A stretch of DNA of 63,803 bases, the filler included, from Octopus bimaculoides (Eukaryota), in the NCBI RefSeq assembly GCF_001194135.2. It is 5 parts of 5 records of this genome, joined end to end, with 100 filler letters (N's around TTAATTAATTAA, not from the genome) between each part and the next. Parts side by side here need not be neighbours in the genome. Positions count along the whole stretch, not along the records: positions 1 to 14,919 come from NC_068985.1; positions 15,020 to 31,420 come from NC_068999.1; positions 31,521 to 55,689 come from NC_069005.1; 2 more parts are not named here. The stretch is one strand, 5' to 3'. Under the pieces are notes generated by a model that worked only from the letters and a program-made list of their open reading frames with translations, was not told the origin of the DNA and ran no database searches. This document shows, piece by piece, positions 1 to 63,803 of this stretch. The translations under genes and the position numbers were made by a program. The stretch's first letter is position 1; each line of letters begins with the position of its first letter.

Positions 1-4
1 CGCC

Positions 5-336
5 TATAGGAAAGTTGGTTATACATCATTAGATGTATACCTGACTTTCCTATATAAAATTAATGAATATAACGGAACGCTGAACTCCAGACTATCAACT
101 TAAACAACATTTATTCAGGTGGTACGGAATATATACATCTTTAGTTCTTGTTGTTACAGCTTCTGTTGTTGGGACGTTGTTATGTAGATGGTGAGCGAGC
201 TGTCGAGTGTAAGTCCGAAAGATGTAGAGAGACAGCTTAACACGTCCATGCTCATGGTCGGCCGACCGTAAAAGAGAAAGATTGAAGCGGGAACGCTTGG
301 CTGTTGAATTCCACGCATGCGCACGATGTTACTACA
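5..336 (-). mobile_element. Solo LTR (Gypsy-like) with 4-bp TSD, inserted into a CR1-type LINE
   Basis: On the minus strand it reads TGTAGTAAC...AATAAA...CTTTCCTATA, flanked by CGCC at 1-4 and 337-340 (a 5-bp CGCCT reading is also possible). About 80% similar by eye to 32583-32942 in the opposite orientation. Confidence 0.7.
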
Positions 337-1345
337 CGCCTTTCAATAGTCCCGGGAATACGGCGGTATCTGGCGACTTTTGAAATAGTACCTTTAATGA
401 TTTCATGGGGCGGTTTTTGCACGTTCTTTAGCAATATAACTGGGATACCATCTGATACAGATGCTGAGTTTTAATCTAAATCATTAATAGCTACAAGTAT
501 GTCATCTTCCATGATATTAATTTTAAGATGTGTCTCTGCGCTTGAGTTTTAGGGATCAAAGAATTCGTTTGGATTATGTACTATTTTGTTAACTATAGGT
601 TGAGAAAGTGCATTATATTCTTGACCCAAAAATGTAGATATTTGTGGTCGATCATTTGCATATGATGCATTTTGATCCATTACAGAGCCAATGTGGTTAT
701 GTGTTTGGTTCTTTTATGTATTATTTTCTGTCTATATCGTGGAATCAAATTTTTGTGGGAAAAGGCGTTTATTTGGGACATGCTTTCGACAGATCTTGAT
801 TAGCTTTTCATACAAAAACTTCATTCCCACGTTAATACTGAGATTGCTAGTACTCTGAGACCAATTTCTTTTGCGGATTTCAGCTCCGATCGGCTTTCCT
901 GAAACTCAAGTTCATGATGAGTGAGTCATGCTTGAGGTTATTTGTGTGTGTTGCCATATTTGTACCATATACAGATAATTGCATAATGCTTTGGCTGGAA
1001 ATAGCTGTGGGAATGACCTGAACATTGTGAATGAAGTCTGTATTAATGGTAAAAACTAGGTCGAGTATGTTATTTTCCCTAATTGGACGGGTAATGATTT
1101 GTTGTATAGAAAAGTTTTTAGTGGTATCGAGGAGAGCGTTCATATCCCTCCTCTTCGGTTGCTTAGTTCCAGGCTGGATATAACCCTCAGATCAGCTACG
1201 ACTAGTAAAATTAAAGACCCCTGTTAAAAGTACATTGGTCCGTGTGCTGGCCTCAGCTAGGGTTCGACTTATGAGCGATAAAACACCTCTGAAGTGATCT
1301 TTGTGATTAACTGCGTCAGGATGACGATAGGTAATGCGTATAATA
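337..1345 (-). pseudogene. Degenerate CR1/L2-type LINE ORF2 (APE C-half, linker and RT start)
   Basis: Minus-strand translations ITYRHPD...NVLLTGVFNF, QQIITRPIRENNILDLVFT...LSFRKAD and DDILVAINDLD*NSASVSDGIPVILLKN match APE motifs and the K-S-x-G-P-D-G-I RT entry. Contains stops and frameshifts. Confidence 0.8.
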
Positions 1346-1695
1346 TTATTTCCTTTTTATATAGATTAGTCTGAAATTGTCGAATACATTTCTTGATGGA
1401 ATTTCGCAAATTAGGTAATTTCGGGGTTAGCCTGCAATCACTTACAATTGGTAGTCATAAATTCCCTTGGGAATTTTAAGCCCAGCTTCATCACTTTAAT
1501 ATATTTATCTATTTTTGTTCTTTGTTGTTTTGAAACGAAATCTAACTTCAACTAACTTCAAGCATCTTAATTTTTTAGACACTATTTTTTGAAACTGGTA
1601 AAATTATGTAGGGGAGTGCAAATTTTGATCTTGCACCACCTGAAAATTCCAGGAGGTGCAGGTGCACCCACTGCACACCCTGTTCCAGGGCCCTT

Positions 1696-1825
1696 GCTTT
1701 CGCCATCACTTACTGGTTCTCCTCGGTTTTACAGGAATGACTTTGGTGAGAGAGTTTGGAAAGCCAGACTACTCCATCACTATGACAACCAACCCATAGT
1801 GGACTGAAATAACGGAAGCCCTATT
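1696..1825 (+). pseudogene. Helitron Rep domain fragment
   Basis: LSPSLTGSPRFY, then a frameshift, then GMTLVREFGKPDYSITMTTNP*WTEITEALF. This matches the Helitron Rep stretch LPSSFTGSPRYM...AMAIVRKYGKPDLFITFTCNPKWPEI. Confidence 0.8.
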
Positions 1826-1925
1826 TGGTTCTGGGAACAATGAGAATACATTGGCTTTGGTTCTGGGAACAATGTACATATGTATTGGCTTTGGTTCTGG
1901 GAACAATGTGCATATATTGGCTTTG
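1822..1925. repeat. Minisatellite of about 32 bp, 3 copies
   Basis: TTTGGTTCTGGGAACAATG...ATTGGC repeated three times immediately after the Helitron fragment. Confidence 0.9.
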
Positions 1926-2444
1926 GACACAAAGTATAAGGGTTTGAAAGGAATCTACAGTGACAATGTTGTCTATAAGAAAATTCTTTAAGAAAATTAT
2001 AGTAAGTTTCACTTTTTACTTTCAAACTACAAACAGGAGCTCAGCTAGTAATATATAATCATAAAAATATAATAGGATTTTTTAAAACCATCAAATGACT
2101 ACGAGGGTCCACCCAGGTAAAATATGAATTTATATATGTAGATATACAAAAAAATTGTTGAGAAGCACAAGTTCAGAGTGTGGTCATTAAATAACATGTG
2201 ATAATGTGAAGTGTTATTATTTTGTGCCTTTTGTGGTTTGTTATGATTTGCAGTGGCAAGATAGATGTTTTATATAGTTCACGATCGATCGAATGTCTTG
2301 TATGACTTGTCATGAAATGTTCTGATGTGTAGTCTGTTCATTATGTTACAGCATAATTATATTTTTAGGTGTAAGGAGGTGCGTGTGGTGGTGTTGGATA
2401 GGAATGATAGCAATATGGGTATGGACGTGTGTGTAGTGGTGTTG

Positions 2445-2485
2445 GATTTATTTGCTATTCATTCTAAATGAATAGCAAATAAATC
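2445..2485. repeat. Perfect palindrome, 19-bp arms, 3-nt loop
   Basis: GATTTATTTGCTATTCATT-CTA-AATGAATAGCAAATAAATC. Confidence 0.95.
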
Positions 2486-2752
2486 TATCACCTACTTTCC
2501 CTGAGTACATACAGAAATAGCCGCATAGCTAGATTGGCCTTCATACTGGAAGGAAGGGATAGACATCCCTCTGTGATTCATCCAATAATGCAGTATTGCA
2601 TGAGGAATCAATGATGATGATCAACCCACAAATAATACGGACTATACTGTACTAATGATACCGACTCTGATGTTAAAATCATGTGATTTGGGGAAACGCA
2701 CGTAGCGATGTTTTAAATAGTTATAAATTCTATCCTAGAATTATTGTTATTG

Positions 2753-2814
<62 letters not shown>

Positions 2815-2889
2815 GAAAGAGAGAGAGTTAGAGAGATACCAATACCAAGGTAGACAGACAGACAGATATATATATATATATATATATAT

Positions 2890-2940
<51 letters not shown>
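2753..2940. repeat. Compound microsatellite (AT)n(GT)n(AT)n / (AGAT)n
   Basis: Seen directly in the sequence. Confidence 0.95.
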
Positions 2941-2941
<1 letters not shown>

Positions 2942-3189
2942 GTGTGTTTGTGTGCGCGTGTATGCGTGTTTCTCTGCATCAGTTCGATATTGTGACTGTG
3001 AGCAACGCATCTTTGTGCGCTGTTTTGTTCTATTTCCTATATATCTTCTTTATTTCTTCGTTTTGCTTTATGTCTGATGCAAGTGTTATAGAGATGCTTG
3101 CAACCAATTTCTATCCTAATTTTTTTGTCTTCGTAGTATGTGTAAGTTTGTTTGTTAAGTGATGATTTTTTTCTTCTTATTATTAAGAA

Positions 3190-3375
3190 CGGGGACAGGG
3201 GATGTGGCACGTGTTACTTAACGCCGGTTGTTTATTGAGGTCAGCAGTCTAATTGCTTGACGTTGACGTTCAGGATTTGTGTTACTGTGTCTAAGGAGTG
3301 GTGGAAAGAAATGGCGGTGATGTCATCTGCATAAAAGTATGTACGAACAGGCGCAGGGATGTTTATCCGTGTGGT
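3190..3375 (-). pseudogene. Non-LTR RT fragment containing YADD (Jockey/I-like)
   Basis: Minus-strand translation NIPAPVRTYFYADDITAISFHHSLDTVTQILNVNVKQLDC*. Confidence 0.65.
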
Positions 3376-3619
3376 AAATAGTTTGCTTCTCAACAGCATG
3401 GTTCCAGGTCCGGTCCCAGCACGTGGTACTGTGGGTAAGGGACTTCTACTATAACCCCAGGCCCTTCAAAGTCTTCTGAGTGGATTTGAAAGACGGAATC
3501 TTAAACAAGCCTGTCGTATCTTTTATATTTTGCTTGTTTCCATAATTAGATTGCGGCCACAGTTACGCGTGACGCTACTCTATCTCACACACACACAAAC
3601 ACACAGAGAAACATATATA

Positions 3620-4270
3620 TTCCTCTTTACTACTACGTATCTCTCTTTACCCCTCTCGTTCTTCCTCTGTTACTACTACGTATCTCCTTTTTCCCCCATC
3701 GTACTTCCTCTCTTCCTCTCGCTGCTCACCTATTCTTCTACTTCCTCCCTTTGTTTCTCCCTCTACCACTCTCTCTCTCTCTTCCCCTTACACCGGCATG
3801 GTCACATGCTTCCGGTCAATAATCCTTTTCTTCCTTGGCTATCGCCGAGCAAACACGCGAACTTACTTCGTCCCCACTTTCAAGTTCGTGCCTCACAGCG
3901 TTCATACACATAATTTTTCCCGTCTGGCCGTATAGCCTTTTCTGTTTGTTTTCCTGTCTTGTTTTTTGTCCGCCACTACATTCCTCCATGGCAAGGTTTA
4001 ATTTGTGTATACAAATTTAATTTGCGGTCCATGGGAAGAGCCGTTTTAGCGATGCGTCCTGCCCAGCTCTTCGAAACGCCGGTGTTAAAACGGGGGTAGC
4101 TGATGAAGAAGAATGTTCTCTATGTGGCTTGTGTGTTTTCTCGTCTACGTTTTGTTTGCAATGTCCTGTACCCAGATATGCACCTATACATACAGGTGGA
4201 TGTCGGTATGCACATACCTGCACGTATATATGCATATACTCATTTACTATTTGTTTATATATATATATTA
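3620..4270 (+). mobile_element. Unclassified non-coding repeat with a pyrimidine-rich 5' part, ending in (AT)n; possibly Penelope-derived
   Basis: Long CT-rich tract, then hammerhead-like pieces GAAACGCCGGTGTT and CTGATGA in permuted order (4071-4104), then an (AT)n end. Confidence 0.3.
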
Positions 4271-4277
4271 TACTATA

Positions 4278-4645
4278 CTTGTTTCAGTCATTTGACTTCG
4301 ACCATGTTGGGGCACTGCCATGAAAGGTATTTTTAGTCGAACAAATCAACCCCAGGACATTTTTTTAAGCCTAGTACTCATTCTATCGGTTTCTGTTGAC
4401 AAACTGCTAGATTACGGAGACGTAAACAGACCAACACCGGTTGTCAAGCGGTGGGGTGGGGGACAAACACAGATCCAAAGGCGCGCGCGCACACACACAT
4501 ATATATACGACCGGATTCTTACAGTTTCCTCTACCAAATCCACACACAAAGCTGTGGTCGCCTCAGGCTATAGTAGAAGACACTTGCCCAAGTTGTCACA
4601 TAGTGGATCGATCCTGGAACCATGTGGTTGAAAAACAAACTTCGT
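4278..4645 (-). mobile_element. SINE-like family A copy
   Basis: Reverse complement of the motif GTGTGGTAAGAAGCTTGCTTCCCAACC...CCTTGGGCAAGTGTCTT...GACTGAAACAAGT, which recurs many times in the window. Confidence 0.8.
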
Positions 4646-5114
4646 ACCTCACAGCCACGCCCTCCCCCTCTCCCCCCCACACACATGACGTGCATTATTC
4701 ATTTTTCGCTTGCCAAGGGCTTTGGTCGTCTTAGGCTATAAAAGAAAATACTTAACCTAAGTGCCACGAAGTGGGACTGAATCCCGAACTAAGTGGTTGA
4801 GGAACTAACTTCTTACTACACAGCCACGCTTCTGACTGCATGTGCACGTGTTTGTGTGTGTGCGTGTGTGTTCTCCCCACCCCACCGTAGTTTGTTTACT
4901 GTAAACTTCACGTCTCTGTAATTTGGTGGTTCGGTAAAAAGAGACCAATAAAAGAAATTCTAGGCTTAAAAACAAGTGCTGGGGTCGATTTATTCGACTA
5001 ACCCAGGGTCCATATGATCCTTGGGGATCCGTGTAAGATTTTGTTGATAAGATTTGTGCTTTATACTTCTACAGTACACAAAATAGCTTAAGTTTTTTTA
5101 TTATTCATGGGTGT

Positions 5115-5520
5115 AGGCGTGGCTATGTGGTAAGAAGCTTGCTTTCCAACCATATGGTTCGGGGCTCAGTCCCACCGCGTAGTACCTTGGGCAAATGTTT
5201 TCTACTATGGTCTCAGGCTGATCAAAGCCTTGTGAGTGGATTTGACAGACGGAAATTGAAAGAAGCCTATCGTATATATGTATGTATGTGTGTACGTACG
5301 TGTGTGTATGGCTTTGTGTCTGTGTTTGTCCGTCACCGACCGCTTGGCAACCGGTGTTGGTGTGTTTACGTCCCTGTAACTTGGCGGTTCGGTAAAATGG
5401 ACCGATATAATAAGCTTAAAAAGTACTGGGATCGATAATTCAACACTGGACTAAACTCTTCAAGGAAACAGTGCCCCAGTATGACCGCTCTCTTATGAGG
5501 GGAACAAGTAAAAGTTAAAC
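5115..5520 (+). mobile_element. SINE-like family A, full length
   Basis: Head GTGGTAAGAAGCTTGC, CORE-like CCTTGGGCAAATGTTTT, internal (GT)n, A-rich tail. Confidence 0.85.
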
Positions 5521-5540
5521 TATGAATGGTTTGTGGAGTA

Positions 5541-5759
5541 TCTTTTATCTTTTACTTGTTTCAGTCATTGACTGGGGCCATACTGGGGCACCGCCTTGAA
5601 GGACTTTTAGTCGAACAAATCTACCCCAGAACTTATTTGTTTTCAAGCCTAATACTTATCGATCTCTTTTTGCCAAACAGCTAAGTGACGGAGACATAAA
5701 CATACCAGCATCTGTTGTCAAGCATTGGTTGGGGACAAACACAGACACAGACAGACAGG

Positions 5760-5800
<41 letters not shown>

Positions 5801-5912
5801 ACACGATGGGCTTCTTTTAGTTTCCATCTACCAAATCCACTCCCAAGGTTTTGGTCGACCTGAGGATATAGTAGAAGACACTTACCCAAGGTGCCAGGCA
5901 CTGGGACTGAAC
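5541..5912 (-). mobile_element. SINE-like family A, tail-to-tail with the previous copy
   Basis: Reverse complement of 5115-5520, separated by about 20 bp. Confidence 0.85.
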
Positions 5913-6442
5913 CACGCCCCCACCTAATAAATTTCGTTTGATGAATTTCGAAATATTTTTCTCAATTTCCGGGTTCTGGGTTATTGGCCTTCAAACAGTT
6001 TAAGCTAAAAAAAAATTAATAAAAAAAATCTGTGAACCAAATTGAACAGATCCAGCCGTGCACTAATTCTAATTGAACATGCCTATAAGCAAAGAGGTGC
6101 AAACTGTGACTGTCCTGTCTTCTTTCAAATAGTCTGCATCCAAGACCCTGTTACACAATGCGCTCTTCATTTATGACAGTAGCGTACAATGTGAGGGACA
6201 TTTAGCTGCTATTTCTAGCAGCTTGAATAGTTATGCAGAGCAGTCAAAGGCAACCTGCGGCGTGAAGGACTTTCTAAATGGCACGTCTAATGAAAAACTA
6301 TCGTCTGCCAAATAGAAATATGTGTCTCCTGCAGTCATCTCGAAACTAGTTGTTCATGCCTGACGTAAAGGCTGTCTTTGTTACAAGTAGTAGTAGTAGT
6401 AGCTGTTGTTGTTGTTGGCGCTGCTACTGCTGCTGTTGTTAT

Positions 6443-6635
6443 TGTTTAACCTCAGATCAGTCCTGATCGAGTGAATTTATAATCAAAGACATTCCAGCTG
6501 TTACCATCCCGTCTGTTTCCTATGTACTAGGAACACGACACCACATCATCCAACATGACTTTTTCTAAGACATTACATTGTGATCCGAGAGATCATTACT
6601 ACTATGTCAAACAGATCGAGCCGTGAGCAAGTTGG
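6443..6635 (+). repeat. Dispersed repeat family E (unclassified)
   Basis: Motif TGTTTAGCCCCAGGTCAG...ACCTATGATCAAAGGCATTCCAG...GTGTGATTTGAGGGAGATTTGGCTGCTATTTCTAG. Other copies lie near 6135, 33340, 35140, 35775, 36465, 37330, 37500, 38420, 45440 and 55995. Confidence 0.75.
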
Positions 6636-6643
6636 CCTATTAT

Positions 6644-6693
6644 TCACAACACTCACTGACCTATATGACCATATAGGTCAGTGAGTGTTGTGA
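6644..6693. repeat. Perfect palindrome, 24-bp arms, 2-nt loop
   Basis: TCACAACACTCACTGACCTATATG-AC-CATATAGGTCAGTGAGTGTTGTGA. Confidence 0.95.
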
Positions 6694-6892
6694 TTCCTTA
6701 ATTCTTTAAGACCGTAGGTGTTTTAAATTAAAGTGAGTGATATCAAACCCAGAGGCTTTTGTGTTCTAGCTATCCCTAAATGCATTTCTAATACAGTACA
6801 GTGACATAGTGAGAATGCGTGCCACCTGGAGTAGCCCTTGAGTTCAGCCTCACCTTGAGCCCTCAAGCTGATTTAGCAAACCCAAACGTGTA

Positions 6893-7035
6893 AGGCATGT
6901 AGCTTAGTGGTTAGGGTGTTGGACTCATGATCGTAAGATTGTGGTTTTGACTCTTGGCCCGGGCGAGGCGTTGTGTTCTTGAACAAAACACTTCACTTCA
7001 CATTGTTCCAGTCCACTTAGCTGTAGAAATGAGTT
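6893..7035 (+). mobile_element. tRNA-derived SINE (family D, CORE-like body)
   Basis: A-box-like TAGCTTAGTGGTTAG, degenerate B box, then GTTGTGTTCTTGAACAAAACACTT. Related heads occur at about 22580 (-), 41180 (-), 52645 (+) and 61030 (+). Confidence 0.75.
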
Positions 7036-7900
7036 TAGCCTGGAGAGAGATGGGCTCCATCAGGCTTTCTCGCTCTTGGTATGCTGCATGGCTGCAGCAC
7101 TGCAACGACCTCCAAGGGGTTAAGGGACTTGTCAATTATTAAAAGTTTCACACCCATAAAAGCATCCTTGCCTTGATATAACTACTGTTCTGATATTTGA
7201 TAGACAGAATGGGTTAAAGCCATAATTTGGACAGAACATACATATTTTGCATTTTGTTTCAGGTTTCGTTGCTTCTTTGTGTTTTTCTTTTCTCTCTCTC
7301 CCTTTTGGTGGTGGTGAAGAGGCTGAGTGACTGTCTGTGCATCAGCATTTCCCTGGGGCTTGGCCTCCAGATCTGTGACCCCCGTTAATGTTGCTGTGTA
7401 ATCTTCTGTGGATTCTTTCATGCCATCATAGTGCTGGCCACCTTCCACACCATGCCACCCTTAACAAAATCATAAAGCATGGCCTAGATGCTGCAGGCGG
7501 CCCTTGCCAGCTCAAGCCAATGGGGCTAGACTGAGGGGACGGTAAAAGGTCAGGCAGTATGACAATTTTCCTGTTCCATGACAGCAGGCTTCCTCATCTG
7601 TAATGCTACATGCTGTGATACCTTTTCTAGTGGCAACTTAGTGTGGTCAGCTATCAGCCCAGGCCTCACTGTTTGTCAGAATGAGAAAAGCAAACTGTCA
7701 AGGTATCGGTCAATCTTTGACAGGTTTATGATCAAGTCTATAGCAGTGGAGATCTCTAAAGTTCTCAGCCCCCACACCATATCTCTGCTCATTGCTATGC
7801 TATCGGGGCAGAGAAGGCTATTTGCAAATGCGAGCTCTGTGGGTCAGAGTGACTGTTCCAGTACAGCTCCCTCACTATCCTCCAGGGCAATGCCTTTTCT
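7030..7900 (-). pseudogene. Possible heavily decayed CRE-like (RLE-type) non-LTR remnant
   Basis: Minus-strand IIDKSLNPLEVVAVLQPCSIPRARKPDGAHLSP resembles the LNDIIxRxL...EPxGL..DGKRPDGxTLxP motif. An upstream RYGVGLRT (with a frameshift) resembles RxGGLGLR. Confidence 0.3.
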
Positions 7901-8087
7901 ATTTTATCTGCTGGAACCATGAAGTGATCCAACTTACAGGAAATTGTACGTTCCATTCCTTAAATACTTAAATTCAAGTCTAATGGATCAAAGCCACCAG
8001 GCTGCTGCCATGCATTCAAACATGAAACAAACAAAAAAATTCAAACAAAAAACAGCCAACCACACAAAATTTTCTGAATTGATGAAC

Positions 8088-8307
8088 TACAAGGAGGTGC
8101 TGAAAAGTTCCTGGCTTTAAAAATATTACGAAAGATCTGGTTGGAGGTCCAAACTTCTGAATTCTTTTACAGGGCTTAGAAAAACTGAAGGACCATTGTA
8201 ATAAATGTGTTGATCTGCGAGGGGAATATGTTGGATAAAATCATAATTAACTGATCCTCCTGTATTTTCTTTACCCATAGCTAGGAACTTTTCAGCATGC
8301 CTTTGTA
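8088..8307 (+). mobile_element. Non-autonomous mariner derivative (internal deletion)
   Basis: TA-flanked TIRs TACAAGGAGGTGCTGAAAAGTTCCTGGCT / AGCTAGGAACTTTTCAGCATGCCTTTGTA. The interior encodes the mariner C-terminus FYRA*KN.../LKDHCNKCVDLRGEYVG*. Confidence 0.85.
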
Positions 8308-8958
8308 TGTTTTCGTTTTTGTAAAGTGTTTAATAGAAGTGGTTTACCAGCTGTGTTATCTCATTATTTTATTTGTTATCTGAAGTAGGGGTTTCATGAT
8401 ATCGTTCTGGGATGAGTTTCGGAAACATTACTTCCATGGTGTAGTGTTTTACAGATTGCTTTTTATGATTTTTGTGGTTTTTATGGGATGCAACTATTTT
8501 CATAATTATTCTCTTGTTTCATTTCCTGCTGCTGATACTTTATTTCTGTTGTATGTGAATTATTTTAGAAGCAGCATTTGGTTTTTATCAAGCTGGTTAT
8601 TTCGGCTATGTAAGTGAGATTTCAATTTTTCGTATTTCCTTGTAGAGTCTGCATTTTGAGAGTATCTTTAATTATTTTGTTTTTTGTATGTGTATATATA
8701 TATATGAATATATGTGAATATATCGTTTATGTATGAGAAAAAGAAAACGGAGAAATTGACATATAGACATCAGTTTATTAAAACATATTCAATTCCAAAC
8801 AAAAACAAACTCAAAGCACCTACAATTGCCTCCATGCCCAATTAATTCAATTTGAGAAATTAAATTGAATTAAAGCTTCATATTGAATATAGCTAATTGG
8901 ACACTTCGTCAGGGGAAGAATTTAATAGAAAGGAGTTATGTTCCAATGTATTGGTAAT

Positions 8959-8988
8959 CTAACCCTAACCCTAACCGTAACCCTAACC
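8959..8988. repeat. Five telomere-like (CTAACC) units
   Basis: CTAACC CTAACC CTAACC GTAACC CTAACC. Confidence 0.85.
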
Positions 8989-9264
8989 TTAATTCTTAGT
9001 AGAAAATTTTTTTNNNNNNNNNNNNNNNNNNNNNNNNNNNNNNNNNNNNNNNNNNNNNNNNNNNNNNNNNNNNNNNNNNNNNNNNNNNTGAAAAAGTTAA
9101 AAATGAAGAATTTAGGGGGTGGGGGGGAATGTCAAAATGCCGATTTTTGCCAATTTTTTTCAGATTCATATTCTTCGTAGCCGAAAACGGGGGTTTGTGT
9201 AAAAAAAATTAAATAAAAAAAGGGGTGTTTGGGGGGAGGGGTACAAATTTAGTTTTGCCAATCC

Positions 9265-9684
9265 ATTTGTGAGCGTGCGTATGTAATATGTTGAGAAACA
9301 AAAATAGTCGTTAGCTTATTCGATATTTCTATACAATTACTTTAACTAGAAACTAAAAACATTGTTCTTAATTTACATTATTACTTATGATAGATCAAAA
9401 TGTCAGTAAAGTATTTAATCACTTACGAAATTTGTTATAAGTCACCCAGTTGCAATCTCTAGTAATTATAGTTAAATAATAAATTATAATTATAATTTCA
9501 TAATTGAAACCATAGCTGTGTATGTGTAATATTTTTTTTATATATTTGTGCATGTGTGTGTGTTAATGTGTTGAAAGCTATGAGATGATGATGTATCGAG
9601 TTGCTTACTATTTACCATAGCTGAATATTATGTCATCAACATTTGTGCACAATATGTTTAGTTATATAATAGTGAGAACAGATA
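9265..9684 (-). repeat. Unclassified AT-rich repeat of about 420 bp, downstream of the Penelope remnant
   Basis: Aligns by eye (roughly 70-75%) with 13833-14269 in the opposite orientation. Confidence 0.75.
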
Positions 9685-10021
9685 CAAATGATCTTAACTG
9701 AGGAAAGCATTAACGTTAACAAATCAAAATAATAAAAATTTAAATCATTATCAAATTAATACTTAGTATCTTTAACGTAATATTACCTATTATTTTTTTT
9801 AAATAATAATGATCACAAATTCCTGAGACACATACTTAAATCAAAGTCCTAGTAACCTTTATATAATACAGCTACTTGTAAATAAAACCTTATATTCATA
9901 ATTACCATTTATTTTATATTTTAACATTAATATATCTACTAAGAATTATCTAATCTTTTTAGTTATAATTTTTAATATTTCAATCCTGAGATACCCATCT
10001 AATTTATAGTCCTAGTAACCT

Positions 10022-10639
10022 TTACATTGTATTTAATGGCAGCTTTTGAAAGCATATTTACAGGTATGCATACAGGATAACCTATAACCCAACCTCTTTT
10101 TTGGTGTCACGGAGACTACGTCTAGAATTTAAGATCTGGAATAACTCTTCCACACAGAGAAAACAATAGGTATTTCCAATTTTATAGGTACCAGCCCTGC
10201 TTATTATTTCCCACTCCACAGTAAACATTTTATTCTTGTCCTTCAAGTCCCAAATAAATTCGCTAAGGTTAGTATAAGACAGCTTATTTTTATTATTAAA
10301 GGTTTAACTGTGGTTAGCGATACGTTTTTTAAAATAGTTTTCTGTTGAACCGATGTAAAAGAAACTCTTACCTTCAGATTTCACTCTACATCTATATAAC
10401 ACGTTTTGTTTACAATAATTATTAAACAAACAGTTATTTCTAACTTTGCAATCACAATATTTATTTTCATTTCTATTCATATTTCTATTTTGATTAATAT
10501 CATTACAGTCAGTATAATTGTTGCTTACAGTGTTATTTCTATTCCTCAGATTAAGAAGGTATTCAACGTGGGCTGTTTCTCCACCGTATATTAGAAGATC
10601 TTTGTATATATTCTTTACTAACATTATAAAGACATACAC
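10022..10639 (-). pseudogene. Penelope-like element GIY-YIG endonuclease remnant
   Basis: CDCKVRNNCLFNNYCKQNVLYRCRV...FYIGSTENYFKKRIANHS*TF...TNLSEFIWDLKDKN...WEII...CFLCVEE...SCMH matches the Penelope C-terminal CxC-GIY-YIG-CxxC pattern. One in-frame stop. A direct repeat TCCTGAGA...AGTCCTAGTAACCTTTA occurs at about 9821 and 9986. Confidence 0.85.
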
Positions 10640-11599
10640 ATCTTGGGTGTTGTAAGGATGGGTTGGTTGTTAAATGAAAGTTGATAAATACATATGTGGA
10701 GTAGAAAATGTTGTATGAAGTGCTAACCTGGTAAGGTCTGTAGCTCTGTCAACATGGGTTGTTTGAAAATAAAATGGTAAATTGTTGCATCTTCACTTCT
10801 GTCTTTGAGTCCAGAGAAGTAGTAAGGGTGCTGGCATGACATAGACAGAGAAGGAAGTGTAGAGATGGGAGAACATCATCACTACATTTAGTATAAACAA
10901 AACATGTGATAAAATTGTGTTGTCTTGGCAGTCAAGGATACAAATAATAAAATGTGACAGATAAAACAAACAAAAATTTAGCCTCCCTCAACTGTCTCAT
11001 AAAGCAAACTACTCTTTGGCCATCTTTAAGATAGTGTGTTAAAGCTTAATGCTAGTATTGTTGTTATATATACTTTTATATATATTGATCTTATATGCAC
11101 AGAAATAGATAGATAAATAGATAGATAAAGGAGAGGGGGAGAGTGGAGGGAGGGAGAAAAGGCTGTGTGGAAAATCAGAGGAAAATAGTTTTTTCTAGAA
11201 CTAATGAATTCTAGAATAGAAATTTAGATTTAAATGAAATTATCACATGGCTTCCTGATTAGGATGTGTATCGTCACATGTAAACATATTCATTTCATCT
11301 GTTGTGTATGCTTGTTTCTTGCTGCTGCTGCTGTCGTTATTTTTGTTCTTGTTGTTGTAAGTGTTTCCCTATCCTCAGCTCTTCCTGAGTTACTACAGAT
11401 TGAGTAAACAATCAAAGCTGAAAAGCTGTGACCATCCTGTTGTTTTTTTAAATTATTTTTTTCAGACAGTGTATTTAGGACATTTGTACCTAACAATTTA
11501 ATTTTTTTTCAAATAGTAGAAGTGTGATGTGTGGGAGATTTGGTTACTACTTCAAGTAGAATATTTTGTCCGTGTAAGAGCATGTGTGTGTATGTGTGC

Positions 11600-11632
<33 letters not shown>

Positions 11633-12144
11633 GTGCACGCGTATATGCCTGCTTTAATAAAAATGTGAGTAAAATGCATATGGTTGCACACACATTAACT
11701 CTGTAAGTGAAAATAGATGTATGAAGGAGTATTTACATGTAACTAACATGAAAGATAATGAGATAGGGAGGAGAAGTAAAAGAGGGGATGGAAGAGAAAG
11801 AGGGGCATTATAGAACTGGCACATACAATTGTTCTCATCATTGTTTCCATGCTTACACATGTGCATACATACAAGAGGCAAAAATCATGTACTGTCATCA
11901 GATCAGCTGCCTAGTAGATGTGAATGTCTCACCAATAATTGGGGGAAAAGGTAGACATCTATCGAGAACTAAAGAAAAACAAACAGCTCTTATATCAAGG
12001 CTGTATGTATACTTTTTTGAATTTGTTCCTGTTATCAGAGGCGCACAGAGCTACATAACAACAGATTTGTATGAAAGCCTATGAACACTGGGTTCTCCTA
12101 GAAATAACAAAGCAAACTGACTCTCATTCAGTCAAATTGTAGAG

Positions 12145-12420
12145 CTGTGGTTCTCATCTCATATGGCCATTGGGGGTCGATATGGCCCTAGGGGGTCCAT
12201 ATGAGATTTTGTTGTTAAAATTTATCTGCAATAAATTGCTTATACTTCTACAATACACAAAATATTTCAGTAATTATTTTTGTACGATTCCAAATAATAT
12301 TTCCTTATAAAAGTATAATGGGATTTTTTTAACATCAAATGGCAGTGAGAGTCCATCCAAATAAAATAGGAATCAAAGAGGGTCCACAAGTAAAAAAAAA
12401 AAAGTGGTTGTGAAATACTG
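12145..12420 (+). mobile_element. Probable hAT-type MITE
   Basis: Degenerate ends CTGTGGTTCTCA...GGTTGTGAAATACTG resemble CAGTGGTTCTCAACC TIRs. Partial related copies lie near 2040-2168 and 5003-5095. No clean TSD. Confidence 0.45.
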
Positions 12421-12863
12421 GTATAAAGTGAAATTTGTGAAACAACCCAGAGATTCTTCATTTGAGGTCTCAGGACTGAAAACATGCACCCAATTAAATG
12501 TACCTATAGAATAGTTCACTCAGCTGTAGAAATGAGTTTCCATGTCACTGGTGCCAAGCTACTTTATTGGCCATTGTCTTTCGTTTTGACAACATTGGTG
12601 GCATGAAGATGGAAGACTGATATACTGGCCTTTCACATACAGCCTTGCCCAAACTTGTGCCTCGAAGGGGTACTTTCTATGTTCAATCCTATGGTCATTC
12701 GTGAGTGAAAGAGGTTTTGCCATTCATGGTCGCTGTCAGTACGTATGTATACAATTATGTGCATTGACTGCAGCATCAGAGTGCTTTAGCACTTATTTAT
12801 AGCATTGTATGTGTTCTAACACCCTCAGTCATGAAGTAGTTGTATGCTGTCAACTTAATATGA

Positions 12864-13219
12864 CAGTCCCCTGAAGGGAATAATACTATTGTTGGTTAGA
12901 CCTAGGAAGCTGCACTGCTTCCTGTCAGCCTTGACACATTTCCTGTGTCCTTATCTTTACAAGGGGGAGAATGTATTTCACTAGAATCATTATATGTTTA
13001 CAAGAGCTTGACAGGCATCTTCGACTAGCAGGTCATGCTACTCCAGACTGATGATGAGCAAAGACTCAGAAACATGTCTCTGGATGCAGGCTTAGCTAAG
13101 TGGAGGTGCTTGTCTCCCCCTTGTAAACATAAGGACACAGGAAATGTGTTAAGGCCGACAGGAAGCAGTGCAGCTTCCTAGGTCTAACCAACAGTAGTAT
13201 TATTCCCTGCAGGGGACTG
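12864..13219. mobile_element. Foldback element: 107-bp inverted arms around a 142-nt loop containing a hammerhead ribozyme
   Basis: 12864-12970 is the reverse complement of 13113-13219 with 5 mismatches. The right arm runs into an N gap. Confidence 0.9.
13042..13084 (+). ncRNA. Minimal type I hammerhead ribozyme (HHR-1)
   Basis: Stem I TCCAGA/TCTGGA; core CTGATGA; stem II TGAG-CAAAGA-CTCA; GAAA; palindromic stem III ACATGT; GTC cleavage triplet (cut after 13078). Confidence 0.85.
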
Positions 13220-13477
13220 NNNNNNNNNNNNNNNNNNNNNNNNNNNNNNNNNNNNNNNNNNNNNNNNNNNNNNNNNNNNNNNNNNNNNNNNNNNNNNNNN
13301 NNNNNNNNNNNNNNNNNNNNNNNNNNNNNNNNNNNNNNNNNNNNNNNNNNNNNNNNNNNNNNNNNNNNNNNNNNNNNNNNNNNNNNNNNNNNNNNNNNNN
13401 NNNNNNNNNNNNNNNNNNNNNNNNNNNNNNNNNNNNNNNNNNNNNNNNNNNNNNNNNNNNNNNNNNNNNNNNNNNNN

Positions 13478-13508
<31 letters not shown>

Positions 13509-13832
13509 TAGATAGATAGATATACATATATATATATATATATATATTTCTTTATTTGTGAATTAAGGCTACCATTGGTTTCATGTTAAGAAAAGTAGGG
13601 GATCTAGATGGTTTGGCAGCCAGCATTTCAAAAATTAAAGTTTATCAAAATAGAAAAATATCCTAGTATCTTAACAATTTCTCAAGCCAATCACATGGAG
13701 AAAGGTGTTCACCTCCATTTTAGAAAACTGTATCATTTTGTTCACAGGGTTTCTCATAAATTCATGTAAATAAAATAATGAATTGATGAATCAAGGCATC
13801 ATGAGCCTATATATCTGTGATACGAGCCTGTA

Positions 13833-14269
13833 TATCTGTTCACACTATACGAAAACAATCATATTGTGTACAAATATTGATGACGTAATATTTAACTATG
13901 GTCATTTGTTAGCAGTTTTGATTCATCATCCTTTAGTAGCTTTCAACACATTAACACACGAGTACAAGTAGGCAATGTAAATATTACATATACATAACTA
14001 TCGTTTTTAAAATAAAAAAATTATAATAATAATAATTTATTATTTAACTATAATTTCTAGACTGCAACTGGATAACTTATAATTAAATTTCTTAAGTGGT
14101 TAAATATTTTAATGACATTTTGATCTATCATAAGTGATAGTTTCATTTAGGAATAATGTTTTTTTTTTAAGCTTCTAGTTTAAAGTAATCGTATTGAAAT
14201 ATCGTTTAAGCTAACTAACGGATATTTTGTTTTTGTTTTTCAACACATTACACACACATGTGCACAAAT
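13833..14269 (+). repeat. Second copy of the 9265-9684 repeat
   Basis: Shared blocks such as TTATTTAACTATAATT.CTAGA, GACATTTTGATCTATCATAAGT and TTCAACACATTA. Confidence 0.75.
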
Positions 14270-14514
14270 GCATTAAACAAGTTAGCATTTACAAAAGTAA
14301 TGTTTTATTTTAAATACATTGGTTGCTGAAACGCACATATTTGAGTCTATCAAATTCTTCACCTGATGGAATACCTAATTAATGATATCCAATATGGAAA
14401 TTTAATTTAATTTAATTGCTTAAATTGATTCAGGCAAAATTAAGTTTAATATTGTTCAGAATTATGTTCTAATAAATTGGTGTCCATATGCCAGTTTCTC
14501 CATTTTCCTTTATT

Positions 14515-14554
<40 letters not shown>

Positions 14555-14683
14555 TATTTAGATCTCTACCAAATATTTGGTAAAAATATTATACCTGTTA
14601 TCAACGTAGCAACAAAATTCTCATATGAAAGGTCATTAAACAAGTTTTTACGATGGATCGCGTTATAGCTCTTATTCAAACTG

Positions 14684-14918
14684 ATCATCATCATCATCAT
14701 CATCATCGTTTAACGTCCGCTTTCCATGCTAGCATGGGTTGGACGATTTGACTGAGGACTGGTGAAACCGGATGGCAACACCAGGCTCCAGTCTAATTTG
14801 GCAGAGTTTCTACAGCTGGATGCCCTTCCTAACGCCAACCACTCAGAGAGTGTAGTGGGTGCTTTTACGTGTCACCCGCACGAAAACGGCCACGCTCGAA
14901 ATGGTGTCTTTTATGTGC
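14684..14918 (-). mobile_element. RTE-tail-type non-autonomous element / LINE 3' end with (GAT)n tail
   Basis: (CAT)n followed by GCTGGATGCCCTTCCTAACGCCAACCAC, typical of RTE 3' UTRs. A related plus-strand piece lies at about 61700-61855. Confidence 0.7.
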
Positions 14919-16699
14919 CNNNNNNNNNNNNNNNNNNNNNNNNNNNNNNNNNNNNNNNNNNNNTTAATTAATTAANNNNNNNNNNNNNNNNNNNNNNNNN
15001 NNNNNNNNNNNNNNNNNNNTATATATATATGCGTATGTATATACATATTTATATATATATATACACACATAAATACATACGTTATCTCCCTCTCTCTATT
15101 ATATATATACATGAAAATTAAGATATTTAAAGCATTAAGTAAATTATAGTTACTTCTAAGTAATATATTAATTAAAATTATTATTATTATAGACAAAATA
15201 TCCGGTACCCAAACAATCGCCCATGCACAAATCACACCCTTGTATACACATTGGTTAGTTTCCACAACACATATAAATACACAAACTCATAGAGGCAATC
15301 ATTACAAATAATTAAAGCACACACACNNNNNNNNNNATTTAATTAAATAGTGAGTTATTATGATATTTTATCTGTTATTTACATAAATATTTAAATACAA
15401 TTAACCTCTGTATTACAGTGTCTGCTAATGTATATTCGGAAAGACATCGGTTATTACCTGATAAACATACAGATCAAAAGAAATATATGCTCATGTTTGT
15501 GTATACATATTAAGCACTTATAGGCATACAGACTTTATATATACATACAAAAATACACACACACACACACGGACACATACGCATATAAGTGCAAATGATA
15601 AATAGGTATGTATGTAGAATCACACACATACATGAATGTGTACATCTGCGTCTATACATACGTAGAAAGATAGGATGTAACGTATGATGTGTCTCCGTAT
15701 TTGTATTATGTATATGTCAGCCTTTATATACATGTGTGTGTATGTATATANNNNNNNNNNNNNNNNNNNNNNNNNNNNNNNNNNNNNNNNNNNNNNNNNN
15801 NNNNNNNNNNNNNNNNNNNNNNNNNNNNNNNNNNNNNNNNNNNNNNNNNNNNNNNNNNNNNNNNNNNNNNNNNNNNNNNNNNNNNNNNNNNNNNNNNNNN
15901 NNNNNNNNNNNNNNNNNNNNNNNNNNNNNNNNNNNNNNNNNNNNNNNNNNNNNNNNNNNNNNNNNNNNNNNNNNNNNNNNNNNNNNNNNNNNNNNNNNNN
16001 NNNNNNNNNNNNNNNNNNNNNNNNNNNNNNNNNNNNNNNNNNNNNNNNNNNNNNNNNNNNNNNNNNNNNNNNNNNNNNNNNNNNNNNNNNNNNNNNNNNN
16101 NNNNNNNNNNNNNNNNNNNNNNNNNNNNNNNNNNNNNNNNNNNNNNNNNNNNNNNNNNNNNNNNNNNNNNNNNNNNNNNNNNNNNNNNNNNNNNNNNNNN
16201 NNNNNNNNNNNNNNNNNNNNNNNNNNNNNNNNNNNNNNNNNNNNNNNNNNNNNNNNNNNNNNNNNNNNNNNNNNNNNNNNNNNNNNNNNNNNNNNNNNNN
16301 NNNNNNNNNNNNNNNNNNNNNNNNNNNNNNNNNNNNNNNNNNNNNNNNNNNNNNNNNNNNNNNNNNNNNNNNNNNNNNNNNNNNNNNNNNNNNNNNNNNN
16401 NNNNNNNNNNNNNNNNNNNNNNNNNNNNNNNNNNNNNNNNNNNNNNNNNNNNNNNNNNNNNNNNNNNNNNNNNNNNNNNNNNNNNNNNNNNNNNNNNNNN
16501 NNNNNNNNNNNNNNNNNNNNNNNNNNNNNNNNNNNNNNNNNNNNNNNNNNNNNNNNNNNNNNNNNNNNNNNNNNNNNNNNNNNNNNNNNNNNNNNNNNNN
16601 NNNNNNNNNNNNNNNNNNNNNNNNNNNNNNNNNNNNNNNNNNNNNNNNNNNNNNNNNNNNNNNNNNNNNNNNNNNNNNNNNNNNNNNNNNNNNNNNNNN

Positions 16700-16733
<34 letters not shown>

Positions 16734-16900
16734 CAACCATATGTATGGCTGTATGTACATGTATGCATATATACATACACACATAGACATATAGATAGAA
16801 AGATACATCGATATTTAGCGACATAAATGCATAGCTACATATATATGCATGCATACACATACATATATACATACATATATTTATACATATATATACTTTT

Positions 16901-17285
16901 ATCCTTTTATTCGTTTACTTGCTTCATTTGGCTGGAGACATGGTAGATCACTACATTTCAGTTGAAGAAACCGACCACGGGATTTATATTACGTAAGCGT
17001 GGTACTTATTTTATCAGTCTCTTCTGGCGAACCACTTGATGCAGACGGTAAACACACCAACATATGTTGTCAAATGATTGGGAAGTAGGACAAACACAGA
17101 CACAATAACACGCACATATACGACGGGCTTCCTTTAGTTTCCGTCTTCCACATCAACTCACAAGGTTTTTGGTCGGTCCGAAATTATAGTAGATGACACC
17201 TGCCCAAGTTGGCACGTTGTGGGACTGAACCTGGAACAACGAGGTTGGGAAGCAAGCTTCTTGCCACAGAGCCAATCCTGTGCCT
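16901..17285 (-). mobile_element. SINE-like family A, full length
   Basis: Same head, body and tail as 5541-5912. Confidence 0.8.
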
Positions 17286-17288
17286 ATG

Positions 17289-17377
<89 letters not shown>

Positions 17378-18344
17378 TGCTTTCATTAATTTCGGATTAT
17401 AGTAGATTAAATTTTATATTTTAAACATCAGCAATACAGTATACATTTCCAAAAGTACATATTTATTATCCACCTACAAGAAAATCGCGATATCAAAATC
17501 TGGTCGGCTAGCCTCAGAGTCCTTTACATTGAGGCCACTGTCATTACGCCTCTCTTAAAGTAAATGTGTGTGTGTGTTTAGGCATATTTACTGATTATTC
17601 CACAGGCACTTAAAGCTTCTATGCAATATTGAGGCAGTATCAGCTGTGGAGAAGTTGGCCTTTGATCCGGCCTTTTAAACTACAGATAAAATGTATTAGA
17701 CCATGGAATTGTGTTCCCCTAACAGATAGACTATATTCTGTGTTTCAAATCAATGTTCTATACATTAATTTAAAAAAATGGCATAACACATATCGTTTAC
17801 GAATTTGGAGCAGTTTTAAATTTCTGTTTGCCACTAATAATATATAAACACGTATACATATTTATTTTATGCTCAGTAATAATAAAAAAACAATTTTACT
17901 TTAATCTCATGGCTTACTCTAGACATTTGTAAAATACAAAATTATTATTCTTATAAGAGTATATAGTTGACTGTGTCTTAGACGTTTCGGGTAGCTAAGC
18001 CGTCGTCGTATTGCAATGAATTACAGGAGGTCTTGCCTTTATACTCTCTGTTTTGAGTTTAAAATATCTTTTGATATGTGGATTTGAGTGGGGTGGCAAT
18101 TAGGATTTCATAGTCGGTCGCTATGCAAATGTGTTTAGGAAATAATTTTCTAGTCATTAAATTTGGGGTTATGTTATTGTTTAGAATTTATTCATGCATA
18201 GAGAAGCATTTTTGCCGCCTTCAGTATCGTTAGAATTAAAATCCGACCCCAATGTTCCACTGGTACTTAGTTTATCGAACCCGAAAGGATGAAAGACAAA
18301 GTCGATGTAATTTGGGCTTAGAACGTGAGGACAGACAAATTGCC

Positions 18345-18376
18345 GATGACGATGATGATGATGATGATGAAGATGG

Positions 18377-18430
<54 letters not shown>

Positions 18431-18560
18431 CGACGACGATGACGACAATGATGATGATGGTGATGGTGGTGGTGGTGATGACGTTGATGAAAACGATGGT
18501 GGCGGTTCTGATAAGGATTATGGTGGTGATGATCACGACGACAACGATGATGATGATGAA
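18345..18560. repeat. (GAT)n/(GGT)n trinucleotide tract
   Basis: Seen directly; it explains the poly-D, poly-M and poly-I ORFs in the track. Confidence 0.95.
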
Positions 18561-18599
18561 AAATAATAATACATTTGTGTGTGCCCGTATATGCTTACC

Positions 18600-18676
<77 letters not shown>

Positions 18677-19740
18677 TATACCTGCATACATATATACATG
18701 TTTATATTCACGTATACACACCCTGGTATATACGCTCACATGTGTTTGCTTTCGATTATTTATATGGTTCACATTCATTGTTGTCTAACCTGTTAGCTCA
18801 ATACTTATTTTCATGTGTTTCTATAGATGGCGCTTTTATCGCTCTATTTTACAATGACATGACTATGGCGCGTCCACACATCCTGTATATTAAATTTAGC
18901 TAGGTGTCAAAATTTCCCTTCAGCATTATTTACCTTGACCCCCCCCCTCTCATTCGCAACCTCATCCAAACTTCACCGCCATTATATATCACACGACTTC
19001 TCTCTCACTCTTAACTCACCGTTTCTCCTTCTCTGCCATTCCCCGCTTTACACTCCCTCTCACTCATCTCTTTAACAAATTAGACCACTAAGCTTTTTCG
19101 TGTAGTTGGTGTGACAATTAATGGCTTTTTTTTTTTTTTTTTCGTTTCTCGGTTTTATTCTTAGTCTTTCTTTTACGATTTTTATATTTTCGCTGTCACT
19201 GGGGAGGTTATACATTGTAATTGCGGAGTAAACCACCAGTTTTAAGGCCCGCTTTCAAATGCTCTTTAACTATTTCCTTATTATTCCTGACATGAAATCA
19301 TTTATTTTATTTATCATTTATTTTTCCTTGCTCTAAGCGTACATGCAAATAAGAAACAGAAGCGAAGAGATCTCAAGTACGTTCCTCATATTATATCATT
19401 CAGTTCACTGAAAAAATTGAAATCGTTTAATCAAATCTACTGTATTAGCCATCTTACAAAAATATATTTTAGATCATGCTTATCTATGACACACATGGGT
19501 GTGTGTATGTGTGTACATTATTTTGTTCGTTTGCTTACTTCAGTCATCAAAGTGCGGCCATTTTGGGGCAGCGCTTTGAGAAATTTTATTCGAAAGAATA
19601 GACGCTAGTACTTATTTTTTTGTTAGGTTTGGTACTTATTGAATTGGTTTCTTTGGCCGAGCCGCTAAGTTGCGAAGACATACACGCACGCCAAAGCCAA
19701 TTTATAAGCGCTGCTAGGGGACATGCACAGACAAACAGAA

Positions 19741-19781
<41 letters not shown>

Positions 19782-19873
19782 NNNNNNNNNNNNNNNNNNN
19801 NNNNNNNNNNNNNNNNNNNNNNNNNNNNNNNNNNNNNNNNNNNNNNNNNNNNNNNNNNNNNNNNNNNNNNNNN

Positions 19874-19916
<43 letters not shown>

Positions 19917-21050
19917 ATAAGGCTTAATATAACATACACTTTCGCTGTATTGTATAAATAGCGAAATATGCAAGTAGAACGTAGAAAAGGTAAACTGAAA
20001 AGGACAAACGGATTTGAAAATCCCCTTTCCTATGTCAAGCACAGATAATAACTAAACATATCAATCGAAATACTATGAGCGGTTCTCAAATTAACGTTAA
20101 TATACGCACTAACATAGCATCTTCATTTAGACATACGTAGGTCATTCTAGAACTTGTGTCCAAGCAAACACAATCCTGACCTATATTTCCGATCGAATCT
20201 CTATCAGAGGAACTTGAAATTAAAGTGTAAATAACTAGTTAAAGATTTCTTTCTCAACACATCATCTTCTGTGTTTGAGCTTTGGAAGAATGAAAGTGAA
20301 CCCCCGTTATACGGGAAACAAAACCGTGAAGTCTTTATGAAATTTCGCAAAGCGTTATACCTGCCAAACATAGAGTCTGGTAGCTTTCGCACTTACAATT
20401 CTATTAAGATGTGATTATGCACACACAATATATCATGTGTTTGTTGAAAAATAATAGTCACAACGACAAGATATAACGTATTTCTAAATACTGATTTTTC
20501 ACTGTTTGGTTTCTTTGTGCGCTTATTAAAGTACTATACTTTATTTACATATAGAGTAAATATTACTTTTAACCATCCATATATTTATGCAGCTTCGAAT
20601 ACATACAGGTACAGATACAACTTATATAGGTTTGTGCTTTTATACACATACAAATAATCATACACGCACATACTTTTGTGTGTGAATGTGTGTCTGTGAG
20701 CGTAATTGTCTATGTATGTACCTACGTTTACATTAATTCACATACACACACACGCTTAATACCGCAAATGTCTATATAAACTCACATTCCCACATATACG
20801 TGTGTGTATGTGTGTGCGCGTATGTGGGTGCATATGCCTATATATATATGTGTGTGTGGGTGTGGGTGTGTGTGCGTATTCTTCTGCGTGTGTATGTTTG
20901 TTTTATATACATTTATTATGCATGCAGGCAAAACGAATATAGCTGTCCAAATATTTACTTAACTATGTTTAGCTGTGTTAGACGGATAGATGGTTAAGTT
21001 AGTTTGTTTTTAGGGATGAAGGGACTACTAGTATCGCCACTACCATCACC

Positions 21051-21081
<31 letters not shown>

Positions 21082-21265
21082 ATAATAATAATAATAATTG
21101 CACCAACTGGAACGTTACAAAAACAGGCTGACACGCAAATCTGTAGCACAAGGTGAAGACAACGACTCATTTTGACTTAGTCTGTAAATCTACCTCGGTG
21201 GATATTAAGTACGGCCAGTCAGGTAAGTTTTAACAAGCAGGTAGATATGAAAGTTAAGATCGGCT

Positions 21266-21370
21266 GGTAGGTAGGTAGGTAGGTAGGTAGGTAGGTAGGT
21301 ATGACGGTAGGTAGGTAAGTAGGTAGGTAGGTAGATAGGTAGGTAGGTAGATAGGTAGGTAGGTGGGTAG
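21266..21370. repeat. (GGTA)n tetranucleotide tract
   Basis: Seen directly in the sequence. Confidence 0.95.
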
Positions 21371-22093
21371 GATTGTTGGTTGACAGGTATGCACTGGAGG
21401 TGAAGTAGGCAGAGGGTGATGCTAGGTGAATGACAACAACACCAGCTGCTTGTTATAGACTTATATGCCTAGAAGAAGCAGGTGATAACTAAATGATCTT
21501 CAACAGACAGCAACGAACGAAAAAAAATAATAATAAATGAAATCCTAATGTAAATTAGTGTTTAAGATGTTTAAGGATGAATTTATGGGATTTGCAATGA
21601 GGTTTATAGGTAGTGAGGACTTTAAAATAGATGAGAAAATTAAAGGATAATAATATGATGTCGGTGTTTGCGTTATCTATTTATTTATTTAGTTCCTTTC
21701 GATGGAAAAATAAAATAGAATGACTTGCTCCGTAATTAAGATTCACCAGGACCCAACGCCTCTAGCGTCGGACAAACATATTTCAGTTTACTAATTTTAT
21801 TTACATTTCGCTGACCGGCCCGTGGATGGGGAAGCAATAACAGAAACGAATAAATATATTACAATTAAGTGAGCTTTTATTTTTTTTAATACGTTCACAA
21901 TGCTATTCTTGATATTTTCATTTATTGCTTTTTATTTTTCATCATTGCCTTTTGGGGTCGAGCAGATTACAGATGTAGTAGGCGAGTACTTCGAATGATT
22001 TGTTTGTTTTTTCCTCCCCTTCTTTAGGAGAATGCCTGGTTTGATGATTTTGTAATGATTCTTGCGTTTTTTTTTGTTCATTATTATTTACAG

Positions 22094-22407
22094 CAATTTC
22101 TTTCTTCTTGCCTTTAATGAATCTATCATTCGTATAGATTTCGGCCATAAATATCCCCGCCTCTCTCTCAGAAGACGATGGATCAGCGTCCTAAGTGATT
22201 GCAGGAAGAGGTAAATCTCTATACAATCTTGTTGAGTCTTCATCATGATTCTGTGTCTGGGAAGTTTCTCTACAAGGCGCAAGGGTGGGTCATTTTCACT
22301 GTTAATGCTTCATTTATTTTGCTTTGATTATTATTTTTTTTTTTTCAGGGAAGATCAGCAGTCTCTTGGCACACGAAAGAATGTGACACTCAGACGGTTA
22401 CGACGAA
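22094..22407 (+). other. Candidate spliced exon pair (22094-22210 and 22349-22407), product unknown
   Basis: TTTACAG|...GAG|GTAAAT, then T-run-CAG|...GAA|GTGAGT. The joined frame is open: NFFLLAFNESIIRIDFGHKYPRLSLRRRWISVLSDCRKREDQQSLGTRKNVTLRRLRR. I recognise no family. Confidence 0.2.
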
Positions 22408-23645
22408 GTGAGTTCCAGGAGAGCCGATCAACCTCAAGAACCCCTCAGACAGGTGTCCCTTAACGTAGTTCCAACGGAGATTCAGCTTGAAATAGACGAT
22501 GACAAGGTTGGTCCTTTGAAATACTGATAAAGCTCATTTTTGCCAGTTGAGTAATCTCCAGCAACATGGAAAAAGTACATGGCTCGAAAACACAACACAC
22601 CATCGGTAATCGAACCCACGATTGTGAGGTAAATGACCTAACCGGTAAGCCACGTGACTTCACTTTACATTCCAAACGCAGATGCTGACCAGTGGAAAAT
22701 TTCCCAGCAATATCGACTTCGTGAAAAACATTTTGTAATAAGAATCATTAGTTTCAATTATCAATTAGCAATAGTTGAGAAATGCATGGCAGACTTCATC
22801 CAATCAAATATTCATCAAAATATTTGTGAGGTGGGAGTTCGACGTGTGGCAAGTACAGTGACACCATTTCTTAAGTTTCGGCCTTATTAAAGAGGCATAG
22901 GTAGATATATTCATATATAACCAAGTAACTGAAGGAGTGAAAATTTTCATTATATTACTTGAACAAATAATGTTTCATTTTCCTTTAGGTGTTTCGGTCA
23001 TTGGACTGAGACAACGTTAGGGCACCAACTGCAAGTATTTAATTTATTAAATCAACTCTGGTGTTTAAGTTTTATGTGCGGTTCGCTCATTGCCTGTCTG
23101 CTTTGACCAACCGGTAGTTGATAGTTAAATACGAACTTGTGCCACTAATACATACGCAATATTATTATGTCGCACTGGTACAAAAATTATAACACTCGAC
23201 GCAATTTTTACTGGCACAAAAATATACAGCTAATATTTTTATGATATTAAATGAAATAGAATTTTCCTTTTTAATCTATATTTTTATATGGATCACAGAT
23301 TAAATGAAACACATTTTCTTACAGAAATAAAAGAAACCAATCAGATTTTCATGCAAAATGTGATGTATTTACCACAAAATATCGATTTAAAATTTCGGTT
23401 TAGAAAAAAGTTCACGATTATTTATAGTACACTATTTATCGATTACTCGCATTCTTCTCCGTTTCTTTTTTTCTGATTTGTTTTTCTTTATAATTTTTCG
23501 GTATATTTTCTTTCTTGAAATTTCAGAAACAAAAATCAATATTTTTACATGGGAATTGAACCTCTCCTCATAAGTCTTGTATCATGTTGTTCCATATGCA
23601 TCGTTCCCATATATATTCAGTATTGTATTGATCGGTACGTATATA

Positions 23646-24533
23646 TACACTAGTGGATCCAAAAGTAACTGGAAACGTTGTAGTTGAGGCATCCACCACA
23701 AGATGCCACTTGATGAGACCCTCAGGAATCATTCCGTCTTCCGGCGTTATTCAGTGTTCAGTTGGATCAAACTCCCATGTTGTACGTCTTTGTTTTTCAG
23801 AGCTTCTCCCCTTTTCGTCGATTTTTGTAATAGCTGAAATAAAGGAACAAAGTACTCTCATGAAATTCTGTTTTTTTTTGCTGGAGAAAATGGCGACCGA
23901 AATAGTTGTCATTCGGCAGACAGCTTACAAGGCCACAGCCATGAGCAAAACACAAGCTTACCAGGGGTTTTCAAGCTTTCGGGAATTTCACACTTGTCGC
24001 TTGATGACCCTCCTCGTTCAGAGCGACAGTCAACGTGTCGAACGAATGAAAACATCATGAAAATTCATGAAATTATCTTTGAAGACTGTCACTGAACAAT
24101 TAACGAAATTGTTGATATGACTGATGTGTCCCGGAACTCCTGCAAACGCATTTTGAACGAGGAATTGCGAATGAAAAGAGAGGCAAGTAAATGTGCACTT
24201 CGCTTACTGATGGACAATCAAGAACAGTCACCACTGAATGCATGTTGTGAGCTGAAAGAAGTGGAAGTTGAACCCGTCCTTTCTTCGAAGGTCATCACAG
24301 CCGACGATAGTTGGTGCTACGGAATTTGCAGGTATATAAGTTGTGAAGAGATAAACGACGGAGGCGTTAAAAGGACTCTTTCAACAACACTGCTCCCAGC
24401 AGTGGTAAACGCTCTGTACCGATGCACTGCCTCAAATGGTGACAACTTTGAAGGCGATAAAAGTGTTGAAACGTAAATATGTGAATAAAATAATAATGCA
24501 AAAATTTCGGCTCCTTTTTAGCACACCCTTTAA
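23646..24533 (+). mobile_element. Degenerate, internally deleted mariner transposon
   Basis: EQSTLMKFCF...EKMATE...AYKATAMSKTQAYQGFSSFRE (N-terminal HTH region); CKRILNEELRMKREASKCALRLL...KVITADDSWCYG (first DDD Asp region); C-terminus RCTASNGDNFEGD; degenerate TA-flanked TIRs. Confidence 0.9.
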
Positions 24534-24715
24534 TNNNNNNNNNNNNNNNNNNNNNNNNNNNNNNNNNNNNNNNNNNNNNNNNNNNNNNNNNNNNNNNNNN
24601 NNNNNNNNNNNNNNNNNNNNNNNNNNNNNNNNNNNNNNNNNNNNNNNNNNNNNNNNNNNGTGTGTGTGTGCATGTGTGTGTGTGTGCATGTGTGTGTGTG
24701 TGTGTGTGTGTGTGT

Positions 24716-24945
24716 GGCGGCAGGCTGGCAGATTCATTAGCACGCCAGGCGAAATGCTTAGCGGCATTTCGTCTGCCGTTACGTTCTGAGTTTAAATTCC
24801 GCTGGAGACGACTTTGCCTGTCATCCTTTCGAGGTAGATTAAATAAGTACCAGTTAAGCACTGGAGTCGATGTGATCGACTTAAACCCTTCGTCTCTCCA
24901 TGTTTGTCCGCTCTACATTTAGCCCCCTGTGGGCAATAAAGAAAT
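24716..24945 (+). mobile_element. tRNA-derived SINE family B
   Basis: Head GGCGG(C/A)GAGCTGGCAGA, B-box-like GAGTT(C/T)AAATTCC, central GACTTTGCCTTTCATCCTTTCGGGGTCGATAAA..AGTACCAG. About 20 copies occur in the window. Confidence 0.85.
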
Positions 24946-26079
24946 ATATATATATGTAGGTAAAAATATTGAGGAGTGCGTGCGTTACATAAATAATATT
25001 TTCTGAAAAACAAACAACAGACAACAGACGAAACAAATATGGTATACCTATATATATATTTAAACCCTCAGCTAGAATTTTAATTTGATTATGAAATTGG
25101 AAATTGCTACAACGTGGCATGAGCATTTCAAATAAAACAATTATTAGATTAAAATTTTGGCACAGTGTGGTCGCAATTTCAAGGGAGAAGGAGTCGATTA
25201 TATCGACCTTCGTGCTCAGCTAGTTCCTATTTTCTCGACCTCAATAGGATGATAGTCAAAGTCGACATGCCCGGAATTCGAACTCACGATGCACACACGA
25301 ATTAAAATTCTGCAAAGTATTTTCTAAGGCGCGCTAAAGATCTTGCCTGCAACATATTCGAATCAATAAACCATCACCTCTCCCCCTTTTCCCTTCCTGT
25401 GTATACATATATGCGTGTATATGTGTTTGTGTTTGTGAGTGTCTGTGCCATTGTGTGCGTATGTTTTAGTATGTGTGCCTCTGCTTCTACACACATATAT
25501 GTCTATATAGATGCACGCTTGTATACATGTGTGCATGTATGTAGAATACGCCTGTGTAATTTTATTCATACCTGCATCTGCTCAGACATCTATGTTTTAT
25601 TTATTTATTTTCTAAATATGTGCGTGTATGTGTATGTATGTGTGTATGTATGTATGTGTGTGTGTAAGTTTATTCACTATCTTCTTAGCTTTCACCGATA
25701 AACAGCTGTTAGTGTCCAGTGGTATGATATTTCACACCACCAGATGGCCATGGATGTCACAGTTAAAAGTGACTGTGTCATAGTATATTCTACTCTCGTA
25801 TATCGCTTCACTTTAGTTTTTATTATTAGTATTGTTGTTGTTTATCGTGTGATTGTTTTTGGTGACATTATGGCTGTTGTTGTATTTATTGTTGTCTTAA
25901 ATAATAAAAAAACAGTTCACCTTGGATAGATTCGTTTCAAACACACACCATGTCTGATTTTCAAAATAAAGACTCCATCGTCATGGCTTCAAATGTCAAA
26001 CGGATGCAATCAAACATAGTTTCAAATCAAACTGATGTGAAAAAATATTGCGTCTTTCTAGCATCTGTATAAGGCCCAT

Positions 26080-26830
26080 ATGTTTGTAATTCGGGGATTG
26101 GGTTATAGCATCGATTTCAATATTTCACTGGTGTTATATCTTAGTGACCCTGCAAGGATGACATTTGAATTCAGAACGTTAACGTGTTATAGCAAAGAAA
26201 TCATTGCATTTCATTCTAAGTTCTAGCGCGTCTGTCAATCCACTATCCTCAAATCTGTTAAGTAATAGTAAACTCAACGACTACAGATCTCCACAAGTAC
26301 CAAATCAACAGACATTAAAAATTAGACAAGCTAACAATAGCTATATTTATCTCCTTTCTAACATAAGTACACAGTTTAAAATTTTGTTGGAAGGGAGATA
26401 GACGATTACATCTATCCCACTGCTTGATTGGTATTTAACTTAACGACACTGAAAGGATGAAAGGCATAGTCGACCTATGAGGAAGTTTAACTTAGAATGT
26501 ACAACGGACAAAATGGCATTTTTTATATTTCTATTAAAGCAAAATGCCTCAAAATTTGGGGGAGGAGACCAGTCGATTATATTGACCCCAGTATTTCATT
26601 GGTACTTAATTTATCGAACTCCGAACGGATGAAAAGCAAAGTCGACCACGGCGGAATTTGAGCGCAGAATGTAAGGACTGAAGAAATACCGCAACGCATT
26701 TCGCCCCGCGTGGTAACGATTCTGCCCGCTCGCCGCCTTAATGGAGGTAATATTTATTTCTTTATTGCCTGCAAGGGGCTAAGCATACAGGAGGCAAACA
26801 AGGACAGACAAACGTATTGCTGAAGCTAAG
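26080..26830 (-). mobile_element. Cluster of tandem family B SINE copies and fragments
   Basis: Three consecutive minus-strand copies plus a tail fragment. Confidence 0.75.
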
Positions 26831-28334
26831 AAAATAGACGATTACGTTTGGAATGAAAAAGTAACTGGATTTTTTTCTTTGCACTGTATCAATTTGTGCG
26901 ACCGACAGCCTACATTCCCGCGATGTATCTGCTCCATCAGTTGTCCGGGTAGCGTCGGCAACAACAGGACACATTGACACACATTACCATATAGAAACGC
27001 ACGGACACACAGTAACAAAATACAAATACATGCTATTGAGAGAACCTTTACATGGTCACAAAATTTCCTAAATAAAGCAGGTAGACATCAAATCTCACAC
27101 GTCTTAAAAATTAACACTTAAGCAACGTGGTAGCCCTAGTTTCCGTAGTATAAAATAACTTATTAATCGCAAGTGGATTGCACATATCCACACTGCTAAT
27201 TCAGAGCCAAGTAACATTAATAACCAAAATATAACGAGTTTGCACCGGTATAATGTGAATATGGCGGTTTGTATATGAGTATCTGTGTTATAATAAAGCG
27301 ATGCGTTATCTGATATTAACCTGTGTTTACTTAGTTAATATCACATCCTCTCATTATAATAGCAGTGAAAAACTGCATATAAAGAAAGATGGCTACCTAT
27401 TAACAATTAAAATTCATCCAAAATTTCGGCAGTGTATTATTTATTATTATATATTGCACACACCTTCATTTCGTCTGGTAATGTGATCTTCAGTTATGCT
27501 GTTTTATAATATCTGCACTATTTATCTTCCACTTTTTTTTACATGCCTCAGTCATCTAACTGCGGCTGAGCTTGGACATCGCTTTGAGTATTATATAAAA
27601 GTATATAAACAGTACAGGCAATCAAATCTGATGAGTGGGTACCAATGTTCTTTGAAATTTACTTTAGCTGAAAAAAAAATTAATAAATAAATGAAACTTT
27701 TATCATAATCGGTAGAAAATAAAGTGAGAAAGTAGCAAAATATATTTTGACCATCATTCTACTATTACTGTATCCAGTTGTTTTTTTAAATGTTTTTTTT
27801 TTTTTTTACTAAGCAGAAATATATTATGAAATATTATTCAATGCAAATTATATTGCATGGTATTTGAAATTGCGTTGTTGATTACGATGTGTAGGGTGAG
27901 ATTTTAGACGTTAATGTAACATAGTTATAAATGTTTTGCAAATTATTGACGCATAATAATAGAAAAAATAGAAAAAAATATACTGCATATCGGATAATAA
28001 CTAAATGCTATATATTACTTCCGTCTTACAACGAGGAAGAGTACAGCACAATAACGAAGTTATTCAAATCTCATTATAAGAAATAAATGAAATCAAAATG
28101 GTGCCCTCATGNNNNNNNNNNNNNNNNNNNNNNNNNNNNNNNNNNNNNNNNNNNNNNNNNNNNNNNNNNNNNNNNNNNNNNNNNNNNNNNNNNNNNNNNN
28201 NNNNNNNNNNNNNNNNNNNNNNNNNNNNNNNNNNNNNNNNNNNNNNNNNNNNNNNNNNNNNNNNNNNNNNNNNNNNNNNNNNNNNNNNNNNNNNNNNNNN
28301 NNNNNNNNNNNNNNNNNNNNNNNNNNNNNNNNNN

Positions 28335-28404
<70 letters not shown>

Positions 28405-29399
28405 TATGTGCGTGTGAGTGGTGTGTGTGCAGGTGCGTTTGTGTGTGTGTATCTGTATACAGGTATATACATTTTTGTATATATAACAGTTATTTCCGTA
28501 TTTGTTTTCTTCAGACTTTACCCAATTTATAGCAACATTTCACCGATAATTATCGTGTTTTTAACAATTAGCAACAATGACCTACTTTAAAATAATTTAT
28601 TTCTGCATTTTCATTTATTGTTTACCGTAATATAAATTTTCTATAAATGTTATTTTACGACCGTATTATATTTCACTATTCATCATTGTCACATATCCAA
28701 TTTCGTTTGTATAATTAAAATGTAATATAAATCATAGCGATTGTTTCCGTTAGTATTTTTAATTATCATACAGAACAATGTGGGTCAGTCTGCTGGTTAT
28801 ATAAAATTATATAAGAATACTTTTGTTATTCTTCTTGAGATAAACATTGACCTTGGGCAACTTATGAGTCTCAAGTAGGAATTACATAGAAGTGTGTATG
28901 AAACAATTAGTATTTCATTTTATGAGGTAATAATGATTGTGACTATTAAACCAACGCTAATTTAGTAATGTGAGACAATATTCATTGATATTTACCGGCG
29001 TTTCCTAGATCATTCACACCTTAAATACCATACATGGGCAGGGCCTCGCTGCGCATGTATATAATTTTTACGAAATTAAATGGTTATGCGTTCTTTCATA
29101 AAGAAAATGAAAAATATAAACAAAATTTTCTGTCATTGCTAAAATAACTTTCCATGCCATAAATTTCTTCGTTTATTTTGTTTTTAAGCTTTACTTATAA
29201 ATGTATTTATATTTATTTATTTATTTATTTATTTATTTATTGACGTGTTGTATTCACTCATCCATTCTATGACATTCCAATTTTCTTTTCAAAGAATGCT
29301 AAATTTAGAGAAATTTTTCCAGTCAATTACGCTTTATTATTTAATAATTTATTCGTATGAGTTTAGAGTTAGCAAACACGGCACTATAAAACGCGTCTC

Positions 29400-29990
29400 A
29401 TGGATGCTCAGACATGTGGAGCTGTGTTCTTTGCGCTTGGGAGGTGGCCTCAGTTCTTGCAAAAGCATAGATTCCGGTAAAGTCACAACGGATGGCGGGT
29501 GTATTATCCCATCAGGAGCTCGAAACGGCTCTAGCGTGTCTCTTCACAGTGTCCGTCTACAACTAAAATGTCTTTTGTCTCCCGGCACTGATAGTAGAAT
29601 ATACGGCCCGATGTAATCTTACCCAATCCGATTGCCTTACCAAGACACTTATTACCTTGGTTTCGTATGCATTCTGCTCAGAAGATTATTATGATACACA
29701 ATATGCTTCCTGCCTTCTTTCACATCCCTTAACTGTGTGGTCGTTGTAGCATTCGTTTGTGAAGTTGCAACCAGATTTCACCACTTCCCTGCATCGTCTG
29801 CGTCGGCAAAATTGAGGTCTGTCTACGTTTTGATGTTAATCGATTCGATTACCGATCCGGTATGGATTCTGGTCTCGTTGTCATCATCATGAATGTATCA
29901 TGAACAAATGAGATTGGCAGCACCTATTCGTCTCCAAGCTGTTAACTATAACCATATGCCTTGAAACAAGACTTGTCCCGAACAGTAGAC
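29400..29990 (-). pseudogene. Decayed Gypsy pol (RNase H end and integrase)
   Basis: Frameshifted motifs in the correct order: QLHK...GM*KKAGSILC (Zn region), WVRLH, ILVVDGH, SRFEL/PD, FCKN*G...TAPH. These correspond to LHxGHxG, WxRLHxD, LIVVDAxSK, RFGLPE and FCxxNGI..TAPYHP. Confidence 0.55.
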
Positions 29991-31899
29991 CGTTAACCTG
30001 AACATCTTCATTCGCCCTAGTTGGTCATTGCTTGGGAATCTCAACTCGGAATCTTTCTCCAATTGGTGCAAAGAAGCAGTATTTACCTCCAATTGTTTAT
30101 AAGCCATTTTCTCATTCAAATTTGCTATTGTAACTTCTGAATGTCTATATCTATTATGAAAGATATTCCTAAATATTGCAGATAACAGCGTTTAGAATTA
30201 TAAAGAATTTTATCAGCAAACCTGTTTCCTCATGAATTTAGACAAAAGAGTTTAATATAAGACCTCTGAAGCCTATTATAATATGCCTGGCAGTCACTTG
30301 CAGGCTACTAATTTCATGTAAAATTAGATTATTACAAGATTTATGACGTAAACTTTCCTTAAACTTCTTCTAGAAGAGTTCAAATTTCTTTCCAGACTAA
30401 GCTTATTTATGTTCAACACGCTTAAATATCTCGCACGTAAACCCGTTTGAATTACCAGTATTCATGCATCTCCACGGTAAAACCTGGCCAAACTTTCGAA
30501 ATTTACAGAAGTAATATTCCAATATATATCATTAATATCTTCTAACAATGAATATTTTTACAGCATTCAAAATTTCGAAAATTCGAAGTTTGGGCTCTAC
30601 GATATAGTACATAAATTGTAAAATGATATCTAGCTGGTAGCATGAACGCACCTTCAAGAAATAATAACAGACAATATATGATACCCATGCAGGCGGGATC
30701 ATTATACAATGGAGATAGCAAATGTATAAAAACAGATCTCGGTATACTCTCAAAGCAGGGTTCATGTTACAATGCTAATCATAATAGGAAGCTTAATTTC
30801 CTGTAATGGGTTTCTGTTATCACACCAAGAGTTTACTGTAACAGGAAGTAGTACATAGCATTTTATATTACACTCTTCATATAGACACTATAGTCAAAAT
30901 AATTTAACAAAATATTTATATCAATAGCGTTTATCCATTAAATCATAAAATTTCACTAAACTGACGTCTCCTTGTATACTTGGTAAAATATTTGCATTTA
31001 ACAATCAGACAAACAATATAAAAAAGAAATATTTGTTTTCAAAACTTCGTTTAGATTGAGGTAATTTTAATTTCTTATTTCGATTTTAATACTGATACAT
31101 ATTTTGATAAGTTTTTGGTTACTAATTTGCTTTGCTTGTTGTTACTCCATTATAACTAATGGAAATATTTCCTTTTTAATTGAAAATTTAACTTGATATG
31201 CGATTTGCATCGAAATGCTTCATTTTACGATGATTATTAAGAATGTTTTGGTGCCAATAAATTGCATTAGATCTTAATCATTGTATTAATAATTGAGCCA
31301 TTAAGAATATCTTAATTATAATATACCAAATATTTTTATTAATGTAATTTGGACTATTATACTAATAACTATACGCACACACAAACAGGCGTATATATAT
31401 ATATATATATATATATATATNNNNNNNNNNNNNNNNNNNNNNNNNNNNNNNNNNNNNNNNNNNNTTAATTAATTAANNNNNNNNNNNNNNNNNNNNNNNN
31501 NNNNNNNNNNNNNNNNNNNNATTTTTTCTACGTTAAAGTTTCTCATTTTATCAATGACTTCCAGAGCCTATAACCAAAGACTTCTTTGCGGCTAAGACCG
31601 TTGTGGTTTTTCACACAAAAAACTTCACGGTTATTTCATCCTAACAACTTTTTGAGCAATTTCCTACATGTTTCACTAGACGTCAATTCATTCTTACACA
31701 GCGTCCTCTACTTGCTGAAAATAGCAGTAAAAATGCACAGTTACATTTCAGTGAGTACATAACATTTGTTGATGCTTACTTGTTCTCAGTTCAGCATATT
31801 TCACACCTCTCCGTTTCTCTCGGCCGGAGAATGGAAGAGTTACTGGCTTATTTTTATTCGCATCGAGATCTTTTGTTCATTTTCGCTCGCAGCTCCGAA

Positions 31900-32582
31900 T
31901 TCATGACACCATTCGTCACTATTTCTCCTTTTTGAGTTCGCACGGTCGTTCTTTCATCTTGGGTTAAGAAAATTTTCTTCGAGGTTTTCGCTAATGGTCG
32001 TACAGAGATTTGTCTGTCGACCGTCTGTAAAAGCGCACCTCTTCAAACACCATCATCACCGAGCGACCAGCTTCGTTCAACCAAGATTACCACCGTGACG
32101 ACAACAACTACTACTACCAACTACAAGCATTCCCCCGACGTCGCCAAGTTTCAACAGGACATCATTACCACTGCCAACTGACCACGACTTCCTGAGTACA
32201 GATACTTTTACTATGTTCTGTGTTTTTTCTCACACACACACTTGTGCACTCATACATTTTCTTTCCTTTCAGTAAAAACAAACACTCAGACTTTCACATT
32301 CCGTGATTCCAGTTCCTGGACAGTAGTCATCACGATTTGTTTTCTCATTGTCTCATTTGTTTTTTACTAGGTGGCATTTACTGCCCATATTGCATGTTTT
32401 TCTTTCATTCCTTCAATTTGTACGTTGCATGCATGTATCACACGAATGTACATTTCATTTCTTTCATTTTTCTTTGTGTGTGTTTGTGCTACATCTTGTG
32501 GGTGGTTTTCAGTGGCCATCCTGACTCAGGCGTTCCTACAGAATTTCATATTATCGTGCGTTCCGCACTGGCAAGGGAGCCC
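31900..32582 (+). pseudogene. Gypsy integrase C-terminal remnant, 3' UTR and PPT-like tract
   Basis: HDTIR... followed by the frameshifted NGRTEI-VSVDRL-KSAH at 31993-32040 (INGRxxxVSIDRLKPA motif). Purine-rich GGCAAGGGAG lies just before the LTR. Confidence 0.55.
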
Positions 32583-32936
32583 TGTAGTAACGCTGTGCGC
32601 ATGCGTAGTCTCACGCATGCGTGGAATTCAACAACCAAGCTTCCCGCTTCATTCTGTCTCTTTCTTGCTGGCCAGCGATTGAGCAAGGACGTGTTTAACT
32701 GTCTCTCTCCATCTTTCGAACTCACGCTAGACGGCTCGCTCACAACTACATACCAACGTCCCAACAACCATGCTCACACACACAGAAGACGTAACAACAA
32801 ACAAGAGCTAAAGATGTATATATATTCCACCTTGAATAAATGTTGTTATGTTGATAGTCTGGAGTTCAGCGTTCCGTTATATTCTTAATTTTATATAGGA
32901 AAGTCAGGATACATCTAATGATGTATAATCCACTTT

Positions 32937-32942
<6 letters not shown>
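32583..32942 (+). mobile_element. 3' LTR of a Gypsy-like element, same family as 5-336
   Basis: TGTAGTAAC start, AATAAA, terminal hairpin and CCTATA end. Homologous to the reverse complement of 5-336. Confidence 0.7.
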
Positions 32943-32982
<40 letters not shown>

Positions 32983-35900
32983 CACACTATTTTCTCATGC
33001 TACCGAATAAACAATTGAATAGTGAAGGTGAGAGACAGAGTGACTCAGGGAGAGAGAACAGTATAGTTTGTAGAAAGCTAATAAACAAGAATCACTGCCC
33101 CCTCTTGTTAAACACTTCACACTGACAGCCAAGTGCAGCTTTTTTTTCTTCTTGATAAATACTTAATTAAACCAAGACATCTTCCTTGTAGTTATTCTTC
33201 TCTACTTTCGAGACAAATTTTATTCAGTCTATTTATCACCCGAACACGTGAATATTGATGCTGCCGCTGCTTTTCATAGTGAACGGTGTCGCAGTAAATT
33301 CCGTTCCAATTGAAATATCTGTCACACAGACTTTATGTGGTCGCACGATCTGCTAGGAATATCATCCAAAAAAAGGAAGAACATATTGAATAATGTAGTC
33401 CTCGCTTGATACACTATCTCTGAGTAATAATAATAAAAGTAAACCTGTAGGTCATGATTAGAATACTTTTGATCATAGATCTGCTTGATTAGAGCTAGCT
33501 TGTGGCTAATCAAAAACAGCAACGATATTGCTACTTCCAACACTCCGATAAAGTTTAACTATTCGCAATTATGTGCGTGTATATTAAAATTATATTAGGT
33601 ACTTACAAACACCCACTTTCATACAGACGCACACACATATATATGTATATATAAGTTCAATGTAAAATTTTACAATTATTCCTTAATTTAGCGTAATAAG
33701 TAAACGTAGCTTTGTTTGAAGTGAAGATAGCGGCAGAGTGGAAACTGTTGTAAAAAATAAAGAGATAAAGGTAAGAGAGAGAGAGAATAAATGTTGATAA
33801 TGTGAAAGCTGGAGGGGGAGGGTTTTGTTGTGTCGCCGGTGTAACGTCGCTTTAAAGAAACAAGGTAACTTTATATTTCGGTTCTCTTTATTGAAATTGT
33901 TACACCAACATAACTTACCAGCCCTTTGAAGGAGGAAAAAAAAAAAGGAAAGAAGGACAAAATAAGAAAAGAAAAACGGCTACCCTAGTTTTTTTTTCTG
34001 GAGCGCATCTGTTCAATTAACACGTTACATACATTCATAAATGAATGTATATGCATACGTATTTTTACACACTTTGTACCCAAGCATACACATTGACGCT
34101 AAATCAATACATTATAAATATATACACACCTACTTCTATATACAAGCATGCATGCTTATGCTGACTATATATATGTATGTAGACATATATAAATACGTAT
34201 TTTTTTTACACCCGCATATATACTTACGTCGTATATATAAATACACAAGTATTTCTGTATACAAGCATGCATGCTTATGCTAAATATATATATGTATTTG
34301 GACATATATAAATACATATATACCCACATGTATTTTTGCACACATACATGTCACATATATGAATACATCCACGCATACGTGTTTCTACACACAACCACAC
34401 ACAGTCATGTTTAACAAGCTTTGTCACTGGTAGTTAAGTGCTAGGTAATTTGTGGATGGTTTTTTTGTGGATGTGACCGGATTTATTGGTTTACTTACAA
34501 GTGGAACATCAAGAAGGGTATATATATATATATATATACACACACATATATATAATCTCACCAGGAGGAAAAAAATGACACAACAAAAACTAATATAAGA
34601 TACAGTTAATTAATCTATATTATTGAAAATAAATTAAAGAAAAAACAACAAGCAAACTACAGAGAAAAACAAACAAAAAAACCGACAACAATAACACTAA
34701 ATAACAATTGACGTTTGTTGTCATTGTGGATTCAATACAATTGTGAATTTCAAGCAGGGCTTTACATATCCGGAGTTTGTACCATTTTGGGGGTGGTTAA
34801 AAAGACCAGCAGCAGGCTTTAAAACGTTCGACAAACGTTCTCGTTCTTGCGGAACCATTCTTAATTCTTATTATCATTACCACCACCATCATCATCATAA
34901 TCATCATTAACGTCACTACCACCAACTTCATCATCATCAATATCATTGTCAAATCTTTTGCCAGTCAGCTGCTGCTCCCGCGTGCGTGTTTTTTTTTTAA
35001 TCCCAACACGTTTGGGTTCCAATATTGATGCTGAATTACAAACAACGAGTCATGGAAGATTTAGGTAAATATTACGATCAGACTTCTTTTTTTTTTTAAA
35101 TTTTATTTCTAAGTCAATGAACATGTTTTTCTTAATGTTCTGCTAATGTGTGCCTATACAGACAGATACTCCTCGGTCGAGCCAACGAGGGTAACTTTAT
35201 ATATCACCTCTCGACCTGCTAGAAATTGTTGCTAAATCTCTATCAAATTTTAAACATTTCTATCTCCTACGTCGACTAATCAGTCGATATATAAATGACG
35301 GGTGGGTATACAGTATAGTAGAGATTTATGTATTCAAATTTAGGTGATGATTCACTCCGCTGTTACTCAGAGTTTCTCATTACATATGATCCTTCGTGCG
35401 ACAAAATATGTGATTGTGTGTGTACCTAATCGTCAACCGAAATTAACTACACTACTCTAAATAATCATAGTTTAAGAGGTAGTCCTTTAGGTACAACAAA
35501 ACAACTGTGCTTAGTGGAATGATTGAAAAAAAATATGTTGGTTTTTAAAATAACAATTACAATTTCTTTAATTTCATGCATTAATTTGTTGTCTTTCGAG
35601 TCTTGTCTCTTCTTTCTACCCCATAGATAAATGCATGGATTAACGTGCTTGCTTTTACAGACACTGCTATTAACTAGGATTTTCTGTCGTGTCAACGAGT
35701 ATACCTTTATGTAGTCTCTCAAGCTACTAGAAACAACAACCAAATCTACATTAAAAAACAAAAACACCTCTACCGTCTTTTAGAAGGTGGGACACTAGAT
35801 TTATACTGTCCTAATGCAAATAGACTGAATGGTTACGGCTGGAATGTCTTTAATTCTAGGCCTGCTCAATCAGAAGCTGATCTGGAGGCTCTTAGTAATA

Positions 35901-38900
35901 GTATTTCTGTTTACAGCATATTTTCTTTTTTAGCTTTCTTTTGTATTTTTTATTCGTCTTTTATTTTTCTTTATTAAAACAAAGTTTTGTCCTCATAAAA
36001 TACACTTTAGACTTTTTCTTTGGTTAGAATATCGACGTCAGACACACACACGCAATATATAAAATATTATTCATAATGCTCTATGAAAGCACATTTATAG
36101 AAAACACACCTTTAAACACGCACCTACCTATATCTTAGCCACTTTTTTTTAACCACAATATATCTATGTCAAGATTATAAGTCCATGTCATGATAAAAAA
36201 AAAATATATCCTCAGGGGGGCATTTCACTTTCGTCATCTCCACGATTTTGTTAGTGTTTTTACAAAAACAAACAGCAGAAAGTAAAAATAATTATTACGA
36301 AAAAGCCGGCGTGTTTGTCTTTTGAAGAAAATATATTTGTGGTAGTAATTTCCTTGACAATATCACATTTAGTCGAGAACAGAAAAGCAACATCTCTCAC
36401 AAAAAACAATTAAATATATTAGTACATATTAGTAAATTTACGTGCAAATTTAGAGATATAAATGTAGCTGTTTAGCCCTAAGTCAGCGCTAGCTGTGCAG
36501 ATCTATAATCAAAAGGGTTCCGGCCATGACCACGTTTTGTCTTTTTGCATACTCACACCGTTTAATGTATCCTTCCTTTTTCTCAAATAGACCGAGGTCA
36601 GTCCTAGTCGAGCAGACTTATAAAAGGTGTGTTTCAACCATAACGATTTTATCATTTCTGGGGTTACACTTAGGACTGTATTAATAATTGTGCCCTTTCC
36701 TTATTTAAAACGGTAGGGTGTGATTTGAAGGCAGTGCTACAGCATGGCCTAAACCCTGACAGCATGTATATGCACACACACACAGATAAATGCACCAATA
36801 TATAGGTTTAGCCACCCGTTTACAGATGTGTTTGTCACAAGTAGCTACATGGATTATTTGTCTCGCTTTCGGGAGATAATACTGATTCCTCGAATTGTTG
36901 ATATCTCGCTCATTCTATATATCTGTAGTTATATCTCCTCCTTTATTAGCTATTTACCTAGATCTTTATCCACTATCTAGGTTCTCATCTATCTAGCAAA
37001 GCAATCATCTGTCTCTTTATCTATCTATCTATCTATTTATTCATATATTTATATATACATGTGTGAAAACGTGTGTGCATGCAGTAAATAATATCACATC
37101 AATAAATATATCACATGTATATATATATATCCAGTGTCTTGTTGACGGACTTCAAACTTTGCTAACGACGCTTTTTCAATAGTTGAGTTTTCTTAGCCTT
37201 TTGTCGAATGCCTGGTGGGTTTAAGGTTGGAAGAATAAGTTTAATTACGTCTCCCATTTACATTTTGATTTTTTAAACACAGTCTTAGAAAACAAGCAAG
37301 ATATGAGAAAACAGCAACTGGAAACGAAGGCGCCTTTGCTGTAACGCAGTCGTTCGATCTGGTAGGAAATGGTAAAAATTCTCCCTCAAAATAGACCCTC
37401 CTCCCTTTAAAAACGGGCGAACATTATTTAATGTAGTTCTATATACGCTGTGGGGCGGAATAAAAGATGGGATGATCATTGTTTGACTGTTCTTTTTTTT
37501 TCATATGTCTGTGCTAGATCAGTATTGACCTAGGGTTGAACATCTATAACTAAAAATCAATCAGAACATTTTAAAACCCATATTCATAAATCGTCGTTTT
37601 GTTGTTTAGCCCCCAATCAGTCCTGGTCGACCAGACATATTGTCAAATGAATCGTCGTCGTGACCATCTCGAATATTTTTCTATGTGAAGGGAACTCAAT
37701 ACCACCATATACACTTTAAAGATGGTAAAGTGTGATTTAAAGCAAATTTGGCTACTATTTCTAGTAGTTCGAGCGACTACGTAGATATCAAAATAAAGTA
37801 GTGCTCTAGCCTAGCCTTACTCTTCAAGGCTAAAACAAACTATTTGTGTTGTTATTGTTTAGCTCAAAGCGGCGAGCTGCCCAAATCATTAACGCTTTGG
37901 ACAAAATGCTTAGCGGCATTTCTTCTGGCTATTTACGTTTTGAGTTCAAATTTTACCGAGGTCGGCTTTACCTTTCATCCTTTCGGTATTGAGTACTAGG
38001 GTTGATGTAATCGACTAACCCCTTCCCCCTAAAAGTAGCTGGTTTTGTACCAAAATTTGAAACCATTGTTGTTCAGTTCAGCCCCAGGTCAACTTTCATC
38101 GGTCAAACCTATGATCAATAGTTTTCCAACCTTCTCTGTTGTTTTTTTTTTTTTTTTTTGGTGAGGTATTAGGAAGGGCGAGGTTTTGGAATAGCTGTCA
38201 ATCGAAGTTCCACACTTGATGGAGGAAGGAAAGAGGTAGCATTTTTTTTTCTTGTAAAGTATTCCTCTATTTCAGACAACGGAAATTACAATTTTGGAAA
38301 AAAATTTTCTTCCGAATATTTTATATTGATTTTTTTCTACATTTTTGTCCCCATCCACTTCCGTAACCTTTACCCTTTTCCTAACAGCTCGTGCGACCAC
38401 ACAGAAGTCCCCTCGTTGGTTTACTACCCACCGAGGTGTTGTTGTTTAGCCCTAGGTCTTTGACAGAGCAAACCTTTGATACAATGTATTTCAGTGGCGA
38501 TCATCCCGCCCTTTTTACGGTGGTGATAGTATCTATAACTTCGTCATGTAATGTGCCCTTCCTTTTTGTCAGACAGTGTTTCCTGCAGCTGGTGCGAACA
38601 TTTAGAGATGTCTTCGTTGGCTCACCACCTACCGATCTTGTTAATGTCAAGGTATTCCAGAGAAGACCATCCCGCCCTTCTTTTGGTGATTGTGTGATAT
38701 CGACTACGTTATCTAATATGTCTATCCCTTTGTTTTTATAAGAATGCGCGGTGAGATTTGAGAAAGGCTTGGTTGTTGTTTCCAGCATATTGCTTGACCA
38801 TGTAGAGGCTCTCTCTTTGCTTGTTTGTCACCTATTTTGTTCCTAAAGGTTAACAATATTATATTTCTAAAAGATTGCCCTCCACGCCATTACATTTGCT

Positions 38901-39014
38901 TGTTACTCATTTAAGAAGCACCCAGCACAAAGAGGTTTTTTTTTTAATTGAATGAAAGAGAGAAGAGGAGGGGGATTAGATTTTCAACATCACAGACCAT
39001 AATAATGATGACTT

Positions 39015-39615
39015 CAAATTTTGGCACAAGACCAGCAGTTTCAGGGGAAGGGCTAAGTAGATTAGATCGACCCCATTGCTCTACTGGTACTTATTTTATC
39101 GACCCCAAAAGGTTGAATGATAAAGTCGACTTCGGCGGAAATTGAACTCGGGACGTAAAGACGGACGAAATGCCGCTAAGCATTTTGTTCAGCGTGCTAA
39201 CGATTCTGCAGCTTGCCACTTTAATGATAATAATAATAATAATAGTTTCAAATTTTTGCACAAGGCCATCAATTTCGGGGGAGTGGGTAAGTCGATGAGA
39301 TCGATCCCCGTGCTTAACTGACACTTTTTTTTTTTATCGACTCCGAAAGGATGAAAGGCGAAGTCGACATCGCTAAGCACTTTGATCGGCATGCTAACGA
39401 TTCTGCCAGCTTGTCATTGCACCGGCCTCAATAAACTACTGCACTCTATTACGTTGTTTGTATTGAGTGTTTCATCTTCCGATCATTATTTAGCTTGTGT
39501 GCGTGTATGTGTGTGTTTTGGTTTCAATTTTTGGCACAATTTCGGAGGAGGGAGTAAGTCGATTACATTGATCAGTGGTACTTATTTTATCGACCCTAAC
39601 GCATTTGAACTCAGA
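39015..39615 (-). mobile_element. Head-to-tail array of three family B SINEs
   Basis: Repeated ATCGACCCCGAAAGGATGAAAGGCAAAGTCGAC blocks separated by (TAA)n. Confidence 0.8.
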
Positions 39616-40154
39616 ACAATTCAGTTTTTCCAGAATATCCTATGTATAAATAAAAATCTTGTTTACATAGCTCTGAATTTCTGTGTGTGTGTGTATGCGA
39701 GAGAGAGAGATTGACAAATATATATATATATATATATATATTGACCGATAGATTAGGCAGTATAGATAAACATACATAAAGGGAAAGCATGTAACAGATG
39801 ATCGAAACGACTGTTAGAGGGTGAGCATTTCGTCCTGTAGAGAGAGAGAGAGAGAGAGATATCCTGATTCAACAAAACATGAATTATTCCGGATCTATTG
39901 TTGTTCAGAAATTATCATCATTGTTATTAATTATTCACTGTTGTTATCAGGTTAACCGGTTAGTTGTTCTCATTGGTATCTCTGTATGAGTATGTGTTAA
40001 CATTGTGTGTGTGTATGCGTGCGCGTGTGTACTTGACAAGAAGTGGTTTTATAGGACTTGTTCTGTTGCATTCTTGGAATTCAACAGAACTAGACTTGTA
40101 CAAGTCACTTATCATTAAACATGTCAAAATAGCCTCTACTTGATATTATTCTTT

Positions 40155-40558
40155 TCTACACAAGGCCCGAAATTTTGAGGGAGGGGACCAGTCGATTAGA
40201 TCGGCTCCAGTACGCAACTGGTACTTAATTTATCGACCCCGAAAGGATGAAAGGCAAAGTCGACTTCGGCGGAATTTGAATTCAGAACGTAAAGACGGAC
40301 GAAATACCGCTAAGCATTTCGCTCGGCTTGCTAACGTTTCTTATTTCTTTATTGCCCATAGAGGGGACAAACAAGGACAGACAAAGGGATTAAGTCGATT
40401 ACATCGACCCCAGTGCGTAGCTGGTACTTAATTTATCGACCCCGAAAGGATGAAAGGCAAAGTCGACCTCGGCGGAATTTGAACTCAGAACGTAACGACA
40501 GACGAAATACCGCTAAGCATTTCGCCCGGCTTGCTAACGTTTCTGCCAGCTCGCCACC
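40155..40558 (-). mobile_element. Two young tandem family B SINEs with CpGs intact and different 3' tails
   Basis: Near-identical cores at 40220-40335 and 40420-40540. Confidence 0.9.
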
Positions 40559-40674
40559 TTTCTACTTGATATTATTGAGTAGCTTTCTGCTTTCCTCCGT
40601 TTTTTTGTCTTAATTTTCATTATCTAAATCACCAACTACAATTATGTGTGTGACCATCTCAGCATCATACTAGA

Positions 40675-40850
40675 TGTATATGCATTGTTGATAGGCGAGT
40701 TCCTGCAGTATTTGTTCTGAGATAACATCTGTGGACTTGCTGTGTTAAAAGCACAATAAATATCGGAGGCGTCTTTTTAACACAAGCCCATAATAGATGG
40801 TATCTCTGGACAAATATTGCAGTAACAGGCGTATCGATAGTGCATATACA
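40675..40850. mobile_element. Palindromic MITE-like foldback (arms of about 80 bp, about 75-80% complementary)
   Basis: TGTATATGCATTGTTGATAGG...TGTGTTAAAAG pairs with CTTTTTAACACA...CGATAGTGCATATACA around a loop of about 16-20 nt. Confidence 0.75.
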
Positions 40851-40950
40851 TTAAGTATGATACATGGACGGCTGTTTTTATTTAACAATGCTTCAGTTGC
40901 GTATACCGGGGACGGACACACACGTACGTGTGTATGTATATGTGTATAGA

Positions 40951-40983
<33 letters not shown>

Positions 40984-42974
40984 CAGAAGCAATAAAGGGA
41001 CGAAAGTTTCGTGTGTTAGCACTTATATATGATGAACTCTCCTACTGTAGGGAACAGATGAGAGTTCCTCAGTTTTTTGTTGAACAACCTGCTCAGATGT
41101 GATCAAATGTTTGTGCTGTACATTAGCTCACACCCTTCATCAAATTGACATTGCCTGTACACGCCAGATGTCGAAGTGCTAGCAGAACAGCGTGAGATGA
41201 AGTGTATTTTTGCTCAAGAACACAACACATCGGCGACTCTGGGAATCGAAACCACCATTTGCAATTGTGGGTGCAACACCCTAACTATTAAGCCACGCAT
41301 CCTCACATACAGACATGCATGCACGCTTATATGTCTTTTTTTATTATAGGTACAAGGCCTGATTTTTTTTTTGTGGGGACCTAGTCGATTAGATCGGATC
41401 CAGTACGCAACTGGTACTTAATTTATCGACCCCGAAAGGATGAAAGGCAAAGTCGACCTCGGCAGAATTTGAACTTAGAACGTCAAGATGGACGAAATAC
41501 TTCTAAGCATTTTTATCCGTCGTGCTAACGATTCTGCCAGCTCGCCACGTATATATAATCAATATTTAAGCATTTATTACTAAGTTCGTGTTTAGTTTGC
41601 TTTTGTAGCTTCACTACCACCATCACTGCAATCATCATCGAGTCCTAGTTTCCTATGAATTTCGCTGTCATGCCCTTCCAGGTTTAACAGTAAATCTACA
41701 GAAACCTTCCAAAATGAATCTTCATCATTTTCGTTATGTTGCTGTGTAGTCTCGGTTACACAACTCCGAGTGTGCAGATCTATGATCAAACGAAACTCCG
41801 CTTTGACTATCACGTCTTACGATTCTTTTTCTTTTCTGTTTTTGAAGATTGAAGGTTGCGGATCTGACGGCGATTCGACGACTGTTTCTAAGCTCGTTCA
41901 AGCGACTGTTTAGAACAAGACATCAACAACTTTTTGTAATCNNNNNNNNNNNNNNNNNNNNNNNNNNNNNNNNNNNNNNNNNNNNNNNNNNNNNNNNNNN
42001 NNNNNNNNNNNNNNNNNNNNNNNNNNNNNNNNNNNNNNNNNNNNNNNNNNNNNNNNNNNNNNNNNNNNNNNNNNNNNNNNNNNNNNNNNNNNNNNNNNNN
42101 NNNNNNNNNNNNNNNNNNNNNNNNNNNNNNNNNNNNNNNNNNNNNNNNNNNNNNNNNNNNNNNNNNNNNNNNNNNNNNNNNNNNNNNNNNNNNNNNNNNN
42201 NNNNNNNNNNNNNNNNNNNNNNNNNNNNNNNNNNNNNNNNNNNNNNNNNNNNNNNNNNNNNNNNNNNNNNNNNNNNNNNNNNNNNNNNNNNNNNNNNNNN
42301 NNNNNNNNNNNNNNNNNNNNNNNNNNNNNNNNNNNNNNNNNNNNNNNNNNNNNNNNNNNNNNNNNNNNNNNNNNNNNNNNNNNNNNNNNNNNNNNNNNNN
42401 NNNNNNNNNNNNNNNNNNNNNNNNNNNNNNNNNNNNNNNNNNNNNNNNNNNNNNNNNNNNNNNNNNNNNNNNNNNNNNNNNNNNNNNNNNNNNNNNNNNN
42501 NNNNNNNNNNNNNNNNNNNNNNNNNNNNNNNNNNNNNNNNNNNNNNNNNNNNNNNNNNNNNNNNNNNNNNNNNNNNNNNNNNNNNNNNNNNNNNNNNNNN
42601 NNNNNNNNNNNNNNNNNNNNNNNNNNNNNNNNNNNNNNNNNNNNNNNNNNNNNNNNNNNNNNNNNNNNNNNNNNNNNNNNNNNNNNTAATACAGAACCGA
42701 CTGGTATATAACATAGTTCTCATGTGTTTTGTTTTGTTGATTAATCTCTTCCCTGTGTGTGTGTGTGTGTTTTAACTTGTTGCTGGTAGGGGTTAGGGCG
42801 ATTAAGAAGGGGATCGATTTTATTTTCCTTCTTTTGTTTTCCCCCGCCCCTCCTCTCACTCTTCGTTAACTGCATTTCGATTTGTTTCCATAGGAAGGAA
42901 ATTGAGAGAAAAGAGGAATGTTAAGTTACTTGAATGTTTTCGTTTATTTGAAACGAACCCCAGCATTTAGCGCA

Positions 42975-43014
<40 letters not shown>

Positions 43015-43299
43015 AGACTTTATATAATTGTTCTTTCAGTGTACCTGCTTAATTTAAGTAATACTCCTAAATATCCCTTCACATGTAACTTTACTATCTC
43101 ACCATTAGATAATACAACGCAGCATAAATGCAGTCTTAACTCTTAAAAGGCAGATGGTGACAGTTGCATTACTAAGATCGTAGGGCTGTATGCTCAATCA
43201 GAGTATACTGGAAGTTTGACAAAAATGGGAATGCCAATCAGATAGCGTCTATTTGGTAGCTCTACCACTATAGAAATCTCTCACTCATCTCATACTCTA

Positions 43300-43720
43300 A
43301 TGTCTTTCAAAGTGTACAACAAATTTCTCAGAAATCACACCCTGTTGTGCTCATAGCATAGACAAATGACCTCAGAATCATACCCTAAGTTAAATAGCAC
43401 AGACAAATCTCCCTGAAATTACACCCTATTGTGTTCTTAGCACAAACAAATTTCCTTTTGATTTACAACCTATTGTCACAAATATCACAAACAAATTTTT
43501 AAATCACACCCTATTTGTGCTCAGGGCACAGACAAATGGCCTCCCTAAATCATAGCATGTTTTAAATAGCTCAGACAAATCTCAGAAATCAAACTCTAAT
43601 GTATTCATAATACAAACAAATGACCCCCACAAAATTGTCGCCTGTTTTAAATAACAGGAACAAATCTCCCTCAAATCATCTCCTGTTATGTTCATAGCAT
43701 GGTTAAATGGCCTAAAATCA
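43300..43720. repeat. Degenerate minisatellite of about 42 bp (about 10 units) derived from family E
   Basis: Unit approximately CACAGACAAATCTCCCTCAAATCACACCCTATTGTGCTCATAG. Its core is the reverse complement of the family E segment GTAGGGTGTGATTTGAGGGAGATTTG. Confidence 0.75.
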
Positions 43721-43769
43721 AGATTGAGAAGGAGCCTCCACTACAATATATATATATATATATATATAT

Positions 43770-44225
43770 GAGAAGGGATGACCACTAAGTGGACATCTAT
43801 TACGCTAGAGATAGACCATCTACGGTCAAACCACAAAAGAAAAGAATGTTCTCTAGGGAAATTCAGTGCACACCAGAACATGAACGGGCAAGACAAATGA
43901 AAATATACAAAATAAAGAATTAATCGTAGACCAGGTTTCGCACATTAATGGATTAATGTAATTTTTACTTACATAACCCATCCAAGGCTCATCAGTACAA
44001 CCGTTCGAATTCAATATAATTTGCAGAACAATACACGAATTGTCCACATAAAATTAGACATGAGTACAGTTCTACCGATTACATTGGAGTTATTTTCAAA
44101 AGTCCCAGCTCTAGCGTGCTAAATACCGGAAACAATTCTGCAGAAGATAATTCACTGCAGTAACCATTGCCAGTTAGAGAACATTATTAAAATTTAAATA
44201 AGGGTTAGGATTAGGGTATTTAAAT
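43770..44225 (-). mobile_element. Non-coding element of about 450 bp between (AT)n tracts, carrying HHR-2
   Basis: Bounded by (AT)n at 43746-43769 and about 44240-44255. Confidence 0.6.
43922..44002 (-). ncRNA. Type I hammerhead ribozyme with extended stem II (HHR-2)
   Basis: Minus strand: GGTTGTA-CTGATGA-GC[long hairpin including ATGTAA/TTACAT and GGAT/ATCC]GC-GAAA-C-CTG-GTC-TACGATT. Stem I has 7 bp with 3 G-U pairs; stem III is the quasi-palindrome ACCTGGT. Confidence 0.8.
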
Positions 44226-45016
44226 TTTAATTATTTAAATATATATATATATATAATCAGAGGCGACTCCAGGTCATCAGTGTCACTCGGGCTCATCACA
44301 GATTTCACATTTGACACATTCCTGCTCAAAGAATTTCATGTTTTTCCACTTTATTTCTAGCCCAAAATGGTATATCTAGCACTGTCTTTTTCCATTTCTA
44401 AGTTAAGGGTAAAAATAAAGCAACCCTGCAAAACGCAACTGATTTTTACACACAGACACACAGAATAACAGCAATCAAATAACGACAGCGGAATGCACAA
44501 CAAACATCAGTGATCTGACTGTTGCTTGTACTCAGTCTTTTACACTTGCCAGGCTTGTTCGTGTTAGCCCGAGTTACTAGATAATTTTTCATTCCTTTAA
44601 GAATATTGTAGAACAGAAACTTTTCGTAGATTGGAATTTAAATCTTAATCTCTACTGAAATTTATTGTTTCAAGAAAACATTGAATTTGAATTACTTTTA
44701 ATTTTTACAATTATAGATGACAACTTGGGCTGTCACTTCTGTGCCCGAGTCAGGTGTGTGTAGACAATGTCAAGAGAACGTCTGCTACGAATGATATTTT
44801 TTGACACAGAGCACCTCTAGGATGACCACCAGATGCTGAACAAAAATAAATGATCTGTGACTAGGCTCAATAAAAGGAGCCCAAGTTATAGGCTGCAATT
44901 ACATACTTGAAGTCAGTGTTGGCAGAAATTAAATCAGCTTGACTAAATTTATACTTGGGCTAAACCTGAACAGCCTGTGTGCCGGAGTTGCTGCTGATAT
45001 ATATATATATATATAA

Positions 45017-45350
45017 ATAGATGTGTGTATTTTGCCCTTGTTTACAATTAGCATGGAAAAAATAAATAAACAGTTACCAGGGTAGCAAAAAGTCACACAA
45101 GTAAAAAGGGCATAACACCTTGTTTTTACAAGTAGAAACTCCGGGTTTATGTGAAATATTTTGTATAATATATATATTTATATATCATGTTCTGTTAAAA
45201 TGTCTTATTGACGAGTTTTATTTCTTTATTTCCCTGAAGAGAAGATTACATTGTTTTACTCCATTTTATTCCTTTGGAATAATACCAATATCTTCGAAAC
45301 AGGTGTTGGAAGTAAAAGAATTTGAATAACACCTGTGTTTAACTCCATTT
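45017..45350 (+). mobile_element. Non-coding element of about 330 bp between (AT)n tracts, carrying HHR-3
   Basis: Bounded by (AT)n at about 44997-45016 and 45351-45378. Confidence 0.55.
45227..45314 (+). ncRNA. Type I hammerhead ribozyme with long loop II (HHR-3)
   Basis: Stem I TATTTCC/GGAAGTA; core CTGAAGA; stem II GAAGAT...ATCTTC; GAAA; C-AGGT-G; GTT triplet (cut after 45307). Confidence 0.75.
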
Positions 45351-46242
45351 GTATATATATATATATATATATATATATTACACTCATATACACATAGACC
45401 AATGTGATACAATTTAGCTTTAGGTAAGCTCTTATTGAATAGATCTGATAAAATGTTCCAGCAATGACCATCCTGTATTTTCACCAGGACCACATTTCCA
45501 ATGTCTGTTTTCAAGAAACTAGGATGTTACTTGAGAGATATTTGGTTGCTATTTGTAGTAAGTCAGGCTACCAAGGATGGGCTCTCATCGGCTTGGTATT
45601 CATAAATTGTTTTATAGTTGAGCTAAGTTGTCATTGTTTACTTTGGTGATAGGAAAAAAATAATGATCACCAGAAGTCTGTGAGATATGAAATTAGCTGA
45701 GGAGACAGCAGCACATTATAGGGTGTATACAGCAAGAGGCTGTGTGTAGTAGTTGGTTAACTGTATGTAGGTTCTGAATGAACAGACCTATGTTCAAAGA
45801 GAACTAAGAGAATGATCTATGCTGGAACAGCTATGACCATCCCATCAAATGTTTCCAGTTTACTTTATCTATTATAGGCACAGATGTAGGTGTGTGGCTA
45901 AGAAGTTTCCCACATGGTTTTAAGTTCAGTTCCACTACATGATATCTTGGGCAAGTGTCTTTCACTATAGCCCTGGGCAGACCAAAACTGAAAGAAGCCC
46001 ATTGTATACATGTATATGTTTGTATGTATATATGTATGTCCATGTGCATGAGTGTGAATATGTTTGTGTCTCCTTGTCTTGATGTTTTGTGATTGTTGTA
46101 AATGAATGTCATTAATTTCCAATATTCTGTGGAAACATGTCTGGTCATGGAGAAATATTAACTTTCTTGGAAACAGGTGAGGGTTAGTGACAGAAAAGGT
46201 ATGTGGCTGTAGAAAACCTGCCTCAATAGCATGAAAAAGTGA

Positions 46243-46456
46243 ACAGATTACTCAATTAAATGTAATGCTTATCTATTTACCTTGTTTTGAATTTATCACA
46301 CATTAACTTGTAGCTTTGAGATTTCAATGATGTGATTATTTATTTTTAGAATGACATTGTAGGGTAGGTGTGAGAGGCTAGATTTAACCAGTTTGAATAT
46401 AAAATGTATAGAATATTTGGGTCAGGAATGACTGGTTTAGATGCTAAAGAGTTAAG
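46243..46456 (+). mobile_element. TTAA-type (piggyBac-like) MITE, 5'-eroded copy
   Basis: Homologous to 47559-47764; ends ...ATGCTAAAGAGTTAA. Confidence 0.7.
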
Positions 46457-46719
46457 GCGGTAATGTAATTTGAAGGAAATTTGGTTGATATTTCAGTTTG
46501 TATGTGCATTACTGATTTAGTGGTAGAGTTTGTTTTTCTAGAAGATAAGTATTGAAACCAGTGTTTTGTGTGTGTTGTTCAAGGCAACCTTTGTGGCCCC
46601 CTACACACCCCAGGTCCCTACAAAAAATACAACATATTGGACAGTGATTCCCTCTGAACCTGCTGTACCCCTGCATTACCCCCTGCTCCACCACTGCTAT
46701 TTGAGCAAATATAGAGTAC

Positions 46720-47360
46720 AAAGGCACAAAGCCTGGAATTTTGGGGGAGATGACAAATTGATTCTATTGGCTCCAATACTTGGCTGGTACTTATTTTATG
46801 AGTCCTGAAAGGACAAAAGGCAAAATCAACCTCGTTGAACTTTGAACTCAGAATGTAAAGACAAACGAAATGCCACTAAGCATTTTGTTCAGTGTGCTAA
46901 AGGTTCTGCCAGCTTGCTACCTTAAGAATAATAATCCTTTCTACTAAAGGCACAAGGGAGGGGACTACTCCATTACATTAACCCCAATGTTACACTGGTA
47001 CTTAATTTATCAACCCCAAAAGGATGAAAGGCAAAGTTGACCTTGGCAGAATTTGAACTCAGAATGTAAAGACAGACGAAATGCTGCTAAGCATTTTGCC
47101 TGGCATGCTAATGATTCTGCCAGTTCATCATCCTAATAATAATAAAAATAATAATTCTTTCTACAATAGGTACAAGGTCTGAAATTTTGGGAGAGGGGGC
47201 TGATTGATTTCATTGATTCCAGTACTTGACTGGTACTTATTTTATTGACCCTGAAAGGATGAAATGCATAGTCAACCGCAGCAGAATTTGAGCTCAGAAT
47301 ATTAAGTTACATTAATAATTTTGTCTGGCATACTAATGATTCTGCTAGCTTGACGCCTTT
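46720..47360 (-). mobile_element. Head-to-tail array of three CpG-decayed family B SINEs
   Basis: Same core as 40155-40558 but with CG to TG/CA changes at most CpG sites. Confidence 0.85.
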
Positions 47361-47558
47361 GCATATTCAGTAGAAAATATCAAATGCAAATATATCTTAT
47401 ACTTAACATAATAGTTGTCTGTGACCAGTCTGAATTACAAAAGAATGTTGTAGATATTGGAAATGCTGCAGATATTGTTTGCTTGTTTGAATTACCTGTG
47501 AGATACTGCATCAGTCTACTCTATCTGTTGCAATTGCATTGCAGAACTCGGATCTCTA

Positions 47559-47764
47559 TTAACCCTTTAGTATTCAGATTTCTCTGTCAAATTGTTTTGA
47601 AATAATCATACATTATCTTGTAACGTTGATTTTGATGATGTGATTGTTTATTTTTTAGAATGACATTGTAGGGTAAATGTGAGAGGCTGAACCTAGCTGA
47701 TTTGTACATAAAACAGGTTGAATATTTGGGCTGGATAAAGCTGCTTTAAATGCTAAAGGATTAA
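47559..47764 (+). mobile_element. TTAA-flanked piggyBac-like MITE
   Basis: TTAA-CCCTTTAGTATTCA...TAAATGCTAAAGGA-TTAA: TTAA TSD with CCCTTTAG TIRs. Confidence 0.8.
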
Positions 47765-47789
47765 TGGTTTACTTGTCTATTCCTTGATG

Positions 47790-48350
47790 TTTTCTCCTTG
47801 AAGAAAAGACTTTACAAGACAACTGAATCTTGTTATGTGGCCATACTATCTCAGCTTTCTTTTTTTTACCCTTGTGAGGTCATCATCTAGACGAATGTGA
47901 TGTTAGATAGTTTTACAGACCTATAAAATGTTCCAAGTACAGGATACTAAAGATGTTGCAAGAGTACTCCATTTCCAACACATGTATCTTTCTCTGTATC
48001 TCTACTATAATGAGGGGGCCATGTCTTGTATGTCTACAGCAAAATGGAGAGTACTTGTCCATTCATGAGTCTGATCTTGCTGTTCATTATGATGTTCCTA
48101 TCTTTCCATAATGGCTTGAGTTTGGTCTGTGCAGTTCTTGCAAAGATTTCTTTGAACTACTGTATTATATCTTATTTCTTTCCATGTACAGAAATGTCTG
48201 CTGTGAAAATAGGTATCATTACCATTTGTCATGTGACTGCTTTTTCCCTTCACTGTTTTCTTTCTGTTCCAAACTTGGTGGAAACTCTATCAAAGTGGCT
48301 TAGTCAACCAGTTCATTCACCATTCCATCATTATTGACAGCATGTTTTTG
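47790..48350 (-). pseudogene. RTE-clade LINE RT C-terminal fragment
   Basis: RTAQTKLKPLWKDRNIIMNSKIRLMNGQVLSILL*TYKTW, with downstream KKRKLR*YGHITR...FLQG in shifted frames. Confidence 0.8.
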
Positions 48351-48789
48351 GTTTGCTGAAGACTTAAGAATTCGATATTACAACATCTTAGGTGGCGAGC
48401 TGGCAGAATTGTTAGCATGCTGGACATAATGCTTAGTGGTATTTCATGTCTTTATATTCTGAGTTCAAATTTTGCTGAGGTTAATTTTGCCTTTCATTCT
48501 TTCAGGGTCAATAAAATAAGTATAATTTGAGCAGTGGGTGTCAATGTAATTGATTAGTCCCCTCCCCCAGAATTTCAAACCTTGTTCCTATAGTAGAAAG
48601 GATATTACAAAATCTTAGCCATGTTATTTGGAAAGATGGACCAAGGTTCTCTTAAGTCACTTAGTTACTGAGCATTTTGTTACAATACTCGTATAGTAGA
48701 CTATTGTTTGCCAAATACCTGAGTTAGCTGGAACAGGTGTAGAACAAAAAGGATTGCTAACTCTAAAGATTATAAGGTGCATAATGTGT

Positions 48790-49445
48790 TTGTGTGTGGG
48801 TTTAGGCTCAGACATGGTTGTATAGTGAAGAAATTTGCTTCTTAAGAACATGATTTCAACATCTGTCCCACTTGGAAAGTGTCTTCATCAATAGCCCCAG
48901 GTCAAACAAAGCATTGTGAGTGGATTTGGCTGATGGAAACTGAAAGATGCCCATCAATCTGGAGTATTTCTTTGTAAACTGTTTGGTTAAACCTTGATGG
49001 TTTCTGATACTCTTTGAAGTAACCACTTTTATACAGTCGAAGATGATGATGCCCTGAATGATGCAGCTTTCTTCTTTTCGTTCTTTTCTTGTTTCAGTCA
49101 TTGGACTGCAACCATGCTTGACCACTACCTTGAAGGGTTCAGTTGAACAAATTGACCTCAATACTTACTTTTCTTTAAAGTTTGGTACTTATATCAACAC
49201 CTTTTTGCTGAACTGCTAAGTTATGAGGACATAAACAAACCAACACAGGTTGTCAACTGGTTGTGGGGGAGACAAACACACACAGACACACACATGTATA
49301 TCAATGGGCTTCTTTCAGTTACCATTTATCAAATTCACTCATAAGGCTTTTGTCAGCCTGGAGCTATAGTAAGACACTTGCCCAAGGTGCCTTGCAGTGG
49401 GACTGAACTCAGAATCATGTGGCTGGGAAGCAAACTTCTTGCCTG
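48790..49445. mobile_element. Convergent pair of family A SINEs (about 48790-48960 +, about 49065-49445 -)
   Basis: Family A motifs in opposite orientations. Confidence 0.75.
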
Positions 49446-51088
49446 TGAAGAATGTTTAATTATTAGAAATTTGCTTCCATCATTCAGACACACAAAATCC
49501 ATCACTTATAAGTTTTTAGTTTATCTCTTAGTTTGGAGGGAAGGGTTATGCCAATAATTCTTTGTGTGACCTCTAAGACTGATGGGTTGGAGGGAGATAT
49601 TATGAAACCAAAGAGAACAGAATGGACTTTGTTGAAGACACCCAAGTGCCAGGACGTAGTGTTATAAAGGATGTCGGTTTAAGTCCACTACTCATGGTAG
49701 GCCATGGTGGGACTTGAGGCTAGAATGCTAAGAGCTGGAACAAATACAAGGTATTGTGTCAAACATTGTAATAATTCTGCTAGTCCGCTGCCATTTACTT
49801 GATACTTTGTTGACCCCAAAAGAATGAATGGCAAAAATGATTTTGGCATGATTTGAACCCAGAATGCAAGAAGTTAGGATGAATGCTGTGAGGCATTTTG
49901 TCTGATGCTCTACCAACTCTCTCAATTCACCAATTCTCCGAAACAGATCTGTCCCACTCTAAACTACTGGTCACATGTCTTTACTGGAACAGCTGTTGCA
50001 TGCATGAACATTCTAAACTGTCTTTATCCTCTGAATCATGTACAACTGGTTGGGCAATTGATTTGTCAGAAACAACAGCCTTATTTATTTTGGCCTTCTC
50101 CATTTTGAGTTAAAATTTTGCTGTGGCCAACTTCGCTTTTTATCCCTCCTGGGTCGGTAAAATAAATTACCTTTCAAATATTAGGGAAGTTTTAATCGAC
50201 TAACTCCCCACATTCTTATAAAATTGTTGGTCCTGTGCCTAAATTAGAAACACCTTCCTCAAATTACGTATGCAACACTTTTGATAATGTAGTATTGTAT
50301 ATACAAAAATAAAAAGAAAGAATAGAATGGACGACATGGTCACGGTTGAATCGCCTTTCATCATAGGTTTCTCTCGAGCTGATTATCAAACTTTCGTTCA
50401 CTAATTTCTCATAACCTACTACATGTATACAATCCTTAATTCCGAAAAGCGCCAAATTATTCATACGCTTGTAATTTTATGGTCTTTCTTCATTCCACTT
50501 CATTTACTAATTTATTACGATATAAATAAACTATAATATTATTTAAAGCCTGCATTCATTCCATTGAGTGTGAATGTTTATAAACAAATTGTGCAAAACT
50601 TTTCCCCAGGCTGTGTTTATGTACCTTTACTCGATGTTTGGTTACGTGGGTGTCTTGTTTAATGTGTATTCTTAGATTATCCTAAGCTAACCAGTGATAT
50701 TTTCTTCATAAATATAAGTTGGTAAAAATTTCCATATGGCCTAGTAGGCTGGGCCTATGAATACACTGTAATATTATCCCTTTGAGCTCAAAAACTGAAG
50801 TTCAACCGATGATCAAGACTTAGACAAATCAGAATTTTGTTTTCAAAGTTCGTGGTGGTTTGGGTGAACCAATGCTATTCCTGGGAATTGTGACTTATAA
50901 TCAAGGATATACCCTATGGATATAATGTACTACCATTTGCAAAATCCGAATCATGTTTGGTCCCAAGAGATTATATACCTGTATATTAGTGTTTTCTGTA
51001 AGCACACATTTAAAAAAAAACTTGCGCACACAAGGTTTTCAAGATGAAATCTGATTTTCTTTTCTCTTTTTGTGATTGGGAGTGCATA

Positions 51089-51153
51089 CATACTGATATA
51101 CATCACATATATCTAGAAATTTTGTAGATATATATGTGATGTGCATCAGTATG
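51089..51153. repeat. Near-perfect hairpin (stem of about 27 bp, 9-nt loop) followed by a copy of the 53.2-kb subrepeat
   Basis: CATACTGATATACATCACATATATCTA-GAAATTTTG-TAGATATATATGTGATGTGCATCAGTATG. Confidence 0.8.
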
Positions 51154-53174
51154 CATGTGTGCGCGTCCACCCTTGTTTTTTAATATTAAATTTCGATATA
51201 ATCGTAATCTACACCACCTGAAAGATATCTATAGAAAATTTCATTGAAAAATATCAATTTTTCTGAAAGTTATGAGGAAACAGTGGAAGGGGTCAATCTT
51301 GTGAAGCTATTTTATAAATAATAATTTCTAAAACCAACCCGAGCAACAGATATTGGGGTGATGATGGTTATAGTCGTGTACTTGACTAGTATTTACTTTA
51401 TTGATCCGTGAAAGACGATCGCTTTAGTTGACCTCTGCTGGATTTGAACTTGAAACGTAAATACACGTAACTAGATGTCGCGAAGGCTTTTTGTCCGACG
51501 CTTTACCGTTTCTACCAATTCATCTGATATAGACACAAATCCAGATATTTAAATTTTATTTGGAAGAGAAGCAATGAACCTATCGATTATTGTATCCCAA
51601 TACATAACTTTTTACTTGTTTCATTCATTGGACTGCAGCCATGCTGGGGCATCGCCTTGAAGGGTTTTGTCGAGCAAATCGCCAGTTCACCGTTTTACCA
51701 TGCGTAGATAATTAAATAAAGGACATAGAATTACATGCTCGGCACATTAAAATCTATTCTACATGCTTGGCACATTGAAATCTATTGAACAATCCCTTCT
51801 ACTATAGGCGAAAGGCTTGAAATTTTGTGCGGGGGTACTAGTCAATTACATCGACTGGTACTTAATTTACCAAGACTTGAAAGGATGAAAGGCAAAGTTA
51901 ACCTCAGCGGAATTTGAACTCAGAACATAAAGACAGACGAAATGACGTCAAACATACTGTCCGGCGTGCGAAAAAAGAAAAAGAAAAAAAACGTACCGAT
52001 TACAACGACGAGGGTTCCATCTGATCCAATCAGCAGAACAGCTTGTGGGTAAAATTACTACTTACTCCCAAATAGTAATTTGGGGGAACCAAAATTTGAG
52101 ACCAATATTTTTTGCGCGTTAAAAGTCGCCAATAGTTGATTAGTTTAATTGGTTTTGTGGATGCTGGATAAGCGGGGGCATGTATGGTGCTTGTATGACC
52201 CCTTTCTCAAATGCATTCAACCAAGTATTTGCTAGTTTGTTAGATTGTCTGGGTGTGGTGAAGACACGGTCTAGAAATTTCGTACGCGTGCGTATGTCTT
52301 TTTTTTTCTTATGGTGGGGAGGGGTAATTCTCCCACCTCTTCTCTGTAACAGCTGTTCGTTCCGTCCTCGCTAAGTGAGCAAGCAACAGTACTTCTCGTG
52401 TGGAACGCACATATGTCTCCTTGTGGAGAAAAATTTTCAACTTAGCTTTGGTACAGAAGTTTTCTGTTTAGTTTTCTTTTGTTGCTTTTGTAAGGGGTGT
52501 TTTTTTTTTCTTCTCCAAAACGAAAGTGGAGCTTTTACGATGCTATTTTGGTTAAGTTATAAACGTGAAAGGTCACCACAAATTTTATGTTATTTAATAT
52601 GGCGAAGGTGCTGCGCTAGCAGAGTTGTGAGCACACCGGAGTGTGAAAGCACGTGGCTTAGTGGTTAGGGTATTTGGCTAACGATCGTTAGGTCGTGAGT
52701 TCGGTTCCCAGATAGATTAAGGGTACGTATGTCTGTGGGGTGCTCAACCACTTGCACTATTAATTTCACGAGTAATCTGTTTTGTTGATCGAATCAACTG
52801 GAACACTCGTCATAACCGACAGAGTTAATTTACATCGTATCAGTATTAACTGGAAAATGACAGCTCTTCAGGTATATGCACACACACATGCACACACACA
52901 CACGCACACACTTGCACTAACCCTTATTTCACAGAATATATGCCTCTCGTTGATAATGTTATTATCATTTCATTAGTATATCACAGTTAAAACAGAAAAT
53001 AAATACATCGTAAACCACAAATTCAATTTTGCCGGTCAAGAAATGATACATATTGTTAAACATACTAAATCCTTCCAAACGGTGCCCCAGCTAGGCCGCA
53101 GTCCAATGGCTGAATTCACGAGAAATAGCGAGATGTATATATATTTGTTTTCGGCATTCTTACAGATGCGTGCC

Positions 53175-53815
53175 CCTCCCCCGACTTTGTTTCCTCATAA
53201 CTTCCAGAAAAATGGATATTTTTCTAATGAAATTTTCTGTAAATACGCTTCAGATGGTGGAGATCCCGATTATATCGAAATTTGTTGTGAAAGAACCGAA
53301 AATTAACACAGGTTGGCTTTCTTTGCGGGTATTTCTTTAAAGAAATTTTCCACAAATACTTTTCAGTGTGTAAATTACGATTATATCGAAATTTGATATG
53401 AAAAGAAAAATAGTGAGAACACACACACGCATGTATATTGACACACATCACAATTCTTTTCGAAATGTCAAGTTTCATTTTGTAGATATATATGACGAGC
53501 CCATCAGATTTCTTTTTTCAGATCAGATCCCTTTTTTCATATTAAATTCTGATAAAATCATAATCTAGACATTCTGAAAGGTATTTATAGAAAATTTTAT
53601 TAAAAAATTATTCATATTTCTTAAAGTTACGAGTTAAGAAAGCCGTCTTGTATGAACTTTCCGAAACTCCTCACCCCGTCCTCGGAAAACTTTTTTCACC
53701 ACATGTTTCAATATAATTAGAATCCACATTATCTGAAACGTATTTGTTGAAATTTTCATTTAAAAATATCCATTTTTCTGGAAGTTATATGGCAACAAAG
53801 TTGGTGGGTGGAGAG
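53175..53815. mobile_element. Foldback element of about 640 bp built from four copies of a subrepeat of about 100 bp (two minus, then two plus)
   Basis: GACTTTGTTTCCTCATAACTTCCAGAAAAATGGATATTTT at 53183 mirrors AAAAATATCCATTTTTCTGGAAGTTATATGGCAACAAAGTT at 53762. An inner inverted pair lies at about 53335-53400 and 53540-53630. Confidence 0.7.
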
Positions 53816-54209
53816 ACACACACGTAGGAATGCCTATTCTAATAAATATTCAATGCGGTGTTGAGCATTCAGTCTCTGTTCGATATTTGTATGTCTGTCC
53901 TCCCTCCCTCTCTCCCTCCTTTACTCGTTGCTCACACGTGACCATCGTCCATCCTTCCTTTCCTCACGTGATCTTGTTTCTTTTCCCCCAATCTCTTGTG
54001 CAGTTCGGATGCATTTGTATCTGTCTCTTCTCTTTTATCAAAGAATCTTCCTCAAGCGTTCGCTATTTTTACCTCGTCTGTGCCTAACGGTCCTCCTTGT
54101 TTGTATTCGTTTGGTTTGGTTTGTTGTATGTCCTGTTTTTGTTACAAACTTTGATCCTCTGCAAATCCCCAACGAAGGACAGTTGAACTACAGATCCTTT
54201 CTGTGTCGA

Positions 54210-54835
54210 TGAAAGACAGATCCTTTCTGATTGCTCCCCAGTTAAAATTGCAGAGTATCATGTCGTGGTCTGAGAGGAGAGTTTTTTCAAATGAAATACT
54301 GTGAATGGAGCTAGAGTGGTTGGTTAACATTAGACCCAAGATCGTTTTATTCTGTCTTGTTGGTTTGAGCTCTAGCTGAGTTAGTAAAAATTTATCCATT
54401 TGATTAAAGAGCAATTCTGCTGTTGCTTTATCTCATGTAGAGCATTTGTCTAACTTCAGAGTATTTGTGGGCCAGTTTTTATGCGGGAGGTTAAAATCAC
54501 TCATCACTAGTATGTTTCCGGAGTTGTATATTTGAAAGAAGGACTTGATTTTGTTGAGGCACTCTTCAAAGCACTTTAGAGGTGCTTGGGGAGGCCTGTA
54601 AAGACCAACAATGATTATGTCTTTGGCCTTGTTGAATAGTGATATAGATTCACAATAGTCATTGGAAAATATGTCCTTGGCTTTCGACTGAAAAGGAGTC
54701 ATGGAGAAAGATGGCTGTCCCCCCTTTATTTCGGTCTGTGTGATCTGCACGGATGATGGTGAAATCTTTTATCTTCACCTCGGCATCCATATGTGTGCTG
54801 TTTTGGTGAATTTCAGTAAGAATAAAGAAAGGGAA
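54210..54835 (-). pseudogene. CR1/L2-type APE endonuclease remnant
   Basis: ILTE...DAEVKIKDFTIIRADHTDRNKGGTAIFL; IIIVGLYRPP...ILVMSDFNLPHKNW; LTQLELKPTRQNKTILGLMLTN...LSDHDMI. Split by frameshifts. Confidence 0.9.
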
Positions 54836-55994
54836 GCAATGTACCGTATATATGTGTGTATGCTGCGCGCGCGCGCGCATATATACGGAGCACGGAATTT
54901 TCTCAGTGAACAGGTCGCGGTCTCAAAGCGACGAAAATATTTTGGCAAATTAAATATAAATGTTGAAGTGAATCTAACGATTTTTGTGTGTGTTTTAAAT
55001 GGCTTATAAACACTTTCCACGCTGCAATTGTTTTTGTTTCAGCATACAGTCTCAGATCAGATCACTTGCTATGCAAGTATATCTCCGTAATATATATATA
55101 TATATATATATATAGTTAAAAAAAACACAAAAAACAATAACAAAAAAACAACAAAGTGAGGACGTGATACGGATAGTGTTATTGGACGCTCGGGAAAGGA
55201 AAGNNNNNNNNNNNNNNNNNNNNNNNNNNNNNNNNNNNNNNNNNNNNNNNNNNNNNNNNNNNNNNNNNNNNNNNNNNNNNNNNNNNNNNNNNNNNNNNNN
55301 NNNNNNNNNNNNNNNNNNNNNNNNNNNNNNNNNNNNNNNNNNNNNNNNNNNNNNGTGTAATAACAGAACGTGTGTGCGTATGTATGTGTGTGTGTGTGCG
55401 TGGTTTGGTGGTTTATCTGTTAGTGTGTATGTGTGTGTGTGACGTAGTGGAAGGAATTAGTAGCAGGAATAGTTAGTGGGTGCTTATGGACAATGGTCAG
55501 TGGAAGGTCAGCAGGCAGTTTTTGAGTATGTGTGTGTTTGTGTGAGGTTGTAGGTGTTGGGTGCGTGCGTGTGTGTGTATTTTGTACGTGCGCGCGTGTG
55601 TATGTGTATGTTGTGTATATGTGCGTTGCTGTGTACGTGTGTGTGCGTGTGTATGTGTATGTGGGTGTGTGCGCGTGTGTGTGTATGTGNNNNNNNNNNN
55701 NNNNNNNNNNNNNNNNNNNNNNNNNNNNNNNNNTTAATTAATTAANNNNNNNNNNNNNNNNNNNNNNNNNNNNNNNNNNNNNNNNNNNNATACACAGACA
55801 CATACATATATATATATATAGGTATATACATATGCACATCCACTACGTGAATCGCCAAAGGTATTCCTTATCTTTCGAACCTGCAGCTTCAAAAGAGCAG
55901 CTATATCTTCTCAGATCACACAGTACCATTCTAAATAAGGAAGGTCACTCTAGATAACGTAGCCTTTAGTATGCAAAACAAACAAAAAACAAAC

Positions 55995-56540
55995 ACAAAA
56001 AGGTCACGACTGGATCACCATTGATCATAGGTGTGTTCAAACAGCGCTGACCTTGGGTTAAATAACGACACCAAAAACCGCAAGCGTTCGTTTAAGGGTC
56101 AAGCAAAGAAACTCTTTCGTGATCCTTGGATCTGTTAGAAATAGCAGCGAAATTTCCTTCAAACCACAGCTGAGTGAGTTTCAATAAGAAAGAAAGACAT
56201 TGGATAATGTAATTCTAGATACACTATGGCAGAATAAAAAGGCAGGATGGTCACACCTGGAACGCCTTTGATGGATCAAGGCTGACCCGGGGCTAAACAA
56301 CGAATAAGGAAGGACATTAAATGAAGTGTTCTTAGATTGGCTTTGTCTGAATAAAAGACTGGATGGTCATAGGTGGAACGCCTTTGGTCCTGGGGCTAAA
56401 CAACAACATCAGCAAGGAAGGACGCTTTAGATGATGTAGTCCTAGATACACGATGTCTCAATAGAAGACAGGATGGTCACAGCTGGAACGTCTTTGATCA
56501 TAGGTCTGCTGGATCAGCACTGACCTTGGGCTAAACAACT
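55995..56540 (-). repeat. Head-to-tail array of about four family E units
   Basis: Repeated GGATGGTCAC...GGAACG.CTTTG...GGGCTAAACAAC ends at about 56068, 56303, 56405 and 56539. Confidence 0.75.
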
Positions 56541-56726
56541 ACACACACACACACACGTAAGGGCTTCTTTCAGTTTCCATCTATAAAAATCCATTCAGAA
56601 GGCTATGGTCAACCTGAGGCTAGAAGAAGAAAAGACACATGCCCAAGGTGCCACACAAGGCGACTGAACCCAGAACCATGTGGTTTGGAAGCAAATTATT
56701 TTACCACACAGCCACGCCTGCACCTA

Positions 56727-56915
56727 TATGAGTCCAGGACATTTACCCCCACCATGGACAATAGCCACCCCACCCCCCTGAGGACAACAGATGATGATTT
56801 AAAACTTATTAATATATTGGAGAAGGGGTAATTAATCAAGGAGGGTAATTGTCCTAGGGGGTAGTTGTCATCAGGGGGATTCTCCTAGGGGGGAGGGGGG
56901 TAACTGGCCTGATAC
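56727..56915. mobile_element. MITE with GGACA(A/T)TTACCCCC / GGGGGTAA(T/C)TG subterminal repeats
   Basis: A C-run-rich left arm mirrors a G-run-rich right arm. Confidence 0.55.
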
Positions 56916-56973
56916 AACCTAGATATATATGTAGATATGCGTGTGTGTGTATATAGATATATTTATATATATC

Positions 56974-57356
56974 GTGGCACTCCGTCGCTGACGACGTCGA
57001 GGATTCCAGTTAATCCAATCAACGGAACAGCCTGCTCGTGAAATTAACGTGCAAGTGGCTGAGCACTCCACAGACACGTGTACCCTTAACGTAGTTCTCG
57101 GGGGATATTCAGCGTGACACAGTGTGACAAGGCTGGCCCTTTGAATTACAGGTACAACAGAAACAGGAAGTAAGAGTGAGAGAAAGTTGTGGTGAAAGAG
57201 TACAGCAGGGTTCGCCACCATCCCCTGCCGGAGCCTCATGGAACTTTTAGGTGTTTTTCGCTCAATAAACACTCACAACGCCCGGTCTGGGAATCGAAAC
57301 AGTGATCCTACAACCGCTAGTCTGCTGCCCTAACCACTGGGCCATTGCGCTTCTAC
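56974..57356 (-). mobile_element. Full-length tRNA-derived SINE family C
   Basis: Minus-strand head with A box TGGCCCAGTGGTTAG and B box GTTTCGATTCC. The 3' tail CACTTGCACGTTAATTTCACGAGCAGGCTGTTCCGTTG...GACGGAGTGCCAC is shared with 52645-52825 and about 52000-52060. Confidence 0.85.
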
Positions 57357-58120
57357 TCTCTCTCTCTATATATACACACACACACACATACAACAGACCA
57401 ACTTATCTGTATGTAATGCAGGTGTATATGCGAGTGTATATCAGTGTGAGCATATGTAACGTGTGCGTGTGTGTGTTATCCTCTGCATGTATGTATGTGT
57501 GTGAGTGAGTGCACGTATGTATGTGTGTGAGTGAGTGCACGTGTGTATGTGGATGTGTGTGCATGCATATGAGCATTGAGCATGTGTATGTTTGAATGCA
57601 AGTATGGTTATCTATAAGTGTGTTTATGTGTGTGTCTGTGCGTATGTGTGTGTGCATGCATGCACGTGTGTGTGCTTGTGTGTGCATGTGTGCGTTTGCG
57701 TATCTCTATTCCTACCAAAGAGGCCAGTAGAACACTATAAATAGAAATAGGCCATAAACAATGTGTTTTGGTTTTATCTTTATCATTTTTTTTTGTGTGT
57801 GTATGTGTGTATGTACGTATGTGTGTGTGTGTATTACTGGAAATGAAATCACAGCCCAAACATGGCCTGTAGTAGGCCACCTTCAGGTAAAGAGTGATAG
57901 AAGACTATGCACACGTGTGTGTATATGTGTGTGTATATATATATATATATACACACATACACATATACTATAATGTAAGAACTACAAACCATATATTAGG
58001 GTATGTTTTACTCGGTGCAAATGTTACCTGATATAGCTAGAACTCAATACTTGGTGTAGAGTAGAAAGAGGTTTAGAGTTGACTAGTTTCCTTTATAGAA
58101 CACACCCATAATAAATAAAT

Positions 58121-58164
<44 letters not shown>

Positions 58165-58665
58165 NNNNNNNNNNNNNNNNNNNNNNNNNNNNNNNNNNNN
58201 NNNNNNNNNNNNNNNNNNNNNNNNNNNNNNNNNNNNNNNNNNNNNNNNNNNNNNNNNNNNNNNNNNNNNNNNNNNNNNNNNNNNNNNNNNNNNNNNNNNN
58301 NNNNNNNNNNNNNNNNNNNNNNNNNNNNNNNNNNNNNNNNNNNNNNNNNNNNNNNNNNNNNNNNNNNNNNNNNNNNNNNNNNNNNNNNNNNNNNNNNNNN
58401 NNNNNNNNNNNNNNNNNNNNNNNNNNNNNNNGTTACCGGTGAGTGTGTTAAATTTTAAGGCACGATAAGAAAATGACTCTCCCCAGACACAACAGAATAT
58501 GCTTCAACACACAAACTCACATAAAGAATCCTGCAAACCAAATCCAAAAACGAAATATATATATATATATATATAAGTCACAATATATGAATTCAGTTAA
58601 TCTAGTGGTATACATAAAAAGGCTCCTTAGTTTATCATTATACAAAACGTAGGATATATCGTATA

Positions 58666-58832
58666 GTGGAGGCACAATGGCCCAGTGGTTAGGGCAGCGG
58701 ACTCGCAGTCATAGGATCGTGGTTTCGATTCCCAGACAGGGCGTTGTGAGTGTCTATTGAGCGAAGACACCTAAAGCTCCATGAAGCTCCGGCAGGGGAT
58801 GGTGGCGAACCCTGCTGTACTCTTTCACCACA
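58666..58832 (+). mobile_element. SINE family C, 3'-truncated
   Basis: Near-identical to the head half of 56974-57356 on the opposite strand. Confidence 0.85.
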
Positions 58833-58837
58833 GCTTG

Positions 58838-59440
58838 TCACTCAACTGAGGCTATCTGTTTTCATGGATCAACTAAAATTTGCTTCTTTCACAGCTCAAT
58901 ATGAAACTGCTTACTCTTTTTGTGACTAAGAGAGGCTCATGCCTTTCATAGCTCAACTTGCACTTTCCTTCACTACGAGACATAAGTCTTTTGTCACTCA
59001 ACTAACTGCTTTCATGGATCAGCTAACTGCTTTCATGGATCAGCTAACTGCTTTCATGGATCAGCTAACTGCTTTCATGGCTCACTCCTTTCATAGCTCA
59101 ACTGAGACTTCCATCTTTCACAAATCCTCATGAGACTTGCTCTTTCTTTGATTAATAGAAGCTCATTTCTTTCATAGCACAAATGTGACTTGCTTCTTTT
59201 CTGACCCAACACAAAACATGCTCCTATCGTGGCTCATAGGAGCTCATGCTTCTGGCGACTCAACCAAAGTGTGCTTCTTCCAAGGCTCAGTACGACATCG
59301 CTGATCCTCTGGCTCAATAGCAGCCTACGATTTCTGCAACTCAGTAGAAGCCCACATCCTTCATAGCTCACTAGAAACTTGTTCCTTTCATGGCACAAGT
59401 AAGGATCACTCAATAACTGGTGGCTCAGTTGAGACTAGAC
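58838..59440. repeat. Old minisatellite of about 27 bp with a nested, near-perfect 21-bp array
   Basis: Degenerate units approximately GGCTCAACTGAGACTTGCTTCTTTCAT. TCAGCTAACTGCTTTCATGGA occurs 3-4 times at about 58998-59080. Confidence 0.8.
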
Positions 59441-59937
59441 ACAGAAGCGGCACACCAACAGCTCCCCTGTTTCCACAGTACAGTGTTGCTCTGTTCTTGG
59501 CTTGCTACACACTCTCACAGTCGGAGGCTCTTGCAGACAATTGAAGTGTTCGTTGGTGGTATGAGATAAACATAGACCACTCAAAGATTTTACGATACCA
59601 ACAATTAACAGGAAAATACATTGAATTCTTCCAAGAATCCCATGTTTTTGTTTGTTTGTTCCATATCATTTTTATTGGTATGATGCATACACACACACAC
59701 ACACACATGCATGCGTATACATACATGTATTAATGTGCAAGTGTGTATATGTATGCGTGTTTTATTTATTTATTTATTTATTTATGTGTTTCAGCCAAGT
59801 GGCTGCGGTCATGCTGGTGCACCACCGTGTATGTATTTTTCTGAATTTGCTTTTAGCTGGAAATATACACACACACACACATANNNNNNNNNNTTTAGCT
59901 GGAAATATACACACACACACACATATATGCAAACTAT

Positions 59938-59979
<42 letters not shown>

Positions 59980-60093
59980 TATCTATATAAATATATACAT
60001 ACACACACGTATCTATACACATGTGCATGTGTGTGTGTGTATATAAATATATACATGCATACACAAACACATATATATACACATACAATATAG

Positions 60094-60124
<31 letters not shown>

Positions 60125-61369
60125 CATACATACACATGTGTGTATATATACATACATGTGTGTGTACATCTATTTGCATNNNNNNNNNNNNNNNNNNNNN
60201 NNNNNNNNNNNNNNNNNNNNNNNNNNNNNNNNNNNNNNNNNNNNNNNNNNNNNNNNNNNNNNNNNNNNNNNNNNNNNNNNNNNNNNNNNNNNNNNNNNNN
60301 NNNNNNNNNNNNNNNNNNNNNNNNNNNNNNNNNNNNNNNNNNNNNNNNNNNNNNNNNNNNNNNNNNNNNNNNNNNNNNNNNNNNNNNNNNNNNNNNNNNN
60401 NNNNNNNNNNNNNNNNNNNNNNNNNNNNNNNNNNNNNNNNNNNNNNNNNNNNNNNNNNNNNNNNNNNNNNNNNNNNNNNNNNNNNNNNNNNNNNNNNNNN
60501 NNNNNNNNNNNNNNNNNNNNNNNNNNNNNNNNNNNNNNNNNNNNNNNNNNNNNNNNNNNNNNNNNNNNNNNNNNNNNNNNNNNNNNNNNNNNNNNNNNNN
60601 NNNNNNNNNNNNNNNNNNNNNNNNNNNNNNNNNNNNNNNNNNNNNNNNNNNNNNNNNNNNNNNNNNNNNNNNNNNNNNNNNNNNNNNNNNNNNNNNNNNN
60701 NNNNNNNNNNNNNNNNNNNNNNNNNNNNNNNNNNNNNNNNNNNNNNNNNNNNNNNNNNNNNNNNNNNNNNNNNNNNNNNNNNNNNNNNNNNNNNNNNNNN
60801 NNNNNNNNNNNNNNNNNNNNNNNNNNNNNNNNNNNNNNNNNNNNNNNNNNNNNNNNNNNNNNNNNNNNNNNNNNNNNNNNNNNNNNNNNNNNNNNNNNNN
60901 NNNNNNNNNNNNNNNNNNNNNNNNNNNNNNNNNNNNNNNNNNNNNNNNNNNNGTACTCGAGTGGTACTTTATTAAAATCAACCCACCCTCACCACCGCCA
61001 ACACCACCACCACACATGCACAAGGATGAGCGAAGGCATGTGGCCAAGCGGTTAGGGTGTTCCACTCATGATTGTGAGGTTGCAGGTTCGATACCTAGAC
61101 CAGGTAGTGCATTGTTGATTCATGAGCAAACGGGCCATTTCATATTGCCCTCAGTCCACTCGGCCGCAAATGCATGACCCTACAACTGACAGGCCCCTCT
61201 GTTAAAGGGGGGGGATGTTATGGTCTTGACCACTTATAAGCCATGGGAGCTGGGCAACTGGCCCCATGAGAGCTAGGATTTCAGACAGTGGCGTATAGAG
61301 GTTGTTGATGATGATGATGATGATGATGAAGAATTTTGCTTCCCAACCGCACGGTTCTGGGTTCAGACG

Positions 61370-61600
61370 AAGGGCAAAAATATGTTCAGTTGTAGATCTG
61401 TTTGGCATGAATCTCACTCGTTGTGGGCAGCATGTTTCTAATGTTGGGAAGAGCACAGCTGAGGAGGACCTTGGTGAAGAACTTGCTCGGGTTGGAGAAG
61501 AGGGTGATGCCCCTGTGGCTGCTGGGAAGGGGTCTTGAATTTACCAGGACCATCACATGCAGAATTGTTGATGCTTCATTTAAATCATCAAGAACATCTG
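61370..61600 (-). pseudogene. RTE-type RT fragment
   Basis: SHRGITLFSNPSKFFTKVLL, then (shifted frame) QRVRFMPNRSTTEHIFALR. Confidence 0.75.
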
Positions 61601-62048
61601 ATAGCAGCATCACATTTCCAATAAAAAAACTGTGTGCCAGCCCACAGCCTTCTCTCTCTCTCTCTCTCTCCCCTTTTCCTTTTCCAATAGGGGTCATGGC
61701 CAATGCCAGTCTCATGTAACTGACTTGTAAAAAGTACCCTTTGAACATTGAGCAATGAGAAGACCTGGTGCCAGTACCTGGTACTTGTACCAGTGGAATG
61801 TAAAAAGCACCCACTACACTTTTGGAGTGGTTGGTGTTCCATACATCCAGCTATACAGTTACGTATGTATCTGCCTGTTCTTAACTACGGTAGTGTAACT
61901 AGAGGGGTCAGTCTACTGACCCCTCAGTAAAGCTCAGTAAAGCTGAAGNNNNNNNNNNNNNNNNNNNNNNNNNNNNNNNNNNNNNNNNNNNNTTAATTAA
62001 TTAANNNNNNNNNNNNNNNNNNNNNNNNNNNNNNNNNNNNNNNNNNNN

Positions 62049-63803
62049 GCAATACCTCTGTAGTTACCACACATTGTTCTGGCTCCTTTTCCTTTATACA
62101 GAGGAAGAATAATTGCATTCTTCCAGTCCTTAGCGATTGCACCATCCCTCCAGACTGCACTAATAAGTTCATGAAGGGACTGTGTGGTGTAATTACCACC
62201 AAATCGCAAGACCTCAGCACAAATTCCATCCTTTCCAAGTGCCTTACAAAGATTCAATTTACTTATTGATGTCATTACTTCATCTATTGAGGGCGAAGAG
62301 TCTAAGGAGCCAATGATAGGTCTTTGTTGCATAGTATCAATGACTGTTTCATCCACAACTAGGAGTTCAGAGAAGTGTTCGATCCAGCGACCTATGATTT
62401 CTGTTCATTTAGTAAACAGAGTGGAAGACTCCTTGGAAAGCAAAAGAGCTGATGTGGAGCTCTTAGGTCCATAAGCTCGCTTCATAAGATGGTAAAGCTT
62501 CTTGCTGTCATTTGCATCAGCAGCAGCCTGAACATCACGAGCAAAATCCTCCCACCAAGTGTTCTGCATCTTCCTGAGAGATTGCTGCAGTAGTGATTTT
62601 ACACTCTTATAGTGGGCAAGTACTAGACTTCGCTGCACAGTAGACAGTTCTCTGTGTAGCAATACACTGTAAGTATGGTGCTTTACCACCAATAGTCGCT
62701 GAATTTCAGCATCATTCCCGTCAAAACAGTCTCTGTGTCTGGCAGTAACATATCCCAGGGTTTCGGCTGCACATTGTAGAACCTGGTCTGGAAAAGCTCC
62801 CATGCGGCAGCAGTTTCAATGCTGGACAAGTGAGTCTGAAATTCTTTCCTAACCACAACATCATATACCTTGTGGACATTTAGACGGCGAGGAATGCTGA
62901 CTGGTCCTCTTCTCTCTTTCACTCTAATCACCATTCGGAACTTTGCTCGCACCAGACTGTGGTCTGTCCAGCATTCCGATGCATGGAAGGACTTGACATT
63001 ACAAATGTTATAAATGTCGCTCTTGCGGATGATGACATAATCCAGCAAGTGCCAAACTTTGGACCTTGGATGCATCCATGCTGTTGTGTGATCACCTTTG
63101 TGCCTAAAATGAGTGCTTGCGATGTAAAGTCCATGTTCTTCGCAAAGCTCCAGTAGCATGAGACCATTGCTATTCATTTTCCCTACTCCACAACGTCCTA
63201 GAGAGTTCCATGTTTGCCAGTCTGTTCCAACTCTTGCATTAAAATGCCCCAGTAGAATGACTTTATCATAATTGGGGATTTTTCTAAGTATGGCTCTCAG
63301 CTGGGTATAAAAGATTGTTTTATCTTCATCACAGCTAATCAAAGTAGGTGCATAGGCACTTATCAGAGTAGCAAACCGCTTACCTTTCAAGTGCAACCGT
63401 AGCGTCATTATACATTCATTTATAGGAACAGGGAGCTCTTCCAACTTCTTAAGGATATCAGATCGGACTGCAAAACGAACACCAGCCTCTCTGCACTCCT
63501 CCTGCCTTCCTTTCCAAAAAAAGGTGTATCCACCTCCTACTTCCTCAAGCTGACCGTCACCTTCTATACGAGTCTCTGAGAGTGCAGCTATATCAATTTT
63601 ATAACGGTTCAGCTCACGAGCAACAAGTGCAATGCGTCTTTCAGGCCTACAATCACTCTTGTTGTCCAACAGAGTGCGCACATTCCAACATGAAATGTTT
63701 AAGTTCCGTCCAGATTTTATAAATAAAAGACTCATTGTTTTTCGAGCGCAGGGTGGACATCCATCAGTCGCGCTAAACTGACCAGATATGGAAAGACAGG
63801 CAA
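62049..63803 (-). mobile_element. RTE-clade (BovB/RTE-1-like) LINE 5' half, disrupted
   Basis: APE ORF 62683-63735, linker 62405-62803 and RT start 62049-62356 (KALGKDGICAEVL...WKNAIILPLYKGKGARTMCGNYRGI), with frameshifts between them. Runs into a gap. Confidence 0.95.
62683..63735 (-). pseudogene. RTE LINE apurinic-like endonuclease ORF (350 aa)
   Basis: CWNVRTL, RPERRIALVARELNRYKIDIAALSETR, SAYAPT, LLGHFNAR (the usual GDFNA Asp is replaced by His), WMHPRSKVWHLLDY, TDHSLV. Confidence 0.93.

Follow-up and report, generated by a model that had tools for sequence, protein, structure and literature searches.

Does a window of 63,803 nucleotides of the Octopus bimaculoides genome (the whole stretch of DNA that was analysed, five parts joined end to end) host a retrozyme-like system? 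Three hammerhead ribozyme motifs lie in it, and an earlier note on this DNA took them for Penelope-mobilised mini-elements that may yield small RNAs. We analyzed the motifs, the units that carry them, and the DNA and RNA depth of one of their families.

Three type I hammerheads in the window

A type I descriptor, comprising CUGANGA, helix II, GAAA, NUH, and a closing helix I of at least 4 bp, was run on both strands. Exactly three matches were found (Table 1), against a mean of 0.03 and a maximum of 1 in block-wise dinucleotide shuffles, where 0 of 200 attained 3. The three type I hammerheads with full core and closing stems that had been reported from this DNA were thus recovered. The bare core pattern, stripped of stems, was no commoner than chance (6 in the window, shuffle mean 3.6, with 14 of 100 shuffles attaining 6), which indicates that the signal comes from the stems.

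Table 1. Features located in the window. C3, position reported by the descriptor scan.
Feature	Position	Strand	Details
HHR-1, type I, canonical size	13042..13084	+	C3 13048; core 13048-13054; 14-nt helix II region; GAAA 13069-13072; predicted cut after 13078 (GUC)
HHR-2, type I	43922..44002	-	C3 and core start 43995; 49-nt helix II region; predicted cut after 43929 on - (GUC)
HHR-3, type I	45225..45316	+	C3 45234; core 45234-45240; 55-nt helix II region; predicted cut after 45307 (GUU)
Unit 1, left arm: inverted copy of the element 3' end, ending before the hammerhead	12832..12970	-	107 bp 95% identical to 13113-13219; outer edge about 12831-12833, judged from loose ends and a step in depth
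Unit 1, sense copy: upstream spacer, hammerhead, 3' part	12971..13219	+	reaches assembly gap 13220-13477
Unit 2, 469-bp non-coding segment	43770..44238	-	(TA)n array on each side; no ORF in any of the six frames
Unit 3, 336-bp non-coding segment	45016..45351	+	(TA)n array on each side; no ORF
Unit 4a, decayed hammerhead-like unit	8706..8958	-	core heptamer at 8912; long hairpin; altered GAAA; 3' end adjoins (TA)n
Unit 4b, more decayed second copy of unit 4	14346..14517	+	3' end also at (TA)n
Decayed Penelope GIY-YIG endonuclease end, Hydra-type motifs	10040..10498	-	CxCx5C; no CCHH; CxxC; out-of-frame CxH at 10074-10066

Helix I of HHR-1, HHR-2, and HHR-3 measured 6, 7, and 9 bp, respectively, with G-U pairs counted. 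In predicted folds, hammerhead-compatible structures lay 1.6 kcal/mol (HHR-1) and 1.5 kcal/mol (HHR-2) above the minimum free energy, and that of HHR-3 lay 6-10 kcal/mol above it; a competing complement of HHR-3 helix III was located downstream. The predicted fold prolongs helix I of HHR-1 into an imperfect rod about 40 bp long. Helix III was palindromic or nearly so in all three hammerheads, with a loop of at most 2 nt. By what is established for this class, and as the earlier note held, each ribozyme would therefore need to dimerise within a tandem transcript in order to cut, and solo copies are consequently probably inert passengers, transcribed by read-through.

No hammerhead was present among the 135 Rfam matches obtained for the whole window at E<=5. 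Local Rfam scans gave hammerhead matches that were all below threshold (E 8.9, 0.44, and 0.13; RF03152 for HHR-2 at E 0.44 and RF00163 for HHR-3 at E 0.13). The numerous Rfam miRNA matches in the window were rejected as microsatellite artefacts.

Unrelated units and their (TA)n context

Local alignment scores among units 1, 2, and 3 fell inside the shuffle range, in agreement with the proposal that stems and flanks are unrelated and that three families are present. Further copies of units 1-3 were not found elsewhere in the window, nor was a tandem arrangement of any hammerhead unit, unit 1 being partly hidden by the gap. Being neighbours does not make the three hammerheads one system.

Bracketing by (AT)n or, for HHR-1, a run through a gap into (AT)n had been put forward. 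The claim stands for units 2 and 3, which lie inside (TA)n arrays: (TA)n-bracketed positions make up 1.4% of the window, and the probability of at least two of three units being bracketed is ~0.0006, calculated post hoc. It does not carry over to unit 1, whose one visible end (left, about 12832) is outside (TA)n; since contact with (TA)n is seen at 8 of the window's 20 gaps in any case, its link through the gap is weak. In the two bracketed units, (TA)n is reached 118 and 225 nt downstream of the hammerhead core, and the three distances from hammerhead to inferred 3' end are 118, 225, and about 200 nt, the polarity being inferred from the hammerhead itself. A sequencing-run search with 43775-45345 found part of this region in 20 of the 24 runs listed (best share 0.46; no RNA run among those listed), with matches not located to units 2 or 3 and hence giving no evidence on them.

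A GIY-YIG remnant and a decayed fourth unit

The Penelope GIY-YIG remnant that had been placed at 10.0-10.6 kb was found at 10085-10498(-), with one in-frame stop. It was recognised by motifs and by no profile search: its Hydra-clade motifs were matched by eye to section 11 and the Fig. S2/S7 text of PMC8557442, while Pfam (best T5orf172, E 0.42), NCBIfam, PDB, and homolog searches gave nothing significant and viral contigs gave no match. In its downstream region, the part compared, the remnant shares no sequence with the hammerhead units. A 16-bp direct repeat downstream of it was considered as a hammerhead and rejected because the full core is missing. No reverse transcriptase with RWK and DKT motifs was recognised among the window ORFs.

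Units 4a and 4b were 68% identical over 202 bp (alignment score 101, shuffle maximum 38). Insertion into (TA)n was seen for units 2 and 3 and for both copies of unit 4. (CCCTAA)-like tracts were examined as a feature common to units 2 and 4a and discarded; their polarity is opposite, and the 4a tract falls in a stretch that 4b lacks.

An autonomous parent for units 1-3 was not found, and scans of metagenome and viral contigs were empty; exact-pattern scans gave 0 matches for HHR-1 and HHR-2 in metagenome contigs and for HHR-3 in viral contigs.

Structure and copies of the unit 1 family

Unit 1 contains an inverted repeat that the earlier note did not mention, in which 12864-12970 pairs with the right arm and the arms differ at 5 positions. 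In contigs from two organisms (A and B), the unit 1 family has roughly thousands of copies, with a summed contig depth of 3-7 x 10^5 on HHR-1 and the right arm compared to 80-130 on the unique flank. Upstream of HHR-1, DNA depth dropped from 4.4 x 10^5 to 4-8 x 10^4, and RNA depth dropped too (137, 89, 43, and 39 in X21). These drops are as 5' truncation predicts; alternatively, they may reflect divergence of this copy.

Joints in the family were detected with a likeness setting of 85 and with 20-52 letters on a side. Among the 15 joints listed of 80, all breakpoints were different, each was carried by 1-2 contigs, and some had templated filler; with breakpoints varying in this way, no fixed terminal inverted repeats common to the copies were found among them. 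Eighteen contigs of X13 ran on upstream of 12969 with non-arm sequence. Another 22, of X1, ran beyond the outer end 12831 (agreement 0.73, median 24 letters), an extension that we compared with the optional 30-40 bp Penelope tail. Unit 1 presents variable 5' truncation with an adjoining inverted truncated copy. Inverted 5'-truncated copies and tails are known in Penelope-like elements, such a copy having been noted for Penelope-13_HM (PMC8557442), and the copy-specific junctions of unit 1 fit this pattern.

The HHR-1 core positions carried no variant among the 40 variant rows listed of 188; changes were seen at 13055 and 13079. Position 13055, the extra nucleotide after CUGANGA, was C in 83-90% of contig depth.

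RNA from the unit 1 family

Two RNA runs were examined, with about 6% of each run read, from libraries that may lose small or circular RNA. RNA per DNA depth of the unit 1 family was 2.4-4.4 x 10^-4, compared to 19-22 x 10^-4 in two neighbouring repeats, or about 5-8 times fewer. No pile-up of molecule ends was seen at the predicted HHR-1 cut (13078/79) in either run. RNA reads across the 15 unit 1 joints listed numbered 0, and no 'go back' joint was among these. Depth over HHR-1 equalled that downstream of its predicted cut, suggesting that the templates are likely uncleaved; PAc templates in vitro were likewise reported as uncleaved (PMC11167929). Within the limits set by library type, the two runs gave no sign of abundant, cleaved, or circular RNA from the unit 1 family.

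Comparison with known systems

In Hydra-clade Penelope-like elements (e.g. Hydra-1_Obim and Penelope-13_HM), a sense hammerhead lies within about 100-250 nt of the 3' end (PMC8557442, Craig et al. 2021), and 26 of the 27 Hydra-clade families listed prefer (TA)n (PMC8557442 Files S1 and S2). The units described here resemble these elements in having a type I hammerhead in sense orientation close to the 3' end, a tiny palindromic helix III, and, for units 2 and 3, (TA)n insertion; the endonuclease motifs of the 10.0-10.5 kb remnant, compared with published Hydra sequences by eye, are also alike. They differ in helix II, which in HHR-2 and HHR-3 is longer than in any of the listed Hydra hammerheads (about 25 nt at most), and in the visible end of unit 1 outside (TA)n. 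Six short motifs from HHR-1, HHR-2, and HHR-3 were absent from the text of the PMC8557442 supplement, in which line breaks could hide a match.

Metazoan Penelope pseudo-LTR hammerheads occur as many sequence families per genome, mostly as single motifs ascribed to truncated elements (PMC4209133, Cervera and De la Pena 2014). With these the present motifs share the palindromic helix III, the expected dimer dependence, and the extra nucleotide after CUGANGA, whereas, unlike the strictly minimal type (PMC4209133), all three keep a small helix III and a long helix I. Non-LTR retrozymes have been given a working definition in which units are repeated in tandem and every unit carries a hammerhead (bioRxiv 10.64898/2026.07.22.740005, Li, Clavereau and Pollet 2026). 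The present units share with them a non-coding sequence of 300-470 bp with low GC, a type I hammerhead, and a probable derivation from Penelope ends (PMC7229834, Cervera and de la Pena 2020; bioRxiv 10.64898/2026.07.22.740005); in contrast, no tandem occurs at these loci, and no abundant or circular RNA was seen for the unit 1 family.

Discussion

Our results suggest that each of the three hammerheads probably resides in the 3' end (a pseudo-LTR piece) of a 5'-truncated Penelope-like element, and that three different families are involved. Most likely, what we see is no new circular-RNA system but a hammerhead arrangement for which many animals have provided examples before. The Penelope link drawn earlier held up: hammerhead position and polarity are like those of Hydra-clade elements, unit 1 has the truncation-inversion pattern, and the Hydra-type endonuclease remnant and the decayed, (TA)n-anchored unit 4 in the same window back this reading. 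The GIY-YIG endonuclease of a parent element would nick AT-rich DNA, which for units 2 and 3 would be (TA)n as in the Hydra clade. The reverse transcriptase would then copy RNA from its 3' end and halt early, so that the insertion comprises some hundreds of bases, the hammerhead among them. For unit 1, a second, shorter 3'-end copy may have been joined in inverted orientation, giving the hairpin of 107 bp or more.

It is considerably less probable that at least one unit is a monomer of a dedicated non-autonomous family (a non-LTR retrozyme or a Penelope-dependent mini-element) amplifying itself via cleaved, circularised RNA. In favour of this, the helices of HHR-1 are of canonical size and a predicted rod has this hammerhead at its tip, copies of the family are very numerous, solo monomers are frequent in retrozyme families (bioRxiv 10.64898/2026.07.22.740005), and further units are possibly hidden in the 258-N gap after unit 1. 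The window nevertheless holds no tandem, and the low RNA per DNA depth, the lack of molecule ends accumulating where HHR-1 should cut, and the zero reads on the joints listed speak against such amplification in unit 1. Together with the inversion pattern of the unit 1 family, which is that of truncated Penelope copies, the absence of tandem units in the window leads us to set aside the label of a retrozyme-like system. In a related and equally tentative scheme, unit 1 would stand for a family of thousands of copies that amplifies, ORF-less, as a rod-shaped hammerhead RNA, either a Penelope-dependent SINE-like element or a dispersed retrozyme, and units 2, 3, and the decayed 4 would be a (TA)n-targeted variant with a helix II hairpin of 50-65 nt, which Hydra-clade proteins may use for binding or dimerisation.

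The long, near-perfect arms of unit 1 would also suit a foldback DNA transposon or MITE whose long terminal inverted repeats are fixed and which has captured a hammerhead, and RNA depth summed over both arms was about 1.6 times that of the hammerhead, between one-arm and two-arm expectations. We regard this as very improbable: arm-interior junctions vary between copies, other copies extend upstream with no arm, and DNA depth is five to ten times lower on the left spacer than on the hammerhead. That the hammerheads are chance matches, or the hairpin an assembly artefact, is scarcely credible. Rfam scores are below threshold and the inverted repeat stops at the gap edge, but no shuffle attained the observed count, the arms are not identical, and both the arms and junctions of this kind are found in contigs from two organisms.

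As truncated Penelope ends, these units would enlarge a known class by three or four families that are undescribed, a word that here refers to the literature: our search found no paper on these families or on a hammerhead-bearing MITE, and they are possibly catalogued in Repbase or Dfam, which were outside the search. Penelope ends with hammerheads would form a sizeable, under-annotated share of the genome of this animal. As to what the hammerhead may do in Penelope mobility, cleavage was found dispensable in vitro (PMC11167929). A family with thousands of copies would permit a covariation and selection test of ribozyme maintenance. If it were true that one family amplifies as a free-standing unit with no ORF, it would offer a clean model of retrozyme birth.

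Hammerhead motifs in the window

Scanning with a type I hammerhead descriptor recovered exactly three motifs in the window, at the positions given in the earlier note, while shuffled sequences contained a mean of 0.03 and none of 200 reached three. The core pattern without stems was not above chance in the window, and an Rfam scan, suggested previously, gave only sub-threshold hammerhead matches. The units carrying the motifs were unrelated to one another, in agreement with the three different families claimed; neither second copies within the window nor ORFs were found for units 1–3. Helix III was palindromic or nearly so (ACAUGU in HHR-1, ACC-U-GGU in HHR-2, and ACA-GG-UGU in HHR-3), and its loops are too short for a stable monomer in all three. 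Hammerheads with a small palindromic helix III are established to act as dimers with low activity, according to the available text of PMC4209133 and a review (PMC6765202). The energy cost of forcing the hammerhead fold was 1.6 kcal/mol for HHR-1, 1.5 for HHR-2, and 6-10 for HHR-3; in unit 3, sequence further downstream that is complementary to helix III competes.

The window was AT-rich (GC 22-44%), with 20 assembly gaps, 38 (TA) runs of at least 5 units, and many dispersed repeats, and looks like non-coding animal DNA, perhaps of a cephalopod type. Within a non-LTR fragment, 54433-54765 matched Pfam Exo_endo_phos_2 (E 2e-6).

Features of the window, with positions along the whole stretch
Feature	Position	Strand	Remark
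HHR-1	13042..13084	+	motif of unit 1
HHR-2	43922..44002	-	motif of unit 2
HHR-3	45225..45316	+	motif of unit 3
Unit 1	12832..13219		left arm and sense copy
Unit 2	43770..44238	-	469 bp
Unit 2 5' end	44180-44238		hairpin, telomere-like (CCCTAA) tract in loop
Unit 3	45016..45351	+	336 bp
Between units 2 and 3	44256-44996		(TA)n on both sides
Lone core heptamer	44280	-	same segment; severed by array, no GAAA partner
Unit 4, copy 4a	8706..8958	-	decayed core at 8912(-)
Unit 4, copy 4b	14346..14517	+	
Larger element, copy a	8706-9684	-	ends in unit 4 at (TA)n
Larger element, second copy	13833-14517	+	ends in unit 4 at (TA)n
Endonuclease remnant	10040..10498	-	
Behind remnant	9700-10084	-	16-bp direct repeat, copies 163 nt apart
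Abundant repeat	12513-12560		48-bp piece, well transcribed
Dispersed repeat pair	5-321 / 32614-32942		82% identity
Dispersed repeat pair	57177-57353 / 58669-58844		89% identity
Non-LTR retrotransposon ORF fragments	54142-54768, 61997-62815, 880-1191	-	
Presumed decayed mariner transposase	23632-24476	+	fragments, by motifs; no Pfam match
Identical 12-base AT linkers	14964, 31465, 55734, 61993		each flanked by two 44-N runs; assembly joins, not biology

Units in (TA)n arrays and the endonuclease remnant

Units 2 and 3 each occupied the whole interval between two (TA)n arrays, the 3' array lying 225 nt and 118 nt, respectively, downstream of the core. Such bracketing applied to just 1.4% of window positions (post hoc). 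The (AT)n bracketing proposed earlier held for these two units; the visible outer edge of unit 1, near 12832, lay outside (TA)n and broke into another low-copy repeat. A 5'-truncated copy landing in a (TA)n array would match the appearance of units 2 and 3 exactly. Both copies of unit 4, a decayed hammerhead-like family, also ended at (TA)n. In the available text of PMC8557442, Penelope-like elements of the Hydra clade have a sense-strand hammerhead close to their 3' end, and 26 of the 27 listed families prefer (TA)n; units 2, 3, and 4 share this layout, with helix II regions in units 2 and 3 about twice the longest Hydra example listed there.

The larger element (0.7-0.95 kb) was present in two copies of opposite orientation. 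Copy a had an additional segment with (CTAACC)n. It shared its strand with the endonuclease remnant and lay downstream of it; copy a and the remnant might be one element.

The Penelope GIY-YIG remnant described earlier was recognizable by its motifs: 10085-10498(-) translated as a GIY-YIG end (one stop taken as X) with a CxCx5C linker and CxxC ahead of the conserved E, the GIY and YIG boxes had no cysteine pair between them, and a CxH motif lay just downstream in a different frame. These are all four endonuclease traits stated for Hydra in the available text of PMC8557442. No profile or homolog search confirmed the identity, which is therefore a motif-level call. The remnant and unit 1 lie on opposite strands, 2.3 kb apart; it need not be the parent of any unit. 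The repeat behind the remnant, at 9700-10084(-), looks as if the remnant's 3' end had been partly repeated in tandem, and this stretch holds no intact hammerhead.

Structure, copies, and RNA of unit 1

HHR-1 was flanked by 107-bp arms (95% identical), the right arm continuing into an assembly gap. Two contig sets, X1 from organism A and X13 from organism B, and the raw RNA runs X21 and X22 (about 6% of each run) were mapped on 12300-13219 at likeness 85. Summed contig depth was 3-7 x 10^5 over HHR-1 and the right arm and 80-130 over the unique flank. Relative to a single-copy contig depth of 49, the family was estimated at ~9,000 copies, which we read as thousands because a depth ratio is not a true copy number. 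Contig depth dropped upstream of HHR-1, and breakpoints differed in every joint listed (15 of 80, with 1-2 contigs per joint and matched sides of only 20-52 letters). In X13, 18 contigs ran past 12969 in the upstream direction and lacked the arm; in X1, 22 contigs reached past the outer edge. Taken together, the edge, depth drop, varied joints among those listed, and these contigs fit the Penelope layout already known, in which a 5'-truncated copy lies beside an inverted one, with or without a tail; they do not fit a fixed-end MITE. The abundant repeat at 12513-12560, presumably SINE-like, had the top DNA and RNA depth in this mapping.

RNA reads ran equally in both directions on unit 1, as on the neighbouring repeats. 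RNA per DNA depth (x10^-4) was 2.4-4.4 for unit 1; two of the neighbouring repeats reached 19-22, and a third reached 90-123. Read ends at the HHR-1 cut predicted after 13078, which the earlier note proposed to look for, were not among the pile-ups listed for X21 and X22, where 12377 was the only place, and no RNA reads supported the listed joints (15 of 80).

Origin of the units

The motifs, their flanks, and the unit 1 hairpin were observed directly, as were high abundance and varied junctions for the unit 1 family. We consider it probable that the units are 5'-truncated Penelope ends. The parent's endonuclease would nick AT-rich or (TA)n DNA, reverse transcription would start at the 3' end and halt early, and inversion would arise via second priming or a template switch; the hammerhead may cleave only as a dimer, and solo copies would be inert.

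The main alternative, that some units are instead monomers of self-amplifying, retrozyme-like non-autonomous families, appears unlikely, given the low unit 1 RNA per DNA depth, no listed end pile-up at the cut, and no joint-supporting reads in X21 and X22. Small circles can be lost from standard cDNA libraries, so the RNA result makes retrozymes less probable. Coral retrozymes are tandem with plentiful linear and circular RNA in the available text of PMC7229834, whereas unit 1 gave few RNA reads per DNA depth. The anole element PAc likewise had no read ends at its hammerhead site, and its insertion did not need cleavage, as far as the available text of PMC11167929 states.

In a 2026 preprint (bioRxiv 10.64898/2026.07.22.740005, available text), retrozymes are traced back to Penelope ends, so the two readings form the extremes of a single continuum. 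Searches of the literature and of the available PMC8557442 supplement gave no description of the unit families. Penelope ends with hammerheads are already known as a class, and these families are probably new members of it.
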